DNA from: Chloroflexota bacterium
GTDB lineage: Bacteria > Chloroflexota > Dehalococcoidia > Lucifugimonadales > UBA3495
Length of the DNA: 50,051 nt
Direction of reading: 5' to 3'
Assembly (NCBI GenBank): GCA_022562475.1
Contig: JADFPD010000003.1
Span: 1 to 50,051, forward strand
The notes under the pieces are model-generated. The model had not been told where the DNA came from and did no database searches. It saw only the letters and a list, made by a program, of their open reading frames with translations. The position numbers and the translations under genes were made by a program. Numbering within the stretch: the first letter of the stretch is position 1; each line of letters begins with the position of its first letter. Shown here one piece after another: positions 1 through 50,051 of the stretch.

Positions 1-48
1 CATAGCCGGTCTCGGGACCTACCGGTGACGGCAAGTACGTCAACTGAT

Positions 49-83
49 AAAGAGAGGGCGCCGTGTTACGGCGCCCTCTCTTT
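49..83. terminator. Bidirectional intrinsic terminator
   Basis: Perfect inverted repeat AAAGAGAGGGCGCCGT-gtt-ACGGCGCCCTCTCTTT downstream of radC. Confidence 0.8.
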
Positions 84-260
84 GTTCTCAAGATCAAATT
101 TCGGCGGCTTCGGCCGGCTAATGGTCGGACACAACGGCCTGAATATTACCGTAGCCCTCCCAATCTGAATCGGGACAAAGGGGAGTTGGGGAGATTGCTG
201 CTAGCTAAGCTGGCACATCGATCGTCCGGCGCCTGGCAAAAGGAATCCAAACTCAGCGGC

Positions 261-998
261 CTAACTAAAACCCTGGCCGTTCTCGTTCATGCTCACGTAA
301 CGTTGCCCGCTGCCGACGATCAGGTGGTCCAGGACTTCGATGCCCAATAGCTTGCCTGCCGCCACCAGGTCCTCGGTGATGGCGATGTCGTCATCGCTGG
401 GCGCGGGGTTCCCGGACGGGTGGTTGTGGACCACGATCAGCGACGGTGCGTTATTCCGGACCGCCGGCCTGAAGACCTCCGCCGGCCGCACCACCGAGCT
501 GTTCACGTTACCCACGTATACCTCATGGGTGCTGAGCACCTCGTTACGTGTGTTCAGCAGTATCACCCTCAGGTGTTCTTGGTCCAAAGAGCCCATCTCG
601 CCGGTGACCAGGTTGGCCGCATCCTGGGGCGTGCTGATGATGATCCGTTCCTCGGGCGCCAGGGAGATGAACCGGCGGCCCAACTCCAGTGCCGCCAGCA
701 ACTGACAGGCCTTGGCCTCGCTCAGTCCCCGTTCCCCGCAAAGTTCGGTGAATGCCGCCTTGCCGAGCCCCGCCAGACCGCCGAACCGCGTCAACAGCCG
801 GGACGATAGCGAGATCACGTTCTCGCCGGTGGAGCCCGTGCGCAACAAGATGGCGATCAGCTCAGTGTTGCTCAGATGCTTGGAGCCGTACTCCACCAGC
901 CTCTCCCTGGGTCTTTCACCGGTGGGCATCTCGCGGATGGTCGGTTGGCGTGGTCTGGCGCTCTCAGTTGCGGCTGAGGTCTTCATTGAAGTCGTCAT
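261..998 (-). CDS. radC: DNA repair protein RadC (JAB/MPN domain)
   Basis: ERPRERL..G...LSNTELIAILLRTG N-terminus and HNHPSG....SDDD JAMM motif; ATG 998 has GAGG upstream (ORF track start 1061 less likely). Confidence 0.93.
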   Translation of the reverse strand: MTTSMKTSAATESARPRQPTIREMPTGERPRERLVEYGSKHLSNTELIAILLRTGSTGENVISLSSRLLTRFGGLAGLGKAAFTELCGERGLSEAKACQLLAALELGRRFISLAPEERIIISTPQDAANLVTGEMGSLDQEHLRVILLNTRNEVLSTHEVYVGNVNSSVVRPAEVFRPAVRNNAPSLIVVHNHPSGNPAPSDDDIAITEDLVAAGKLLGIEVLDHLIVGSGQRYVSMNENGQGFS

Positions 999-1174
999 CG
1001 CGTCGTTTTCCTCTGGACCGGTTTCGGGGAAGAAGCTGCCAAGCCGGAACCAAGCGCCCAACGGGCGATGGTACCGGCCCCATAGGAGTAAACGAGTCCA
1101 TTGGAGCCCAGACGCCGGATTAATTCAAGAAGCAACTGTCAATTGGACACAGAGGCAAACAGCCCAGCGGAGAG

Positions 1175-2761
1175 TTAAACGGCGACCTCGACCGCATCCA
1201 CTGGATAGAGTTTCCGCCATGCATCGATCCCGCCCGCCAGCGCGGAGGTTTCCAGACCGTGTTCCCTGAGCTGCTGCGCCACACGGACGCTAGTTGCATC
1301 GTTGGGTCAACTACAGTAGGTGACCAACTCTTGTCCCGGCGGGCAGTCTTCAGCCCATTCGAGGGCGCCATCGGGCAGCACCCGGACCGAGCCGGGGATC
1401 CTGGTCCCGTCGTGGTTGTAGCTGGCCCTGGTCCGGACGTCCAAGACAAGAGGCGGGTCCGGTTGCAAAAGGCGGTCCGACAACTCCTGGGGCGTGAGCA
1501 TGGGCACCGCGCCCTTGTGGCTACCGAACAGGCCGGCCACCGTGCTCTCGCGCTCTTCCTCCAACGTCTCCCTGGCGGCTATCCGGCCATACCAGACACC
1601 AACGGGGGTCGCCGTGCCGCCGTGAATGGCCACCGACGCCATGACCACCACTCCCACGACGGCCAATAACAGTTCAGAGCCGGGTATCCCCGCCTGCACC
1701 ACCAGCAGGGCCAACAATAAAGAGTTGAGACCCCTTGGGCCGAACCAGCTCACGAAGGCGTGGGCTTGCCAACTCATCCGCGCCCTGGCCAAGACCACTC
1801 CTAAGACCGCCGGGCGGATGGCGAAGATCACCAACGCCGCCAGGCCCAATGTTGGCACAACATCGACCGTTCCCAAGAGGCCGGATAGCACCGCTCCGAA
1901 CAGCACGAAAGCCAATAGCATGGCCATCTCGGAGGTGACTTCGCCGTATTCCAAGAAACAATCGCAGAGAGACTGGTTTAGGATCACCACCGCCAGGCCG
2001 GCGGCGAAGGCTCCCAGGAACCCGTCGCCACCCGCGGCCGTGGCCCCGGCATAAGCGGCCAACACCAGGCCCACACCGTAGAGGGACTGGTGCTCACGCC
2101 GGATGGTCATCTTCCCGTCCATCCAACTCATGACCCACGACCCCAACCCACCGATGGCGAACCCGATGGCCGGTCCCAACAGCAGCAGTTTGACCAGGAA
2201 GACACTCCAGCCGCCGATGCCGCTTCCCTGGTCGGTGGCCACGGCGATCAGCACCAGGACCACCGGCAGCACCACCAGGTCGTTCATCCCGGCCTCGATC
2301 TTGAGCACCTGCCTCACGGACCTTGGGATGCGTTCGTCGCGCACGATATCCCTGAGGACCACGGGGTCGGTGGAGGCCAGAACGGCCCCGCCGATGAAGG
2401 CCAAGATCCAGCCGAAGTTCAGGAATAATCCAAAGGGCAGGGCGCCGACGGCGATTATCAGGCCGGTGCCCGGCCCCAATATCAGGGCCGGGACCAACCA
2501 CCTTTTGCCCAGTTCCGCCACCTGAAGTTTGACCGCGTCAAGGAACAGGACCAGGGCCAGGGTCAGGGTGGCCACGACCTCTAAGAACGGCGAATGAGGG
2601 CCGACATCCAGCACATCGAAGCCTCGGCCTCCCAGCAGAAATCCCAGACCGAGGAAGATCAACGGGAACGAGAGCGGCGACCGTTCGACCAAGCCGGACG
2701 TCAGGGCAGTCACCGTCAAGACGACGGCTATCACGCCGAAGATTAGAATGAAATCGGGCAA
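1175..2761 (-). CDS. CPA1-family cation/H+ antiporter fused to C-terminal rhodanese domain; probable selenoprotein (UGA at 1307-1309, Sec485)
   Basis: Multi-TM protein with ASTDPV, KIEAGMND and WFGPRGLNS CPA1 motifs; rhodanese LVLDVR..IPGS..VTYCS continues in frame past TGA as PNDATSVRVAQQLREHGLETSALAGGIDAWRKLYPVDAVEVAV to TAA at 1175-1177. Confidence 0.85.
1276..1290 (-). promoter_or_regulatory. Candidate bacterial SECIS hairpin (GCGUC-CGUGU-GGCGC)
   Basis: 5-bp stem (one G-U pair); loop begins 21 nt after the in-frame UGA with G-U at loop positions 2-3; same loop as at 37016-37030. Confidence 0.65.
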
Positions 2762-2806
2762 CTAGCGCCTCTGCCGGAGATTTTCTTGTTCAGCCTGACT
2801 CAGGCC

Positions 2807-4444
2807 CTAGAACTTGGAGTACTCGCCTTCGTCCTTGGTGATGAACTCCAACACCACCGCCTTGCCGGCTTCGGTTTCGGCGATGCCCCGTTTGATGGCC
2901 GGAATGATGCCGGCGGGGGCGGTGATCTTCTCGGTATAGGCGCCCATGGCCTGGGCCACCTCGGAGAATTCGCCCGACAGGCCCTTGATGTTGTACTTCT
3001 CGATCGCCACCGGGAACCGGCTGTCGCTATAGATGGACATATAGGCGTTGTTGATGATGATGGTCAGCGTGGGTATGCCGCACCGGACCGCTGTCTCCAC
3101 GTCCATTCCCACCGTGCTGAAGGCCAGGTCGCCCATGACGTTGATGCACAGCTTCTCCGGGGCGGCCAGCTTGGCGCCCATGACCAGACCCAGGCTGTAG
3201 CCCAGTTGGGTAGACTTGCCCCAGCCGATGAAGCTGCGGGGCGCGCGGGCCTCCCAGAAGGGACTCATATACTCCCTGGCGCTGCCCGACTCGTGGGTGA
3301 TTATCGTGTTGTCCAAATCGACGGTGTGCATCAGGTCCCAGATCACCCGGTAGGGGTTCATGGGCACATCGTCGGAGGTCAACTTGGGCATCCACTGGGC
3401 CAGCCAGGCCTCTTTCACCGATTTGATGTCGTCTTGCAGGGCCTGGTCCTTGGCCCGGGCGCTGCCCGCTTGGCTCTTTAGCTCATCCAGCAGTTGCCGC
3501 AGCACCAGCTTTGCGTCGCCCAGCATGGCGTACTCCATTTTGAACTCCCGCCCGATGGCGTCCTCGTCGTTGGTCAGGTGAACAATAGTCTTGCCCTGGG
3601 GTATGGGCTGGGCGAAGTTGGTCTTGGTGAAGCTGCAGCCCACGCCGAAGACCAGGTCCGATCCCTTCAGGTATTTGTTGGCCATGGCGGTGGTGCTGGG
3701 ACCGCCGGAGCCAAGGGATAGAGGATGGGTCTCGGGGAAGCCGCTCTTGCCCGGCAGGGTGGTCATCACCGGGGCCTGCAGGAACTCGGCGATCTCGATC
3801 AATTCGGGGGTCGCTTCGGCGTACAGCACGCCCTGTCCGGCATGGATGATGGGGCGGTCGGCCGCCAGCAGGACCTTGACGGCGCGGCTGACGTCGGCGG
3901 GGTCGGCCTGCTGCAACACCACCCGGGGCGGCTCGTAGTTAAAGAGTTCTTCGGGCAACTCTGCGGTGGCCACGTCCGCCGGTATCTCCAGCAGGACCGG
4001 TCCCGGCCGCCCGGTGCGCAGCTTGGTGAAGGCCCGGCGCATCAGGTCGGGGATGCGCTCCACGATGTTCATCTCTTCCGACCACTTGGTGATGGTCTCG
4101 TAGCTGCGGGTGGGATAGAAGTTGGGATGGACGCCCCGCTTATCCCGGGGCATGCCGGCGGGCAGCAGCAGGATGGGGACGGACTCGGAAAAGGCCTGGG
4201 CCACGCCGCCGAAGCCGTTCTCCGCTCCTGGGCCGTTCTGCATCATGAATACGCCCATGCGCTTGCCGTTGGTGACTCTGGAGTAGCCGTCCACCATGTG
4301 GATGCCGGTGCATTCCTGCCGGAACACGATGGGGCGGATCCCGGCGATGGCCGCCGCTTCCAAGAGGGGCTGGTAGGGGACGCAGCCGATGAACTCCACG
4401 CCCTCAATACGCAGGATATTGGCGATGGCCGTGACTCCGTCCAT
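2807..4444 (-). CDS. Thiamine pyrophosphate-dependent enzyme (acetolactate synthase large subunit-like)
   Basis: RQE...HMVDGYSR, NGPG, GRPGPVLLEIPAD and GDLAF...INN TPP-binding motif. Confidence 0.9.
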   Translation of the reverse strand: MDGVTAIANILRIEGVEFIGCVPYQPLLEAAAIAGIRPIVFRQECTGIHMVDGYSRVTNGKRMGVFMMQNGPGAENGFGGVAQAFSESVPILLLPAGMPRDKRGVHPNFYPTRSYETITKWSEEMNIVERIPDLMRRAFTKLRTGRPGPVLLEIPADVATAELPEELFNYEPPRVVLQQADPADVSRAVKVLLAADRPIIHAGQGVLYAEATPELIEIAEFLQAPVMTTLPGKSGFPETHPLSLGSGGPSTTAMANKYLKGSDLVFGVGCSFTKTNFAQPIPQGKTIVHLTNDEDAIGREFKMEYAMLGDAKLVLRQLLDELKSQAGSARAKDQALQDDIKSVKEAWLAQWMPKLTSDDVPMNPYRVIWDLMHTVDLDNTIITHESGSAREYMSPFWEARAPRSFIGWGKSTQLGYSLGLVMGAKLAAPEKLCINVMGDLAFSTVGMDVETAVRCGIPTLTIIINNAYMSIYSDSRFPVAIEKYNIKGLSGEFSEVAQAMGAYTEKITAPAGIIPAIKRGIAETEAGKAVVLEFITKDEGEYSKF

Positions 4445-4514
4445 GTTTTAACTCCTCATCTGATGCGCGGGGCGTGGGCTAGCTGTGGCCCACGTGGGGC
4501 CGCGATTTCGGGCC

Positions 4515-4543
4515 AGTGTAGATTGCACGCCTAAAGGTGTCAA
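4515..4543 (-). promoter_or_regulatory. Sigma70-type promoter of the TPP enzyme gene
   Basis: TTGACA-N17-TACACT on minus strand about 70 nt upstream of the ATG. Confidence 0.65.
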
Positions 4544-4580
4544 CCGAGCCGGTAGAGCCGGGTTATGAGGGAACTGGACG

Positions 4581-5024
4581 CTAGACCTCGGGCCGAGAGC
4601 TCCAGGGGACGAATCTCGCCGGAACGATCTTGATCACCGGGCTTTGGTCGAGGTCCATCCCCTGATACTGGGAATACTTTTCACGGAGCATGGCGATGGC
4701 CCGGGCCCATTCCTCACCCGACTCCAAGAGCCCGGCATCCCCCGACACCAGCAGATACTGGAGGCGTGACCAGTCCTCTTCATAGTGGTCCACGACCAAG
4801 GACACCTGTGGGTTGGCCAAGATGTTCCGCACCCGGCGCAGCTGCCTAAGGGGCGTGGACTTGGGTTTGGCGTCCAACACCGAGTAGATGGACTCGCCAT
4901 CGAAGACGTAGCAAACGGGAATCACGTGGGGTTGGCCCTTGGCGTCGGCGGTGGCCAGGTGGCCGGTGCGCGCGGAACGGAGAAACCGGTCTTGGGCGGG
5001 GGAGAGTTTGCCGGCAGGGTTCAT
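4581..5024 (-). CDS. PPOX-class (pyridoxamine 5'-phosphate oxidase-like) putative F420-dependent oxidoreductase, Rv0121-like
   Basis: GHLATAD..GQPHVIPVCY, DAKPKS..LRRVRNILANPQVSLVVDHYEEDWSRL. Confidence 0.85.
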   Translation of the reverse strand: MNPAGKLSPAQDRFLRSARTGHLATADAKGQPHVIPVCYVFDGESIYSVLDAKPKSTPLRQLRRVRNILANPQVSLVVDHYEEDWSRLQYLLVSGDAGLLESGEEWARAIAMLREKYSQYQGMDLDQSPVIKIVPARFVPWSSRPEV

Positions 5025-5029
5025 CGAGG

Positions 5030-5953
5030 CTAGGATTCGCTGAGGAAGCCCCGGGGGTCTTCGTCGAATTCCAGTTCCTCCAACTCGATGCGGGCGGCTG
5101 CTTCAAGATTGGCGTCGCCGTCCTTGACCAAGGTCTTGAGCACCTTCTTGGCCAACGGCCCGCCGATCTTGCCCAGAGCGCCGATCCCAGCCAACTGGAC
5201 CTCTGAATCGTCATCTTCCAGCAGCAGAATCAGATGGGGGACCGCGTCTTCTTCGCCCAACTCACCGCAGGCGTGGGCCGTCTCGTAGCGAATCGTGGGC
5301 TCTTCATTCTGAAGTTCCTGAAGCAAGATGGGAAGCCAACCCACCTCACCGGTGCGGCCCATGGCAAAGATGGAACTGGCGCGAAAATCCGGGTCCAGGC
5401 TTTCGTAGGCCAGTGTGATGTGCTGGTTGATCTCCATGGTGTTGAAGGGCGCCAGGGCCTCCATGCAACGCCGCCGGACGTCCAGGGGTTCCTCTTCGTC
5501 CTCAAGCACCTGCATCAGATTGTCGTGTATCAACTCGCCGTCCCTGGCCAGCAGCTTGCCCTCTTGGACCAACAATGGAAATCTCCCCAGGGCGCTGGCG
5601 GCAGCCGACCGCACTTCAGAGCCTTTGTCCGACCTCAAAATCTCCACCAGCCCAGGGATCACCGAACGGTCTTCGTGCTCCCAGAGACCGTCCATGGCGA
5701 CCTGCAAAAGGGGCTCGTCATCGCCTGTAAGGCACAATTTGTAGATCGCCGTGAAGTCCAATTCGGGGTTGTCTTCAGCCAGTTCGACCATGGTCGAAGC
5801 GATGCTACGCTGCCGTTCGATGGGGAGAGGATGCCAAGCCGCGGCGAAGAGCTCAAGCTCCTCCGGAGAGAGGTCTGAGATCTCGTAGAAGTCCACGGCG
5901 GAGATACGGCCCGCCGGGTCTGAAACGTTCGCTAGAAAGAATTCGAAAGACAT
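5030..5953 (-). CDS. HEAT/PBS-lyase repeat protein
   Basis: Repeated units such as EVRSAAASALG, IRYETAHACGELG, EVQLAGIGALGKIG. Confidence 0.85.
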   Translation of the reverse strand: MSFEFFLANVSDPAGRISAVDFYEISDLSPEELELFAAAWHPLPIERQRSIASTMVELAEDNPELDFTAIYKLCLTGDDEPLLQVAMDGLWEHEDRSVIPGLVEILRSDKGSEVRSAAASALGRFPLLVQEGKLLARDGELIHDNLMQVLEDEEEPLDVRRRCMEALAPFNTMEINQHITLAYESLDPDFRASSIFAMGRTGEVGWLPILLQELQNEEPTIRYETAHACGELGEEDAVPHLILLLEDDDSEVQLAGIGALGKIGGPLAKKVLKTLVKDGDANLEAAARIELEELEFDEDPRGFLSES

Positions 5954-6114
5954 CTATCTTCGGTTCCTATCCTGAGTTATTGCGTCCGTTTCAGGTCCTG
6001 GCCTCGGCTTTAGGTTCGGCTTTTAAATACCCTGCCTAGTCACGTTTTCCAAGTATATCATAGGAAAACCGGGCCAAACCCAGACCTGTGCCTGGACGGT
6101 TTCAATGATGGACT

Positions 6115-7683
6115 TCAGCCTTCCCTGAGCCGCCGCAGCGCCGCCGGTATCTCCGGCAGAAGGTCCGATGCCGCGATGCCGGTATTCCCCAGCCGGGATA
6201 CGATTCCACGGCCGGCCTCTCCGTGCACGTACACCCCACATGAAGCGGCGACGGCTGGGGGCAGGCCCTGGGCCATCAACCCGCCGATGATCCCGCTTAG
6301 GACGTCTCCGGTCCCGCCGGTGGCCATTCCCGGATTGGCGAACGAGGCCACGCCGACCATGCCGTTCGGCTGGCCGATGACCGTGTTGGCGCCCTTCAAC
6401 ACCAGGGTCACGTTCCATCTGGCGGCATATTCTCGCGCCACCGCCACGCGGTCCGCCTGAATCTCCGCGGCCGAAAGTCCGGTCAGGGTGGCCATCTCCC
6501 CCGGGTGAGGGGTGAGTGTCATGGGCCCGCGGCGGCGCTCCGGCCAATCCTCGATACGGGCCAGGTTGTTCAGACCGTCAGCATCTATTAGGGCGGGCAA
6601 GCCCGACAGATCCGAAGCCCTGGAATCCACATCGTTGAACAATAGGTCCTCAACAAACTTAACTGTGCCTTCGGACAGACCCATTCCGCAGCCTACCACC
6701 ATATTCGTATAGCGCCGAGGCTCCTCGTGGAGCCTTTGGGCGGCCTCAGCGGCCACACGGCCTTCTCCGTCATCCAACAGTGGCAGGTGGATGGGTTCGG
6801 TGGACTTGGTGGCCGCGATGGGATAGACGCTCTCCGGGGTGGCCAGGGTGGTCAGTCCGGCCCCGGCCCGAACCGACGCCTGGGACACCAGATAGGCCGC
6901 GCCCACGTAGTTCCGCGACCCGGCCACCACCAGAACGTGGCCGAAGGTCCCCTTGTGGGAGTCCAGAGGCCGCTTGGGCAGATGCTCGGCCACCCAACGC
7001 CGCTCCAACAATTCCAGTTGGATGTCCGTTTCTTCTTTGAGGCCGGGCGGCACTCCGATGTCCAGCACCCGCAGCTCCCCGGCGTGCTCCGTGCCTGGGA
7101 AGTTAAGCAGCCCCACCTTGGGGTATCCGAGGGCGAAGGTAACGTCGCAGGGCACCCCCAAGGGGTCGACCTCGCCGGTATCAGCATTCAGGCCGGTGGG
7201 CAGGTCCAGAGCCAGCAGTTTGGGTGGCGATGACGCTGACCGGGCGCGAGCCAAACACTGCATGGTCTGCTTAACGGGGCCTTCCAGAGGACGGGCCCGC
7301 CCGGTGCCCAATACCGCATCTATCACCAAGGCGGACCGGGACAACAAGTGCTCCAACCCGCTGGGCGAAGTGACGTCAATCACGCGGACGCCGTATTCCA
7401 GCGCCAAGGCCATCTTGGGGTCGGGATCAGGGCGGCCGCCCACCACGAAGCAGACGACTTCGGCGCCCCAGCGCCGCAGGTGCCTGGCAGCCACCAGCCC
7501 GTCGGCGCCGTTGTTCCCGGGGCCGACCAGCACCATGACCCGCACACCGGCTGCGCCGGCCAGGTCCCGCGCTGCCTGAGCCACGGCCAGGCCGGCGTTC
7601 TCCATCAGGACATCCGTGCTGACGCCGTCCTTCTCCGAAGCCTGCTCGATGGCCCTCATCTGGGCGGTGGTAACGATCTTCAT
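6115..7683 (-). CDS. nnr: Bifunctional NAD(P)H-hydrate epimerase/dehydratase
   Basis: LMENAG, GPGNNGADG, DLPTG, HKGTFG, LTPHPGEM and ATGGTGDVLSG motifs; start taken at MKIVTTAQMR. Confidence 0.95.
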   Translation of the reverse strand: MKIVTTAQMRAIEQASEKDGVSTDVLMENAGLAVAQAARDLAGAAGVRVMVLVGPGNNGADGLVAARHLRRWGAEVVCFVVGGRPDPDPKMALALEYGVRVIDVTSPSGLEHLLSRSALVIDAVLGTGRARPLEGPVKQTMQCLARARSASSPPKLLALDLPTGLNADTGEVDPLGVPCDVTFALGYPKVGLLNFPGTEHAGELRVLDIGVPPGLKEETDIQLELLERRWVAEHLPKRPLDSHKGTFGHVLVVAGSRNYVGAAYLVSQASVRAGAGLTTLATPESVYPIAATKSTEPIHLPLLDDGEGRVAAEAAQRLHEEPRRYTNMVVGCGMGLSEGTVKFVEDLLFNDVDSRASDLSGLPALIDADGLNNLARIEDWPERRRGPMTLTPHPGEMATLTGLSAAEIQADRVAVAREYAARWNVTLVLKGANTVIGQPNGMVGVASFANPGMATGGTGDVLSGIIGGLMAQGLPPAVAASCGVYVHGEAGRGIVSRLGNTGIAASDLLPEIPAALRRLREG

Positions 7684-8010
7684 CTTAGTACCGAGATTTA
7701 GAAATAGCCTTTGCGGTGATCCGTGCGTCCTCGCTTGAACTTCCCCTCCGGCATACATTTTGCCTTCCGGGATTGCCATTTTGTCGGTCGGCGATCGGTT
7801 ATATCGACTACTTAATGTTGCATCATACCAATTCTATGCAGCAAACAGACTCTAGTCTGTACTTCCGTAGTTAATTAACTTCACCGGCAAATTCACCCTC
7901 TCCGTTGGCGTAGCGCGTTCGATCAAAGGCGCATAGGTGGGCAAAGATATGCGTATTATTCGGTCCCCGGCCTTTCGCCGCGATCCTTTCAGGAAGGGTT
8001 GTATCGCCGA

Positions 8011-9129
8011 TCAACGGATGACGGTCAATTGGTTTGCCGCCGACTCCGGCAGCCAAATCTCTCCGAGTCTGCCAAGGATCTGCCTGACATTTCCAGGGTT
8101 GCCCGGCAGGCCAAACACTTCGAATTCCTCCCTTTGCGGGTCGAAGCTTACGACTGCGTTTCCACCAAAATCGCTGAGCCACACCACGTCGCCGGCGTCC
8201 ACATAGACCGCATAGGCACGGGGTTCCGGGCCTGGCAATTTCCACTCCCGCCATTCGCCGGTGGAAGGGTCGAAAACAGCCACCTGGCCCGCGTTCCATT
8301 CGCTTACCCAGATCCTTCCTTGGGAATCCGGCCAGACCCGTCTGGCGCCCTGGTTTGGCGTTGGCGGCTCAAGAACGGTTACTTCGCCTGACTCAATGTC
8401 GATGCGTCCCACATAGCTGCCGGCCAGAGACGCAAAATATACGTCTCCGTTGGCGCCGGTCGTTATTCCGTATGGTCCTCGGCCACGCGGAGCGTTGAAG
8501 ATAGCCATCTGGCGAGACACCGGGTCCAACCGGCCATATACGCCGTTCTGCCCCGTGAACCAAAGCACGCCATCCTTGTCAAAGGTGGCGGTGTTCAAAT
8601 TCGCATTCGGATGCTGTGGTGGCAACGGGAAGACGTCCACCATGAGATCGTCCGGGTCGACGCGCACGATGGCATTCAGTCCGCCATCGGTGATCCACGG
8701 GGCGCCGTCAGGCCCAACGATCACCCCATGCGGTCGAGACCCGGCGCCCAGCGGTATACGTCGAGTCGCACCGGTCTCAGGATCGAGCCATCCAAGTTCG
8801 CCCAACCCTTGTGCGGTGTACCACACGCCGCCGTCAATGGCAGGCGCAACATCGTGAGGCCGGGAGCCCGCCGGGAGCGGGAACACTTGTAATGTCTTTT
8901 CTGAGGGGGTCCCAATTCCGGAAACCGGTTCGGTAGATTTGATCGAGGAATCAGCCGGAGATGTAGCTGAGGGACTCGTGATGTCTGTGGGCGCCGGCGC
9001 AAAAGTTGGATCAAATGGCGTCGCTTGCCCACCACATCCGATCACCCCGAGGGTAATCAGAATTCCTAGAAATATTGATGCCCTCCGTCCTGGAATGCCG
9101 CTTCGATCAATGGTTTTTTCATATCTCAT
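8011..9129 (-). CDS. Vgb (virginiamycin B lyase)-like beta-propeller lipoprotein
   Basis: Lipobox VIG-C, Ser/Thr/Pro linker, repeats PHDVAPA.DGGVWYT / PHGVIVGPDGAPWIT / PYGITTGANGDVYFA. Confidence 0.8.
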   Translation of the reverse strand: MRYEKTIDRSGIPGRRASIFLGILITLGVIGCGGQATPFDPTFAPAPTDITSPSATSPADSSIKSTEPVSGIGTPSEKTLQVFPLPAGSRPHDVAPAIDGGVWYTAQGLGELGWLDPETGATRRIPLGAGSRPHGVIVGPDGAPWITDGGLNAIVRVDPDDLMVDVFPLPPQHPNANLNTATFDKDGVLWFTGQNGVYGRLDPVSRQMAIFNAPRGRGPYGITTGANGDVYFASLAGSYVGRIDIESGEVTVLEPPTPNQGARRVWPDSQGRIWVSEWNAGQVAVFDPSTGEWREWKLPGPEPRAYAVYVDAGDVVWLSDFGGNAVVSFDPQREEFEVFGLPGNPGNVRQILGRLGEIWLPESAANQLTVIR

Positions 9130-9174
9130 ATCATGGGATTAATGCACAAACCAATGAAGTCCTTCCTGGCCGCA

Positions 9175-9543
9175 TTAATCTTCACGCTGGGCCACCACGA
9201 AGGCCACGGCGTATTCACGGGAGTGGGAGATGCTCAGGGATATCTCGCCCACCTTCAATCGCTCCGCCCGCTTCTCGGCCCGGCCGTGGAGTTTCACGCT
9301 GGGAGCGCCGCTTTCAGCACGCACGACCTCGATGTCCTTCCAACTGACGCCGCGGACGCCGGTGCCCAACGCCTTCATAATCGCCTCTTTGGCGGCGAAC
9401 CGGCCGGCGAGGTTTGGCGCCCGTCCACGGCAGTAGGCAATCTCATCAGGGGTGAAGACGCGGTCCAAGAACCGCTGGCCGTAGCGGTCCAACGTCTGTT
9501 GGATGCGGGGAATCTCGATGATGTCGACGCCTGTTGTAAGCAT
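9175..9543 (-). CDS. acpS: Holo-[acyl-carrier-protein] synthase
   Basis: GVDIIEI.RI, AGRFAAKEA..KALGTG and SISHSREYAVA motifs. Confidence 0.96.
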   Translation of the reverse strand: MLTTGVDIIEIPRIQQTLDRYGQRFLDRVFTPDEIAYCRGRAPNLAGRFAAKEAIMKALGTGVRGVSWKDIEVVRAESGAPSVKLHGRAEKRAERLKVGEISLSISHSREYAVAFVVAQRED

Positions 9544-9574
9544 CGTCCGCCCGTGATCTGATCGGGTAGGTGAT

Positions 9575-10468
9575 TCAGTCTTGCCGGTGGTGTCCGGGAA
9601 TCGTCAGGTTATCCAAGATGCGGGACACCGAGTAGCTGCGGTTCAAGACATAGAAATGGACGCCGGGCGCCCCTGAGTCCCAGAGTTCGCGCACCTGGGC
9701 GGAGGCATATTCCACGCCCATATCGCGGGCGCTGTCGTCGTCGTCGGCATATTTGTCCAACAACTTGCTCAGGTCTGGGGGTATCTCGGACCCGCTTAGG
9801 ATGGTGAAACGGCGGACCTGGGCGGAGCTCAAAACCGGTAGCACGCCCGGGATGATGGGCACGTCGATGCCTCCGGCGCGGGCTCGCTCTAAGAAATCGT
9901 AATAAAACCGGTTGTCATAAAACAACTGCGTCACCAGAAAATCGGCCCCATTATCGACCTTCATCTTGACGTACTTCAGGTCGGCGTTCAGGTCCACCGA
10001 CTCGGTGTGGCCCTCCGGATAGCAGGCGGCGGCCACGCCAAACTTGAAGTTGGTTTTTATGTGCTTCAGCAGGTCGGTGGCGTGCTGGAACCCGCCCTCC
10101 ACCGGCACGAATTCCGTGGAGCCCCGGGGCGGGTCGCCGCGCAAGGCGATGACGTTCTCCACGCCCTCGGCTTCCAGCCGCTCCAATACCGCGTGGATCT
10201 CCTCTTTGGTTTGACCCACGCAGGTCAAGTGGGCCATAACCTCCACTGCGGCGGTCCGCTTGGCCTCAAAGGTGATCTCTTCAGTGAAGGCCCGGGTCGA
10301 GCCGCCGGCCCCATAGGTCACCGACACGAAATCCGGGCAGTATGCCTTCAACTCATGCAGGGTTTCCAATACACCCGGTATGCCCTCAGCGGTCCGGGGG
10401 GGAAAGAATTCGAAGGAGACCGGGCGTGTTTTGGTCAGGATATCTTTAATCTTCAAGCGGGTATCCAT
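9575..10468 (-). CDS. metF: 5,10-methylenetetrahydrofolate reductase
   Basis: SFEFFPP, SVTYGAGGSTR, AHLTC, ALRGDPP, YPEGH, VTQLFYD and HFYVLN motifs; exact start uncertain. Confidence 0.95.
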   Translation of the reverse strand: MDTRLKIKDILTKTRPVSFEFFPPRTAEGIPGVLETLHELKAYCPDFVSVTYGAGGSTRAFTEEITFEAKRTAAVEVMAHLTCVGQTKEEIHAVLERLEAEGVENVIALRGDPPRGSTEFVPVEGGFQHATDLLKHIKTNFKFGVAAACYPEGHTESVDLNADLKYVKMKVDNGADFLVTQLFYDNRFYYDFLERARAGGIDVPIIPGVLPVLSSAQVRRFTILSGSEIPPDLSKLLDKYADDDDSARDMGVEYASAQVRELWDSGAPGVHFYVLNRSYSVSRILDNLTIPGHHRQD

Positions 10469-10561
10469 TGACTGCCGGCGGACCTGACGTGCCGGCAGAG
10501 TCTGATTTCGTTCGTGAAGTTCGTTGCCGATAACCCCGGAACGCCCCCACGGAGACACTAA

Positions 10562-10590
10562 AGCATAGCATCGGCCCCGGTAGGTGTCGA
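10562..10590 (-). promoter_or_regulatory. Putative metF promoter
   Basis: TCGACA-N17-TATGCT with extended TG. Confidence 0.5.
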
Positions 10591-10624
10591 ACCAGCCAGG
10601 CTCAATCTTGCCTCTGGCCGCAGC

Positions 10625-11404
10625 CTAAAACTCCGGCTGACGCTTCTCTATAAACGCCTTGATCCCCTCCGCCGGGTGGGGAGATGTGGTCATGTATTCC
10701 ACGAAAGTGCGGCCCTCCAGCGCCACCCCATCTTCCACGGAGAGACCCATGCCGCGAAGGGTAGTCGCCTTGATCAGAGCCAGGCCGGTGCGGCTCTTGG
10801 TGCGCAGGGGTCCCAGAAGCGTTTCCAGTTCGTCGTCGAGACCCTCTGCCGGCACGGCGCGGAGGGCCAACCCCCACTCAACAGCTTCGGTCCCGGAGAT
10901 CCACTTTCCGGTGGTCAGCAATTCCATGGCCCGCTGCAAGCCCACGCGGCGGGGCAACCGTTGGGTGGAGCCGCCGCCGGGCATCAGGCCAAAATTGACG
11001 TGCTGGTCTCCGATGCGGGCATCGTCGGCCACCAGGGTCATATCGCAGGCCATCATCAGTTCCAGCCCGCCGGCCAGGGCAAATCCGTGCACCACCGCGA
11101 TGGCCGGGAAAGGCAGACTCTCGATCTGGCGGAGTAGGCCATTGATCTGGGCCACATATACCGGCAGCAGAGTTGGGTCATCGAAGGTGGACTGAAAATA
11201 GGTGAGGTCGGCGCCGGCGCAAAAGGCCCGTCCTTCGCCCCGGACCACCAACGCTTTGATGGACTCATCGCCGTGAGCTTCGGCCACCGCCGCTGAGAAT
11301 TCGGCTAACAACTCCGGACTCAGGGCGTTCAACGCGTCCGGGCGGTTCAGCCGAATGGTCGCCACCCGGTTTTCTTTCTCCAGTTTGATGTTGGTATACT
11401 CCAC
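10625..11404 (-). CDS. Enoyl-CoA hydratase/isomerase family protein
   Basis: LNRPDALNAL, AFCAGADL, ALAGGLEL and GLMPGGGSTQRLPR motifs. Confidence 0.92.
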   Translation of the reverse strand: MEYTNIKLEKENRVATIRLNRPDALNALSPELLAEFSAAVAEAHGDESIKALVVRGEGRAFCAGADLTYFQSTFDDPTLLPVYVAQINGLLRQIESLPFPAIAVVHGFALAGGLELMMACDMTLVADDARIGDQHVNFGLMPGGGSTQRLPRRVGLQRAMELLTTGKWISGTEAVEWGLALRAVPAEGLDDELETLLGPLRTKSRTGLALIKATTLRGMGLSVEDGVALEGRTFVEYMTTSPHPAEGIKAFIEKRQPEF

Positions 11405-11507
11405 CGGACGCCTCCTACAGCATGTGTGCCTTCAGCCCTAATATACCAGACAGTCCCGGCGGACCGCCGCCCGCCGCCCACGCCCACGCCCAAAACGCTC
11501 CTAGAAC

Positions 11508-11801
11508 ATGGCGCTAAAACCGGAAGAAAGTTGCACCCTAAAGGTTCGGGTCCAGCCAAAAGCGTCCCGCAACCAGGTGGACGGCTTCCAGGACGGCACG
11601 TTACGGCTGCGGGTAACGGCCCCGCCCACCGAGGGCCAAGCCAACGCCGGAGTGATTACACTGCTGGCCAAGACTTTGGGGGTCAGCAAGTCCCGGTTGG
11701 AGATCGTCCGGGGCCACGGGTCCAGAAACAAGGTCGTCGCGGTGGAGAGTTTGACCGAGCAGGAAGTTCGCCGGCGGATCGAGGCAGGGGATAAGCACTA
11801 G
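11508..11801 (+). CDS. DUF167 (YggU/UPF0235) family protein
   Basis: VRVQPKASR, LRLRVTAPP.EGQAN and IVRGHGSRNK. Confidence 0.9.
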   Translation: MALKPEESCTLKVRVQPKASRNQVDGFQDGTLRLRVTAPPTEGQANAGVITLLAKTLGVSKSRLEIVRGHGSRNKVVAVESLTEQEVRRRIEAGDKH

Positions 11802-11822
11802 ACCGGGAGCCCAGGAGAATAG

Positions 11823-12266
11823 ATGCAAGTCATGAACTTTGGTTGGGTCTTGAAAGACGAACTGGCCGGCTCTCAAGGACCGGTCAGTTTCGACGACCTA
11901 TCTTTCCTCTACCGCCAAGGAGTGCGCGCCGTGGTCCGCATGGAAGAGCGGACGATCGCCGCCGACACCGGAAAAACGGTCGACCTGGTGGACATGTTCG
12001 AGCCGGTCCCGGACTTCACCCCGCCCGAACCGGACCAGATCCTGCGGATGATCGAGTTCATCGACCAGCAGACCGAAGCGAATCGGCCCGTGGTGGTCAG
12101 TTGTTACGCGGGGATCGGCCGCACCGGCACGGTCCTGGCCTGTTACCTGGTCCACCGGGGCCAAGAAGCTGCCGCGGCGATAGAGCTGGTGCGGGAATTA
12201 CGCCCGGGGTCGATCCAGACCCCGGAACAAGAAATGGCGGTATACGAATACGCCAAGGGTGTCTGA
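11823..12266 (+). CDS. Dual-specificity/protein-tyrosine phosphatase family protein
   Basis: CX5R P-loop CYAGIGRTG, PVPDFTPP and RPGSIQT.EQ. Confidence 0.9.
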   Translation: MQVMNFGWVLKDELAGSQGPVSFDDLSFLYRQGVRAVVRMEERTIAADTGKTVDLVDMFEPVPDFTPPEPDQILRMIEFIDQQTEANRPVVVSCYAGIGRTGTVLACYLVHRGQEAAAAIELVRELRPGSIQTPEQEMAVYEYAKGV

Positions 12267-12268
12267 AG

Positions 12269-12481
12269 CTAGGCTGCGACCGCGGTTTTGACTTTCTCTT
12301 CGCTCAAAGCCTGGATCGCAACTTCGTTGAACGTCGCCCCGTGCAATACCGACAGATGCCCGCCTGCTTCGTTAACTTCGGTTAATTTTCCGCATTGCAT
12401 GCATTTCAGGAAAGCGCCGTAGGCATCCTTTTCCAGTGTGAGGTCTCCGTGGCATTTTGAGCAGCCTTTGAGATAAAACAT
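12269..12481 (-). CDS. Small zinc-ribbon protein (70 aa)
   Basis: CSKC...CMQC pairs; AAGGA RBS before ATG at 12481. Confidence 0.75.
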   Translation of the reverse strand: MFYLKGCSKCHGDLTLEKDAYGAFLKCMQCGKLTEVNEAGGHLSVLHGATFNEVAIQALSEEKVKTAVAA

Positions 12482-12662
12482 CCGATGGTTCCTTCCGGGC
12501 AGTGGGCTGTGCGAATCTTGCTGGGCCGCTTTCCCGTATCTGTGTATGCAATCTTTGATGCCGCTATTCACTCCAGGATTCCTCTGTTATATTCACACAA
12601 GTTTGCGGCCTCATATTTCTCTTGACGCAGGCCGCGCGATTTTTGTTCCCGGAGTTAACCCA

Positions 12663-13076
12663 TTGGTCCAGATCAGCCAGGAATTCATCGATGAGATGGT
12701 GGCCCACGCCAAGGCCGACCTGCCCAACGAATGCTGCGGCATCCTGGCGGGGCCGGACGGCCGGGTCAAGAAGGTCTACCGCATGGCCAACGTGGAAGCC
12801 AGCCCCTACCGGTTCGTCATGGACCCTCTAGAGTTGGCCAAAGTCGATACAGAGGCTGGAGACAACAACTGGGAGCTGCTGGCCATCTACCACTCTCACA
12901 CCGGCAGCGAGGCCTACCCGTCCGACACCGATGTCCGCATAGCCGGCGGCACCGCCGGACTTTGGCCCGACGTTCGCTACGTGCTGGTGTCTCTCATGAA
13001 CATGGACAACCCGGTCGTGCGCATCTTTGAAATAACCGGCGGAGAAGTCACCGAAGAGCCACTCGAGGTCGTCTGA
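12663..13076 (+). CDS. M67-family JAB/MPN metallopeptidase (Mec-like)
   Basis: PNECCGILAG and YHSH....AYPS.TD JAMM motif; TTG start after GGAG. Confidence 0.88.
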   Translation: MVQISQEFIDEMVAHAKADLPNECCGILAGPDGRVKKVYRMANVEASPYRFVMDPLELAKVDTEAGDNNWELLAIYHSHTGSEAYPSDTDVRIAGGTAGLWPDVRYVLVSLMNMDNPVVRIFEITGGEVTEEPLEVV

Positions 13077-13084
13077 TTCGCTGG

Positions 13085-15295
13085 TTGCCAGCCGCCGTTA
13101 CCTTCCTGCTGATCGCGGCCTGCGGCGACGCGACCGCGACGCCTCCATCGCCCTCACCGACTCCCAACATCGCCGCCCGAGCCAGCGCTTACATACCCAC
13201 GGTCCCGCCAACACGGCCCACCCAGCCCGCGCCCATTCCCCTGCCCACTCGCCATCCGGACACCGTGCCTTGGGTGAAAGAGCGGATCGACGCGGTCGTG
13301 GCCCTCTACCAACCCACCATAGCTGGACAGGCGTTGCTGCGCAGTCTGGACCTGCGCCAGATGGAGGGTGAGCCCGGTTTCTTCGGCAGCTTCGGGTTCA
13401 CCGAATGGGCCGGGGTCGGCGAGGCATCGCCCATCGGCGTTATCCACGAACTTAGCCACTCTTATTGGGGCGGCTTTCCGGTGGAGGGCCGGCCGGAACT
13501 TAGCTGGGACATACCCGAAGGCGGAGGGCTTTCCACGGCGATGGAGAGCTACCACCGGGACATCCTCACCTTCATGGCCCAGCCACCCGACGAATACGAA
13601 CTGTTTCGCCAGCGGCTGCGCAACCTCCCCGACGTTTCCAGCGAAAACCCCGAGCCTGTGCTCCACAACATGGAGGCGGACGTAGCCTACAATACCGCCG
13701 GCAGCCTCAATCTGGTCCCGCCCATCCTACGGAAGTATTGGAGCAACTTTCTGCCGGCCGGCCGGTTCGACGATTGGTACGGCGCGGCAGGCTGGTTCCA
13801 ATCTCTTTCCAAAGATGAGATTTCGGCCACGGGGAAATGGCTGGGTTTCGAGCACCTGGACCTGCGGCTGTACCCATCCCTGGAACCGGCGACGCCGCCC
13901 GAAGAGATGCTCCTCACCGCGCAAAGCGTCCTGGAAACCGAGGAGAAGGAACGGCTGCGCGACCTGGCCTACCAATTCGACCTTCTGATCGGCGACCCGC
14001 AAAATGAGGAGGATTTCGAGTTCTGGCGCAGGTATCTTCAAGACAAAGTGACTCTCTACCGAGCTCACCCATTTTATCTCGCGGGCCTTTCCATATCCCG
14101 CGCGGATGAACTGGCCTCCTCCCTAAAATTCCTCGCCGAACCAACTGCCGGCTCATCAGCCCAACAGGCGAATCGCCTGGCAGACCGGCTGGCTGAAGAC
14201 CCGTTCTTGGTCAACTTTCTTCCCGCCGTCGATAACCAAGTCCTGGTGGAATTATTCTCCAGCGGAGCGGCCCTGCCCGAGGGCAAGACCCTGCAGGCAA
14301 CCGCCAGTTTCGTGGAGCGCCTCAAGATATTTGGGGCCAAGGTCGACTCCGTTATTCAGGCCGGACGGTCTGACCCTTTTGAAGGCGCATCGGAGTTGGA
14401 GGAATTCATAGCCGAAACTGGCCTCGACCAGAAAGATGACCTAAAACTTTTCTTTGACCTTTTTCGGGACAGAAACCGGGACATCGCCAAGGCCGTGACG
14501 CTAGCCCTGTCCGACGATACGGTCCAGGGGTTGATGACGCCGGTCCCATTCCAACTCCGGACTATCCTTGACCCGTCAGACCTTCTACCAAAGCTGGGAA
14601 TCACATCATCTTCCGCCGACACCCAGGCACTTAAGGAGGGCATCGTCCTGTTGGTCCGAGAGCCGTCCGGAAATTTTAGGGTAGACGAACCATTCTTGGA
14701 CGCCCTATACCAGGTGATGGCCGAGCGCGCCGAAGACGATGCCCTTGAAACGGCGCGGTTGATACTGGATTCCCCTTTCCCCTTGGAGGGCATGATACTG
14801 GCCCAACCCGAGGCCGCGGCCATAATATTCAAGAGCGATATCGAGATGGCGCTGTTCTTGGCGACGAACAGCGATTCACTGCTGGACCCGCCGTGGCGGA
14901 TCATATACCGGCTGATCAAAGCCGACCCCGCTCTCGCCGCCAAAGTGTTGACCGAGTTCCACCGGCGCGGCGGGAAGGACTTGGTGTCCGAGTCCCTGGC
15001 ATACCTGGCTTACGATAAAGACCGGAGGGAAAGATCGTCCCAACTACCCATCTCCCTGGAACAAGACGGCAGATTCTTGGACGCACTGTTCCAGGCGGAG
15101 GGGCCAGGCTGGCTAGAGGCAAGGCTGGGGGAATCGGTGGACCTATACCGGCAAAGGGTGGAAGCCGGCGAAGTAAGCCCCGATTTCCTGGAACGCTACC
15201 GTGAAACCCTGGAATTCGCGGCGGCGTTTCTCAGCGACGGGGAGACACGGGATTCTCTAACGGGGATTATTCGCCGGGCGTTTGGGCTGTCCTGA
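13085..15295 (+). CDS. Uncharacterised lipoprotein with HExxH motif
   Basis: Lipobox IAA-C, Pro/Thr linker, IHELSH; 736-aa ORF with host-like codon usage; start uncertain. Confidence 0.7.
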   Translation: MPAAVTFLLIAACGDATATPPSPSPTPNIAARASAYIPTVPPTRPTQPAPIPLPTRHPDTVPWVKERIDAVVALYQPTIAGQALLRSLDLRQMEGEPGFFGSFGFTEWAGVGEASPIGVIHELSHSYWGGFPVEGRPELSWDIPEGGGLSTAMESYHRDILTFMAQPPDEYELFRQRLRNLPDVSSENPEPVLHNMEADVAYNTAGSLNLVPPILRKYWSNFLPAGRFDDWYGAAGWFQSLSKDEISATGKWLGFEHLDLRLYPSLEPATPPEEMLLTAQSVLETEEKERLRDLAYQFDLLIGDPQNEEDFEFWRRYLQDKVTLYRAHPFYLAGLSISRADELASSLKFLAEPTAGSSAQQANRLADRLAEDPFLVNFLPAVDNQVLVELFSSGAALPEGKTLQATASFVERLKIFGAKVDSVIQAGRSDPFEGASELEEFIAETGLDQKDDLKLFFDLFRDRNRDIAKAVTLALSDDTVQGLMTPVPFQLRTILDPSDLLPKLGITSSSADTQALKEGIVLLVREPSGNFRVDEPFLDALYQVMAERAEDDALETARLILDSPFPLEGMILAQPEAAAIIFKSDIEMALFLATNSDSLLDPPWRIIYRLIKADPALAAKVLTEFHRRGGKDLVSESLAYLAYDKDRRERSSQLPISLEQDGRFLDALFQAEGPGWLEARLGESVDLYRQRVEAGEVSPDFLERYRETLEFAAAFLSDGETRDSLTGIIRRAFGLS

Positions 15296-16325
15296 CCGGC
15301 GGACTGGAATTTGGGTTCTCCTCGTCCTCGGTCCCACCCACGGTCGCCACGACCACTGCTCCAACGATATAGGTCGTGGCCATCAGAGCCAGCGCCACCG
15401 TCGCCACCGTCGACTTGATCCGGTTCCGCGCCAGCACCAGCACCAGCCCGGCCACCATTAGACCCACCGCGACGCCGCCGGCCACGAAATGCGCCGGTTC
15501 GGTGGCGTTGCCCAGAACGCCATCGCGGAAGAACGGGTCGGCATAGAACAGGATGGTTATGTTGAACGCGCAGCTTCCGTAGAGTCCGGCCACACCCAGG
15601 TCCATGGCCCCCATTCGGGCGGCCGCGATGGTCGACGACGCCTCGGGCATGGTGGTCACCAAGGACACCAACAGGATGCCCAGAGTGCTGGAGGCGATGC
15701 CGGTGATGCCGGCGATCTGGTCGGAGCTCCATGCCAGGAAGAATCCCGATATGACCACGCCAAGAGAGACCAGACCGAATAGAAGCCAGGCCTTGCGTAA
15801 AGTCATCCCAGGGTCTTCACCTTCTTCGTCGCCGCCGGCGGGGCGGGTTTTGTAGACCCACCACATGCCCGCGACAAAGAGGGCTATCAGGATGATCGAT
15901 GCGATTCCGACCTCCCCGATGTTCGCACCCCACTGCATCGCGCCGAACAGGATGGCCAGTCCGGTCATGACCACGGCCACCACGATCAAATAACCCTGCT
16001 CGGGCGCTACCTGCTGTAAGAACTTCTTCCCGCCGAATGCCAGCGCCACCGCGGCCAGGGTGAACATATTCAGCATATTGGCCCCGAAGACATTCCCCAC
16101 GGCCAATTCGGGGTTGGGAGGGTCCAATCGGACGGCGGAGATGTTGGTGGACAGCTCTGGCAAAGACGTGGCCAGGGCCACCAGCAGACTACCCACGAAC
16201 AACCGCCCCCAGCCGGTCAGCGAGGCCAAGGCTTCGCCGTAGACCGCCAGCTTGGCGCCGCAGAACATCACGACAACGGCGCTGGCCAGGAAGACTGCTA
16301 TGGCGATCGTCAGTTCTCCGCCCAT
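15267..16325 (-). CDS. Na+/Ca2+ antiporter (CaCA/YrbG family)
   Basis: Two alpha repeats: ATSLPEL...GNVFGAN and VTTMPEA...GLYGSCAFN. Confidence 0.88.
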   Translation of the reverse strand: MGGELTIAIAVFLASAVVVMFCGAKLAVYGEALASLTGWGRLFVGSLLVALATSLPELSTNISAVRLDPPNPELAVGNVFGANMLNMFTLAAVALAFGGKKFLQQVAPEQGYLIVVAVVMTGLAILFGAMQWGANIGEVGIASIILIALFVAGMWWVYKTRPAGGDEEGEDPGMTLRKAWLLFGLVSLGVVISGFFLAWSSDQIAGITGIASSTLGILLVSLVTTMPEASSTIAAARMGAMDLGVAGLYGSCAFNITILFYADPFFRDGVLGNATEPAHFVAGGVAVGLMVAGLVLVLARNRIKSTVATVALALMATTYIVGAVVVATVGGTEDEENPNSSPPVRTAQTPGE

Positions 16326-16422
16326 CTAGATACCCTCTGCAGTTGTCATAAGTCCCTTCCCCCTTGGTGGGAAGATTAGGGTGGGGGTAGAGACTACTCC
16401 CCGGTCACGCTGCTCAAAAAGT

Positions 16423-17523
16423 CTAGTTTCCGGTCTCGATGGCGGCGATGATCAGGTCGCCCATCTCAACGGTCGAGACGTGTTCGGCGCCCTCGGTTGC
16501 TATGTCCGCGGTCCTGGCGTTCTGCTCCAATACCTTGTCCACCGCCCTCTCGATGGCGGCGCCCTCTTCGGTCAGGCCAAGGGAGTAGCGGACCAGCAAC
16601 GCCACGCTCAAGATCGAGCCGGTGGGGTTGGCGATGCCTTTGCCGGCGATGTCCGGCGCGGTGCCGTGTATCGGCTCGTATAAGCCTCCGGACCGTTGCC
16701 CTTCCACCGGTACCCCGGCCAGGCTGGCCGAAGGCAGCAGGCCCAGGGACGCCGCCAGCACCGAGGCCTCATCGCTGAGGATGTCGCCAAAGGTATTCTC
16801 GGACACGATGACGTCGAAACTGGCCGGCCGCTGAATGATCTGCATGGCGCAGTTGTCCACCAATACGTGTTCCAGTTCAACTTCGGGGTATTCCTCGCCC
16901 AGCCTGGTGGCCACCGTCCGCCACAACCGGGAGCACTCCAAGACGTTGGCCTTGTCCACTGAGGTCAGCTTCTTGCGCCGCCCCATGGCCAGTTCAAACC
17001 CCACCCGCACCACCCGCTCGATCTCGCCCTCGGTGTAGCGCATGGTGTCTTCGCCCACGATGCCGTTGGGCGTCTCCCGCCGGCCCCTGGGCAAGGCGTA
17101 GTAAAGACCGCCGGTCAACTCACGCACCACCACCAAGTCCACGCCCTCGATGATATGGGGCTTGAGGACGCTGGATTCAGCCAGCCAGGGGTAGACCTTG
17201 ACCGGCCTGATGTTGGCGAACACGCCCATATGGGCCCGCATGTCCAAGAGACCCATCTCGGGCCTTACTTTGGCGTCGGGTGAGTCCCACTTCGGGCCGC
17301 CCACGGCGCCGAAAAGCACGGCGTCGTTGGAATCCAGGAGGCCCCTGGTCTCGTCGGTCAGAGGGGTCCCGTGCTTGTCGATGGAGATGCCGCCGATGCC
17401 GCCGTAACTAAGATTGAACCTATGGCCAAAGGCCCGGCCCACGGCCTCCAGGGCACGGACGCCCTGGTCTGTCACCTCCGGGCCGATCCCGTCGCCACCC
17501 AATACGGCGATGTTGAACTCCAC
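16423..17523 (-). CDS. leuB: 3-isopropylmalate dehydrogenase
   Basis: [37 protein letters not shown] and [18 protein letters not shown]. Confidence 0.95.
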
Positions 17524-17742
17524 GTATTCCCCCTGGCGATCTAAAAACGGATACGTTGCTTAAAGTCTTGTTCAAGCCGTCCCGAGGCCGAAATCGACCT
17601 GGCTCGAATCCCGACACAGTATACCCAGAAACATGAGGGCCGACAAACAAGCTGGCTCCAGCCTGGCAATGACCCCGGTTTTGTTCTATCATCCCCTTTA
17701 TTCAGCCGGAAGACGGCAATCGTTGATCAGCGGGTCCTAGGC

Positions 17743-19170
17743 ATGGAATTCAAGCGGTTTTTGAAGGGCCTCCAGGGCATCGTCGGCGAAGAAAACGTGG
17801 TGCACCACTCCGATGACCTGCTGGTCTTTGAATACGACGGCTCGGTGGACCGGGGGTTGCCTGAGGCGGTGGTCTTTCCCGCCGATACACAAGAAGTGAG
17901 CCAAGTTATCGCCCTGGCCCACGAAGCCGGAGTCCCCGTAGTCGGCCGCGGCTCGGGCACCGGACTCAGCGGCGGCGCCATCGCCCCGCCCGGAGGCATC
18001 CAGGTCGCCTTCACCCGCATGAACCGAATCCTGGAAGTGGACACCGAGAACCGCCTGGCGTTGGTGGAACCAGGGGTGATCAACCTGGACCTGGACACCC
18101 ACGCCCGCAAGTCAGGCCTGCGCTACGCCCCCGACCCCTCCAGCCAGAAGGCCTGCAGCCTGGGCGGCAACATCGCCGAGAACGCCGGGGGGCCACATTG
18201 CCTGGCCTACGGCACCACCACCAACCACGTGTTGGGTCTGGAGGTTGTGCTGGAGGACGGCAAGGTCGTAAACCTGGGCAGCCTGGCCAGGGAGACGGTC
18301 GGTTATGACCTTAGAGGCGTGTTCACCGGCTCGGAGGGCACCTTCGGGCTCGCCACCAAGATCGCGGTGCGGCTCTTGCCGGTGCCCGAAGCCGTGCGCA
18401 CCTTCCTGGGCATCTTTCCCGACGTTGAGACCGCCTGCACCGCGGTCTCGGCGGTGATCGAACACGGCATCGTCCCCGCCGCGCTGGAGATGATCGACGC
18501 CCTGACCATCCAGGCGGTCCAGAAGGTCAACGACGCCGGGTATCCCGACGACGCCGGGGCCGTGCTGCTCATCGAACTCGAGGGCCTGCAAGACGAGGTG
18601 GACGAGATCGGCGAGGAAGTAGAGGCCGCCCTCTGGGAGACCGGCGCGACCCAGGTCCGGACCGCCGAGGCCGCCGAGGAGCGGGAGCAACTGTGGGTGG
18701 GACGCAAGGGAGCGCTCGGCGCGTTGGGTAGCATCGCTCCCAATTACTACTTGGTCGATGGCGTCGTGCCCAGGACCCAGTTGGCACAGGTGCTGGGGCA
18801 GGTCACCGAGGTCGGCCGGAAGTACAACATACCCATCGCCAACGTGTTTCACGCCGGAGACGGCAATCTCCATCCCTGCCTGCTCTTCGACGAACGCCAG
18901 CCCGGCGCCCTGGAGAAGATAGTAGAGGCTGGGGCCGAGGTGATGCGGATATGCGTGGATGCGGGAGGGACGCTAACGGGCGAGCACGGCGTGGGCCTGG
19001 AGAAGAAGGAACAGATGCCCTTGGTCTTTTCCGAAGATGACATGGCGGCCATGGTTTTGGTGCGTGACGCCTTCGCCCCGGACAACAGCCTGAACCCCGG
19101 CAAGATATTCCCCGACGGAGAGAAGCACACGCCTCACGCCCACCCAGCCTCCCCCGGCATGACCATCTAG
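17743..19170 (+). CDS. glcD: Glycolate oxidase FAD-linked subunit GlcD-like
   Basis: RGSGTGLSGGA, PDPSSQKACSLGGNIAENAGG, GSEGTFG, HAGDGNLHP and GEHGVG. Confidence 0.9.
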   Translation: MEFKRFLKGLQGIVGEENVVHHSDDLLVFEYDGSVDRGLPEAVVFPADTQEVSQVIALAHEAGVPVVGRGSGTGLSGGAIAPPGGIQVAFTRMNRILEVDTENRLALVEPGVINLDLDTHARKSGLRYAPDPSSQKACSLGGNIAENAGGPHCLAYGTTTNHVLGLEVVLEDGKVVNLGSLARETVGYDLRGVFTGSEGTFGLATKIAVRLLPVPEAVRTFLGIFPDVETACTAVSAVIEHGIVPAALEMIDALTIQAVQKVNDAGYPDDAGAVLLIELEGLQDEVDEIGEEVEAALWETGATQVRTAEAAEEREQLWVGRKGALGALGSIAPNYYLVDGVVPRTQLAQVLGQVTEVGRKYNIPIANVFHAGDGNLHPCLLFDERQPGALEKIVEAGAEVMRICVDAGGTLTGEHGVGLEKKEQMPLVFSEDDMAAMVLVRDAFAPDNSLNPGKIFPDGEKHTPHAHPASPGMTI

Positions 19171-19248
19171 CCGCCGCCATAGCCGGTCCAATGGGTCGCC
19201 TATTGTTGCTCCGGAACCGGCCGTGACCGATTCGAGTAGGAGTTTTTA

Positions 19249-20619
19249 TTGGAGTCTTCCCTTGGCGACCGGCTTGAGCAGCTATTGGGCGGTAGTGCCG
19301 TCTTGCCTGTTGACGGGTATGAAGTCGATGGGCTGACTCCGCAGGCGGTGGTGCGTCCGGCGGACCGGCTTCAAGTCTCTGAAGTTCTCCGCTGGGCTTC
19401 CGTGGAGCGGGTGAGCGTTCTGCCCAGGGGCGGCGGCACCCGGACCGGTCTAGGCAACGTCCCACGGACGGCGGACGTGGTGCTGGACCTGGGAAGGCTG
19501 GACCGGTTGTTGGACTACCAGCCCGCGGACATGACGGCCACCGTCGAGGCCGGCGTGACTCTGGCGTCGTTGCAGGAACAACTGGCCTCTGGCCGGGAAT
19601 TTGTTCCCCTGGAGGCGGCGCTGCCCAGCCGTTCCACGGTGGGCGGCATCCTGTCCGTGGGGACGGGTGGACCCTTGTCCCACGCCTACGGTCTGCCCAG
19701 AGAGTGGCTGATCGGCATCGGCGTCCTCAGCCCCAGTGGCGTGGCCACCAAGGCCGGCGGCAAGGTGGTCAAGAATGTGACCGGCTACGACCTGAATAAG
19801 CTCTACACCGGCTCGTTGGGCACCCTGGGTGTGATCGTCGAAGCCTCGTTCAAACTCTTGCCCATCGACCCCCATTCCGGGACGTTGTTGGCGTCATTCC
19901 CGTCCATCGCGGCCTCCCTCTCGGCCGGCCGAAAGTTGCTCCACTCCCAGGCCGCTCCCATGGGTTTCCACAGCATTTCCACGGGTGTCTCACGGCGGCT
20001 GCAGGATTCCGTCCAAGCCGCATCCCAGGACTTGGGACTGGGCGACGAGGAAACCGCCCTATCCTTCGCCTTCTTCTCAGGGCGGGCCAAGGCTACCAGG
20101 CGTAGGATGGAGGAGGCGGCGGCCCTGCTACTGGCTGAGGGGGCCAACGCAGTGCAGCGTATCGAGAATTCCGCGGCCAAAGGAATGCTGCGCTGGATCA
20201 CCGACGCTCCATCGGAGATCAGCCCCAGCTCCGCTCTGGTCATCAAAGTATCCGTCCAGTCCAAATCAGCCGCCCGCACCTCCGCTGAATGCGGCGATAT
20301 TCTTATCTCCGGCGAGAAGCCGGATCAGATGGCCGACCCTGGTTTCGGCAGCATCCGGCTGTTCTGGCCGCGACTCCCAGATGAGCAAACGGGCAGTGCC
20401 GATAATGAACAACCCGTCTTGGACGCGGTCCAACAGACCCGGCAGATCGCTAACCGGTACGGCGGTTCGGCGGTTGTGGAATACTGTCCTCTACCGGTGA
20501 AGCGCCAGATCGACGTCTGGGGAGACGCTCCCGACAGCCTGGCCGTGATGCGTAACATCAAAGACCGGTTCGATCCCAGCGGGATCCTGAACCCAGGCCG
20601 GTTCCTGGGAGGTATATAA
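19249..20619 (+). CDS. glcE: Glycolate oxidase FAD-binding subunit GlcE-like
   Basis: DYQPADMTATVEAG, GGKVVKNVTGYDLNKL..GSLGTLG and FDPSGILNPGRF. Confidence 0.88.
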   Translation: MESSLGDRLEQLLGGSAVLPVDGYEVDGLTPQAVVRPADRLQVSEVLRWASVERVSVLPRGGGTRTGLGNVPRTADVVLDLGRLDRLLDYQPADMTATVEAGVTLASLQEQLASGREFVPLEAALPSRSTVGGILSVGTGGPLSHAYGLPREWLIGIGVLSPSGVATKAGGKVVKNVTGYDLNKLYTGSLGTLGVIVEASFKLLPIDPHSGTLLASFPSIAASLSAGRKLLHSQAAPMGFHSISTGVSRRLQDSVQAASQDLGLGDEETALSFAFFSGRAKATRRRMEEAAALLLAEGANAVQRIENSAAKGMLRWITDAPSEISPSSALVIKVSVQSKSAARTSAECGDILISGEKPDQMADPGFGSIRLFWPRLPDEQTGSADNEQPVLDAVQQTRQIANRYGGSAVVEYCPLPVKRQIDVWGDAPDSLAVMRNIKDRFDPSGILNPGRFLGGI

Positions 20620-21930
20620 ATGGCCCAACCCTTTACTGGAATCACGGGCGGATTCACCGGCCCCGACGCCCCGGACGAGGCCGACCTCTACCGCTGCGTC
20701 CACTGCGGGCTGTGCCTCAGCTCCTGCCCCACCTACGTCGAGACGGGGCTGGAGATGGAGTCCCCCAGGGGCCGCCTGGCCCTGATGAAGGCGGTTAACG
20801 AAGGCCGCGTGGAGATCACCCCCAGGATCGTCTCCCATTGGGATATGTGCCTCCAATGCCGCGCCTGCGAAGCGGTGTGTCCGTCGGGAGTCCCCTACGG
20901 CCGCATCATGGAACGCACCCGGGCCCAGGTTAGGGCCGCCGGTCTCCAGTCCCGAGAACTGAAGCGGTTCAGCCGTTTCTTCCTCAACTCCGCATTGCCC
21001 AATCCGAAAAAACTCCGGATGGGAGCGAATTTCATCCGCCTTTACCAGCGGTTGGGCATCCAGAAGCTGGTCCGGCTTTCCCACCTGCTCTACCTGCTGC
21101 CGGGCGGAATCGGAAAACTTGAGTCCCAATTGCCTCCCTTGAGCCGAAGGTTCTTCGGCCCGTCGGATTCGGTCCATCCGGCCCATGGGGAGAAGAAGAT
21201 GACCGTGGCGCTGCTGTCCGGCTGCGTCATGCCCCTGATGCAGGGGCCAACAATGGAGGCCACGGTGCGGGTCCTGACACGAAACAGCTGCGATGTGATG
21301 GTGCCTCAAGGACAGGGATGCTGCGGGGCGCTGAACGCCCACGCCGGCGACCTAGACAACAGCCGAGCCATGGCCCGGACAAACATCGACTCGCTGATGG
21401 CCGCCGGAGTGGAGCGAATAATCACCTCGTCCGCCGGCTGCGGTTCAAGTATGAAAGAATACGCCGAATGGCTGAAAGACGACCTAGAATACCGCGATAA
21501 GGCAATCCGGTTCGGCGAGATGACCCAAGACGTGACCGAGTTTCTGGTGGGCCTGCCCTTTCAGGCCCCCACCGCGGCGGTCAACCGCAGGGTCACCTTC
21601 CAGGACCCCTGCCACTTGGCCCACGCCCAGCGCATCACCGCCGCGCCACGGACCATCCTGAACTCCATCCCTGGCGTCGAACTGGTGGAGATGGAGAATT
21701 CCAGCCTCTGCTGCGGCGGGGCCGGGTTCTATTCATCGGTCCAGCCCGCCCTGTCCCAAAGGCTGCTCAAGCGAAAGATGGCCAGCATCGACGCCACGGA
21801 CACCCAGGAAGTCATCACCGCGAACCCGGGCTGCATGCTCCAAGTGGAACAGGGGTTCAAGTCCCAGGGCAAGCGGGGCCGGGTTCGGCACATCGTGGAC
21901 ATACTCGATGAGGCCTATAGCCTGGAATAG
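20620..21930 (+). CDS. glcF: Glycolate oxidase iron-sulfur subunit GlcF-like
   Basis: Two 4Fe-4S motifs (CVHCGLCLSSCP, CLQCRACEAVCP) and two CCG domains. Confidence 0.9.
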   Translation: MAQPFTGITGGFTGPDAPDEADLYRCVHCGLCLSSCPTYVETGLEMESPRGRLALMKAVNEGRVEITPRIVSHWDMCLQCRACEAVCPSGVPYGRIMERTRAQVRAAGLQSRELKRFSRFFLNSALPNPKKLRMGANFIRLYQRLGIQKLVRLSHLLYLLPGGIGKLESQLPPLSRRFFGPSDSVHPAHGEKKMTVALLSGCVMPLMQGPTMEATVRVLTRNSCDVMVPQGQGCCGALNAHAGDLDNSRAMARTNIDSLMAAGVERIITSSAGCGSSMKEYAEWLKDDLEYRDKAIRFGEMTQDVTEFLVGLPFQAPTAAVNRRVTFQDPCHLAHAQRITAAPRTILNSIPGVELVEMENSSLCCGGAGFYSSVQPALSQRLLKRKMASIDATDTQEVITANPGCMLQVEQGFKSQGKRGRVRHIVDILDEAYSLE

Positions 21931-21989
21931 ACCCGGGTAAGCCATCTTCGACCTGACGCGGTATGGGCGAGTTTTAATCCCAGCCAACA

Positions 21990-22014
21990 GGATTTCGGCC
22001 TACGCCGGAATGAC
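21990..22014. repeat. REP-like palindrome (reverse complement GTCATTCCGGCGTAGGCCGAAATCC) inside a larger ATCCCAGCC/GGCTGGGAT inverted repeat
   Basis: Resembles the widespread GTCATTCCGGCGnAGGCCGGAATCC extragenic repeat; single copy in this window. Confidence 0.5.
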
Positions 22015-22045
22015 GGGGAAGGCCGGCTGGGATAGTTACACCACC

Positions 22046-22078
22046 AAAAAGAGGCCCGCGTCAGCGGGCCCCTTTCTT
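22046..22078. terminator. Bidirectional terminator between convergent glcF and acyl-CoA dehydrogenase
   Basis: AAAAAGA-GGCCCGC-gtca-GCGGGCC-CCTTTCTT. Confidence 0.75.
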
Positions 22079-22100
22079 CGTTTGCCGTAAGTCCAAAAGA

Positions 22101-23276
22101 TCAGCCGCGAGGCAGACCCAGACCTCTTCCGGCGATGATGTTTCGCTGGATCTCCGAGGTCCCGGCGGCGATGGTGCCGGCGAAGGCGTTCATCCAGTGT
22201 TCCTGGACTCGGCCCTTCAGCGGCGCCCATTTTTCTTCCCGGCCCAGGGTGCCGTACATGCCCAGGATGTCCAAAGATGCCTCGGCCACCTTTTGCACCG
22301 TTTCGCTGCCGAAAACTTTGCTCATGGACGCTTCCTTGGTGGGAATGAGGTCCTGAGACTGCATGTAGGCCACGTTGTAGGCCATCAACCGCGCTACCTC
22401 ACAGTCGATGTACCGGTCGGCCAACAGGGCGCGCACCCAGGGAATCTCAATGATCGGCTGTCCGTTGCGCTTGGTGTCGGTAGCGAACTCCTTGGTGTCA
22501 TCCAGCATCCGGCGGGCGGAGGCGGAATAGTCGATGCCCGAGCGCTCAAAGTCCAGCAGGGTGACCGCCACGTACCAACCACGGTCTTCATCGCCCACCA
22601 CGTTGGCCCTGGGTACCCGGACATCGTCGAAAGTAACCTGGTTGAACTCGTGGCCACCGGCCATGTTGATGATGGGGCGGACCGACACTCCGGGACTCTT
22701 CATGTCCACCAGCACAAAGCTGATGCCGCGGTGCTTGGGGGCGTCTGGGTCGGTGCGGGTCAGCAGCATGATCCAGTCGGCGCGGTGGGCCATGGTGGTC
22801 CACACCTTGGCGCCGTTTATGACCAAATCGTCGCCGTCACGCACGGCCCGGGTGCTGAGGGAGGCCAGGTCCGAGCCTGATTCGGGCTCGCTGTAACCCT
22901 GGCACCACTGGATCTCGCCCTTGGCCACCGATGGCAGATGAGTCTTCCTCTGCTCTTCGGAGCCATGGATCATCAGTGTGGGGCCCAGCATGCGGACACC
23001 GAAGATGTCCCGTCCGGGGGCCCTCATATAGGAAAGCTCTTCGTTAAAGATAGCCGATTTCACCGGAGAGGCGGCTTGCCCGCCATATTCTTCCGGCCAG
23101 TGCATCGTGAGCCAGCCCTTCTCCGCCATCTTTTTTCGGATGACTCCGTTCAGGTCCCAGTCGTCGTCTTCGGGATAGCGGCCGGCGCCTTCCCAGGGGT
23201 CCGGGAGCTCGGTCTTCATGAATGTCCGAAGTTCTTTCCGAAAGTCTTCGTCCTCGGCCGTGAACTTAAATTCCAC
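22101..23276 (-). CDS. Acyl-CoA dehydrogenase family protein
   Basis: WCQGYSEPESGSDLASL, INGAKVWTT, EFNQVTFDDVRVP and TIAAGTSEIQRNII. Confidence 0.93.
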   Translation of the reverse strand: MEFKFTAEDEDFRKELRTFMKTELPDPWEGAGRYPEDDDWDLNGVIRKKMAEKGWLTMHWPEEYGGQAASPVKSAIFNEELSYMRAPGRDIFGVRMLGPTLMIHGSEEQRKTHLPSVAKGEIQWCQGYSEPESGSDLASLSTRAVRDGDDLVINGAKVWTTMAHRADWIMLLTRTDPDAPKHRGISFVLVDMKSPGVSVRPIINMAGGHEFNQVTFDDVRVPRANVVGDEDRGWYVAVTLLDFERSGIDYSASARRMLDDTKEFATDTKRNGQPIIEIPWVRALLADRYIDCEVARLMAYNVAYMQSQDLIPTKEASMSKVFGSETVQKVAEASLDILGMYGTLGREEKWAPLKGRVQEHWMNAFAGTIAAGTSEIQRNIIAGRGLGLPRG

Positions 23277-23341
23277 AGCGGCTCTCCTAACTGGGTCCCT
23301 TTCGGGACCTAAATACCAGACCTAAGAACTAGAACGGAAGC

Positions 23342-23578
23342 CTAACCGCCCACCGCCACGCAGGTGACTGTGCGCACGACACCGGCGACCGTGTGGATAT
23401 GGCCGGTGACGAGGTCGCCGACGACGGTCATATCCTCGCCGGATACCTCTGCGATTATGTCGTAGGGACCCGTGACCACGTCCACCGTCGTGATGCCCGG
23501 TAGACCGGATAGGGTGTTTGCCACATCGCGCGTTTTTCCGACCGCGGTTTCGATCAACAGATATGCTTTGGTTGCCAT
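23342..23578 (-). CDS. Stand-alone Lrp/AsnC ligand-binding (RAM) domain protein
   Basis: AYLLIET..GK, VTGPYDIIA, GVVRTVTC; GAGGGG RBS before ATG at 23578. Confidence 0.88.
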   Translation of the reverse strand: MATKAYLLIETAVGKTRDVANTLSGLPGITTVDVVTGPYDIIAEVSGEDMTVVGDLVTGHIHTVAGVVRTVTCVAVGG

Positions 23579-23639
23579 GGTCCCCCCTCTTCGGTCCTGC
23601 CGGGTCCGGGCTCGCTGGGTGCCCGGTGGGTTGAACGTC

Positions 23640-23669
23640 ATTTTACGGCGCGGCTTCTCACGGTGTCAA
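23640..23669 (-). promoter_or_regulatory. Sigma70-type promoter of the Lrp/AsnC-domain gene
   Basis: TTGACA-N18-TAAAAT. Confidence 0.6.
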
Positions 23670-23724
23670 TTTGGCGCGGAGGCGCCGGTTCAAAAAATGC
23701 AAGTGGAATATATAATGTTTCACC

Positions 23725-24450
23725 ATGGCCGGGAAAATGGAAACCCTGAAGGCGGGCGCATCCCAGTTGGGAATCGCCTTGTCCGAAGGCCAATTGGACC
23801 AGTTCGAGACCTACTTCCATGAGCTGGCCGACTGGAACCGACGGGCCAATCTGACCTCCATCTCTGGGTATGAAGAAGTCCAGGTCAAGCACTTCTTGGA
23901 CTCGTTGACCGTGTGCTTGGCGGCGCGCGATATTTTGGACGGACCGGTCCGTGTTATTGAAGTGGGCGCCGGGGCGGGATTGCCGGGCCTGGCCTTGAAA
24001 CTGGCTTTTCCGGAGATAAAACTCGCTTTGCTGGAATCGGTCGCGAAGAAGACCGCTTTCCTGCATCACATCGTTGAAAAGCTTGGCCTGGAGGGCGTTT
24101 CAGTCTATACCGGCCGCGCCGAAGACTTGGCCCGTGAAAAGGACTTGAGGGATGCCTTCGACCTGGTGGTAGTGCGGGCCCTGGCCAAGTTGCCGTTGCT
24201 ATTGGAGCTCTCCTTGCCCTTCTGCAAGACCGGCGGCCGGTTGGTCGCGTTGAAACACGGGGGCGACTGGACAGAACAAGAATCAGCGGCCAACGCCCTC
24301 GCGGAGTTGGGCGGGCAGATAGAAAGGGTGTCCACGGTGGTGCTTGAGGGCCTGACCGACGACCGGGTCGTCATCTCGGTGGACAAAACCAAGCCGACCC
24401 CGGCGCGTTATCCGCGGGCGGTTGGGATACCGGGCAAGCGGCCGCTCTAA
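23725..24450 (+). CDS. rsmG: 16S rRNA m7G527 methyltransferase
   Basis: WNRRANLTSI, KHFLDSL, EVGAGAGLPG, GRAE and TPARYPRAVGIPGKRPL. Confidence 0.95.
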   Translation: MAGKMETLKAGASQLGIALSEGQLDQFETYFHELADWNRRANLTSISGYEEVQVKHFLDSLTVCLAARDILDGPVRVIEVGAGAGLPGLALKLAFPEIKLALLESVAKKTAFLHHIVEKLGLEGVSVYTGRAEDLAREKDLRDAFDLVVVRALAKLPLLLELSLPFCKTGGRLVALKHGGDWTEQESAANALAELGGQIERVSTVVLEGLTDDRVVISVDKTKPTPARYPRAVGIPGKRPL

Positions 24451-24467
24451 GCCCCTGCCACAGACAT

Positions 24468-24497
24468 AAAAAGGACCCGCCGCGAGGCGGGTCCTTT
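24468..24497. terminator. Bidirectional terminator between rsmG and the subtilase gene
   Basis: AAAGGACCCGCC-gcga-GGCGGGTCCTTT with GNRA loop. Confidence 0.85.
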
Positions 24498-24520
24498 CCA
24501 GATAACCAAGTTGATCAGCT

Positions 24521-26443
24521 TTACTCTGCTTGGAAAGCTGCGCTGTTCGCTCCGTTCTTGTTGTTATTGCTGGTAGATTTACAGACACGGCCGAAGGGAC
24601 CAGAGTTCCCGTCCCAAGTCAGCCCAGCGGCGACTAGATCGTCAACGTCGGTCGAATAGCAACCCGAAGGGGCGTTCCTCAACCGGAAAGTAACTGAACC
24701 ATCGGCGCCAGTCGATGCCGTTCCCGTCCAGGATGCACCTGACGAGACATTGTTCAGAGTGATGCTAACCGTGGCGCTTTCCACGGGATTGCCCAGATCA
24801 TCAGCCACGTTCACCGTCACTCTGAGGTCTTTATCCCCGTTCTTGCCTCCGCTAAGCAAGTGGTCCACGCCTGTCACGCTGACCACTGTTCCAGCCGGTG
24901 GCGGCGGCGGAGCATCGACGACTTCCAAACTGGCCGAGTTGCTCCCGATCGTGTCCTGGGTGGCTGAGATACCAGCAAAGCCGGTCGATAATCCGGTGGC
25001 TAGGCCAGAGTCGTCTACACTGGCGACCGTCCCCGCGTCGGAGGCCCAAGTCACACTGGCGGTGATGTCAGCAGTGCTGCTGTCATCGTAAGACCCGGTC
25101 GCGGTGAATTGCTGGGTCCCGCCAACCACCACCTGCGCATCCACGGGTGTGACGGCGATGGAAACGAGGAGCGCAGCCTCAGGGGGAGGCGGCGGCGTCC
25201 AACCGCTGCCGGCGTTCAGCATGGGTTCTGCGATGCCGTCCGTATCCCCGTCGAAACCACCGGGGCCGCTCTGGGCCCAGGCGCTTGCCACCAACGCCGC
25301 GCGGACATCCGCAGGTGACAGGGTAGGATTGACGGCCAATAACAAGGCCGCTGCCCCAGCCACGTGGGGGCTGGCCATGCTGGTGCCGCTCATCGTCGCG
25401 GTCCCACCACCCATGTAGGTGGACAGGATACTGACTCCGGGGGCAGCGATATCGACGGAGGCGCCGAAGTTGCTGAAGCAAGCTAAGGAGTCGTCGTCTC
25501 TTTCTGTACAACTGCTAAAGGTTACCGTTTGATCACTTAGGCCGCCCGGCTGGCCATCAAAGTCGGCCACCGCTGAAACTGTGATCACATCATCGTGGTT
25601 GGCCGGGCTGTAACCGGCCGAGTCCGACATGCTGTTCCCCGCGGCCACGGCGAAGGTCACTCCCTGCGCCACGGCGTTGGTTAACGCGGCATCTAGCGCT
25701 GAACTGCTGCATGCGCAACCCAAACTCATGTTGGCGACTTCGATACTGGCCGAGTTCTGCGCCACGTAGTCGACGCCGGCGATGATCCAGTTCATCCAAC
25801 CGGAGCCGTCATTGCCCAAGACCTTGACGGCCCATAAGCGTGCGCCTGGAGCCATGCCCACCACGCTGTCGCCGTTGTCCCGGGCGGCCACGGTTCCGGC
25901 CACATGGGTCCCGTGCCCGGCGCCGTCGTCAGCGCCACTGTCCCCGCCTTTGCAACTGGTGTTTTTCGGCCCTTTTCGTGCGCAGTTGGTCCACTTGAAA
26001 ACATTCAAGTCCGGATGATCCAGGTCTATGCCGGTGTCGATGATGGCGACGTCCACATCGACCTCACCACCGTCGCCCGCGATACCGGACACGCTGTTAA
26101 GGTCTGCATCCGACCGATCGATGCCGGTGGGCAGGAAAGCTTGGACCGCCTGGTTCTCTTCAACAAACGCGACCCGGGGGTCGTTGGCCAGAGCCTTCAA
26201 CCGGCCGGCCGGGACTACCGCCGCCATCCCGCTCAACGCGTGACTGTAGACGTTGTTAACCGTTAACCCGTGGGCGCTGGCCAAGGAACCTGCGGCATCT
26301 CGGGCGTCCACGCCATCATTGAACACGATGATATGGGTAGCGATCTGGCCGTCTTGGCCGTTCGCTGCTCCCACCGGTGAGGCAGCCAAAGCGGCCAGCA
26401 ATATAGCTGCGAAAATCGCTAAGATCGAAAATTGGTTCTTCAT
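24521..26443 (-). CDS. Secreted S8 subtilisin-like serine protease with I9 propeptide, Big_2 Ig domain and C-terminal Ig-like domain
   Basis: Signal peptide; catalytic triad IDTG / HGTHVAG / GTSMASPHVAG; SIAVTP...GGTQQFTATG Big_2 signature. Confidence 0.93.
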   Translation of the reverse strand: MKNQFSILAIFAAILLAALAASPVGAANGQDGQIATHIIVFNDGVDARDAAGSLASAHGLTVNNVYSHALSGMAAVVPAGRLKALANDPRVAFVEENQAVQAFLPTGIDRSDADLNSVSGIAGDGGEVDVDVAIIDTGIDLDHPDLNVFKWTNCARKGPKNTSCKGGDSGADDGAGHGTHVAGTVAARDNGDSVVGMAPGARLWAVKVLGNDGSGWMNWIIAGVDYVAQNSASIEVANMSLGCACSSSALDAALTNAVAQGVTFAVAAGNSMSDSAGYSPANHDDVITVSAVADFDGQPGGLSDQTVTFSSCTERDDDSLACFSNFGASVDIAAPGVSILSTYMGGGTATMSGTSMASPHVAGAAALLLAVNPTLSPADVRAALVASAWAQSGPGGFDGDTDGIAEPMLNAGSGWTPPPPPEAALLVSIAVTPVDAQVVVGGTQQFTATGSYDDSSTADITASVTWASDAGTVASVDDSGLATGLSTGFAGISATQDTIGSNSASLEVVDAPPPPPAGTVVSVTGVDHLLSGGKNGDKDLRVTVNVADDLGNPVESATVSITLNNVSSGASWTGTASTGADGSVTFRLRNAPSGCYSTDVDDLVAAGLTWDGNSGPFGRVCKSTSNNNKNGANSAAFQAE

Positions 26444-26554
26444 GATCCGCCGTCAAATCCCTTAACTTTCCTGAAGATAGTTTGCCTCGCATTTCCCCGC
26501 TTTAGGTGTGCGCGGCGTGTACAAGGCCGATGTATTTCTTGGATAGTGCGGATA

Positions 26555-26583
26555 ATTATGAACAACCGTTTGCCTACGGTCAA
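26555..26583 (-). promoter_or_regulatory. Sigma70-type promoter of the subtilase gene
   Basis: TTGACC-N17-CATAAT. Confidence 0.55.
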
Positions 26584-26716
26584 GACATTTACTCGTAATT
26601 ATGTAAAACGAGATTGGTGTTGCGGGGGCCCGCCCGCGCCTATATCATCTACAACACCGGTCACGGCGTGGCGCTTAAACCGGCAACTGTAACTCAGAAG
26701 CAATTCGGAGGGCTTT

Positions 26717-27658
26717 ATGTCCGTGATGGTCACCGGCGGCACGGGGTTCATCGGCAACCGAATCATCCGCAAACTGCTCGACCGGGGTGAAGAGGTGGTC
26801 TGTTTCGACCTTGCCCCGGCCCGGGCCAACCTGGAGCCCTATCTGGACCGCATCAAGATGTACCGGGGCGACGTGACCCAACTTCCCCACCTGTTGGAGG
26901 CGATCAACACCAACGGGGTCCACAAGATCATTCACATGGCGGCGCTCTTGCCCCCAGACACCGAGGAGCGGCACCATTACGCCATGCAGGTAAACATCGG
27001 TGGCACCAACAACGTGTTTGAAGCGGCCCGTTGGACCGGGATTCAGCGGGTGGTCTACGCCAGTTCCATCGCTGTCTACGGGGTCCAAACAAACTTCGGC
27101 GAACGGCCCATCAACGAAGACGACCTCAACGACCCAATCAACGTTTACGGAATGACTAAGTCGGTGAACGACTTCTCGGCCAAGCGCTACATCGACCGCC
27201 ACGGCCTGGATTTACGGGGTGTGAGGATCTGCACCGTATTCGGCCACGGCAGGGTCACCGGCATGACCGGCATGATCGGCGGGCTCATGATGTCCCTGCC
27301 GGCCATCGGAAAGCCGGTGAGCATGCCATTTCACCAAGATGAGCAATCGCCCATGATTCATGCGGAAGACGCAGCCGAGATATTCGTCAGGGCGGCCCTG
27401 GCCGAGAAGTTGAACCACCCGGTCTACATCAGCGGCGGCAACCTTTGCACCATAAAAGATATGGCCGACATCGTTCGGGAGATCATCCCAGGCGCCCAGA
27501 TATCCACCGGCGACCAGTTGGTGCCCCACGTGTACAACGTGGACAATAGCCGGATGCTGGCCGACATCGGCTACGAGATCGCGCCCCTGCGGCAGCGGAT
27601 ACTGGACCACATCAACGACGCCCGCGCCGAGGCGGGGATGGAGCCCATCAGCGGGTAA
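26717..27658 (+). CDS. NAD-dependent epimerase/dehydratase (extended SDR)
   Basis: TGGTGFIG, YASSIAVYG and YGMTK (YxxxK). Confidence 0.9.
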   Translation: MSVMVTGGTGFIGNRIIRKLLDRGEEVVCFDLAPARANLEPYLDRIKMYRGDVTQLPHLLEAINTNGVHKIIHMAALLPPDTEERHHYAMQVNIGGTNNVFEAARWTGIQRVVYASSIAVYGVQTNFGERPINEDDLNDPINVYGMTKSVNDFSAKRYIDRHGLDLRGVRICTVFGHGRVTGMTGMIGGLMMSLPAIGKPVSMPFHQDEQSPMIHAEDAAEIFVRAALAEKLNHPVYISGGNLCTIKDMADIVREIIPGAQISTGDQLVPHVYNVDNSRMLADIGYEIAPLRQRILDHINDARAEAGMEPISG

Positions 27659-27732
27659 GAATGGGCACAGCCAACCTGGGTTATAATTGCTTTCGATTTT
27701 AGCAACCAAAAATATAGCCTTAGAGAGACAGA

Positions 27733-28665
27733 ATGAGTATCGCCATCGGTTACATGCCAGGAGCCTACGGAGAGGGTGGGGAAGACCACGAATATCTTCG
27801 GAAGTTGGTGGAGATCGGCGACAAGCACGAATACGACTCACTCTGGCTCAGCGACCGGATCGTTGGCGAGAAGTTCAGCCTTGAGCCCATGATGGCCTGC
27901 TCCATGGTCCTGGCGTACTCGGACCGCCTCAAGGTCGGCACCAGCGTGCTGGCCCTGCCCCTTCGCAACCCAGTGGTGTTGGCCAAGCAGATAGCCACCC
28001 TGGATTACCTGTCCCAAGGGCGGTTCTTTCCAGCGGTGGGGTTGGGCCAAGAAGAGCCGGAGGAGTACGAGGCCTGCGGCGTCACCAAGGAACGGCGCGG
28101 ACCCAGGACGGATGAGGCGATCGAACTGATGCGCCGCCTGTGGGAAGAGGATAACGTCACCCACGAGGGCGAGTTCTTCAATTGCCACAACGTGACTGTC
28201 ACCCCAAAGCCGTACTTTAAGCCATCGACTCCTGTTTGGATCGGAGGGCGGTCTCCCGCCGCCGCCCGGCGCGTCGGGCGGGTGGGCGACGGTTGGCTGG
28301 TCTCCAGCGCCACGCCCGAAGAAGTGAAAGAGGGTTGCAGCATCCTTTTTGAAACGGCCAACGAGCACCACCGTGAGATTGAAGACGACCACGTTGGGGT
28401 CTTGATGGGTTATTACATCTCAGACGACGTGGCCGGGGCCACCGAGAAGGCCAGCCGGTTCGTGACCCGCCAACGCCCTGACGCCCATTTCACCGAGTTC
28501 ACCGCCGTTGGGCCGGTGGAGAAGGTGGCCGAATTCGTACAGAGGTACATAGAAGCCGGCGGGTCCAAGTTCGTGATGCGGCCCATGTGCCCTGCTGACG
28601 AGACCATGGAACAGCTAGAGATCCTGGGCGAAGAGCTGCTGCCCATGTTTCCTCTAAAGAAGTAG
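27733..28665 (+). CDS. LLM-class (luciferase-like) flavin/F420-dependent oxidoreductase
   Basis: DSLWLSD, LRNPVVLAKQIATLDYLSQGR and PVWIGG...AARRVGRVGDGW. Confidence 0.9.
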   Translation: MSIAIGYMPGAYGEGGEDHEYLRKLVEIGDKHEYDSLWLSDRIVGEKFSLEPMMACSMVLAYSDRLKVGTSVLALPLRNPVVLAKQIATLDYLSQGRFFPAVGLGQEEPEEYEACGVTKERRGPRTDEAIELMRRLWEEDNVTHEGEFFNCHNVTVTPKPYFKPSTPVWIGGRSPAAARRVGRVGDGWLVSSATPEEVKEGCSILFETANEHHREIEDDHVGVLMGYYISDDVAGATEKASRFVTRQRPDAHFTEFTAVGPVEKVAEFVQRYIEAGGSKFVMRPMCPADETMEQLEILGEELLPMFPLKK

Positions 28666-28667
28666 CT

Positions 28668-29093
28668 GTGCTTGGGAACTTCCCCCTCCCCGTGAAATTC
28701 TCCAATCTCTATATCGCCGCCATCATCTTTGGACTCATCGGGGCCCTCGGTGGCGCCTTTGCCGGTGGGTTTATTGCCGCGGCTACCTGCGACGGCGGCC
28801 TAGAGTGTTTGGGGACGGCGTTCTTGGGCGTGGGACTAGAGGCGATCGTGGCGGAATCCTGCGTCATGACGCTGGCGGTCCATAACGTCAACAATGGCCG
28901 GGGGAATCTGCTTCTGACCTGCCTGCCCACCCTAGCGCTGGCCGTGCCCATACTTTACGCTTTGATGCTGGGGTTCACTGCGCCGTTGGCAGTGCCATTG
29001 TTCCTGTTTCAGGCGTGGGTCTGTGTAAAGGTCCAATTAGCCACGCACGGCAAAAGAGGGGCGGTGCGCCGAGCAAGATCTGGTTCTAGGTGA
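28668..29093 (+). CDS. Hypothetical membrane protein (about 4 TM)
   Basis: Hydrophobic ORF filling the gap directly after the LLM gene; start uncertain. Confidence 0.55.
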   Translation: MLGNFPLPVKFSNLYIAAIIFGLIGALGGAFAGGFIAAATCDGGLECLGTAFLGVGLEAIVAESCVMTLAVHNVNNGRGNLLLTCLPTLALAVPILYALMLGFTAPLAVPLFLFQAWVCVKVQLATHGKRGAVRRARSGSR

Positions 29094-29097
29094 TCCG

Positions 29098-30765
29098 CTA
29101 TCGTCGGGCGGCTGAGTTCCCCCCACGCGGTCTTCCGAGCTTTCCCGGGCGCGGCGGGCGGGGATTAAAGGATGGGGCGCCCTGTTTTGGGGACCGTCTG
29201 CGGCCGTTGGACGAATCGGGAGAGGAACTTCTTCCCAATACTTGGCCCGACCGTTTCCGGCTCTCCGACTCGCTGATTGGGGCTCGACCCAAGATCAGTC
29301 CAGGGCTTCTCCCGTTGGAAGGACCGGTCCGGGACGTTCTGCCAACCGGCTGCTCGGAGCGCCGTCCATTTGAAGATTCGGTGGGGGACGACCTGCCGAC
29401 AGGTTGCTCGGTACGCCGGCCACTGGATGCACCGGTCCGTGGACCTGCCGCGGCAGGACGGTCCCCATTATTCGACACACCGTTTCTGCGGCTGCTATTC
29501 TGGCGGCTGTTCTGACCGTTGTTCTGGCCGTTCCTGGGTCGGGGGTCTCGCGTGCTTCGGCCGGCCCGGCCGCCATTGCTCTGGCCCCCGGCGCGGCTCA
29601 GTCCAAGCCGCTCTTCCCGGAACTGTTCCTCGGGGGTGAAGTCACCGTAGTCGAATCCAGGCAGACGCCGCCGCTCGATCTTCGCACCCAGCTCTTTCTC
29701 GACCTCTCGGATCATTGCACCGTCTTCGGCCCCGGCGAGGGTGAAAGCCTCTCCGGTCTGTTCGGCCCTGCCGGTCCGCCCGATGCGGTGGAGGTAGGTG
29801 TCGGCGGTGTTCGGAAAGTCGAAATTGATAACGTGGGATACCTCGGGGACATCGATGCCGTGGGCGGCGATGTCGGTGGCCACCATGATGTCGAATTTAC
29901 CGGCGCGGAAACCGTCCATGGCCTGTTGACGGGCATTCTGAGACATGTTTCCCTGGAGCGCGGCCACCCGGAACGACTTCTTGGCCAACGCCAATGCCAG
30001 GGTGCGGGCCCGGTGCTTCGTGCGCGTGAAGACCAGAGCACGGCCCGTGGGAGTCTGCTGCAATAGCGCCAGCAATAGGTCCTTCTTGAGATTTTCTGGG
30101 ACGGGGTAGAGGGCGTGGGAGACGGTCTTGGCCGGAGCGATGGCGCCGATCTGCACCATCTCTGGGTCCTTCAGGATCTTCACCGCCAATGACCGGATCT
30201 CGGCGGGCATGGTCGCCGAAAAGAATAGGGTTTGCCGGTCCGTCGGAAGCTGGTCCAAGATGCGGCGCACATCGGGCAGGAACCCCATGTCGCACATAGT
30301 GTCGGCCTCGTCCAGCACCAATACCTCAACCCCGGAGAGGTCAATATCTTTTTGGCTGATGTGATCCAGCAATCGGCCGGGGCAAGCGACCACGATCTGG
30401 GCCCCGCGCCGTATTCCGGCCAGTTGCGGCCCTTTGGAGACGCCGCCATAAATGGCGATGCTCTTTAAACCGAGGTGTTGTCCCAATTCCCGGAAAGCTT
30501 GAAGGATCTGCTCGGCCAATTCCCGAGTGGGGGCGATAACCAGGCAGCGCACGCCCCGCTTTGGAGGCGTTGTGGCCAGGCGATGCAGGATGGGTAGGGC
30601 GAAGGCCGCGGTCTTGCCGGTGCCGGTTTGGGCCAGTCCCAAAAGATCCCGCCCTTGTAGCGCGACTGGGATAGCCTTTTCTTGGATGGGGGTGGGCTTG
30701 GTGTAGCCAACCGAACTGACGCCGGCCAGCACCTGAGGATGGAGGGAGAATTCTTGGAAATTCAC
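29098..30765 (-). CDS. rhlE: DEAD-box ATP-dependent RNA helicase (RhlE-like) with long basic disordered tail
   Basis: Q motif PTPIQ, AQTGTGKT, PTRELA, DEAD, SAT and HRIGRTGRA. Confidence 0.92.
   Translation of the reverse strand: MNFQEFSLHPQVLAGVSSVGYTKPTPIQEKAIPVALQGRDLLGLAQTGTGKTAAFALPILHRLATTPPKRGVRCLVIAPTRELAEQILQAFRELGQHLGLKSIAIYGGVSKGPQLAGIRRGAQIVVACPGRLLDHISQKDIDLSGVEVLVLDEADTMCDMGFLPDVRRILDQLPTDRQTLFFSATMPAEIRSLAVKILKDPEMVQIGAIAPAKTVSHALYPVPENLKKDLLLALLQQTPTGRALVFTRTKHRARTLALALAKKSFRVAALQGNMSQNARQQAMDGFRAGKFDIMVATDIAAHGIDVPEVSHVINFDFPNTADTYLHRIGRTGRAEQTGEAFTLAGAEDGAMIREVEKELGAKIERRRLPGFDYGDFTPEEQFREERLGLSRAGGQSNGGRAGRSTRDPRPRNGQNNGQNSRQNSSRRNGVSNNGDRPAAAGPRTGASSGRRTEQPVGRSSPTESSNGRRSEQPVGRTSRTGPSNGRSPGLILGRAPISESESRKRSGQVLGRSSSPDSSNGRRRSPKQGAPSFNPRPPRPGKLGRPRGGNSAARR
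29191..29427 (-). repeat. Degenerate 54-bp (18-aa) tandem repeat, about 4.4 copies, in the helicase tail
   Basis: SSGRRTEQPVGRSSPTES / SNGRRSEQPVGRTSRTGP / SNGRSPGLILGRAPISES / ESRKRSGQVLGRSSSPDS / SNGRRRS. Confidence 0.75.
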
Positions 30766-31058
30766 TGAGAGGGTTTACTCCTTGGCTGCTTTACTTGACT
30801 GATTTTCCGAGCCAAGTCACACTCTCAGGCCCAAGGTCACGGTCAATCTAATATGGCGGCACTAACGCACGTTAAGCGCTAACGTGTTACGAACTTAGTC
30901 GTTGCCTGATTCAGTATAACAGCTAATCCGCCATGCGGGCATGCCCCAAGGGCCGGCTCACCGGTCCTTTTGCGATATTCGCCCGGCCGGTGCACCCCTC
31001 GGACCCGATTGAGTGTTAATATCATTCCCGGCGACAACACTCCTCCGGAGGCAAGGCA

Positions 31059-32090
31059 TTGGCATACTACATGTACGTATCCATCCAAGAAGAAGACCGG
31101 ATTGCCATCTTCAGCATGACCCCAAAAACGGGTAAGTTGAAGCATCAAGGCGATGCGGAACTCAAGGGCCGGCCGGCGCCCCTGGCAATAGACCCGGACC
31201 GGAAATATCTTTTCGCCGGCCGCCGCGAGGCTGACGATTTTGGGATGACCAGCTTTAATATCGACCGCAAGACCGGCGGCCTTTCGCCCATCGGGTCGAT
31301 CCCCTTAAAGGGGGACCCGGTCCATATCTCCACCGATAAAACCGGCAAATTCCTTTTGTCCGCCTATTACTACCAGAAGACCGCCGCGGTGCACAGCATC
31401 GGCGATGACGGCGCACTGGCCGACCCTCCCGTGGTCTGGAGGGAGACCGCAATCGGCGCCCACTATATCCAGACCGACCCGGCCAACCGTTACGCCTACG
31501 TCCCCCACATCGCTGATGGAGCCCTGTCAGGCGCCAACGCCATATACCAGTTCCGGTTCAACGCCGATACCGGATTGATCACCCCACTCTCTCCGACGCG
31601 GACCAACCCCAGACAGCCGGACGGCCCGCGCCATATCTGTTTCCATCCAAGCATGGATAAAGTTTACTCGTCCAATGAGCAGGGCAACAGCGTAACCCTC
31701 TACGATTTCGACTCGGACAAAGGCAACCTCTATCCCATTCAGACGGTGTCCACACTGCCCAGCGGGTACGACGGCAAGAACTCCTGCTCCCAGATCCAGA
31801 TCACGCCGAACGGGAAATTCCTGTACGCGCCCAACCGGGGCCACGACAGCATCGCCGGCTTCCGGGTCAGCCCAGACAACGGCTACCTCTCGCTCATCGC
31901 CCAGACGCCCACCGAGGCAGTCCCACGGGCATTCAGCATCGACCTCCAGGGAAATTTCCTCTACGTTGCCGGGTTGGAGACCGGGAAGCTGGCCTCTTAC
32001 CGCATCGACCAGGACACCGGAGAATTGGAAGCCGGAGATGTCTACGATGTGGGCAAAGGCCCCATGTGGGTGCTGATAACCGAGTTTTAG
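31059..32090 (+). CDS. Lactonase family beta-propeller (6-phosphogluconolactonase/cycloisomerase-2-like)
   Basis: GAHYIQTDP, GPRHICFHP, ITPNGKFLYAPNRGHDSI and PRAFSID. Confidence 0.9.
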   Translation: MAYYMYVSIQEEDRIAIFSMTPKTGKLKHQGDAELKGRPAPLAIDPDRKYLFAGRREADDFGMTSFNIDRKTGGLSPIGSIPLKGDPVHISTDKTGKFLLSAYYYQKTAAVHSIGDDGALADPPVVWRETAIGAHYIQTDPANRYAYVPHIADGALSGANAIYQFRFNADTGLITPLSPTRTNPRQPDGPRHICFHPSMDKVYSSNEQGNSVTLYDFDSDKGNLYPIQTVSTLPSGYDGKNSCSQIQITPNGKFLYAPNRGHDSIAGFRVSPDNGYLSLIAQTPTEAVPRAFSIDLQGNFLYVAGLETGKLASYRIDQDTGELEAGDVYDVGKGPMWVLITEF

Positions 32091-32172
32091 GGACTGTCAT
32101 CCCGGACAATATCGGTACGCGGGTCTACCCAAATAATTGGCCAACTTGCCCCGGGTTTTTGAAGGGTGATTA

Positions 32173-33141
32173 ATGAAATTCGGGTTCATGTTGCCTTCCC
32201 GCGGCCCCCTGTCACGGCCGGAAAACCTTTCGGTCATCGCCAAGCGAGGTGAAGAGCTGGGCTACGGATTCATGATGTTCCCAGACCACATCGTGATGCC
32301 CCGGGACGTCTCTTCGAAGTACCCTTATTCCCAGTCCGGGGTCTTTCCGGGGACCGACACCGGAGAGACCATGGAACAACTGACCACGCTGGCATTCCTG
32401 GCCGGCCAGACCAACTCCATCAGACTGGTCACCAGCGTGATGGTCGTTCCCCACCGCAGCCCCGTTGCCACCGCAAAATCGTTGGCTACCCTGGATATTC
32501 TCTCCCAGGGCCGGTTGACGGTGGGAGTGGGGACCGGTTGGCTGGAAGAGGAATTTCAAGCCCTGGAGACTAAACCATTCGCCGAACGGGGAGCGGTAAC
32601 CGACGAATATATCCAGGTGTTCAAAGAGCTTTGGACCAGCGACTCTCCCCAGTTCGAAGGACAGTATTGCCGGTTCTCCAACATCGATTTCCAGCCCAAA
32701 CCGGTCCAGAAACCCCACCCGCCCATCTGGGTCGGCGGCGAAGGCCCGCGGGCCATCCGCCGGGCCGCCCGCTTCGGCGACGGGTGGCAGCCACTGGGGA
32801 ACAACAGCCGGTATCCCACCGCCACGGCGGAAGAGCTTGCCGTGGGTCTGCAGAGGCTGGACCCCGAATTGGAACGGGTGGGCCGTCCCGCCGGGTCCCT
32901 GGAAGTGACCAGCCGGATGTTGGGCTACGATCTGAGGAAGAACGGAGGGACATCAAGCAGCGGCCGCTCGGCCTTCGCCGGAACAGCGGACGAGATCGCA
33001 TCAGACATACGCCGCTTTCAAGACCTGGGGGTCGCCAACCTGGTTCCCAGCTTCCACGGCGTCGCCCAACTGGCGGACAGCCGGGACGCCATGCTGAAGG
33101 ACTTGGAAGACTTCGCCAATGAGGTCATGCCCAAGATTTAA
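32173..33141 (+). CDS. LLM-class putative F420-dependent oxidoreductase (Rv2161c-like)
   Basis: FPDHIVMP, ATLDILSQGRLTVGVGTGWLEEEF and PKPVQKPHPPIWVGG. Confidence 0.9.
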   Translation: MKFGFMLPSRGPLSRPENLSVIAKRGEELGYGFMMFPDHIVMPRDVSSKYPYSQSGVFPGTDTGETMEQLTTLAFLAGQTNSIRLVTSVMVVPHRSPVATAKSLATLDILSQGRLTVGVGTGWLEEEFQALETKPFAERGAVTDEYIQVFKELWTSDSPQFEGQYCRFSNIDFQPKPVQKPHPPIWVGGEGPRAIRRAARFGDGWQPLGNNSRYPTATAEELAVGLQRLDPELERVGRPAGSLEVTSRMLGYDLRKNGGTSSSGRSAFAGTADEIASDIRRFQDLGVANLVPSFHGVAQLADSRDAMLKDLEDFANEVMPKI

Positions 33142-33285
33142 AAGACCATCCAGAAATTAATGGCGCCGCCTCCACGGCCGGCGTGCGAGCTAGAGTCGGC
33201 CGTCAATGAATGAAAGCGAAACGCGCATCGACCGGTTGGTAAGTGAGATTCCCTGCCGTTGCTATAATCAATCGGCATAGCGCTG

Positions 33286-34728
33286 GTGGTGGCTTTCCGG
33301 CAGCTGCGAGGAAAAATCTTGAATTTCCCGATTCGGAGCGGACCCCTAAAGTTAAGTCTGCTCATTCTCCTTGGGGCGCTGGCCGCCGTAGCCTGCGGCG
33401 AGACAGACGCGCTTTTGACTCAGACGCCCGTGGTAACTCCCATCCCGGCAACTACTATTTCGGCGACTCCCGTTCCTGCGACCTCTGTACCACCCACTTC
33501 CATCCCATCGGCTACCGTCCCGCGGCCTTCTTCTGGCGGCGGGCAGGCAACCCAAGTCCCAACGCCGGAAGCCACTCCCACCGCCGCTCCCCAACCGACT
33601 CCGTCCATCACGCCGAGGCCGACACGCTCCGATACGCCGGTGCCAACGCCCACCGTTACGCGCGCGCCGGCGCCGACCTTTACACCAGAGCCGACGCCCA
33701 CCAACACACCGCAACCCATTCCAACCGACACGCCGGAGCCTACGATCACGCCGACTCCAGCGCCCACTCCGACACCGACGCCCGTGCCGGGTCCGACGCC
33801 GACACCCAATCAATTGGTTTGGACCTATCAGATCAGCGAAGCAGGCGCCAAGGTCAACCATGTGGACATCAGCGCTAATGGCTCGCGCTTGGTGGCGGGA
33901 ACATCAACCGGCAAGGTACTTTTCTTAACTGACCAGGGTCTCTTGATCTGGACCTTCGACGGCGCCGGCGCCGCCCCGGCAGGAGTCACTCGACGCAGCG
34001 TCACCGGCTTGGCAATAGACCTGGACGGAAACCGCATCCTAGCCGGCTTTACCGATGACCAAGGAACCGAGACTGAGGCCGGCGCTTTGTACATGCTCGA
34101 TAATCAGCCGTTGACATTATGGTCCGTCTCCATCGGAGGGCCAATCAGCGGAGTGGACCTTTCCGATGATGGAAGCCGCATGGTCGCCGGTTCTTCCGAC
34201 CGGAAAGTGTACTCGTTGAACGTGGATGGAGCCATCAGGTGGACTGTTGAAACTCCGGACATCGCCGGACAGCCAGTGAACGTGATTGCCGTGTCGGCCG
34301 AGGGCTCACGAGCGGTGGCCGGGGACCAGGCAGGCCAGTTCTACCTGCTCAACGCCGACGGCGCCAAGATCTGGACCTTCGATGCGGACGGACCCATAAA
34401 CGACGTTGCAGTTTCCACATCGGGTGACCGAGCTGCGGCCGGAACGGCAAGCGGCAGTGTGTATATATTGAACAACCAAGGCGCAGTCATTCGCAAAATA
34501 TCCCATCCCGAAACATCTATCCTGGCGTTGGCCATCAATTCCAGCGGCTCCCAGTTGGTTGCCGGGACCGCGGATGGAAGAGTATTTGCCTTCGACGGCC
34601 AAGGTGTCATGTCGTGGGAAGTGTTTTTGGGTGGGTCCGTAACCAGCGTGGCCGTGAACTCCACCGGAAGCAGAATTGTCGCTGCCTCCGGGACTACCGT
34701 TTATCTACTTTCAGACCAAGCTCCATAG
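33286..34728 (+). CDS. Lipoprotein with long Pro/Thr linker and WD40/PQQ-like beta-propeller
   Basis: Lipobox AVA-C, about 140-aa PT-rich stretch, about seven repeats of type VAVS..G.R..AG..DG.VY.L...G...W. Confidence 0.8.
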   Translation: MVAFRQLRGKILNFPIRSGPLKLSLLILLGALAAVACGETDALLTQTPVVTPIPATTISATPVPATSVPPTSIPSATVPRPSSGGGQATQVPTPEATPTAAPQPTPSITPRPTRSDTPVPTPTVTRAPAPTFTPEPTPTNTPQPIPTDTPEPTITPTPAPTPTPTPVPGPTPTPNQLVWTYQISEAGAKVNHVDISANGSRLVAGTSTGKVLFLTDQGLLIWTFDGAGAAPAGVTRRSVTGLAIDLDGNRILAGFTDDQGTETEAGALYMLDNQPLTLWSVSIGGPISGVDLSDDGSRMVAGSSDRKVYSLNVDGAIRWTVETPDIAGQPVNVIAVSAEGSRAVAGDQAGQFYLLNADGAKIWTFDADGPINDVAVSTSGDRAAAGTASGSVYILNNQGAVIRKISHPETSILALAINSSGSQLVAGTADGRVFAFDGQGVMSWEVFLGGSVTSVAVNSTGSRIVAASGTTVYLLSDQAP

Positions 34729-34834
34729 CCGGTAGACCGGCCGGCGCTGCTTTCCTAGATAAACGAATCAATGCCTCGGCGGATTGATTTTATCATCCGT
34801 AGGCATAAGACGATTGAGAAACCCGCTAAAAAGG

Positions 34835-34864
34835 TTGACATCATGAATTGGGATAACTTATATT
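34835..34864 (+). promoter_or_regulatory. Sigma70-type promoter of the TRAP receptor gene
   Basis: TTGACA-N18-TATATT. Confidence 0.55.
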
Positions 34865-34954
34865 CTGATTCACTCCCCGCAATGAAGAGGGTTGGGCGAT
34901 CGATGAGCAGGCACAACGCCAGGGGGAGAAGATAAATCTGGAGGAGGCAACTCG

Positions 34955-36115
34955 ATGACAAAGTTGCGGAAGTTCACATTTCCAATCTTGATCGGCATAT
35001 TGTTGCTGGTCTTGACGGCGTGTGGCGGAGACGACGAAAGCGAGACCGCTAGCCAGAGCACTGGAAGCGGCGTCAGCCCCACCACGGCCGCGGCCGCGTC
35101 CACGGGCGCCGGCGGCCTAGTCTCTCAGGGTCTCAGCTTCAAGTTCCAATACGCTTGTATCAATAGGACCCTTGACCCCTGCGAGCTACTCGCATCCCCA
35201 GGCGGAATGGTAGAACGGATCAAAGAGCGGACCAACGGACAGGTGGAGATAGTGATTTCTTCCTTCCCTGAGTTGGGTCTGGCCGGTCCCGACACCCTGC
35301 GTTTGGTCGAGGACGGCACTCTTGGAATGGTAGAGATCTATAGCGGCTACATCGGAGGCGACCTTCCCATCGTCGACGTCGCCAACCTTTGGGGCGTGAT
35401 TCCGGACACTTCCACCAACTGGAAGACCATCGAAGCCGTCCAAGGACCGATCCACAAAATCATCGAAGACCGGTCCAACGGCATAGTATTGGCCGAAAGC
35501 TATTACGGCAACAACTACTACTACACCAGCAAGCCCCTGCGGACCCCGAGCGATCTTGAAGGGATGAAGATTCGCAGTCACAGCACGGTGCTGGGCGACC
35601 TCATCGACGGCATGGGCGCCAATGCCCAGTTCGTGGCCTTCTCCGAGGTCTACACGGCGCTGGAACGCGGCATCCTTGACGCGGCCGTCACCTGCGGGCC
35701 TTGCGGCGCCGGTCTGCGCTGGTTTGAGGTAGCCGATTACCTAAACGGCCCCATCATCTCCATCGGTGTCACCTATATCACGATCAACAAGGACCGTTGG
35801 GAGGAGATTCCCGCCGACCTTCAGGCAATCATGAAGGAAGAGGCCCTGATCCACCAAAAGGAGAACCGCAGATTGGTGGAAGCTGTCTGGGACCCGAAAG
35901 GGATAACGGACAACGTCGAGGGCGGCATGGAATTCGTCGAGTTCTCCCAAGAGCTTAAAGACGCTCTCAGGCAGGCTTCGATCGATGTGGTGATTCCCAA
36001 CTGGGTGAACCGCAACGGCGGACCTGGCTCTGAAGCCGTGACGATGTTCAACGACTTAGTCGGCCCGATCATCGGCGTCACCATTGACTCCAACGGCAAA
36101 GCGATATCCAACTAG
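34955..36115 (+). CDS. dctP: TRAP transporter solute-binding lipoprotein (DctP family)
   Basis: Lipobox LTA-C; IKERTNGQVEI, DLEGMKIR, FSEVYTALERGILDA and WEEIPADLQAI. Confidence 0.88.
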   Translation: MTKLRKFTFPILIGILLLVLTACGGDDESETASQSTGSGVSPTTAAAASTGAGGLVSQGLSFKFQYACINRTLDPCELLASPGGMVERIKERTNGQVEIVISSFPELGLAGPDTLRLVEDGTLGMVEIYSGYIGGDLPIVDVANLWGVIPDTSTNWKTIEAVQGPIHKIIEDRSNGIVLAESYYGNNYYYTSKPLRTPSDLEGMKIRSHSTVLGDLIDGMGANAQFVAFSEVYTALERGILDAAVTCGPCGAGLRWFEVADYLNGPIISIGVTYITINKDRWEEIPADLQAIMKEEALIHQKENRRLVEAVWDPKGITDNVEGGMEFVEFSQELKDALRQASIDVVIPNWVNRNGGPGSEAVTMFNDLVGPIIGVTIDSNGKAISN

Positions 36116-36193
36116 AAATCAGGCGAAACTAATATAGACGCGCAGCGCGGACCTTCTTTACGTCGGGCTTAGTTGCGTTTCGTGGAATCTACA

Positions 36194-36242
36194 GGGGCAT
36201 CACTGTTGGGTTTGAACTTGATAAACCCAACAGCGGTGCCCC
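36194..36242. terminator. Long hairpin / bidirectional terminator between convergent genes
   Basis: GGGGCATCACTGTTGGGTTT-N9-AAACCCAACAGCGGTGCCCC, 20-bp near-perfect stem. Confidence 0.65.
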
Positions 36243-36289
36243 CTTGATTTTTAGACAGTCGTCGCTACGGGCCCCGTGAATCCGGACGG

Positions 36290-37858
36290 TCATTCCTGTC
36301 CGTAGATTCCGGTTGCGTTGTTAAAGGTGTACCAGCCGAACCAGTAGGCGATCTGGCTAGGCAGCCGGTCCAGCCTATGGGAGGGGTTGTTGACATTGAC
36401 CAGCGCATCCTCCTCCATTCGCCACTCCTCTCCCCCTTGGTCGGCTACGAACACCTCTGCCGCATCCCGGCCGCCGAGGCTGATCGTGGTGAACCGCTGG
36501 CCGTCCCTCTGGTATGCGCGCGAGCCGGCCCTGTCTCCGGGAGTGATCACAACCAAGGCCCTGCCGCCCAGGATGTCGTTCAAGACGGGCTGCTGATGTA
36601 AGGTGTCCACGGGGTATGCCTTGGCCTCACCGTTAACGATTAGCCCTAATATTTGCGACTTTTCAGGCAGCCGGCCGCTTTTGTCCCAAACCGGGAATGA
36701 GCTCTCAGGTTGCTGCCGCAGCCCGTAATAGATCGATTGGGGGTCCCATTCCGGAACGTAGAGACCGGCGGGATACAGTCCGGTGTCGGCGTCCAGAACA
36801 GTGGTGTCGGGATGCGTGGCGAGCCAGTCTCCCCAGGTGGTCAAAAGGACCGGCAGCACCTCCAGCTTGATCCCGCTATCCACCAAAGTCCCCACGACGG
36901 GCTCGCCGGTAAACTGACGCCACAACGTCTCGGTGGCCCGGTCGTACATCAACTTGTTTGAGCGGTAGAGCAGACCCGAGGTGCCGAACTCCAGGACTTC
37001 GCCGTTTATCTTGGTGGAATACACGATTCCGGAGCCGCAGAGGGTTCAATAAGCCAGGGCGAAAGGCACGCCCCCCACCACGTCATTGGCCATCTCGTGG
37101 GCGTTGAGGATGCGTAGCGGGTAGGCCCGGTGCTCCCCGTTGAAGGAAACACCGAAGACCCGGTCTTCGTCAAAGAGGTAACCGGCTTCCCGCGGGGTGA
37201 TCACCGGTGGGTTGATCAGATCGGGAATGCCGTCTCTGGGCACGCCGCCCCACACTATCTCCTCCACCCGTATGCGCGAGGCCACGCCGCTGTGTATGAA
37301 TTTCGACTGCTCAGGGTCAACCATGCGGTTGAACAGAAGGCCCTTGAAGCCGTGGTATCCCTGAGGTCCCTGGATCTCGGAATGTTTTCCAACCCACCTG
37401 ACCCACCAGTCCCAAAACTGGGCCGAGCCTTTGAGTTCGCCGGGTGCGGCTCCGCTGAGGTTGAACAACGCGCGAATGATCGTATTGCGGTTGTCCTCAC
37501 CCAATAGGCCCGAAAAGCGCAGGTAATCCACCAGCACCGGGATGTAGGACGGGTCGCCTCTGTCCACCATGGCCTGCACGCCGGAGTCGCCGTCTCCGCG
37601 CGCCAACTCCAAGAATGGGTTGAGCAGGGCTATTGGACTTTCGGGCGATTGGGCAGCCATCGACCCGGCGCGCGCCGCCGGTGGTGGGTCCGGTAACTCA
37701 GGAGAAGGCGAGACGGGCGGCGGCGCGGTATCGGCGGTGGATGGGGTAGATTCGGACGGAGTCGCCGCAGGCGCAATTTCCGGCGTTCCCGCAGCGCCAC
37801 AACCGGCCAAGGCGACAGAAAACAGGGCGATTATTGCCCACCGGCGCCACGCCTTCAA
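36290..37858 (-). CDS. DUF3179-domain lipoprotein, probable selenoprotein (UGA at 37046-37048, UxxC motif, Sec271)
   Basis: ORF-track pieces 37046..37891 and 36290..37024 are in the same frame and join as GGVPRDGIP...RAYPLRILNAHEMAND...ALAY-U-TLCGSGIVY...FGTSGLLYRSNKLMYDRATETLWRQ; lipobox LAG-C; TTG start after GGAGG. Confidence 0.88.
37016..37030 (-). promoter_or_regulatory. Candidate bacterial SECIS hairpin (GGAAU-CGUGU-AUUCC)
   Basis: Perfect 5-bp stem; loop begins 20 nt after the in-frame UGA; loop identical to that at 1276-1290. Confidence 0.7.
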
Positions 37859-38020
37859 TTCTGTTCCTCCATATCCTTTCAACCGTATCACCTACACCGA
37901 GATACGGCGCAGGGCGGAGGACGGATTTCCTGAACACGCGGCGGCGGGATGGCCGGCGGTTTTCGGGCTCCTTAGCGTGGTGGCAGTTGCCAATGAAGGG
38001 GCGTTAATGGTCGAAAAAGC

Positions 38021-38605
38021 TTACGCCGCCACCAAGAGCCTTGCGGCGGATGCCGACCCGGTCGCTTCCATTCCATGCAGCACGCACTTCAAAAGATTGA
38101 ACGCCGCATGGAGGTGGTCCACATCGGTGATGGTCCCGTTATATACGGACCCATGAGCCCGGTTATCCAAACTAAGCGAACCGGATTTGGCCTCTAAGGT
38201 GAAGTAAGCTGGAGCCTCTAAGACTAACTCCCGAAGGACAGCGCTCGCCAGAAGGCTGGTGAGTTTCTTGGCGTCGTTGAATTCGACCTTCACTCTGGGG
38301 GCAAGGTCCGGAAATTCAGAATTTAAGAACGGGTCTCGGTCCACTTCCGGCACCTTGTGGCCACCCCAGCCGAAAATCTTGAACTGGAAATCGCCGCTTG
38401 AATAATTTACCGTCATGACCGTACGGCTGGCGCGGCCTTCGATAATTGTGCTCACGGTGATCCGGTGACCCATGAAGGGGATGTGGATCTCGTCGCCCCC
38501 TGACACACCTTCGGAGATAAAGATTCCGCCTACCTCATGACTGAACGTCCGCCAAATTTCCTGGCGTTTCCGGTCTGGATGGAATGCGTTTTCGATGAAT
38601 CCCAT
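38021..38605 (-). CDS. Hypothetical protein
   Basis: 194-aa ORF with GGAGGG RBS; no recognised motif. Confidence 0.7.
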   Translation of the reverse strand: MGFIENAFHPDRKRQEIWRTFSHEVGGIFISEGVSGGDEIHIPFMGHRITVSTIIEGRASRTVMTVNYSSGDFQFKIFGWGGHKVPEVDRDPFLNSEFPDLAPRVKVEFNDAKKLTSLLASAVLRELVLEAPAYFTLEAKSGSLSLDNRAHGSVYNGTITDVDHLHAAFNLLKCVLHGMEATGSASAARLLVAA

Positions 38606-38662
38606 GGTATTCCCTCCGAAAGTTGAGTGCTACTCAATGGTGTTTACGGATGTCTGACGGTG

Positions 38663-38851
38663 TCAGCGGGCGGCCACTGGTCCAGACATTTGAGATTTCA
38701 AACCTTGGTTCTTCCACCACATCTCTTCGGTGCGACCATTACGAAGAAAATATTTGCGGCCGCATTGAAAGCAACTCCAGCCGTCGTAAGACAGCACGAG
38801 ATAGCCGCCGCATTTTCCGCAGTCGTGCATTCTTCCGTACATCCTGTTCAC
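38663..38851 (-). CDS. Small zinc-ribbon protein
   Basis: CGKC...CFQC pairs similar to 12269..12481; GAGGTG RBS suggests start at 38842 is also possible. Confidence 0.65.
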   Translation of the reverse strand: MNRMYGRMHDCGKCGGYLVLSYDGWSCFQCGRKYFLRNGRTEEMWWKNQGLKSQMSGPVAAR

Positions 38852-38971
38852 ACCTCTGGAGTGCCGGACCGGTCCTCAGTCCGTACCACTCCCCCCTTTT
38901 AATGTAGCCATTCCACACACTATTAAACGCTTACAGGTAGTCATAAACCATGACACTGGGCACATTTGGAA

Positions 38972-38987
38972 TGTGAGCATCGTCACA
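38972..38987. promoter_or_regulatory. CRP/FNR-family binding site
   Basis: Perfect TGTGA-N6-TCACA in an AT-rich intergenic region upstream of the zinc-ribbon gene. Confidence 0.55.
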
Positions 38988-39064
38988 TAAAATCAGATCG
39001 GGGTGGCTACCGGGCGGGCGCAAAAAGGAAAAGCCGCTGATTGTTCGAACGCGGCATTTGCCGA

Positions 39065-40246
39065 TTAGCCCATCGGGTCGGCGCCGGGGAAGCCCAACAT
39101 GAATTGGCCGTGGTTTTCATACGCGCGGTCGCTGACCATATTGTGCTGGGCGCCGCCGTGGATGTCGCGCAGGCATTTCTGCAAGATGTGAGAGTTGTAC
39201 ATAGCGGTCCCGCCGCCGAACCGGAACGCCTGGGAAACGATGTCTGAAGCCTCTTCGGTACTGTAGGTCCCCGACGCCCGCAGGCGGACTTGCAACGGTG
39301 GGGGCGGAGTTATGCCTTGGCAGACCGATTCCCATGCCTCTTCGATGGTTTCCATACATAGGGCTTTGGCCGCCCGTAGCCGCAGGTCGGACTCGCCCAG
39401 GAATCGTTGGAACGAGCCCCGGTCGGCCACCAGCGCTTGAGTGCCCTTGTAGCCGCGTTTCTTGTTTTGGGCCAGTTCGGTCACCTCGTCCAGGGCCCGG
39501 CGCCCCACGCCCAGCGCGAACCCGCAATGCCCGGTGGTCTGCATCCCCGGCCGGCCCAGCAGGAAGTTCGGTCCGCCGCGCAGAGGCCTGGCGTCAGCCC
39601 CTCCCCAGGTGAACCGCTGGGGCACAAAAACGCCGGAAACGGAGAACTCGCAACTGCCGGTCCCTCGCAGGCCCACCACGTGCCAATTGTCGTGGATCTG
39701 GACTTGTGAGGTGGGGACCGCCATCCGGACCATCTGGCTTGGTTCTGGGGTGCCGTCCGCAACCATGGCCGCGAAGGCAACCCACTCTGAATGCCGTATT
39801 CCGCTGGCGAAGGCCCAGCGCCCGGTGACCCGGTAGCCTCCTTCCACCGGCGTCGCCTGGCCGCTGGGAAAAGCCACTCCCGCGGCTTTGGGGGCCTTGC
39901 CGTCAACGAAGATCTCATCGATGGCCTCGTCGCAAAGAAAAGCGGCCATGCCGGACAGCGTGCCGGCGCCGATCATCAAGCACCACCCGGCCGACGGCTC
40001 GATGCGGCTGGCGGCCTCGATCACCTCCAATTGAATCATGGCGTCGGCCTCGGCCCCGCCCAGGACAGCGGCCGTCTTGAAGGAAAACAGGCCGGACTCA
40101 TAGATGGCGTCCACCGTGGCTTGGGGCAAAGTGCCCGCCTCTTCAGCGTCGTCGGCCCCAGCCAAAAATACCCCCCGCAAGCCCTCCACTGCGTCCAGCA
40201 ACGCCCGCCGCTTGGCCTCCCGCTGTTCAGGAAATGTTGCGATCAA
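39065..40246 (-). CDS. Acyl-CoA dehydrogenase-fold flavin-dependent monooxygenase (HsaA-like)
   Basis: GGYRVTGRWAFASG, DNWHVVGLRGTGS and GGTAMY....LQKCLRD; TTG start after GGAG. Confidence 0.85.
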   Translation of the reverse strand: MIATFPEQREAKRRALLDAVEGLRGVFLAGADDAEEAGTLPQATVDAIYESGLFSFKTAAVLGGAEADAMIQLEVIEAASRIEPSAGWCLMIGAGTLSGMAAFLCDEAIDEIFVDGKAPKAAGVAFPSGQATPVEGGYRVTGRWAFASGIRHSEWVAFAAMVADGTPEPSQMVRMAVPTSQVQIHDNWHVVGLRGTGSCEFSVSGVFVPQRFTWGGADARPLRGGPNFLLGRPGMQTTGHCGFALGVGRRALDEVTELAQNKKRGYKGTQALVADRGSFQRFLGESDLRLRAAKALCMETIEEAWESVCQGITPPPPLQVRLRASGTYSTEEASDIVSQAFRFGGGTAMYNSHILQKCLRDIHGGAQHNMVSDRAYENHGQFMLGFPGADPMG

Positions 40247-40381
40247 TTTTAGTCTCCATTGGCCACGAGTGTTGGTCGTGGCTTGTTGAAACGTTCGTTG
40301 AGTAGATGGCGGCATCGTAGGCGCGCCTTATGGGGAAAGTGTTATCTCTATCGCTGTGGCTGTCAAATTGGGGGCTGGGGG

Positions 40382-40425
40382 TGGTGAGCGGTGCGGGGGT
40401 CGAACCCGCGGCGCCTGGGTTAAAA
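40382..40425 (-). pseudogene. 3' half of tRNA-Lys(UUU), likely displaced att-site fragment
   Basis: Minus strand TTTTAA-CCCAG-GCGCC-GCGGG-TTCGACC-CCCGC-ACCGCTC-A-CCA gives tRNA positions 33-76; no 5' acceptor strand or D-arm upstream. Confidence 0.8.
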
Positions 40426-40713
40426 CTACGGCCGAAGACCATGCGACTGCGCGCAACGGGTAATCATTGCCGTTCTCTACTCTGGTTGGGAGACATCAAG
40501 CTCGGCGCGTTCCGGTGGTTTCTAGCTTTCTGTTGCGCCTATGTTGCAATCTTCGCGACCTGTGTAGATGCAAGACCGGACTAAATCATGTTTGGTAATA
40601 TTTAATTGACTGATTCTCAATTTTACAAGCGACTATAGCGCCACGATTTGTACGATTCTTGACCTCGACCTGGTAACCTATGGAATAAACTAAAAACGTC
40701 TAGCAATCGATTT

Positions 40714-42111
40714 ATGACGGCCACGAATAACCTAAATGTCATCTTGCAATTGACCGACTCAGTTATGACTCGCGCCTGCGCGGTCCGTTTGAACCACGAT
40801 GACGTATCGATGCCCTGGGAAAGTTTGCTTGAGCGATACCTCAAATACCCTCCATTTGAGGAGTTGCTCCAAGAGCAACGCATAACTTCTGATTCCTCCA
40901 GAATCTTGTCAGCGATCCAAGACTTGGCCTATGTCAGCGACGACGACGGGTTGCTCCATGACTTGTTCCCTGGAACGATCGTCAAGCAAGGGGGCCGCGC
41001 TTTAGCAACCGGGACGGTTCCGGAAGTGGGCCTCGGGCGCGCAGGAGAGTTAGAAGTCGCGGTGATTGACTTAGAATTGGACCGCTGGAATGTGGGCTAC
41101 AGCCGCAATCTGGTGGGTTTCAAAAAACGGAGATGGGCGAAGGACGAGCAGGCCTATCGGGAATTTATCAGGTCCGCGGTTGAACGCGACCACGGTTCTT
41201 CGGACGCTGATTCTATCCTTGAACTGGATTCCGCGCAGGACAGGCTAACGCTGCTGCGGTCGTTGGCCACGCGAATCTGGGAAGCCGACTTTGAGAGCTA
41301 TTCGCGTTTCACCGGTCAAAGACTCATATTTAAGTCGGGGGATGAAACGGTCCAGAACATGATCGCCGGCGGCGGTGGCATCTGCTCGGAAAAAGTCCAG
41401 GCGCTGAAATTCCTAACAGACAACCTGGGGTACGAGTCGGAGTATCTACTGGCCGGACCCAACGCTCGAAATCCGCTCCCAGAAGAAAGATTGAGGAATC
41501 TCCTCGCTACGTTCGAATTCGATTACTCGAAACGGTATATGCGTTACTGGGAGCACTTGGCGTTGTTGTATCACCTAGACGGCTCCGACATTGTCGTGGA
41601 CGCCACGAATGGGAATATACCCCTCCTATTCCTAGCTGGGGCCGAGGTCGATAAGATGCTTAATCGTAAGGAAAAAACTCCGGTATCCGTGAGGATGTCA
41701 CTTAATGAGGAGTCTTTTTACTACCACCGGGTATCTCAGGATATTCCGGAGAACCTGCTTTTTGCGCTGGAGGGTTGGATACCTGAGGTTGACTTGATCC
41801 AAGTGTTTGAAAACGAATTAGGCCTTTTCATCTCAGAAGGATTCTTCATCACTCCGATCGTATACAAGAATCAGCAGGAGTTCTTGGACCTCCGGAAGCA
41901 ATATATAAACGCGTGTGGGAAAGTCGGATTCGATTGCGCCATCGCAGAAGAATGGGACTTGGAGTCCGAGATTGGACAAATGTTTGCCAAGGAGCACCCT
42001 TTCGCCAGCCGGCAAATCATGGAGTGCGAAGAGCACTTATTGTTCCGATACAATGAGAGCGAAGGTCAAGACCACAAAGCCGGTATCGTGGTAGTAAGTC
42101 TGAAGCAATGA
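40714..42111 (+). CDS. Arylamine N-acetyltransferase/transglutaminase-like Cys-His-Asp protein with N-terminal extension
   Basis: GGGICSEK..ALKFL..NLGY, EHLALLY.LDG and IVVDATNG match NAT/TGase catalytic core spacing; start uncertain (40714-40810). Confidence 0.7.
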   Translation: MTATNNLNVILQLTDSVMTRACAVRLNHDDVSMPWESLLERYLKYPPFEELLQEQRITSDSSRILSAIQDLAYVSDDDGLLHDLFPGTIVKQGGRALATGTVPEVGLGRAGELEVAVIDLELDRWNVGYSRNLVGFKKRRWAKDEQAYREFIRSAVERDHGSSDADSILELDSAQDRLTLLRSLATRIWEADFESYSRFTGQRLIFKSGDETVQNMIAGGGGICSEKVQALKFLTDNLGYESEYLLAGPNARNPLPEERLRNLLATFEFDYSKRYMRYWEHLALLYHLDGSDIVVDATNGNIPLLFLAGAEVDKMLNRKEKTPVSVRMSLNEESFYYHRVSQDIPENLLFALEGWIPEVDLIQVFENELGLFISEGFFITPIVYKNQQEFLDLRKQYINACGKVGFDCAIAEEWDLESEIGQMFAKEHPFASRQIMECEEHLLFRYNESEGQDHKAGIVVVSLKQ

Positions 42112-42194
42112 TCGTATGTGCCGTGCTGCCACCGGTTATCCCAGCTATTGAGTATTCGAGTTAACTGACAAGGAATCACTGAGATTATCTCGGC

Positions 42195-43265
42195 ATGATA
42201 GAACTGATCTTAATAGGTTTTTACCGCGCCAGGCGGAAGAAAAAACTCGGCGGCTCCGTAGTGTTGTCGGCTCTTCTGCTCAGCATTGTCGGAAATGCGA
42301 TGACCTTCTTTCTGTTTGAGAGAAGCATACGTCCGGATTTATCGATTGGCGATAGCTTTTGGTACAGTATGATATCGATTACGACTATCGGATACGGTGA
42401 CCTATCCGCGACAACTCTTGGCGCCAGGATCGGAACGATCCTTTTTATCACGATTTTGGGTCTAACTGCGTTCACGGCATCAGCCGGCATGTTGATCAAC
42501 TGGCTGATCGAGTTGCAGAGCCGGGAGCGGTCCGGCGTGGGGAGGTTATATCTGAAGAATCACATATTGATAATCAACTACCCAAACGAGGCTCGTGTAC
42601 GTAACATCATCGACGAATACACGTCGGATTCCAGCCACAAAAACGACGACATCACCGTGGTGACGGACCGTGTGGAATCGTTGCCATTCCACCAACCAAA
42701 CATCCATTTCTTGCGCGGCTCGCCCCTGGAGATGGAAACCTATGATAGGGCGGCGGTCGCTGGAGCCCAGAAAGCGATCGTATTAAGCACGGGCTACGAC
42801 GACCCAAACAGTGACAGCATCGTCGCCTCTGCCGTCTCCGTGTTGCACCGTTCAAACCCTAATATCATGGCCACCGTGGAATGTATCAATTCCAGGCACG
42901 CGGTGCTGTTTGAGGGGATGGAGAATACCTCCCTGGTTTTCCCGCTACAGATGGCCAACAATCTTCTTGTGCAAGAATCTCAAGATCCTGGAGTAAGCCT
43001 GCTGGCCCAAGTCATCACTAGTAATAAAATGGAAGGCACCCTGCTCAGCATACGGTTGGAAGACATGCCGGAACAGCGTGTCTCTTATCCGGAGCTGGCA
43101 AAAAACATGCTGGACATCGACGTTAACGTGGTGGGCATCGTGCGTGACGGGACCGTGCATCTCAGGTTCAAAGACCTATTCCCCATGAAAGATGACGTGA
43201 TGGTCTATATCGCCTCCTCCCGGCTGGATCGGAGTTCAGTGAATTTAGCGAGAAATAATGGGTAG
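42195..43265 (+). CDS. Two-TM potassium channel with RCK (TrkA-N) domain
   Basis: DSFWYSMISITTIGYGD selectivity filter; KNHILII.. and FLRGSP...YDRAAV..AQKAIVL RCK features. Confidence 0.9.
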   Translation: MIELILIGFYRARRKKKLGGSVVLSALLLSIVGNAMTFFLFERSIRPDLSIGDSFWYSMISITTIGYGDLSATTLGARIGTILFITILGLTAFTASAGMLINWLIELQSRERSGVGRLYLKNHILIINYPNEARVRNIIDEYTSDSSHKNDDITVVTDRVESLPFHQPNIHFLRGSPLEMETYDRAAVAGAQKAIVLSTGYDDPNSDSIVASAVSVLHRSNPNIMATVECINSRHAVLFEGMENTSLVFPLQMANNLLVQESQDPGVSLLAQVITSNKMEGTLLSIRLEDMPEQRVSYPELAKNMLDIDVNVVGIVRDGTVHLRFKDLFPMKDDVMVYIASSRLDRSSVNLARNNG

Positions 43266-43291
43266 ACCTATATTGATCGGCAGCTTAAACG

Positions 43292-46200
43292 ATGGCTAAG
43301 AATCAGGTAATCGATCGGCTAAATGGCATTGCTCGATCCATGAATGCTCAAGATGGGTCTACTACCCAATTGGCCAAAAACCGCCTGAAAAAGATCAGGA
43401 GCCAAGAGGTCGGTTCTTTTTCCGATGCCCAATTACGGGACACCATCACGGCGTTCACCCGCCAAAACCATAGCCACTCGGGTGAAGATGCTTTGCCGCA
43501 GGTGTTCGCTGTCGTCAATGAAGCAATCAATCGACGTCAGGGAGCATGGCGATTTTTCGAATCGGCCGCCATGGACCATAAACTTGCGGCGATTCACGAA
43601 CGGGCCGACCGCATCTCCCAAAGAGCTGATTACAAGAAAGCAGTGATCGAGTGGGCTTCCAACGGCGGCGAATGCTGGGAGAGCTTCCATCGCGCCGTCA
43701 CGCCGGTCTTGGTCCGCCAGAAGCTAGAATCCTGGGAGAAGGTCTTGGTCGGAACGGTCCTATATGTGCGTCAACGAAGCCAGGTGGCGTACACGGCAGA
43801 CATCCTACTCCCCGCATGTTTCTACGAGACACTTCGGAGCCGTGACGAAGAACAAGAGCTGGCATTCGAGGTGACCGACGCACAGGTCCTGGCCGGCCTC
43901 CTTCTATACCAAGGGAAGATCGTGGAGATGAATGCCGGCGAGGGTAAAACGATAGCCGCGGTATTTCCCGCCGTGCTGCACGCGGTCCACGGTAGAAAGG
44001 TGCACGTGATCACCGCCAACGATTACCTGGCTGCCAGAGATGCCGAGTGGCTTGCCCAGGTTTTTGGGTCCCTTGGACTGGGCGTGAGCGCCGTTTTGGA
44101 GGTTATGGAGGAATCTGAACGGAAAATCGCCTACGGGAAGGCGATCGTATACGGCGCGCTTAGGGAATTTGGGTTCGACTTCATGCGGGACAACCTAAAA
44201 CTGTCATCTGCTGAGGTCGTCCAACGTGAATTGGATGTGGTCATCATAGATGAGGCCGATCACGCGTTGATCGACGAGGCTAATATTCCATTGATCATTG
44301 TCGGCGGCGCCGGCGAAATCCCGAAAATACCGGCCAAGCTCCGGAGGACCATCGAACAGTTGGTTGACCTGCAGCGGGCTGCCGTTTCGGAATTAGAGCA
44401 GGAATTGGAACGCGTTCGATCGGGTTCAAATGCCGCTTTCCTAGTCTTGGCGAAACTTTATCTCGCAGACCCTGACAATGCATTGTTGCAGCAAGAAATC
44501 GCTTCCGGTCCGAAGTGTTTGAAACGCCTGCAACGAGTTATCTCCGAGTACCGAGTTGAAGAAGAATATGATTCTTTGACCGCCGGTTTTTCTTATTGGA
44601 TCGACAACGACGGTAAATCCCTATGCCTGACCGAGAAAGGCCAGGATTTTATCGAGTCCTGTCTCGGCCCACTGTTTGACGACTCGGAACTCAGGGACCG
44701 GCTCAGCGATTCCCATGCGAATCAGGACCTACCGCTGAAGTTACGCAGGAAAGAGACCAACGACCTCAGCCGCCAACTTGCGAGGAAGCAAGACCGGATG
44801 CACCAAATAGTGCGCATGATCTGGGGCTACGCTCTCCTGAAAAAGGATGTGGACTACCTCGTGAGAGATGATCAGGTAGTCCTGATCGACAAATACACCG
44901 GGCGAGGACGCCCCGATACCCGTTACCACTTCGGGCTTCAGGCGGCCCTCGAAGTAAAAGAGGGCGTTACCGTGCAGCCGGAGCAACAAGTGCTGGGGCA
45001 GATATCCGTACGAGGGTATATCTCCCAATACGGCATGGTGTCCGGGATGACTGGGACCGCCATGTCCTCCAGAAGCGAATTTAGACGTGGCTACGGCTTG
45101 GATGTCATATCCGTAGCTCCCAGCAACGCCGTCAAGCGCACCGACCATGAGCCCAGGATGTATTTCAGCAAGCAAGACAAGCTTCAGGCCATGTTGGATG
45201 AGGTCCGGTTCTGGCATGAAGTTGGCAGGCCGGTGTTGATCGGTACCCATTCCATCGGTGAATGTGATCTGATCTCTCAACTGTTGACTCGTGACGGCAT
45301 CGAGCACAACCTGCTCAACGCGGCAAACGACTTGGAAGAGGACCGGACCATTAACGAAGCAGGCCATTTCGGTTCGGTAACTGTGGCCACCGACATGGCA
45401 GGAAGAGGGACCGACATCATCTTGGAGGCCGGTTTGGACCGGCGGATCGCCGGTAGCTACGTTGCGTTGCTGTGCCGATTGCTTTCACAAGGGGTTGGAG
45501 TTGTGAAACTCAACTGCCCCACGGACGGCGCCGCTGAGATATTGTTGTCGGCCATCGGCGCCGGGGACCTGGGTTATTCAATCGTCAAACTCAATCAAGG
45601 GTCCCGGACAGAGGTGGTCCTGCGTGCCCAAGACTCGTCCTCACACAGCGGTACGGTCACCATGGACTTTGGGCTTGGCCTGCTGGTGATCGGAACGGAA
45701 GCCAGCGATAACGCGAGGGTTGATCATCAGCTCATGGGGCGGAGCGGACGGCAGGGCGCTTTTGGAGCGTCGCAGTTCTTCCTTTCTTCAGAAGACAGTC
45801 TCCTAAAGGACACAGGCCCAGCTCTTTCAGCGGCGAAGGATGCCCGGTTAGACTCAGCCGGCCGGACCTTTCAGGAAGGAGCGCCGTTGATTCGCCACCT
45901 CGAACAACTCCAGAAAAATGCCGAGAAGGATGCCGAATCACGTCGCGCGAGAATCGAAGAGTACACCAAGGTTTTCGAAGCCCAGTCTTTTGCCTACTAC
46001 CGCAGCCGCAGGGACATCCTTCGCATGGACGACTTCCAGTCCTTCCTTGACGGCTTAGTCTCCGCAAAGGCAGCGCAACTCTCACAAAAGTACTTCCCGG
46101 GAAGGCAGGTTGATGACTACGCGCGTCAATTTGCGGACCTGAGCGAGGAATTAGACTTAGATTACAATGTTTCGGCCTCTGAATTACGCGGTGTAGACCT

Positions 46201-46567
46201 AAACCTTCTCGAGCAGGGAATCGCCGGATTGCTCAATGAAAAACTGGACCGGGCTAGAGAGAGGTTCGCCGGCAATAAGTTTAACGAGTTGGGCACGCTA
46301 TTATATCTGCAAACAAGCGACGAACTATGGAAAGATCATATCTCCAACGTCCAGAGCTTGATTCTGAGCACCCAGTTGTGCGGCTATCATGGAAGAGGCG
46401 ACATGGCTGCTTTCACACTAACAAGCTTCGCGTCATATGAGCTATTTCAAACTCGAATCATGGATTCGTTCTTACCTAGACTGTCCGATTTCCCAAATCC
46501 GCCAACCGGCGGGCCCCAGCCGCCGCAGATAGAACTATTCCAGGATGTCATGGAGATTCTGGCATAA
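43292..46567 (+). CDS. secA: Divergent SecA paralogue (preprotein translocase ATPase)
   Basis: EMNAGEGKT, VHVITANDYLAARDAEW, EFGFDFMRDNL, IIDEAD..LIDEA, GMTGTA, GRPVLIGT, ATDMAGRGTDI and QLMGRSGRQG; no C-terminal zinc-binding motif. Confidence 0.9.
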   Translation: MAKNQVIDRLNGIARSMNAQDGSTTQLAKNRLKKIRSQEVGSFSDAQLRDTITAFTRQNHSHSGEDALPQVFAVVNEAINRRQGAWRFFESAAMDHKLAAIHERADRISQRADYKKAVIEWASNGGECWESFHRAVTPVLVRQKLESWEKVLVGTVLYVRQRSQVAYTADILLPACFYETLRSRDEEQELAFEVTDAQVLAGLLLYQGKIVEMNAGEGKTIAAVFPAVLHAVHGRKVHVITANDYLAARDAEWLAQVFGSLGLGVSAVLEVMEESERKIAYGKAIVYGALREFGFDFMRDNLKLSSAEVVQRELDVVIIDEADHALIDEANIPLIIVGGAGEIPKIPAKLRRTIEQLVDLQRAAVSELEQELERVRSGSNAAFLVLAKLYLADPDNALLQQEIASGPKCLKRLQRVISEYRVEEEYDSLTAGFSYWIDNDGKSLCLTEKGQDFIESCLGPLFDDSELRDRLSDSHANQDLPLKLRRKETNDLSRQLARKQDRMHQIVRMIWGYALLKKDVDYLVRDDQVVLIDKYTGRGRPDTRYHFGLQAALEVKEGVTVQPEQQVLGQISVRGYISQYGMVSGMTGTAMSSRSEFRRGYGLDVISVAPSNAVKRTDHEPRMYFSKQDKLQAMLDEVRFWHEVGRPVLIGTHSIGECDLISQLLTRDGIEHNLLNAANDLEEDRTINEAGHFGSVTVATDMAGRGTDIILEAGLDRRIAGSYVALLCRLLSQGVGVVKLNCPTDGAAEILLSAIGAGDLGYSIVKLNQGSRTEVVLRAQDSSSHSGTVTMDFGLGLLVIGTEASDNARVDHQLMGRSGRQGAFGASQFFLSSEDSLLKDTGPALSAAKDARLDSAGRTFQEGAPLIRHLEQLQKNAEKDAESRRARIEEYTKVFEAQSFAYYRSRRDILRMDDFQSFLDGLVSAKAAQLSQKYFPGRQVDDYARQFADLSEELDLDYNVSASELRGVDLNLLEQGIAGLLNEKLDRARERFAGNKFNELGTLLYLQTSDELWKDHISNVQSLILSTQLCGYHGRGDMAAFTLTSFASYELFQTRIMDSFLPRLSDFPNPPTGGPQPPQIELFQDVMEILA

Positions 46568-46618
46568 ACGCCGTTGGGACCTAAGACCCGAGGAATCATT
46601 CTGAGAGGGGTATGAGAC

Positions 46619-47425
46619 ATGGCTAAACGAAAAAGAATGGGAATGTCGCTTCTCCTGGGCTCTGGCATGCTGGTAGCCGGCCCGGTGATAGCCGGTTGTT
46701 CGCCCGGCGTGAGCGCAAATGATTGGGCCGCCACCGAGGGCGCCATCGGCAGGATCAACATGGATGCGGTCCAAGAGGCGTTTCAGAAATCCCAGACCGT
46801 CGAGGAATTCGAAAAGCGTTTGAATGAGATCTACGAAGGGGACGGTATCGTTTTGATCCGAGCCAAGGAAGAGGATGGAAAACGCATTATCGAAGCCTAT
46901 GAGGAGCTGGATAACAACAGTGAAATAGACCCAGCAAAAGACGATTTGCTATTTACAATTACGAATGAAAATAATAACAACGAACTACGCGGGCGCGGCG
47001 CGAATAGGCATTACAGCGCCTTTGGGGGCGGCGGGAATTTTCTCTTTACCTACCTGATCTTCTCGTCAATCACACGAGGTGGTTACGGTTACCACACGCC
47101 TCGTTCCCGGGTACCGCAGATGAAGAGCGATCGGACTAGTTATCGTAATTCTTCGGGATATTCGGGCGGGTCTAGCGGAGGGCAGGTCAAGAGAAACTCC
47201 AATTATTACAACAAACAAAGCGCGTCCAATCGAAACTCCTATAATAGCGCCGGCCGCAATTTGAGCCCAGCCAGGCAGAGCTATATCGGAAGGCAGAAAA
47301 GCAGCGGGGCATTTAAGAGCAGCAGGACCGGAGTCAGAGGCAGTTTTGGAAGATCCGGCGGGAGAAGTGGAGGGGTCAGGGGAGGCGGTGGCGCACAGGT
47401 TATCATCGGTCACTTAAGGCGGTGA
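46619..47425 (+). CDS. Lipoprotein with acidic globular domain and Gly/Ser/Arg/Tyr-rich disordered tail
   Basis: Basic N-terminus, hydrophobic core and lipobox IAG-C; tail ending RGSFGRSGGRSGGVRGGGG. Confidence 0.8.
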   Translation: MAKRKRMGMSLLLGSGMLVAGPVIAGCSPGVSANDWAATEGAIGRINMDAVQEAFQKSQTVEEFEKRLNEIYEGDGIVLIRAKEEDGKRIIEAYEELDNNSEIDPAKDDLLFTITNENNNNELRGRGANRHYSAFGGGGNFLFTYLIFSSITRGGYGYHTPRSRVPQMKSDRTSYRNSSGYSGGSSGGQVKRNSNYYNKQSASNRNSYNSAGRNLSPARQSYIGRQKSSGAFKSSRTGVRGSFGRSGGRSGGVRGGGGAQVIIGHLRR

Positions 47426-47450
47426 CCCTCCTCAGATAGCGAGCAGAAGA

Positions 47451-48566
47451 ATGGCTGTGCAAAATCCCCGATACCAGAAAGACTTGGCGGATTTCTCCAT
47501 CGAATATGACCCCGCTAAGGCATTCTACGTCAAGCATCGCCCGTTTATCCTCCAGGTTTCCCTGGGGGAAATGAGCCTTGAAGACGCATTCTGGGTGGAG
47601 CTGGGACCGGAATACGTTAACTTCCGCCTCAGCGAGTTCCTCGACATCGTTTTCCCCCGGAATAAAAGGCAACAAGCAAAGTTCCGCTCTACGCTCGATG
47701 TAAAAGAAAACCCGGACCTTCCGGAGATGTACGCCGCTTTGCTGGAGATATTCGATGAGTGGCGTAGCGGAAAATGCTCTCTTCAGTTCTTTGCCAACCT
47801 GGGCCCAGAGATCAAACTAACCGACCGGCTGGACGACCATCTCAGCTTGATGCGATCAGCGGAGCATCTGATCGAGGAAACTCCATTGTTGGACTTGGTG
47901 ATCGAACAGAAAATCGACGTTCTGGATTACCTGACCACCGCTGGTTATTTTAAGAACAAACAGACAACGATGGAATTCATGCAGGGAAATATGCTGATGT
48001 ACTTCCTGGAAAAGCATAATTACAAACTTTCGATCGCGCCGATAGACGACATCGATAAAAAACTATCGCCCATCGCCAGGAAGCTACACTCGGTGAACCT
48101 GATCGCACCATCTGAACTGGACCAAATCTTTGAAATATCCGAGGAAGGCAGAGAAGCGATCGGGAGAACGATCGCTGAGACAGAATCCTATATAAATCAA
48201 TACGACGTGTTTAAAGACGTGTACTACGATTCCGGAAGCGGGGCGATCGAATTCAATACTGGACGCGGACAGGACCTGAGAGTTCAGATCTATGAGTACG
48301 AAGAAGTGGACCCGGTACGGGTCGTATTCTTGCTTCGCCTCTACGATGGGACATTTGACGAAGTCTTGGCAACCTGGCGTGATTCGATCCACTCGGAAGA
48401 ATATTTCGGCGAAGTTTTAAGCCCGGTGGTCAACGCGGAGCGTATCGACGAAGATATGGTTGACTTGGTCATCGAAGCCGGATACAACTTCTCTGAGCTA
48501 CGTTCCGATACATCTGTCGAAGTAGAGACGCAGGAAGAATTGCTCAGACGGATCGAGAAAAAGTAA
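47451..48566 (+). CDS. Hypothetical acidic cytoplasmic protein
   Basis: 371-aa ORF closing the co-directional run; possible winged-helix segment LHSVNLI...FEISEEGREAI. Confidence 0.75.
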   Translation: MAVQNPRYQKDLADFSIEYDPAKAFYVKHRPFILQVSLGEMSLEDAFWVELGPEYVNFRLSEFLDIVFPRNKRQQAKFRSTLDVKENPDLPEMYAALLEIFDEWRSGKCSLQFFANLGPEIKLTDRLDDHLSLMRSAEHLIEETPLLDLVIEQKIDVLDYLTTAGYFKNKQTTMEFMQGNMLMYFLEKHNYKLSIAPIDDIDKKLSPIARKLHSVNLIAPSELDQIFEISEEGREAIGRTIAETESYINQYDVFKDVYYDSGSGAIEFNTGRGQDLRVQIYEYEEVDPVRVVFLLRLYDGTFDEVLATWRDSIHSEEYFGEVLSPVVNAERIDEDMVDLVIEAGYNFSELRSDTSVEVETQEELLRRIEKK

Positions 48567-48582
48567 AGGACCGCCGTCTGCG

Positions 48583-49509
48583 TCAGATAGCTATGAACAG
48601 TATCATTGCCGAGCTTATGACCACGGAGCTTTCTATGAAAGCCACGCCCAGGTTGCGGTCGACTGCCATGGCTCTTGATGCAGAAACGGTGGGCAGCAGC
48701 AACTTGTCCAGCATCAACCTCATCACGTAAAGCAGCGCAAAACCGATCACACCAAAGGTTATAAAGGCCGCGATTCCTTCGTTCCACCCGTCGAAATCTC
48801 CGAACACTGCCTTAAATGTCACTAACCCGATGGCGATCAGGTTTCCTCCCAACGCGACACCTACGGCAGTATTTTTGCTTTCGATCTCGGAATGCATATC
48901 GAATGACGTCGTCAGTTGGTAAAACAGGGCAAACGCCACCAGGAACACTAATCCCATTCCAAAGAACGCCGCTGCTGTATCCGGGCCACCGCCTTCTCCA
49001 GCCAGGGAGCCGGCGATCAATAGCCCAGTGGCGATATACATCCCAAACTCGGCGGCGCCGCTACCGACATTTTGGCCTTCAACCACCTCTTTCTCGATAT
49101 CGAACCGGTAAAGTATCAACCGGTTCATGAAGATCCTGACCAGGTTAAGAGCTGCGATGCCCGCTAAAGAATAGAGAAACACTCTCAGAATGTCCTCGGC
49201 ATATTCCCGGTCGAATCCCAGACCCTCCACGGCGATAGAAGTAACCGGCTGGTACAAAGCGCCAAGAAAAACGAGGATGACGCCCATGAAATAACCGCTA
49301 AGCCGCACCGAGACCGCCAAATTATTCTTGTTGACGACCTCATCATCGATCTTGTAGGGGGTGATGATGTCCCGCGCTAACTTAGCGATCACCAAAATGA
49401 CCAAACCTAGCCCGACAAACGCCAATCCTCGAGGGAAAATCTCCAGTGTATCGATAAAAGCGTCAATCATTGCTTCGCCACCTGTAAACCGTTCATTCTG
49501 CTTTTCCAA
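48583..49509 (-). CDS. DUF350 (YjfL-like) tandem-domain membrane protein
   Basis: Repeated motif TPYKIDDEVVNKNNLAVS / FDIEKEVVEGQNVGSG / FDMHSEIESKNTAVG / AVDRNLGVA between TM helices. Confidence 0.85.
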   Translation of the reverse strand: MEKQNERFTGGEAMIDAFIDTLEIFPRGLAFVGLGLVILVIAKLARDIITPYKIDDEVVNKNNLAVSVRLSGYFMGVILVFLGALYQPVTSIAVEGLGFDREYAEDILRVFLYSLAGIAALNLVRIFMNRLILYRFDIEKEVVEGQNVGSGAAEFGMYIATGLLIAGSLAGEGGGPDTAAAFFGMGLVFLVAFALFYQLTTSFDMHSEIESKNTAVGVALGGNLIAIGLVTFKAVFGDFDGWNEGIAAFITFGVIGFALLYVMRLMLDKLLLPTVSASRAMAVDRNLGVAFIESSVVISSAMILFIAI

Positions 49510-49826
49510 TCATAGTTGATTTAGGAGTATATATTAGACGTTAAGCGAACAATCTATGAGGAATATCGACCTGCCCGTTGGATTTTGTTATTGTAGTGGG
49601 CACGCTGGAGCAGGTCAAACGAATTCCTTGTGAATTCGGTCAGGTCAATGGATGGTCCATCTATCAAAATCCTCGGTCCACCTAAACAAAGCCAGGCAGC
49701 CGCCAGTGTAACCTCCCAAAGAGAAAGCGGTCTTGACGTCGCCGCAAGTGCGGCAATTATGCCATCGGCGAAGCTCATGACTCGATCTGTGGGTCGCCAT
49801 TTGACCATATTGGAGTTGAAGGGACT

Positions 49827-50051
49827 TTGATCAGCAATCCGAATCAGGCCACGGTTGAGGAATTAGCGGAGTTGGCAGTGGTGTTTAAAAACGCCGCGGA
49901 TTCGATTGCAACCCCGGCTTTCGTCTATGAAGACGCGTTTATCGTGTCCCGATGTGAGTACCTCAAAGCGATTGCTGACAGAGCCGGATGCAAGCTCCTT
50001 TATTCAGTCAAGGCGCTAACTTTGCCCTGGGTCCTGGAACTTATCGCCCCT
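49827..50051 (+). CDS. 5' part of a fold-III PLP decarboxylase (carboxynorspermidine/diaminopimelate decarboxylase-like), truncated by the window end
   Basis: Not in ORF track; MISNP...IATPAFVYEDAFI..RCEYLKAIADRAGCKLLYSVKALTLPWVLELIAP has the TP.FVY motif and the YSVKA PLP lysine. Confidence 0.75.
   Translation, partial: MISNPNQATVEELAELAVVFKNAADSIATPAFVYEDAFIVSRCEYLKAIADRAGCKLLYSVKALTLPWVLELIAP

Follow-up and report, generated by a model that had tools for sequence, protein, structure and literature searches.

A selenocysteine-containing rhodanese domain predicted at the C-terminus of an NhaP-type cation/proton antiporter in Chloroflexota

In a stretch of 50,051 nucleotides from a Chloroflexota bacterium of the Dehalococcoidia (contig JADFPD010000003.1 of assembly GCA_022562475.1; "the window" below), the minus strand from 2761 to 1175 very probably represents a genuine selenocysteine (Sec)-encoding fusion gene, the product of which, as judged from comparative sequence analysis, is one selenoprotein of 528 residues. 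This product would join an NhaP/CPA1-type exchanger with 13 helices, through a conserved acidic linker, to a cytoplasmic C-terminal rhodanese carrying C483-S-U485. The UGA at 1309..1307 would be recoded by SelB and tRNA-Sec, steered by a short SECIS element lying inside the coding sequence. The gene and its principal codons are as follows.

1175..2761, minus strand: complete predicted selenoprotein gene, NhaP-type antiporter plus linker plus rhodanese with Sec485 (528 codons plus TAA)
2759..2761, minus strand: TTG start codon (orthologues begin at the equivalent aligned position with M/V/L-PDF)
1313..1315, minus strand: TGT codon of Cys483, the Cys of C-x-U (orthologue codons)
1307..1309, minus strand: UGA, predicted Sec485, occupying the place of the catalytic Cys in the active-site loop of the rhodanese (locus counts, 3iwh alignment)
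1175..1177, minus strand: TAA, the true stop codon (translation)

Read conventionally, the ORF 2761..1307 encodes 484 amino acids, with GAGG a few bases 5' of its TTG start and LVTYCS as its last residues before the TGA at 1309..1307. Translation of this TGA as U extends the frame by U485 and 43 residues (PNDATSVRVAQQLREHGLETSALAGGIDAWRKLYPVDAVEVAV) up to the TAA. An earlier reading of the window, made from the sequence alone, had placed the TGA in a rhodanese loop and had proposed a read-through of YCS-U-PNDATS with 43 further residues. Both proposals are confirmed, as the rhodanese Pfam match crosses the TGA and the read-through product of 528 residues is found as described. Orthologues span residues 1-52x with a single in-frame TGA.

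The identity of codon 485 was compared in 93 distinct orthologous loci, 79 of which have TGA, 11 Cys (9 TGC, 2 TGT) and 3 Trp (TGG), so that the alternation of Cys and TGA ahead of a conserved downstream segment, which the sequence-only reading had expected at this residue, is indeed seen. The TGA-form orthologues share the motif YC[TSA]U (YCSU in the gene studied), and full-length Cys homologues carry YC[ST]CP[ND][DE]ATS and align through the site. Position 483 is Cys in all 14 non-TGA loci and in 77 of the 79 TGA-form loci, the remaining two having TGA and TAC. The third residue after U485 is E or D in nearly all sequences, giving a loop of the form U-P-x-[DE]-A-T-S. The 43 codons 3' of the UGA are conserved as protein in all 93 loci; at the downstream residues L+13, G+25 and G+26 amino-acid entropy is 0 and third-position entropy reaches 1.72-1.96 bits, and such invariant residues with free third positions indicate that the 43 codons are translated.

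These data bear directly on the possibility that the TGA reflects a private nonsense mutation, faulty sequencing or a pseudogene, the real product being a truncated antiporter of 484 residues. Gene callers and the NCBI annotation do report 484-aa products, and the hairpin of the single sequence, described below, is not significant. Nevertheless, 79 of 93 independent loci, belonging to several classes and two phyla, share the TGA, the frame 3' of it is under purifying selection, the conservation of the SECIS is limited to TGA forms, and the truncated product would stop at the catalytic residue with its rhodanese fold incomplete. Taken together, these observations reduce the probability of a simple truncation to almost nothing.

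Two nested RNA structures were delineated downstream of the UGA.

1276..1290, minus strand: predicted SECIS core, 5-bp stem GCGUC/GGCGC with apical loop CGUGU (RNAalifold, 79 sequences)
1264..1306, minus strand: extended hairpin, lower stems flanking the SECIS core (ViennaRNA MFE fold of 1309..1235)

The earlier claim of a SECIS-like hairpin after the UGA holds for its core, whereas the fold of the single sequence is ordinary. Folded alone, the 68 nt from the UGA are not exceptional (MFE z = +0.64; 146 of 200 shuffles fold equally well or better), and comparative analysis was therefore used instead. The extended hairpin is specific to the single sequence, and the consensus structure keeps only the apical 5 bp. 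RNAalifold recovers the same 5-bp hairpin from the 79 TGA-form sequences, with compensatory changes at 2 pairs. The stem begins 16 nt 3' of the UGA, pairing 1290-1286 with 1280-1276 around the loop 1285-1281, and its family form is a GCGYC/GGCGC stem with a CGUGN loop, in which C, G and G never vary and conservation of U is 90% or higher. Pairing is maintained in 99.0% of 395 cells (79 TGA orthologues), compared with 20-60% when the partners are slid; this reflects mostly conservation and little covariation, both sides having changed in only 3 cells.

The TGA and non-TGA forms also differ at synonymous sites. Third-position entropy at codons +6 to +10 amounts to 0.24, 0.10, 0.44, 0.00 and 0.29 bits in 78 TGA forms, as against 1.09-1.84 bits in the 14 non-TGA forms; Arg +8 is written CGT in 72 of 78 TGA forms, while elsewhere only 89 of 932 Arg codons are CGT. 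Synonymous-site conservation that is present in TGA forms only identifies the hairpin as a bacterial SECIS. Elements of this kind are stem-loops that closely follow the UGA and have G/U in their apical loop, and the 16-nt spacing, 5-bp stem and G/U loop of the hairpin agree with this geometry. A scan of positions 1100-1450 against Rfam, with E-values up to 10, returned no known family and one chance lncRNA match of 3.1 bits. Such a very short, nucleotide-conserved SECIS would offer a clean example of RNA structure limiting codon choice.

The cellular machinery for Sec incorporation, named in the sequence-only reading as something to look for, is present in full in this genome, the assembly of which is 78% complete: SelA (448 bits), SelB (winged-helix domain, 77 bits), SelD (375.6 bits, with one in-frame TGA of its own followed by its own hairpin) and a tRNA-Sec with anticodon TCA on contig C94. 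Its presence also counts against an alternative genetic code in which TGA is generally a sense codon and Sec is not involved. The frame open across the TGA would suit such a code, but TGA terminates 11 of the 34 window ORFs that are 250 aa or longer and serves as the final stop of many orthologues, and in most loci the in-frame TGA occurs at the Cys-aligned codon only; the chance that such a code operates here is vanishingly small. Across the order, 135 of 151 genomes have SelA, those with Cys and Trp forms among them, and its presence consequently does not separate the codon types. Two TGA-form genomes without a SelA match (G043 and G086) are incomplete (68% and 81%). The window also contains a second selenoprotein gene of a known type, a DUF3179 protein with UxxC that matches its family across the TGA with 249.5 bits. 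Another candidate read-through, at 22878..22880 on the plus strand, was discarded as a shadow ORF matching no Pfam family.

On a midpoint-rooted tree, Sec forms lie on either side of the root, and nested among them are 2-3 clades of Cys forms and 2 lineages of Trp forms. Sec is the majority state in the fusion family and apparently also the older one, the Cys, Trp and Ser replacements having arisen within it. The sequence-only reading had taken a non-Cys sense codon in close relatives as a sign against Sec; such codons do occur, Trp in three loci and Ser in two protein clusters, but as a derived minority they leave the assignment standing. With the TGA-truncated proteins P0037 and P0010, the two Ser variants (P0002 and P0003) share 90-91% identity. 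One of the Trp loci, L024, matches residues 1-426 only and has another TGA within the match, so it may be decaying. With a Sec-form majority and nested replacements, the family should be useful for studying Sec/Cys exchange.

The domain interrupted by the UGA can be recognized as a rhodanese from its primary structure.

1211..1495, minus strand: rhodanese domain, residues 423-517, spanning the UGA (PF00581, 41 bits, cut-off 22.2)

In an alignment to 3iwh, U485 falls on the catalytic Cys ("ycsCpndats" against "yivCaggvrs"). The best NCBIfam match, over residues 415-522, is NF041203 (rhodanese_LYCAU; 72.1 bits, E 3.2e-20), and since this score lies below the cut-off of 115, the domain is treated as a relative of that family and not as a member. 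Both have the rhodanese fold, the Y-C-x-U active-site motif and Sec at the catalytic position, but NF041203 proteins stand alone with about 126 aa, whereas the rhodanese studied here forms the C-terminal part of a membrane transporter of 528 residues. A 2026 review (PMC13188914) includes the NF041203 family among the CxU selenoproteins. The likeness to DedA-fused rhodaneses with a YCxCPNE-type loop, suggested from the sequence alone, holds for one example, P0115, which is likewise a membrane protein with a C-terminal rhodanese (loop YCSCPSE; best match NF041203, 73.4 bits) but differs in its DedA/SNARE-associated membrane partner and in having Cys where the gene studied has Sec.

The rhodanese could in principle be a working sulfur- or selenium-transferase acting as a catalytic partner of the transporter, for instance by forming a persulfide or perselenide from a substrate delivered at the membrane. 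Sec lies exactly at the catalytic position, and the stand-alone CxU rhodaneses, together with the DedA-rhodanese fusion, show a module that recurs with membrane proteins. The CPA fold, however, moves cations and the ion-site residues are intact, and the Trp and Ser variants retain the domain without a nucleophile at the site. The loop itself (P-x-[DE]-A-T-S) is acidic, whereas in thiosulfate sulfurtransferases the active-site loop is basic and its residues bind thiosulfate; basic residues of this kind are missing here. Such a catalytic role is accordingly considered rather unlikely.

The remainder of the protein consists of an exchanger domain and a linker, with the following features.

1595..2713, minus strand: Na+/H+-exchanger membrane domain (CPA1/NhaP-like), residues 17-389 (PF00999, 121.8 bits, cut-off 26.2)
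2366..2371, minus strand: T131-D132, aligned with TD of PaNhaP "GATDP" (phmmer to 4cza/4cz8)
2279..2284, minus strand: N160-D161, aligned with ND of PaNhaP "ESIFND" (phmmer; both invariant in alignment A3)
1958..1966, minus strand: C266-D-C268 (C-x-C), at the start of helix 263-298 (alignment of 55 sequences, model helix boundaries)
1550..1558, minus strand: E402-E403-R404, in the linker that joins the last membrane helix to the rhodanese (columns invariant in A3)

The AlphaFold2 model (pLDDT 84.5) has 13 helices in the membrane domain, with lower values in the linker (64-69). The best Foldseek match is PaNhaP (4cz9_A; E 1.3e-11, TM-score 0.75 on the target), and PaNhaP and MjNhaP1 (4cz8/4cz9/4cza and 4czb) are the best matches to the membrane domain by both sequence and structure. 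These proteins of about 420 aa differ from the one studied in having neither a C-terminal rhodanese nor selenocysteine, and their identity to it is 16-19%. The aligned motifs are ASTDP for GATDP, EAGMND for ESIFND and FGPRG for EGPRG, the Ser of the PaNhaP "ES" being replaced by Ala157. The TD pair on the unwound helix, the ND pair and the conserved Arg, which are ion-site residues in PaNhaP and MjNhaP1, are kept: they align with PaNhaP and are invariant in 55 sequences, in the TD segment at S130, D132 and P133. The NCBIfam equivalogs for K+/H+ and Na+/H+ antiporters all score below cut-off (e.g., 127.9 against 355), and ion specificity was consequently not assigned.

The CDC motif within NQSLCDCFLEY, pointed out in the sequence-only reading, is present (C266 at 1966..1964, C268 at 1960..1958); both Cys residues are invariant in 55 sequences and the middle residue varies. 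Helix counting and the positive-inside rule would place this C-x-C on the cytoplasmic side of the membrane, an arrangement derived from the model. The motif was surveyed in the 117 homologues that could be classified, their motif region being covered, among the 150 representatives listed. Among the fused representatives 21 of 23 have it, among the unfused ones 12 of 60, and 34 fragments are uncertain; the idea that C-x-C is confined to fusions was thereby ruled out. A complex prediction for the membrane domain against the rhodanese domain of the Cys homologue P0022, made with a 10-row alignment, gave no verdict (score 0.00, mark 0.32) and carries no weight for or against a contact.

It is tempting to suppose that the cytoplasmic rhodanese senses redox state or sulfane sulfur and gates antiport, although, being drawn by analogy, this proposal is put forward at somewhat less than even likelihood. 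The membrane part, with its NhaP ion-site motifs kept, would most likely exchange Na+ or K+ for H+, and the rhodanese would most likely act as a sensor and regulator in the manner of the C-terminal domains of other CPA exchangers. Such a role is suggested because the C-terminal domains of KefC (KTN), SOS1 and SLC9C1 (cyclic-nucleotide-binding) are regulatory. All three proteins, which are among the Foldseek matches, share with the one studied an exchanger core followed by a C-terminal cytoplasmic domain; their regulatory domains are of the KTN/RCK or cyclic-nucleotide-binding type, whereas here a rhodanese with C-x-U would take this part. KefC, being glutathione-gated, provides an analogue for thiol or electrophile sensing. 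The C-x-U pair would shift between selenol/thiol, selenylsulfide and persulfide depending on redox state or sulfane sulfur, and would thus gate transport. A more specific version, in which the states of C-x-U, possibly by way of the C-x-C at the cytoplasmic mouth of the exchanger, form a selenium redox switch that toggles cation/proton antiport, is possible but doubtful. Two observations count against gating: neighbouring genes show no conserved member that would point to a pathway, and the active-site loop is acidic, not basic. The Trp form in three loci and the Ser form in two protein clusters further speak against a strictly catalytic or essential Sec.

A different use of the same motifs would be the handling of soft metals, with C-x-U, the acidic loop residue and C-x-C binding or passing Cu+, Hg2+ or Cd2+ and the antiporter exporting the metal against H+. 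Both Cys-rich motifs are invariant, and the loop is acidic with E/D at +3 in nearly all sequences. In addition, the 2026 review (PMC13188914) connects the majority of predicted transporter selenoproteins with resistance to metals or metalloids and states that Sec may be a metal ligand, which speaks for this option. On the other hand, the canonical NhaP TD/ND/R motifs are kept, C-x-C is also found in unfused homologues, and metal-resistance genes conserved next to the gene were not seen in 80 loci. Moreover, we know of no CPA1 member that transports soft metals. Metal export is on balance unlikely, and sensing by the rhodanese remains the preferred reading.

The UGA could also act mainly as a selenium-dependent translational switch, yielding the full-length, regulated exchanger when selenium is available and a truncated, deregulated exchanger of 484 residues when it is not. 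In bacteria, decoding of UGA as Sec competes with termination, which would provide the means, and the truncation point takes off the last third of the regulatory domain. Yet Cys forms, which are unable to switch, replace Sec forms in 2-3 clades; this scenario is improbable. Should C-x-U instead form the doubtful redox switch described above, that switch would tie the ion and pH homeostasis of Chloroflexota, including marine SAR202-type bacteria, to redox state, sulfane sulfur or selenium supply. More generally, the placement of Sec on a cation/proton exchanger suggests that ion homeostasis is under redox or chalcogen control.

Selenoprotein transporters had been called unusual in the sequence-only reading, which is true in a relative sense only, since other transporter families have already been catalogued. 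The main text of PMC13188914 lists, as predicted Sec-containing transporters, a cation-transporting P-type ATPase (UxxC), YeeE/YedE, a mercuric transport protein, Sao ABC components and the SO_0444 Cu/Zn efflux protein. Like the protein described here, these are transport proteins with predicted Sec, but none of those listed there belongs to the CPA/NhaP type. The words antiporter, exchanger, NhaP and sodium are absent from that main text, and the first two are likewise missing from those of PMC9312934, PMC12013277, PMC2398784 and PMC5029168. The literature search, which covered main texts, returned no description of a Sec-containing Na+/H+ or cation:proton antiporter. The fusion of a Sec-containing rhodanese to an NhaP-type antiporter is thus regarded as previously undescribed, though provisionally, since supplements may contain large lists of families. 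If the assignment is correct, it would be the first selenoprotein of the CPA superfamily.

The distribution of the gene is patchy, with a copy in 25 of 151 sampled genomes of the order, and the fusion group spans Dehalococcoidia/SAR202, Chloroflexia, Anaerolineae, Thermomicrobia and some Rubrobacter-type Actinomycetota, i.e., two phyla. Clustering of the ORFs around 80 loci revealed no widely shared neighbour gene; an upstream TPP enzyme is common to 10 loci and a downstream RadC-like gene to 6. Large neighbour clusters were rejected as shadow ORFs overlapping the antiporter-rhodanese gene itself.

The expectation that standard annotation would truncate the gene is borne out by dozens of 484-aa database proteins that stop exactly at YCS or YCT, several of them named "cation:proton antiporter" by NCBI. 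With Sec encoded by a "stop" codon, routine annotation shortens the protein in many Chloroflexota genomes, and throughout the orthologous group the entries in public protein sets end at the catalytic residue, an error that a dedicated profile and SECIS model would correct. One carrier of the TGA form, Thermalbibacter longus CFH 74404 (L114), is a named strain record, and the prediction is therefore open to experiment.

The minus-strand gene running from 2761 to 1175 very probably encodes a hidden selenoprotein transporter, a core interpretation of the sequence-only reading that is supported by the comparison of codon 485 across relatives, by the SECIS hairpin and by the selenocysteine (Sec) machinery of the genome. 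Re-read from the window, the coordinates and motifs on which that reading drew, NQSLCDCFLEY included, were all correct.

Predicted features of the antiporter-rhodanese gene, its neighbours and a second candidate selenoprotein gene
2761 (TTG) to 1309..1307, minus strand: reading frame up to the TGA, 484 codons, C-terminal end LVTYCS
U485 and 43 further residues to TAA 1177..1175, minus strand: read-through extension, total 528 residues
Residues 17-389, minus strand: Na_H_Exchanger domain (Pfam, 121.8 bits against a cut-off of 26.2)
Residues 423-517, minus strand: Rhodanese domain (Pfam, 41 bits against a cut-off of 22.2)
Stem 1290-1286 with 1280-1276, loop 1285-1281, minus strand: SECIS core (RNAalifold consensus, 79 TGA forms)
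261-1061, minus strand: RadC-like JAB-domain protein
2807-4444, minus strand: thiamine-pyrophosphate enzyme, acetolactate-synthase-like
4581-5024, minus strand: PNPOx-family protein
36293-37891, minus strand: 533-codon read-through frame with TGA 37046-37048, DUF3179

Given the extent of the Rhodanese match, TGA codon 485 falls inside it. A phmmer alignment places U485 on the catalytic cysteine in the active-site loop of the solved rhodanese 3iwh, with C483 two residues N-terminal in the same loop. The Sec-rhodanese domain is covalently joined to an exchanger that retains its ion-site motifs; the linker between them carries an E-E-R motif, invariant in a 55-sequence alignment. No conserved neighbour gene was found among the 80 loci whose surroundings were clustered; the thiamine-pyrophosphate enzyme recurs at 10 of them and the RadC-like protein at 6, and all three flanking genes, the PNPOx-family one included, are neighbours in close relatives only.

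A protein search with residues 400-528 of the read-through product returned dozens of 484-aa proteins ending precisely at YCS/YCT, together with full-length homologues of 526-541 aa that carry YC[ST]CP[ND][DE]ATS. The shorter forms are named "cation:proton antiporter" by NCBI, so current annotation does truncate them, as had been expected. At the DNA level, orthologues (E<=1e-30) were present in 25 of 151 genomes of the same order, and the best 80 of 268 relatives were added from species-representative genomes; of the 109 loci collected, 104 matched usably across codon 485, and 93 of these were distinct. The anticipated alternation of Cys and TGA at residue 485 is present, with 79 TGA, 9 TGC, 2 TGT and 3 TGG codons, and the frame runs on into EATSxRxAxxL...GGxxAW in all 93. 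Counted from codon 485, L+13, G+25 and G+26 are invariant as residues while their third codon positions are near random (1.72-1.96 bits), which marks the stretch as translated and under purifying selection.

The SECIS-like fold proposed from the single sequence is unremarkable when the window sequence is folded alone (z = +0.64), and Rfam gave no match to the hairpin region, but the comparative stem stands: RNAalifold, run on the 79 TGA forms, gives a single 5-bp stem closed by a CGUGN loop, standard pairs fill 99.0% of 395 pair cells (20-60% with the partners slid), and two stem pairs show changes on both sides. Third-position entropy at codons +6 to +10 is 0.24, 0.10, 0.44, 0.00 and 0.29 bits in 78 TGA forms, against 1.09-1.84 bits at the same positions in 14 Cys and Trp forms and mostly 1.1-2.0 bits at the other codons scanned in TGA forms. 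At Arg +8, 72 of 78 TGA forms use CGT, a codon that accounts for just 89 of the 932 remaining Arg codons in the segments. This RNA-level constraint is confined to the UGA-bearing forms, as predicted for a bacterial SECIS. The stem begins 16 nt past the UGA and has G-U within its loop, a spacing and loop that are usual bacterial SECIS geometry. The comparative evidence for 1290-1276 as a predicted bacterial SECIS is decisive.

The Sec machinery sought in the genome was all found, at a completeness of 78%: SelA, SelB and SelD (with an in-frame TGA) are encoded, and a 97-nt tRNA-Sec with anticodon TCA lies on host contig C94. A nonsense mutation or sequencing error at codon 485 is rejected in view of TGA in 79 of 93 loci, the conserved downstream frame, the SECIS and this machinery. 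An alternative code with TGA as a sense codon is rejected too, since TGA ends 11 of 34 window frames of at least 250 aa and is the final stop after the rhodanese domain in many orthologues; TGA in this host is a normal stop.

The host selD is itself a selenoprotein gene (G000:C138:29432-30352, plus strand, locus L004; motif SHCAG-U-AAKLS), its UGA followed about 21 nt on by an 8-bp hairpin with G-U in the loop. In the second candidate in the window, DUF3179 (PF11376) scores 249.5 bits over residues 219-527, spanning the TGA, with the motif Y-U-T-L-C (UxxC); a 2026 review (PMC13188914) counts DUF3179 with UxxC/T among the known selenoprotein families.

The membrane part is a canonical-looking CPA1/NhaP exchanger, with transport predicted, judging by structural ranking and invariant motifs. 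An AlphaFold2 model built from the 55-sequence alignment (pLDDT 84.5, pTM 0.80) has 13 helices and, after them, an alpha/beta domain. Its best Foldseek match is the archaeal Na+/H+ antiporter PaNhaP (E 1.3e-11, TM-score 0.75 on the target), and SOS1, MjNhaP1, SLC9C1, KefC and NHE1 come next. The sequence alignment pairs ASTDP/GATDP, EAGMND/ESIFND and FGPRG/EGPRG with PaNhaP, and the matched residues are invariant in the 55 family sequences. No NCBIfam equivalog for a specific antiporter reaches its cut-off, and therefore neither Na+ nor K+ is assigned. Helix counts from both ends and Arg/Lys positive-inside loops, together with the NhaP topology, would place the C terminus in the cytoplasm, and with it the rhodanese domain and C266-x-C268 at the start of helix 263-298. 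The membrane CDC motif might work together with the C-x-U loop, a link raised by the sequence-only reading. Its C-x-C does not vary among the 55 aligned members and occurs in 21 of 23 fused representatives, but also in 12 of 60 unfused ones.

C-terminal domains regulate KefC, SOS1 and SLC9C1. By analogy, the rhodanese domain could regulate the exchanger, with the C-x-U pair acting as a redox or sulfane-sulfur switch; such sensing and gating of transport is a reasoned but tentative proposal. Alternatively, the protein may bind soft metals and hand them over, the rhodanese domain may be a catalytic sulfur or selenium transferase, or the UGA may act as a selenium-dependent truncation switch.

Among curated families, the rhodanese part best matches NF041203 (rhodanese_LYCAU), a rhodanese-related (seleno)protein; it scores 72.1 bits, short of the 115-bit cut-off. 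PMC13188914 and a second review tabulate this family as a rhodanese selenoprotein of "form 3, CxU", which makes the Sec-rhodanese module a kind already known. The same model is also matched by a fusion of DedA to a rhodanese whose loop reads YCSCPSE. Predicted transporter selenoproteins catalogued in PMC13188914 include a P-type ATPase, YeeE/YedE, a mercuric transport protein, Sao components and SO_0444. Full-text literature searches found no Sec-containing CPA/NhaP antiporter, nor does one appear in the main text of the selenoproteome papers PMC13188914, PMC9312934, PMC12013277, PMC2398784 and PMC5029168, although supplementary lists may hold one. What appears new is thus the fusion of a known CxU rhodanese selenoprotein module to an NhaP-type exchanger, not described in the main texts searched. 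The fusion is widespread in Chloroflexota, with the Sec form predominant. Separately, P0054, a 680-aa asparagine-synthase-like protein (PF00733, PF13522, PF13537), matches the linker and first rhodanese part over its last ~85 residues and ends at YCS; it could be a chimera produced by gene calling or assembly, or else show the same Sec module with a different fusion partner.

A quick maximum-likelihood tree of 87 distinct full-length rows (73 Sec, 11 Cys, 3 Trp; trait columns kept in) requires a minimum of 5 changes against a shuffled mean of 13.5. Sec forms lie on either side of the midpoint root, with Cys in 2-3 nested clades and Trp in 2 nested lineages, so on this tree, rooted without an outgroup, Sec looks like the older state within the sampled family. 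A single nucleotide change turns TGA into a Trp or a Ser codon. Two of the TGG loci, L023 and L026 (genomes G051 and G124), form one clade in which the loop has changed to WHRESSS and the SECIS sequence is lost; the third, L024 (G018), keeps the SECIS sequence, has its match limited to residues 1-426 with a further TGA inside, and may be decaying. Ser stands at 485 in two clusters of full-length 528-aa proteins (P0002 and P0003, YCSS), 90-91% identical to the TGA-truncated P0010 and P0037; in P0002 the conserved GG..AW segment is also altered. In locus L019 (G098:C11), codons 483 and 485 are both TGA (Y-U-T-U-ADEATS) and the SECIS sequence follows as usual; this single example could be a double-Sec U-x-U variant. 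L056 has TAC (Tyr) at 483 with the TGA kept, where its close relative L052 has Cys. Representatives at ~40% identity (P0139-P0148, P0164, P0267) form a more distant branch with a DVELCDCF motif and ends at YCA/YCT, which suggests that the Sec form reaches well past the 55-91% identity group. Loci L064 and L077, from Candidatus Hebobacterum abditum (under Armatimonadota), fall in a Dehalococcoidia clade beside L074, a placement that suggests either that the gene was transferred or that the record has a binning or taxonomy problem.

What the first reader, a model, noticed from the sequence alone, without database searches (positions are those of the whole stretch)
1276..37030. Two unrelated UGA-read-through genes share the same SECIS-like hairpin loop (CGUGU)
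Seen: after UGA 1307 comes 16 nt then GCGUC-CGUGU-GGCGC; after UGA 37046 comes 15 nt then GGAAU-CGUGU-AUUCC. The stems differ but both pair, the loops are identical, and the loop sits in different codon phases (cgt-gt versus c-gtg-t), so the match is not explained by protein sequence. Established: bacterial SECIS elements lie just 3' of the UGA and have a G, often GU, near the start of the apical loop that SelB reads. Inference: this is the lineage's SECIS consensus and could be used to recover its selenoproteome.
Basis: partly seen in the sequence, partly recalled or inferred. Interest (0 to 1): 0.75.

Follow-up and report, generated by a model that had tools for sequence, protein, structure and literature searches.

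The report
Two ordinary selenocysteine hairpins, same loop
Both in-frame TGA codons are real selenocysteine codons followed by small conserved RNA hairpins of the standard bacterial type, and their identical CGUGU loop is one variant among many in this genome, not the lineage's signature.

Summary
On the minus strand, TGA 1309-1307 is followed by 16 nt and then GCGUC-CGUGU-GGCGC. TGA 37048-37046 is followed by 15 nt and then GGAAU-CGUGU-AUUCC.

Both genes are selenoprotein genes of catalogued families. One is a Na+/H+ exchanger fused to a CxU rhodanese; the other is a DUF3179 lipoprotein with UxxC. The genome is a SAR202-type Dehalococcoidia MAG with selA, selB, selD and tRNA-Sec.

Both hairpins are conserved in orthologs:
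- DUF3179: the string CGTGT sits at the same offset in 89 of 94 Sec forms and in 0 of 15 Cys forms. Synonymous sites are frozen and the stem shows compensatory changes.
- Rhodanese: the loop is CGUGU, CGUGC or CGGGU in 19 of 19 Sec forms.

The inference that CGUGU is the lineage consensus fails. Only 3 of 44 Sec sites in this genome carry it, and two of those are paralogs. selD has a GUC triloop. The common form is a 5-9 bp stem with a G(U/G)N loop, as in the published bacterial SECIS model, which CGUGU also fits.

Identical loops occur in 26 of 827 cross-family pairs. The scan has reported DUF3179 Sec genes and membrane-rhodanese Sec fusions before, on other DNA.

The parts
1175..2761 (-). 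Gene 1: CPA1-type Na+/H+ exchanger with a C-terminal rhodanese domain. Read through TGA it gives 528 aa, with the motif T-Y-C-S-U in the rhodanese active-site loop.
   Evidence: Translation. Pfam PF00999 (residues 17-389) and PF00581 (423-517, spanning U485). NCBIfam NF041203 'rhodanese_LYCAU (seleno)protein' scores 72.1 bits, below its cut-off of 115. The ORF start was not determined; 2761 is the first TTG of the open frame.
1307..1309 (-). Sec codon (UGA) of gene 1.
   Evidence: The aligned codon is TGA in 19 of 21 distinct ortholog rows, TGT in one and TGG in one.
1276..1290 (-). SECIS hairpin of gene 1: GCGUC-CGUGU-GGCGC, loop at 1281-1285, 16 nt after the UGA.
   Evidence: Of 21 ortholog rows, 98.1% of stem cells are paired, against 19-62% when the partner is slid. 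Loops among the 19 TGA rows: CGUGU 12, CGUGC 6, CGGGU 1.
36290..37891 (-). Gene 2: DUF3179 protein, 533 aa when read through, motif A-Y-U-T-L-C. The N-terminus looks like a lipoprotein signal (LAGC); that label is my reading of the sequence and was not tested.
   Evidence: Translation. PF11376 scores 249.5 bits over residues 219-527, spanning U282.
37046..37048 (-). Sec codon (UGA) of gene 2.
   Evidence: TGA at the aligned position in 30 of 30 loci from relatives and in 64 of 79 loci from genome contigs; the other 15 have TGC.
37016..37030 (-). SECIS hairpin of gene 2: GGAAU-CGUGU-AUUCC, loop at 37021-37025, 15 nt after the UGA.
   Evidence: Covariation on 83 distinct ortholog rows is 0.180 against a shuffled mean of 0.079, reached by 0 of 500 shuffles. 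Third-codon-position conservation is 0.87-1.00 inside the hairpin and 0.36-0.65 in most flanking codons.

Best explanation
These are two independent, ordinary bacterial SECIS elements. Each lies in the coding sequence just 3' of a selenocysteine UGA, in a gene of a known selenoprotein family.

Mechanism, inferred from the established bacterial pathway: SelB carrying Sec-tRNA(Sec) binds the small apical hairpin about 20 nt downstream while the UGA is in the ribosomal A site, so Sec is inserted instead of termination.

The shared CGUGU loop is best read as the genome's commonest apical core, GUG, flanked by a non-pairing C and U. It is one instance of the published loop pattern N1-G-[G/U]-N-N2. 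Each family has kept its own version by purifying selection on the RNA. The identity between the two families is a coincidence within a narrow motif space. It is neither a lineage-wide consensus nor common descent.
For: Sec machinery is present: selB 356.9 bits, selA 559.2 bits and selD 375.6 bits with 1 in-frame TGA, and one tRNA-SeC.

Protein domains span both TGAs. Cys forms exist at the aligned site: 15 TGC forms of DUF3179 and 1 TGT form of gene 1.

DUF3179 hairpin:
- The hairpin rule is met in 93 of 94 Sec-form loci and 0 of 15 Cys-form loci. The string CGTGT sits at the same offset in 89/94 versus 0/15.
- Synonymous third positions inside the hairpin are 87-100% conserved, against 36-65% in most flanking codons, on 86 unique sequences.
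- Compensatory pairs: 18-34 is UA 39 / CG 23 / GC 3 / AU 1; 21-31 is AU 72 / CG 6 / GU 5.
- Informative variants: L110 reads CCGGAAUA-GUC-UAUUCCGG, where the C and U flanks are replaced by an A-U pair, giving a triloop. A GVxYDA subfamily has GGCGUC(G/A)-UGUA-(C/U)GACGCC at the same place.

Gene 1 hairpin: kept 16 nt after the UGA in Sec forms across the class at 36-56% identity over the 60 residues before the Sec codon. The synonymous U of the Arg codon is U in 18 and G in 1 of 19.

Genome-wide: 36 of 43 called loops fit the published pattern, and the GUG core is the most frequent at 13 of 43. That pattern and the spacing of 16-37 nt are given in passages of PMC13188914; here the spacing is 21 and 20 nt.
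Against: No experiment was done: SelB binding and read-through are inferred.

Both hairpins are thermodynamically weak. They fold at -4.9 and -2.0 kcal/mol, the regions fold no better than shuffles, and for the 42-nt stretch of gene 1 the minimum-energy fold is a competing hairpin with loop AACUA. The window's DUF3179 copy misses the model's energy criterion of <= -7.5 kcal/mol if that is applied to the 41-nt stretch, which folds at -4.5.

In gene 1 the stem shows only one-sided changes (U-G to C-G) among Sec forms. The two double-sided changes sit in the single Cys-form row.

In DUF3179, loop positions C1 and G4 are synonymous yet 85 of 86 invariant. That is more than the 'G then U' rule demands, and it leaves room for a more specific reading of the loop.

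Relatives are not independent, and the two ortholog sets overlap.
Confidence: 0.85

Rival explanations
1. CGUGU (C-GUG-Y) is a specially favoured SelB-binding apex in this lineage. It was fixed convergently in two families because SelB of SAR202 reads more than the G-U dinucleotide.
For: The loop is frozen in both families, including at synonymous positions: C1 and G4 are 85 of 86 invariant in DUF3179, and the third base of the Arg codon is U in 18 of 19 Sec forms of gene 1. A CGTGT-loop hairpin follows 3 of 43 Sec sites, against 0/438, 0/1137 and 1/5405 controls. GUG is the commonest loop core in the genome, 13 of 43.
Against: 41 of 44 Sec sites, including selD, use other loops, mostly triloops on longer stems. 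DUF3179 paralogs and subfamilies work with UGUAU, GGUU (manual reading; the finder called another register), GUC and UGUA loops. Gene 1 orthologs tolerate CGUGC and CGGGU. ATC and GTG may simply be preferred codons; codon bias was not tested separately.
Confidence: 0.1
2. The loop identity reflects common descent or transfer of a SECIS cassette between the two genes.
For: Only the identical 5-nt loop and the similar spacing (21 and 20 nt from the UGA to the loop).
Against: The stems are unrelated in sequence. The loop lies in different codon phases, and the surrounding codons encode unrelated, family-conserved peptides: SVRVA versus GIVYS. Each hairpin is conserved with its own protein family over class-level divergence.
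Confidence: 0.02
3. The TGAs are true stops or pseudogene lesions, and the hairpins are chance or protein-driven palindromes.
For: The hairpins are short and weak. One Cys-form ortholog of gene 1 (L051) also forms a 5-bp hairpin at the same place, and one ortholog has TGG there.
Against: TGA is conserved with an open, homologous downstream frame in 94 DUF3179 loci and in 19 gene-1 rows. Pfam domains span the TGA. Full Sec machinery is present. Synonymous constraint is confined to the hairpin. The hairpin rule is met in 0 of 15 Cys forms of DUF3179.
Confidence: 0.03

Closest known systems
Bacterial SECIS consensus model (bSECISearch model, as restated in the 2026 review PMC13188914; I read passages only, and did not read the original 2005 paper)
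   Same: The element lies in the coding region directly after the Sec-UGA. Both have a 5-nt apical loop (allowed 3-9), a 5-bp stem (allowed 4-16), G at loop position 2 followed by U (pattern N1(0-1)G[G|U]NN2(0-1)N(0-2)), and 21 or 20 nt between the UGA and the loop (allowed 16-37).
   Different: [quoted passage not shown] The window's DUF3179 hairpin is weaker than the model's energy limit of -7.5 kcal/mol: -2.0 bare and -4.5 for the 41-nt stretch.
DUF3179 domain-containing selenoprotein family (PF11376, motif UxxC/T; listed in PMC9312934 and PMC13188914, passages read)
   Same: PF11376 scores 249.5 bits and spans the Sec site. The motif is U-T-L-C.
   Different: Nothing of note. It is a long form with an N-terminal extension and a probable lipoprotein signal. 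The scan has reported this family repeatedly on other DNA.
Rhodanese-like selenoprotein 'form 3', CxU motif (NCBIfam NF041203 rhodanese_LYCAU; listed in PMC13188914)
   Same: A rhodanese domain with C-x-U in the active-site loop (T-Y-C-S-U here, L-Y-C-A-U in the family name). NF041203 is the best rhodanese-specific NCBIfam match.
   Different: It scores 72.1 bits against a cut-off of 115, so it is not a member by NCBI's threshold. The domain is fused to the C-terminus of a CPA1 Na+/H+ exchanger. The words 'antiporter' and 'PF00999' do not occur in the main text of the review. Earlier notes of this scan describe analogous DedA-rhodanese CxU fusions in other phyla.
E. coli fdhF SECIS (recalled from memory, no call)
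   Same: An apical hairpin about 20 nt after the UGA, with a G-U dinucleotide in the loop that SelB contacts.
   Different: The E. coli element is a longer, roughly 40-nt stem-loop with a bulged U. The hairpins here are 15-nt minimal hairpins with no evident lower helix.

Membership tests
Bacterial SECIS element (bSECIS model) | Lies immediately 3' of an in-frame UGA inside a coding region whose downstream frame stays open and homologous | tested here: met
   (frames continue for 43 and 251 codons). Pfam domains span both TGAs.
Bacterial SECIS element (bSECIS model) | Apical loop of 3-9 nt on an upper stem of 4-16 bp | tested here: met
   5-nt loops on 5-bp stems. Orthologs extend the DUF3179 stem to 6-8 bp.
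Bacterial SECIS element (bSECIS model) | G in one of the first two loop positions, usually followed by G or U | tested here: met
   C-G-U-G-U in both. In orthologs G2 is invariant and position 3 is U, or G in one case.
Bacterial SECIS element (bSECIS model) | 16-37 nt between the UGA and the apical loop | tested here: met
   21 nt in gene 1 and 20 nt in gene 2 (spacer 16 or 15 plus a 5-nt arm).
Bacterial SECIS element (bSECIS model) | Minimum free energy <= -7.5 kcal/mol | tested here: inconclusive
   Gene 1: -9.6 for the 42-nt stretch, but through a competing fold; the bare hairpin is -4.9. Gene 2: -4.5 for 41 nt and -2.0 bare. I do not know over which stretch the model computes the energy.
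Bacterial SECIS element (bSECIS model) | The genome encodes SelA, SelB, SelD and tRNA-Sec | tested here: met
Bacterial SECIS element (bSECIS model) | Structure conserved in Sec-form orthologs and absent from Cys forms | tested here: met
   DUF3179: 93/94 versus 0/15, with covariation reached by 0 of 500 shuffles. Gene 1: 98.1% of cells paired, but the single Cys form also pairs.
Bacterial SECIS element (bSECIS model) | Binds SelB and directs Sec insertion | not testable with these tools
   Needs a binding assay or a read-through reporter.
DUF3179 selenoprotein family (PF11376, UxxC/T) | PF11376 domain above the gathering score, with U at the first position of the UxxC/T motif | tested here: met
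   249.5 bits against a cut-off of 27, residues 219-527; U282-T-L-C285.
Rhodanese-like selenoprotein form 3 (NF041203, CxU) | Score above the curated NCBIfam cut-off | tested here: not met
   72.1 bits against a cut-off of 115.
Rhodanese-like selenoprotein form 3 (NF041203, CxU) | CxU motif in the rhodanese active-site loop | tested here: met
   Y-C-S-U at residues 482-485; PF00581 covers 423-517.
   3 of 44 sites, two of them paralogs. selD has a GUC triloop.

The most novel reading that the evidence does not exclude
The C-GUG-Y pentaloop, a GUG core closed by a pyrimidine-pyrimidine mismatch on a very short and weak stem, could be a distinct SelB-tuned apex class in SAR202-type Dehalococcoidia. 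In that reading the factor reads four or five loop bases, not only G-U. That would explain why synonymous loop positions are frozen over class-level divergence, and why two unrelated families converged on the same five bases despite hairpins too weak for the standard energy criterion.
Probability: 0.1. Interest if true: 0.35.

Novelty: new member of a known kind. Interest (0 to 1): 0.2.

Why it matters
The main value is for annotation. Gene callers split or truncate these genes at TGA, and this genome holds more than 40 such genes.

The test shows that a descriptor built on the eye-catching CGUGU loop would find only 3 of 44 Sec sites. The general rule (5-9 bp stem, G(U/G)N at the loop start, about 17-25 nt after the UGA) marks 34 of 43 sites but needs frame or homology evidence to be specific: it gave 210 hits among 1324 coding-like in-frame TGAs.

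The work also documents, with covariation and synonymous-site constraint, that a 15-nt hairpin of only -2 kcal/mol can be a strongly conserved SECIS. That matters for energy cut-offs in SECIS search tools.

Tried and rejected
1. Folding energy as evidence. Dropped: the regions fold no better than shuffles (z +0.28 and +1.11), and for gene 1 the 42-nt minimum-energy fold is a competing hairpin.

2. It gave 7 hits. Three are real (the two in the window plus the C152 paralog). Four lie in short frames with <=79 codons upstream and <=31 downstream. It is not usable to recover the selenoproteome.

3. A generic hairpin rule as a stand-alone predictor. It hit 210 of 1324 coding-like in-frame TGAs, of which only 34 are curated sites. 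Specificity is low, although a handful of the extra hits look like further selenoprotein genes.

4. The paralog-based (U/C-aligned) search within the genome produced many wrong-frame artefacts: 173 queries had a U or C partner. I therefore used it only together with a best-frame filter (128 candidates) and Pfam. The curated list of 43 was picked from these by eye on peptide motifs and paralogy, not on hairpins, but the downstream DNA was printed beside the peptides, so the choice was not strictly blind.

5. The first version of the six-frame database script timed out and was rewritten.

6. No covariance model was built. The hairpins share too little sequence, and the spacer and stem lengths vary.

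7. Earlier-findings look-up by sequence for gene 1 found nothing.

8. Common descent of the two hairpins was considered and rejected: unrelated stems and different codon phases.


Full report
**What is in the sequence.** Both features lie on the minus strand.

- Gene 1 (window 2761..1175) reads through TGA 1309..1307. After 16 nt comes GCGUC (1290-1286), CGUGU (1285-1281) and GGCGC (1280-1276).
- Gene 2 (37891..36290) reads through TGA 37048..37046. After 15 nt comes GGAAU (37030-37026), CGUGU (37025-37021) and AUUCC (37020-37016).
- The loop is in phase CGU-GU(G) (Arg-Val) in gene 1 and (AU)C-GUG-U(AU) (Ile-Val-Tyr) in gene 2.

**What the genes are.**

- Gene 1 is a Na+/H+ exchanger (PF00999, residues 17-389) with a C-terminal rhodanese domain (PF00581, 423-517). 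The domain contains the TGA, in the motif Y-C-S-U. Its best rhodanese-specific NCBIfam match is NF041203 'rhodanese_LYCAU, rhodanese-related (seleno)protein', at 72.1 bits and below the cut-off of 115.
- Gene 2 is a DUF3179 protein (PF11376, 249.5 bits, residues 219-527, spanning U282) with the motif U-T-L-C.
- Both families are on published lists of prokaryotic selenoproteins: DUF3179 with UxxC/T, and rhodanese 'form 3' NF041203 with CxU. I read passages of PMC13188914 and PMC9312934.
- The scan has already reported DUF3179 Sec genes at least eight times on other genomes. It has also reported membrane-protein-rhodanese CxU fusions several times.

**The genome.** The window is a whole contig (C99) of a 2.96-Mb, 166-contig assembly that is 78% complete with 59.3% G+C. 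It encodes selB (356.9 bits), selA (559.2 bits), selD (375.6 bits, itself with one in-frame TGA) and one tRNA-SeC. The closest public records to gene 2 are titled Chloroflexota or Dehalococcoidia MAGs, one of them 'SAR202'.

**A test set of Sec sites.** I needed other selenoprotein genes of the same genome.

- I scored every in-frame TGA by codon usage on both sides and by U/C-aligned paralogs within the genome.
- From these I curated 43 sites in about 13 families, with selD as a 44th.
- The choice was by peptide motif, coding score and paralogy, not by hairpin. The downstream DNA was printed beside the peptides, so the choice was not strictly blind.
- Of 38 sites fetched as loci, 34 have a Pfam domain that spans the U. 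One more is spanned by TIGR04483 PrdB.
- Three remain unconfirmed. One is a PrdB/GrdB-like paralog whose Pfam match ends three residues before the U. The other two are cupredoxin genes whose TGA lies three residues past the domain.
- The two window genes, three DUF3179 paralogs and selD are also spanned.
- In all, 41 of 44 sites have family support.

**What the SECIS elements of this genome look like.** A simple finder for perfect stems called a hairpin of at least 4 bp at 42 of the 43 sites.

- The loop starts 19-28 nt from the U of UGA, most often at 20.
- Loops: GUG 7; GUA, GUU, GGC and CGUGU 3 each; CGUGGC, GGU and GGA 2 each; 17 singletons.
- selD has AGGACCUG-GUC-CAGGUCCU.
- 36 of 43 called loops fit the published pattern N1(0-1)G[G|U]NN2(0-1)N(0-2). 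GUG is the commonest core, 13 of 43.

Controls:

| Rule | Sec sites | TGA stops | TAA/TAG stops | In-frame Cys codons |
|---|---|---|---|---|
| Stem >=5 bp, loop 3-5 nt, G in first two places, loop start 19-28 | 34 of 43 | 34 of 438 | 102 of 1137 | 575 of 5405 |
| CGUGU-loop hairpin | 3 of 43 | 0 of 438 | 0 of 1137 | 1 of 5405 |

The control codons come from ORFs of at least 300 aa. Some of those ORFs may be spurious in a genome of this G+C content.

So there is a clear SECIS signal in this genome, but it is the generic one. CGUGU occurs at 3 of 44 sites: the two in the window and a DUF3179 paralog on C152.

**Are the two hairpins real? Comparative evidence for DUF3179.**

- Among 60 relatives, 49 of 61 genomes (G000 included) have a match. 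All 30 fetched loci have TGA at the aligned position and contain the hairpin. My finder printed [CGTGT] for 29; for L026 it preferred an alternative, but the same 15-mer is there.
- In the species-representative collection, 64 of 79 loci have TGA, all titled Chloroflexota, Chloroflexi or Dehalococcoidia. The other 15 have TGC; they come mostly from other phyla, with a few Chloroflexota lineages.
- The hairpin rule is met in 93 of 94 Sec forms and 0 of 15 Cys forms. CGTGT is at the same offset in 89 of 94 and 0 of 15.
- The two sets overlap and relatives are not independent. There are 83-86 distinct sequences.
- On 86 distinct sequences, the third codon positions inside the hairpin are 87-100% conserved (GGA, ATC, GTG, TAT, TCC). 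Ten of the twelve flanking third positions are 36-65% conserved; the Cys and Asn codons are 91% and 83%.
- On 83 distinct rows the covariation score is 0.180 against a shuffled mean of 0.079, reached by 0 of 500 shuffles. Pair 18-34 is UA 39, CG 23, GC 3, AU 1. Pair 21-31 is AU 72, CG 6, GU 5.
- Variants are instructive. L110 has CCGGAAUA-GUC-UAUUCCGG: the C and U that flank GUG are replaced by a pairing A and U, so the pentaloop becomes a triloop. L030 has the compensated stem CGGGCAU/AUGUCCG. A GVxYDA subfamily has GGCGUC(G/A)-UGUA-(C/U)GACGCC at the same place.
- The genome's own paralogs use CGGGCAU-UGUAU-AUGCCCG and, by manual reading of the sequence, a GGUU loop.

This supports reading CGUGU as 'GUG with unpaired flanks'.

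**Comparative evidence for gene 1.**

- Orthologs were found in 15 of 61 relatives and in 9 of 301 genomes sampled over the class.
- Of 21 distinct rows, 19 have TGA, one TGT and one TGG.
- All 19 Sec rows carry the hairpin position 16 nt after the UGA, with stems GCGUC, GCGCU or GCGCC against GGCGC. Two rows have one mismatch and one row has a gap.
- Loops: CGUGU 12, CGUGC 6, CGGGU 1.
- 98.1% of stem cells pair, against 19-62% with slid partners.
- Among Sec forms the stem changes are one-sided only (U-G to C-G). The support here is therefore conservation, including of synonymous sites, and not covariation.

**Energy.** The hairpins are weak: -4.9 and -2.0 kcal/mol. The stretches from the UGA fold no better than shuffles, and for gene 1 a competing hairpin wins in the 42-nt fold. 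That competitor is not kept in the more distant orthologs (sequences). Energy therefore says nothing for the elements. The window's DUF3179 hairpin would probably fail the -7.5 kcal/mol criterion of the published model.

**How surprising is the shared loop?** Among all cross-family pairs of Sec sites in this genome, 26 of 827 (3.1%) have identical loops. Common descent is excluded by the unrelated stems and different codon phases. The best reading is coincidence within a narrow motif space, with each family conserving its own version.

What this does not fully explain is the near-invariance of the synonymous loop positions C1 and G4 in DUF3179 (85 of 86 each). Codon preference for ATC and GTG may contribute, and I did not test it separately. 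I therefore keep a 10% rival in which SelB of this lineage reads more of the loop.

**Verdict.** These are ordinary members of known kinds. Gene 1's antiporter-rhodanese architecture is not mentioned in the review's main text, which makes it a new member and not a new kind.

Noticed in passing
Whole genome G000 (contigs C1-C166); sites listed: Very large selenoproteome for a 78%-complete, 2.96-Mb SAR202-type MAG: 41 Sec sites with family support, plus further candidates. Counts: 7 UGSC, 7-8 AhpD/CMD-like (CxxU), 4 DUF3179, 4 rhodanese, about 10 Prx/Trx/deiodinase-like, 3 DsbA-like, 2 arsenite-methyltransferase-like, 2-3 PrdB/GrdB-like, and selD. The 2026 review gives 57 and 63 genes as the largest bacterial selenoproteomes and says the richest organisms are mostly anaerobes. 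'Chloroflex' and 'Dehalococc' do not occur in its main text. Searches for SAR202 plus selenocysteine found 3 papers, none on this topic by title.
   Followed up: partly
G000:C12:6322-7254 (+) = L176, U at residue 96: A periplasmic binding protein (PF01497, residues 8-264 spanning the U; motif A-I-C-E-V-U-A-I-S) has an in-frame TGA. It has a strong hairpin, UCUCGGCA-GGU-UGCCGAGG, and a Cys paralog on C30. 'Periplasmic binding' and PF01497 do not occur in the review's main text, so this may be an unlisted selenoprotein family.
   Followed up: partly
G000:C45:1089-2507 and 2348-3601 (-) = L175, L174: Two tandem paralogous cupredoxin or amicyanin-like genes end their domain three residues before a TGA. 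Both continue in frame with a similar short tail (PIDPAGRLANLL / PINPVGPLADLL), and their hairpins are poor. This could be a C-terminal Sec extension, or true stops with conserved downstream DNA. It is unresolved.
   Followed up: partly
L051 (G039:C18), ortholog of gene 1: The only Cys-form (TGT) ortholog still forms a perfect 5-bp hairpin at the same place, GUGCU-AGAGC-AGCAC, through two double-sided changes relative to the Sec forms. It may be a relic of a recent Sec-to-Cys switch, or chance in an A/T-ending codon context. The same genome keeps the Sec form of DUF3179 (L041).
   Followed up: no
L053/L060 (G054:C7), ortholog of gene 1: TGG (Trp) stands at the Sec position while the hairpin GCGUC-CGUGC-GGCGC is intact. 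This may be a recent point change or an assembly variant.
   Followed up: no
G000:C118:18973-20280 (-) = L177, U at residue 249: An MFS transporter (PF07690; NF049980 over residues 12-407) has an in-frame TGA where a paralog has Cys, but no convincing SECIS-type hairpin. It could be a pseudogene, an assembly error or an atypical SECIS.
   Followed up: no
Further candidate Sec sites, strand-oriented script coordinates: C34(-)20525, C128(-)3549, C101(-)15626, C12(+)6176, C161(+)20297, C111(+)1282, C63(+)12186: These extra in-frame TGAs have coding-like flanks and good G-start hairpins. Examples: an AhpD-like C-H-Y-U with CACGCAGA-GUU-UCUGCGUG and five U-aligned paralogs, and a UxxC peptide I-W-R-Q-R-S-U-P-V-C. 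They were not checked against protein families.
   Followed up: no

What the first reader, a model, noticed from the sequence alone, without database searches (positions are those of the whole stretch)
40714..50051. Candidate undescribed system: dedicated SecA + K+ channel + NAT/transglutaminase-like enzyme + G/S/R-tail lipoprotein + DUF350 + polyamine-type decarboxylase
Seen: five tightly spaced co-directional genes (gaps 25-83 nt), a convergent double-DUF350 gene and a divergent fold-III decarboxylase, all inside the putative island. Established: DUF350 (YjfL) and lipoproteins with RGGFG-like tails (YjfM/YgiB, DUF1190) occur in PspA-linked envelope loci with polyamine enzymes, typically a glutathionylspermidine-synthetase-like ATP-grasp ligase or spermidine synthase, often with an RCK K+ channel. 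I do not know of such loci containing a SecA paralogue. Inference: a variant in which a Cys-His-Asp acyl-transfer enzyme conjugates a locally made polyamine and a private SecA exports the basic or modified lipoprotein, with the channel responding to membrane stress. A role in envelope repair or phage defence is possible but untested.
Basis: partly seen in the sequence, partly recalled or inferred. Interest (0 to 1): 0.85.

Follow-up and report, generated by a model that had tools for sequence, protein, structure and literature searches.

The report
Accessory SecA gene cluster in Dehalococcoidia
A second, divergent SecA motor protein is always encoded next to one particular lipoprotein with a strongly positive tail, an unknown acidic protein and an acyl-transfer enzyme, which points to an undescribed private protein-export system linked to membrane-stress and polyamine genes in uncultured marine Chloroflexota.

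Summary
Window 40714-50051 holds five co-directional genes, a convergent double-DUF350 gene and the cut start of a decarboxylase, in a stretch of GC 0.50-0.53 against 0.593 for the genome.

The SecA is a second copy; the housekeeping SecA lies on another contig. The cluster recurs. Of 74 species loci seeded with the first gene, 68 carry the SecA paralogue and 65 carry SecA, lipoprotein and the 371-aa protein together. Of metagenome loci seeded with the lipoprotein, 33 of 33 have a SecA-like gene just upstream and 40 of 41 have the 371-aa protein downstream.

The first gene folds as a beta-grasp domain plus an arylamine N-acetyltransferase (NAT) fold, with an invariant Cys-His-Asp. Related loci add DUF4178, PspA, PspAA, an nspC-like decarboxylase with DUF3326, a PaaK-like CoA ligase, Usp, DegV and PadR.

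Five of five complete carrier genomes have one SecY only. No known SecA2 model reaches its cut-off. I found no description in print.

My reading is a lineage-restricted accessory-SecA system inside a PSP/DUF350/polyamine neighbourhood. Export of the lipoprotein and the enzyme's substrate are inferred, not shown.

The parts
40382..40452 (-). Degenerate tRNA-like relic at the point where GC drops. It may mark the left border of an acquired segment. It is not a functional part of the system.
   Evidence: ARAGORN finds it only at relaxed stringency, as a 71-base 'tRNA-Stop(tta)' with a good T-arm. The default run finds no tRNA in the window. No intact copy is found elsewhere in the incomplete assembly.
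40714..42111 (+). p1: a cytosolic 465-aa protein (pI 4.8). It has an N-terminal beta-grasp (ubiquitin-like) domain of about residues 1-128, and a NAT-fold Cys-His-Asp acyltransferase-like domain of about residues 130-457.
   Evidence: No Pfam, NCBIfam or PADLOC family matches. At least 782 homologues exist, all unnamed or 'hypothetical'. C224, H281 and D296 are invariant in A1. The model has pLDDT 86.3. VIA-align gives Z 12.9 to 7qi3_A and 11-12.3 to NATs. The best Foldseek hit is a NAT at E 2.4e-4.
42195..43265 (+). p2: a two-TM K+ channel (TTIGYGD filter) with a cytoplasmic RCK-like domain. It is an optional member of the cluster.
   Evidence: Pfam gives Ion_trans_2 and Slo-like_RCK. It is present in 45 of 74 full loci.
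43292..46567 (+). p3: a divergent SecA paralogue of 1091 aa. All four SecA domains and the motor motifs are present. It carries three clade-specific insertions, has no C-terminal zinc-finger tail, and its two-helix-finger motif has diverged.
   Evidence: It is 36-37% identical to the genome's housekeeping SecA over the motor blocks. It scores below the curated cut-offs of SecA and of all four SecA2 models.
46619..47425 (+). p4: the cognate lipoprotein. It has a signal peptide with lipobox Cys27, an acidic domain at 28-137 (net -11), a short hydrophobic stretch at 138-152, and a conserved basic S/G/R/Y/Q tail at 153-268 (22 K+R against 1 D+E).
   Evidence: Alignment A3 has 49 invariant columns, including tail residues. 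The family has 212 representative clusters in 1.84 billion proteins. It always lies just downstream of the SecA paralogue.
47451..48566 (+). p5: a cytosolic acidic protein of 371 aa (pI 4.56) of no known family. The model shows a beta-grasp-like N-terminal part, a winged-helix-like middle and a long C-terminal helix.
   Evidence: No Pfam or NCBIfam family matches. The model has pLDDT 90.5. Only weak fold matches appear, with Z no higher than 6.8. Invariant residues are N87, P88, D89, Y94, G233, D256, G273, D275, R277 and G344. It lies downstream of p4 in 40 of 41 metagenome loci.
48583..49509 (-). p6: a membrane protein with two DUF350 (YjfL-type) repeats, convergent with the operon.
   Evidence: Pfam DUF350 matches at E 2e-48 in 2 stretches. 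It is present in 50 of 74 full loci. The best promoter-like site of the region (10 of 12) lies upstream at 49618-49590, but the number of such sites is not above shuffles.
49827..50051 (+). p7: the first 75 residues of an nspC-like fold-III PLP decarboxylase, cut by the contig end. In the closest relatives the gene is full length and is followed by a DUF3326 gene.
   Evidence: tblastn gives 82% identity to L004. Full-length L007 c7 scores 302 bits to TIGR01047 nspC (cut-off 409), and the next gene matches DUF3326 at E 2.2e-70.

Best explanation
This is a lineage-restricted accessory-Sec gene cluster. Its fixed core is a divergent SecA paralogue, one cognate lipoprotein (p4) with a conserved polycationic tail, and a cytosolic acidic protein (p5). 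A NAT-fold Cys-His-Asp enzyme (p1) is always present in the same genome.

Most likely mechanism, all of it inferred:
- The paralogue works as a 'SecA2-only' type motor on the single housekeeping SecYEG.
- It drives export of p4, whose +21 tail would be hard to move against the membrane potential.
- p5 acts as a cytosolic escort or adaptor.
- p1 takes an acyl group onto Cys224 from a thioester, made in many relatives by an adjacent PaaK-like CoA ligase. It passes the acyl group to an amine.
- That amine is most plausibly the triamine made by the adjacent nspC-like decarboxylase plus DUF3326 pair.

The cluster sits in, and probably serves, the PspA/PspAA/DUF350/DUF4178/K+-channel membrane-stress neighbourhood already described for other phyla. 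There, an ATP-grasp ligase or spermidine-synthase-like enzyme takes the place of p1.

Shown: gene content, folds, second-copy status, strict synteny and co-occurrence, and a single SecY.
Inferred: export of p4 by this SecA, the role of p5, the substrates of p1, and the stress function.
For: Second SecA:
- G000 has a housekeeping SecA (415.5 bits) and this one (239.4 bits).
- Five of five single-contig carrier genomes have two SecA and exactly one SecY.
- The motor motifs GEGKT, DEAD, MTGTA, GRGTD and GRSGRQG are kept. The zinc-finger tail, present in the housekeeping copy, is absent.

Synteny:
- Of 74 genome loci with at least 9 kb downstream of p1, 68 have the paralogue, 65 have p4, 65 have p5 and 65 have all three.
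- Seeding independently with p4 in metagenomes gives 33 of 33 with a SecA-like gene less than 1.5 kb upstream, and 40 of 41 with p5 downstream.
- The order p1-c13-CoA ligase-c9-SecA-p4-p5 holds at 26-40% identity in 3 of 3 loci of a second family.

Co-occurrence, counting genomes without the cluster:
- Class sample: p1 in 4 of 151 genomes. All 4 have a SecA_DEAD match starting at model position 66-73, on the same contig and within 9 kb.
- Own family: p1 in 31 of 61 and p4 in 30 of 61. All 30 p4 carriers have p1, and no genome has p4 without p1.
- Phylum sample: p1 in 1 of 401 and p4 in 1 of 401, in both cases only G000.
- Where p1 is unlinked, 5 of 5 genomes keep p4 elsewhere with the SecA paralogue beside it.

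p1:
- NAT fold at Z 11-12.9; invariant C224, H281 and D296.
- The His-to-Asp spacing of 15 and a GGGxC motif resemble NATs. This comparison is recalled, not tested.

Charges: p4 tail 22 K+R against 1 D+E; p5 pI 4.56; p1 pI 4.79.

Neighbours among 71 SecA-bearing loci: DUF4178 32, nspC-like 29, DUF3326 26, CoA ligase 18, PspA 17, PspAA 9.

Literature:
- A DUF3326 protein (PavB), together with a decarboxylase-domain protein, is needed for a triamine intermediate of pavettamine. Passages read, bioRxiv 10.64898/2026.06.12.731819.
- The DUF350 + lipoprotein + DUF4178 + PspA + polyamine-enzyme theme is in PMC11237479 (passages read).
Against: - No result shows that p4 is exported by this SecA, or that p5 binds anything.
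- The two-helix-finger motif that canonical SecA inserts into SecY is not conserved in the paralogue clade. Coupling to SecY is therefore uncertain.
- The short hydrophobic stretch followed by a +21 tail would, by the positive-inside rule (established knowledge), favour a tail that stays in the cytoplasm. That would remove the rationale of a hard-to-export tail.
- Polyamine genes lie within the 10-kb flanks in only 29 of 71 SecA-bearing loci, and PspA in only 17 of 71.
- DUF350 and the K+ channel are missing from the three f29 loci examined.
- p1 matches no Pfam NAT model, and its donor and acceptor are unknown.
- In the window's own assembly (78% complete) no PspA, PspAA, DUF4178, DUF3326, c9 or c13 was found at E below 1e-8.
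Confidence: 0.45

Rival explanations
1. An aSec-like logic. p1, with the CoA ligase where present, covalently modifies the Ser/Lys/Gln-rich tail of p4 in the cytoplasm. The modified protein can then leave only through the dedicated SecA, with p5 playing the part of the Asp accessory proteins. In this reading the polyamine genes are neighbours or supply the modifying group.
For: - p1 stays in the genome even when unlinked from the rest (5 of 5).
- It co-occurs with p4 in 30 of 31 p1-positive family genomes.
- The tail has invariant residues, including Q189, R172, Y175 and R176, so it is not mere low complexity.
- p1 also resembles transglutaminases, LapG and TglA, which act on proteins, at Z 7-8.
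- The layout of substrate gene + SecA paralogue + cytosolic accessory protein + cytosolic modifying enzyme parallels the streptococcal SecA2/SecY2 loci (recalled knowledge).
Against: - The match covers the whole three-domain NAT fold (268 of 340 residues of 7qi3_A, Z 12.9). It is clearly stronger than the matches to protein-modifying transglutaminases, and known NAT-fold enzymes act on small amines.
- There is no SecY2.
- No glycosyltransferase or Asp-like family was seen among the neighbours I annotated.
Confidence: 0.2
2. The paralogue is not a SecY-dependent export motor. The basic tail of p4 stays in the cytoplasm (N-out, C-in, with a lipid anchor). The SecA-like ATPase, with p5, acts on that tail or on the DUF350 8-TM protein as a membrane-proximal remodelling or insertion machine within the PSP stress response.
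For: - A hydrophobic stretch is followed by a tail of net +21.
- The two-helix-finger motif has diverged, the canonical C-terminal tail is lost, and three clade-specific insertions are present.
- N-terminal length varies among distant versions, with Walker A at ORF position 67-238.
- A convergent DUF350 gene is present in 50 of 74 loci, and DUF4178, PspA and PspAA are frequent.
Against: - The PPXD preprotein-binding domain and the wing/scaffold domains are all retained, as expected of a translocase.
- The hydrophobic stretch is about 13-15 residues with a Kyte-Doolittle maximum near 1.2, which is short for a membrane helix.
- DUF350 was not detected in the f29 loci, which still keep SecA-p4-p5.
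Confidence: 0.15
3. An anti-phage defence or abortive-infection island: a channel plus an ATPase plus an enzyme, carried on a mobile segment.
For: - Distribution is patchy: 31 of 61 genomes of the family, and 0 of 3 other genomes of the own genus.
- The segment has low GC, with a tRNA-like relic at its border.
- Flanking genes vary between loci.
Against: - No PADLOC model matches any of the seven proteins. The only exceptions are two weak helicase-type hits on the SecA motor, at E 0.0019 and 0.046.
- No relative of p1 or p4 is found in the viral contig collection.
- The recurrent neighbours are stress and metabolic genes: PspA, PspAA, Usp, DegV, PadR and polyamine enzymes.
Confidence: 0.05
4. 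The genes are unrelated neighbours, or the SecA is simply the housekeeping copy.
For: None found.
Against: - A housekeeping SecA lies elsewhere in the genome.
- The gene order is conserved at 26-84% identity in two families and in metagenomes.
- Presence and absence track each other closely across genomes.
Confidence: 0.01

Closest known systems
Accessory SecA2 systems: 'SecA2-only' in mycobacteria, Listeria and Clostridioides; SecA2/SecY2 'aSec' in streptococci and staphylococci
   Same: - A second SecA sits beside an intact housekeeping SecA.
- The motor motifs are kept and the C-terminal zinc-finger tail is lacking.
- As in SecA2-only systems, there is a single SecY.
- As in aSec loci, the presumed substrate gene, a cytosolic accessory protein and a cytosolic modifying-type enzyme are encoded alongside. 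The aSec layout is recalled knowledge.
   Different: - It is below the curated cut-offs of all four NCBIfam SecA2 models (357-431 bits against cut-offs of 725-1100), and scores higher to canonical SecA models (540 and 519 bits).
- It is larger (1091 aa), with three clade-specific insertions.
- The partner genes (p4, p5, NAT-fold p1) have no counterpart in known SecA2 loci.
- It is found in uncultured Dehalococcoidia/SAR202-type genomes, plus distant versions in metagenomes.
PspA-associated polyamine/DUF350 operons (Ravi et al., mSystems 2024, PMC11237479)
   Same: Related loci hold an 8-TM double DUF350, a cell-surface lipoprotein, DUF4178, PspA, PspAA, a K+ channel with a cytoplasmic ligand-type domain, and polyamine-pathway genes. 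The paper's description comes from the passages.
   Different: - The paper's operons use a spermidine-synthase-like 7TM fusion, or a glutathionylspermidine-synthetase-like ATP-grasp ligase, with CesT/Tir chaperones.
- This cluster has none of these among the neighbours I annotated. It has a NAT-fold enzyme, a SecA paralogue, p5, and nspC-like plus DUF3326 instead.
- 'SecA' and 'transglutaminase' occur 0 times in the paper's main text. Its supplementary tables could not be read.
E. coli yjfIJKLMC / ygiBC type loci (DUF350 YjfL, DUF1190 YjfM/YgiB, ATP-grasp YjfC/YgiC)
   Same: Both have DUF350, and a lipoprotein with a hydrophobic stretch and a glycine/arginine-rich tail. The E. coli layout is recalled.
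   Different: - p4 is not a DUF1190 member by Pfam (1 of 28 at E 0.083).
- There is no ATP-grasp ligase, DUF2491 or DUF2170.
- A SecA paralogue is present.
Arylamine N-acetyltransferases and NAT-fold amide synthases or N-malonyltransferases (for example 7qi3 FDB2, 8oom GdmF)
   Same: The three-domain fold matches at Z 9.6-12.9 over 205-268 residues, and the family has an invariant Cys-His-Asp.
   Different: - No sequence-level match to Pfam or PDB profiles.
- An extra N-terminal beta-grasp domain.
- Identity to NATs is 7-15%.
- The genomic context is a Sec/PSP/polyamine cluster.
Carboxy(nor)spermidine dehydrogenase/decarboxylase pathway and PavA/PavB of pavettamine biosynthesis
   Same: - The decarboxylase is full-length nspC-like (302 bits).
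- Its partner gene is DUF3326, the family of PavB. PavB, together with the decarboxylase-domain protein PavA, is needed for a sym-triamine intermediate (passages read).
   Different: - The decarboxylase is below the nspC cut-off of 409.
- No saccharopine-dehydrogenase-type CANSDH is present.
- No Rieske or JmjC partners are present.
- The product here is unknown.

Membership tests
SecA (preprotein translocase ATPase) superfamily | The four SecA domains are present: DEAD-like NBD1, PPXD, P-loop NBD2, and wing/scaffold. | tested here: met
   Pfam E-values are 5.7e-75, 3.2e-16, 1.6e-46 and 7.2e-16.
SecA (preprotein translocase ATPase) superfamily | The ATPase motifs are intact (Walker A GEGKT, DEAD, MTGTA, GRGTD, GRxGRQG). 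| tested here: met
   Read in the alignment with the housekeeping SecA and 13 paralogues. GEGKT and DEAD were also found in 8 of 10 distant SecA-like ORFs; of the other two, L160 is cut at its 5' end and L132 has GEGKT but no DEAD match.
Housekeeping SecA equivalog (TIGR00963 / PRK12904) | The score reaches the curated cut-off. | tested here: not met
   519.4 bits against a cut-off of 800, and 539.7 against 814. A separate copy scoring 415.5 bits on SecA_DEAD lies on C166.
Housekeeping SecA equivalog (TIGR00963 / PRK12904) | C-terminal zinc-binding tail (CxCxSGKKxKxCH type). | tested here: not met
   The tail is present in the housekeeping copy and absent from the window protein and all 13 aligned paralogues. 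It is also absent from the 10 SecA-like ORFs next to p4 in distant loci.
Known accessory SecA2 families (TIGR03714, TIGR04221, TIGR04397, NF012136) | The score reaches the curated cut-off of one of the SecA2 models. | tested here: not met
   413.3 against 930, 403.8 against 725, 430.8 against 1085, and 356.8 against 1100.
Accessory SecA systems, as a functional kind | A second SecA co-exists with a housekeeping SecA. | tested here: met
   True of G000 and of 5 of 5 complete carrier genomes.
Accessory SecA systems, as a functional kind | A dedicated second SecY (aSec type only). | tested here: not met
   Exactly one SecY match in 5 of 5 complete carrier genomes. SecY was not found at all in the 78%-complete G000.
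Accessory SecA systems, as a functional kind | It exports a defined subset of proteins. | not testable with these tools
   Only the strict adjacency to p4 speaks for this.
PSP-associated DUF350/polyamine operons (PMC11237479) | A DUF350 (YjfL) membrane protein. | tested here: met
   E 2e-48 in two stretches. Present in 50 of 74 loci. Not detected in 3 of 3 f29 loci.
PSP-associated DUF350/polyamine operons (PMC11237479) | PspA, and DUF4178, in the neighbourhood. | tested here: inconclusive
   Neither is in the window, whose contig ends at 50051, nor in the rest of the incomplete assembly. In related SecA-bearing loci DUF4178 occurs in 32 of 71, PspA in 17 of 71 and PspAA in 9 of 71 within 10-kb flanks. 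All three are also seen in metagenome loci.
PSP-associated DUF350/polyamine operons (PMC11237479) | A spermidine-synthase-like or GspS-like ATP-grasp polyamine enzyme. | tested here: not met
   Neither family appears among the recurrent neighbour clusters scanned with Pfam or NCBIfam. An nspC-like decarboxylase and DUF3326 occur instead.
DUF1190 (YjfM/YgiB) lipoproteins | A match to Pfam PF06693. | tested here: not met
   One of 28 family members, at E 0.083; none for the window protein.
Arylamine N-acetyltransferase (NAT) family | A sequence match to the Pfam NAT model or to NAT chains in the PDB. | tested here: not met
   No Pfam family at E up to 0.01. A profile search of PDB sequences gave 0 hits at E up to 1.
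Arylamine N-acetyltransferase (NAT) family | The three-domain NAT fold. | tested here: met
   Z 12.9 (268 aligned, rmsd 4.6) to 7qi3_A. Seven further NAT chains give Z 11.0-12.3. Foldseek E-values run from 2.4e-4 to 2e-3.
Arylamine N-acetyltransferase (NAT) family | A catalytic Cys-His-Asp triad. | tested here: inconclusive
   C224, H281 and D296 are invariant in 24 of 24 sequences. Their superposition on the NAT triad was not inspected, because no residue-level structural alignment was available.
Carboxynorspermidine decarboxylase (nspC, TIGR01047) | The score reaches the curated cut-off. | tested here: not met
   The full-length relative L007 c7 scores 302.1 bits against a cut-off of 409.05, aligned over 1-377 of 380. 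The window fragment scores 12.5 bits.
Known anti-phage defence systems (PADLOC-DB 2.0) | A match of any component to a defence model. | tested here: not met
   None for six of the seven proteins. The SecA motor gives two weak DinG-type hits, at E 0.0019 and 0.046.

The most novel reading that the evidence does not exclude
A third kind of accessory Sec pathway. A SecA paralogue is devoted to a single lipoprotein whose polycationic tail is first acylated or polyaminated in the cytoplasm by a NAT-fold enzyme fed by a private CoA ligase and a private triamine pathway. The tail is then threaded out, possibly through or alongside the DUF350 8-TM protein rather than only SecY. This would coat the outer membrane face with a tethered polycation as part of the PspA membrane-repair response.
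Probability: 0.15. Interest if true: 0.88.

Novelty: new variant of a known kind. Interest (0 to 1): 0.72.

Why it matters
Accessory SecA systems are known mainly from Gram-positive pathogens, and each has taught something about how difficult substrates are exported. This cluster would add an unrelated clade from abundant, uncultured marine and sediment Chloroflexota. It offers an unusually clean candidate substrate: one lipoprotein, always the next gene.

It also brings two protein families of no known function (p4, p5) and a new branch of the NAT fold. It ties the poorly understood DUF350/DUF4178/PspA/polyamine neighbourhood to protein export, which the published survey of PSP partners does not mention. 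It further gives a second genomic context for DUF3326 as a polyamine-pathway enzyme.

All of this can be tested with a handful of heterologous expression experiments.

Tried and rejected
No earlier notes were seen.
- Complex prediction of p4 (residues 28-268) with p5 gave no verdict (score 0.00, mark 0.32). This is neither for nor against binding.
- Profile-profile comparison of p1 and p5, which both seem to start with a beta-grasp domain, found no homology (probability 1%).
- For p5, Foldseek gave no hit at E up to 1e-3 and VIA-align gave no Z of 8 or more. The winged-helix and ubiquitin-like resemblances (Z 5.2-6.8) are leads only. The protein atlas gave no usable hit.
- For p4, the atlas gave look-alike clusters labelled Myxococcota (0.94, 0.93) and UPF0323 (0.83). 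These leads were not followed to genomes.
- PDB sequence searches with the p1 and p5 profiles found nothing significant.
- The promoter and terminator scan of 40200-50051 gave 6 and 14 sites, against 8.3 and 9.9 expected from shuffles. It gives no operon evidence.
- Rfam gave nothing near any gathering score.
- There is no tRNA in the window at default stringency.
- No relatives of p1 or p4 were found in viral contigs.
- Sequencing runs: no RNA holder was listed. One DNA run holds 0.98 of the words and may be the source. When laid, RNA-library contigs of the same study matched only as short pieces 90-95% alike, on the 3' end of p1, on SecA and on p5. These are relatives at best, and DNA carry-over is not excluded, so this is not evidence of expression.
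- SecY was not found in G000, which is 78% complete, so this is uninformative. The rest of the decarboxylase gene, DUF3326, PspA, PspAA, DUF4178, c9 and c13 were not found elsewhere in the assembly.
- In the class sample, 13 further genomes had two or more SecA_DEAD matches. I did not examine them. At least some are split matches of one gene. 23 matches were not listed.
- No SecA phylogeny with outgroups was built, because I had no SecA2 reference sequences from a tool.
- The gene calls in scripts were simple longest-ORF calls. Some small 'x' ORFs are surely spurious, and some family members were missed by the clustering. This is why the tblastn counts are the ones quoted.
- Supplementary tables of PMC11237479 could not be opened. 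They may list neighbourhoods that bear on the claim that no SecA partner is in print.
- The 'not in print' statement rests on searches of the held library only.

Full report
**What is in the sequence.** The window is the whole of contig C99 of a 2.96-Mb metagenome-assembled genome (166 contigs, 78% complete). The contig stops at 50051.

From 40714 onward there are five co-directional genes with gaps of 83, 26, 51 and 25 nt. A convergent gene follows, and then the first 75 codons of a divergent one. GC falls from about 0.60 to 0.50-0.53 at about 40.4 kb, against 0.593 for the genome. A degenerate tRNA-like relic sits exactly there, at 40382-40452 on the minus strand; it was found only at relaxed stringency, and none at default.

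- a K+ channel with an RCK-type domain and a TTIGYGD filter;
- a SecA with all four SecA domains;
- a lipoprotein with lipobox Cys27 and a G/S/R tail;
- a double DUF350 protein;
- the start of a fold-III PLP decarboxylase.

The 465-aa and 371-aa proteins match no Pfam, NCBIfam or PADLOC family.

**The SecA is a paralogue.**
- The genome has a housekeeping SecA on contig C166 (415.5 bits on SecA_DEAD). The window copy scores 239.4 bits and matches the model only from position 70.
- The two are 36-37% identical over the motor blocks.
- The window protein is below the curated cut-offs of the canonical SecA models. It is further below those of all four SecA2 models.
- I aligned it with the housekeeping copy and 13 paralogues from other genomes. 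The clade keeps GEGKT, DEAD, MTGTA, GRGTD and GRSGRQG.
- The clade has an insertion of about 100 residues in NBD1, a second insertion after the IPLII(A/V)G strand, and a third of about 80 residues in NBD2.
- It lacks the zinc-finger tail that the housekeeping copy has. It does not conserve the canonical two-helix-finger motif.
- Five of five single-contig genomes of the same family that carry the cluster have two SecA genes, one of them next to p1, and exactly one SecY.

**Recurrence, seeded with p1.**
- p1 has at least 782 homologues in the protein collection. All are unnamed or 'hypothetical', and those with a name come from SAR202, Dehalococcoidia or Chloroflexi MAGs.
- In one genome per species, 192 stretches encode a relative. 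The best 80 are all titled Dehalococcoidia, Chloroflexota or SAR202.
- Of the 74 loci with at least 9 kb downstream of p1, 68 have the SecA paralogue, 65 have p4, 65 have p5, 65 have all three, 50 also have the double DUF350 gene, and 45 have the channel.
- The six loci without SecA next to p1 have p1 beside an MFS transporter, an alpha/beta-hydrolase-type protein and a 2-hydroxyacid dehydrogenase. In five of five such genomes tested, p4 lies elsewhere with the SecA paralogue beside it. In four of them c13, the channel, a CoA ligase, c9 and Usp lie upstream of it; the fifth (L092) instead has p5, DUF350, DUF4178, PspA and PspAA downstream.

**Recurrence, seeded independently with p4.**
- A profile of p4 finds only 212 representative clusters among 1.84 billion. 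One distant member is labelled Spirochaetota.
- The family shares the whole layout: lipobox, a conserved FEKRVNEIYEGD domain, a short hydrophobic stretch, a YYTPxxR...RxxYR motif, and a Ser/Arg tail.
- In metagenome contigs, 281 stretches encode a relative, and 80 were kept.
- Of 33 loci with at least 2.5 kb upstream, 33 have a SecA-like gene ending less than 1.5 kb upstream. Of 41 with at least 1.5 kb downstream, 40 have p5.
- This holds for the most distant loci too (33-40% identity). One of them, L160, has a different order: SecA-p4-p5-p1-nspC-like-DUF3326.
- The SecA-like genes of these distant loci also lack the zinc finger, and all but two show both GEGKT and DEAD; L160 is cut at its 5' end and L132 has GEGKT only.

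**Presence and absence across genomes.**
- In a sample of 151 genomes of the class, p1 is in 4 (G000 and three of family f29). All four have a paralogue-type SecA_DEAD match on the same contig within 9 kb. Thirteen other genomes had two or more SecA_DEAD matches that I did not examine.
- In 401 genomes of the phylum, p1 and p4 are each found only in G000.
- In the window's own family, p1 is in 31 of 61 genomes (18 of 27 genera) and p4 in 30 of 61. All 30 p4 carriers have p1. The only genome with p1 but not p4 is 73% complete.
- None of the three other genomes of the own genus has p1. Together with the low GC and the tRNA-like relic, this fits recent acquisition by this genome.
- In family f29, 4 of 8 genomes carry p1. 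Three of three loci examined there have p1-(c13)-CoA ligase-c9-SecA-p4-p5 at 26-40% identity (c13 was detected in two of the three), without a detected channel or DUF350.

**What the unknown proteins look like.**

*p1.* The model has pLDDT 86.3 and pTM 0.88.
- Residues of about 130-457 match the complete arylamine N-acetyltransferase fold. The scores are Z 12.9 over 268 residues to the FDB2 N-malonyltransferase, Z 11.0-12.3 to seven NATs, and 9.6 to the GdmF amide synthase. Transglutaminases, LapG and TglA give 7-8.
- Foldseek agrees, with a best E of 2.4e-4.
- Residues 1-128 form a beta-grasp, ubiquitin-like domain (Z 5.5-7.1).
- C224, H281 and D296 are invariant. The GGGxC context and the His-Asp spacing of 15 resemble NATs as I recall them, but I did not inspect a residue-level superposition.

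*p5.* The model has pLDDT 90.5 and only weak matches: winged-helix regulators at Z 5.2-6.8 for residues of about 150-290, and ubiquitin-like folds at Z 5.3-5.6 for about 26-155. It is acidic (pI 4.56), as is p1 (4.79).

*p4.* It has an acidic domain (net -11) and a tail with 22 K+R against 1 D+E. The hydrophobic stretch between them is short and only moderately hydrophobic.

**The wider neighbourhood.** Recurrent neighbours were annotated by Pfam and NCBIfam. Counts are among the 71 SecA-bearing genome loci, within 10-kb flanks.

| Neighbour | Loci of 71 |
|---|---|
| DUF4178 | 32 |
| nspC-like decarboxylase (302 bits, cut-off 409, full length) | 29 |
| DUF3326 | 26 |
| unknown 221-aa protein c9 | 25 |
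| DegV | 22 |
| PaaK/F390-type CoA ligase | 18 |
| PspA | 17 |
| unknown c13 | 10 |
| PspAA | 9 |
| PadR | 9 |
| Usp | 5 |

The six closest full relatives of the window (L004-L007, L009 and the cut L008) show CHD-Kch-SecA-Lipo-p5-<DUF350 followed by the nspC-like gene and DUF3326. That is therefore what most likely lies beyond 50051.

**Comparison with what is in print.**
- The PSP survey (PMC11237479, passages read) describes two relevant kinds of operon. One has an 8-TM DUF350 protein, a novel lipoprotein, DUF4178, a spermidine-synthase-like 7TM fusion and a CesT/Tir-PspA dyad. The other has a GspS-like ATP-grasp ligase, a K+ channel, DUF350, DUF1190 and DUF2491.
- SecA and transglutaminase are not mentioned in its main text. 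Its supplements were closed.
- Searches for SecA with DUF350, SecA with SAR202, and SecA2 with Chloroflexi, Chloroflexota or Dehalococcoidia found nothing relevant in the held library.
- A 2026 preprint (10.64898/2026.06.12.731819, passages read) reports that a DUF3326 protein, PavB, together with PavA, is needed for a sym-triamine intermediate. PavA carries alanine-racemase-like and decarboxylase-like domains. This supports reading the nspC-like plus DUF3326 pair as a polyamine-building module.

**How it most likely works.** The tightest unit is SecA paralogue-p4-p5. A private SecA next to one secreted protein is the signature of accessory Sec systems, and the single SecY puts it with the 'SecA2-only' kind.
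- I therefore read p4 as the substrate and p5 as a cytosolic escort for its polycationic tail.
- p1 is a thioester-dependent acyltransferase. The adjacent CoA ligase in many relatives would supply the donor, and the adjacent triamine module the acceptor. This would make p1 the functional stand-in for the ATP-grasp amide ligases of the known PSP/polyamine operons.
- DUF350, DUF4178, PspA, PspAA, Usp and the RCK channel place the whole in membrane-stress physiology.
- Each of these steps is inference from context, fold and charge.

The main rivals are these:
- p1 modifies the p4 tail itself before export, as in the aSec logic.
- The tail stays cytoplasmic, and the SecA-like ATPase acts on it or on DUF350 rather than through SecY.

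Phage defence has no support.

**Verdict.** It is best filed as a new variant of two known kinds at once: accessory SecA systems and PSP-linked DUF350/polyamine loci. It brings three protein families of unknown function and a new NAT-fold branch.

Noticed in passing
window 40382-40452 (-): A degenerate tRNA-like element (good T-arm, odd anticodon arm) sits exactly where GC drops. It may be the remnant of an integration site. No intact counterpart is found in the incomplete assembly.
   Followed up: partly
L029, L037, L039, L058, L059, L064 (genome-contig loci); L090-L094: In 6 of 74 species loci p1 has moved away from the cluster, next to an MFS transporter, an alpha/beta-hydrolase-type protein and a 2-hydroxyacid dehydrogenase. 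In 5 of 5 such genomes tested, SecA and p4 remain together elsewhere, in four with c13-channel-CoA ligase-c9-Usp upstream and in one (L092) with p5, DUF350, DUF4178, PspA and PspAA downstream.
   Followed up: yes
L033, L049, L055, L066, L078; G569:C1:421827-423838; G578: Several genomes carry two or three tandem or dispersed copies of the p4 lipoprotein gene.
   Followed up: no
L160:1-7843: A distant metagenome locus has the order SecA-p4-p5-p1-nspC-like-DUF3326. The same parts are kept together in another arrangement.
   Followed up: partly
L007:19100-21389 and other c7/c8 pairs: An nspC-like decarboxylase is paired with DUF3326 rather than with a saccharopine-dehydrogenase-type enzyme. This is the same family pairing as PavA/PavB of pavettamine biosynthesis. 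It suggests that DUF3326 is a general alternative partner enzyme in triamine synthesis.
   Followed up: partly
window 40714-41100 and 47530-47915 (N-terminal parts of p1 and p5): Both cytosolic proteins of the cluster seem to start with a beta-grasp (ubiquitin-like) domain, yet profile comparison finds no homology between them.
   Followed up: partly
L095, L096, L173 against L100, L115, L156 (SecA-like ORFs): The N-terminal region of the SecA paralogue varies strongly between sub-clades. Walker A lies at stop-to-stop ORF position 67-92 in the f29-type and at 214-238 in the window-type. The NBD1 insertion is therefore not universal.
   Followed up: no
G542:C1:1821453-1822778: The housekeeping SecA of one complete genome matches the SecA_DEAD model in two pieces within one 1116-aa open frame. 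This suggests an insertion in NBD1 of the housekeeping copy too.
   Followed up: no
upstream of p1 in 22 of 71 loci (for example L066:9117-9995; L012:7719-8117): A DegV (fatty-acid-binding) gene lies directly upstream of p1, preceded in 9 loci by a PadR regulator. This hints that the acyl donor of p1 could be a fatty acid.
   Followed up: no
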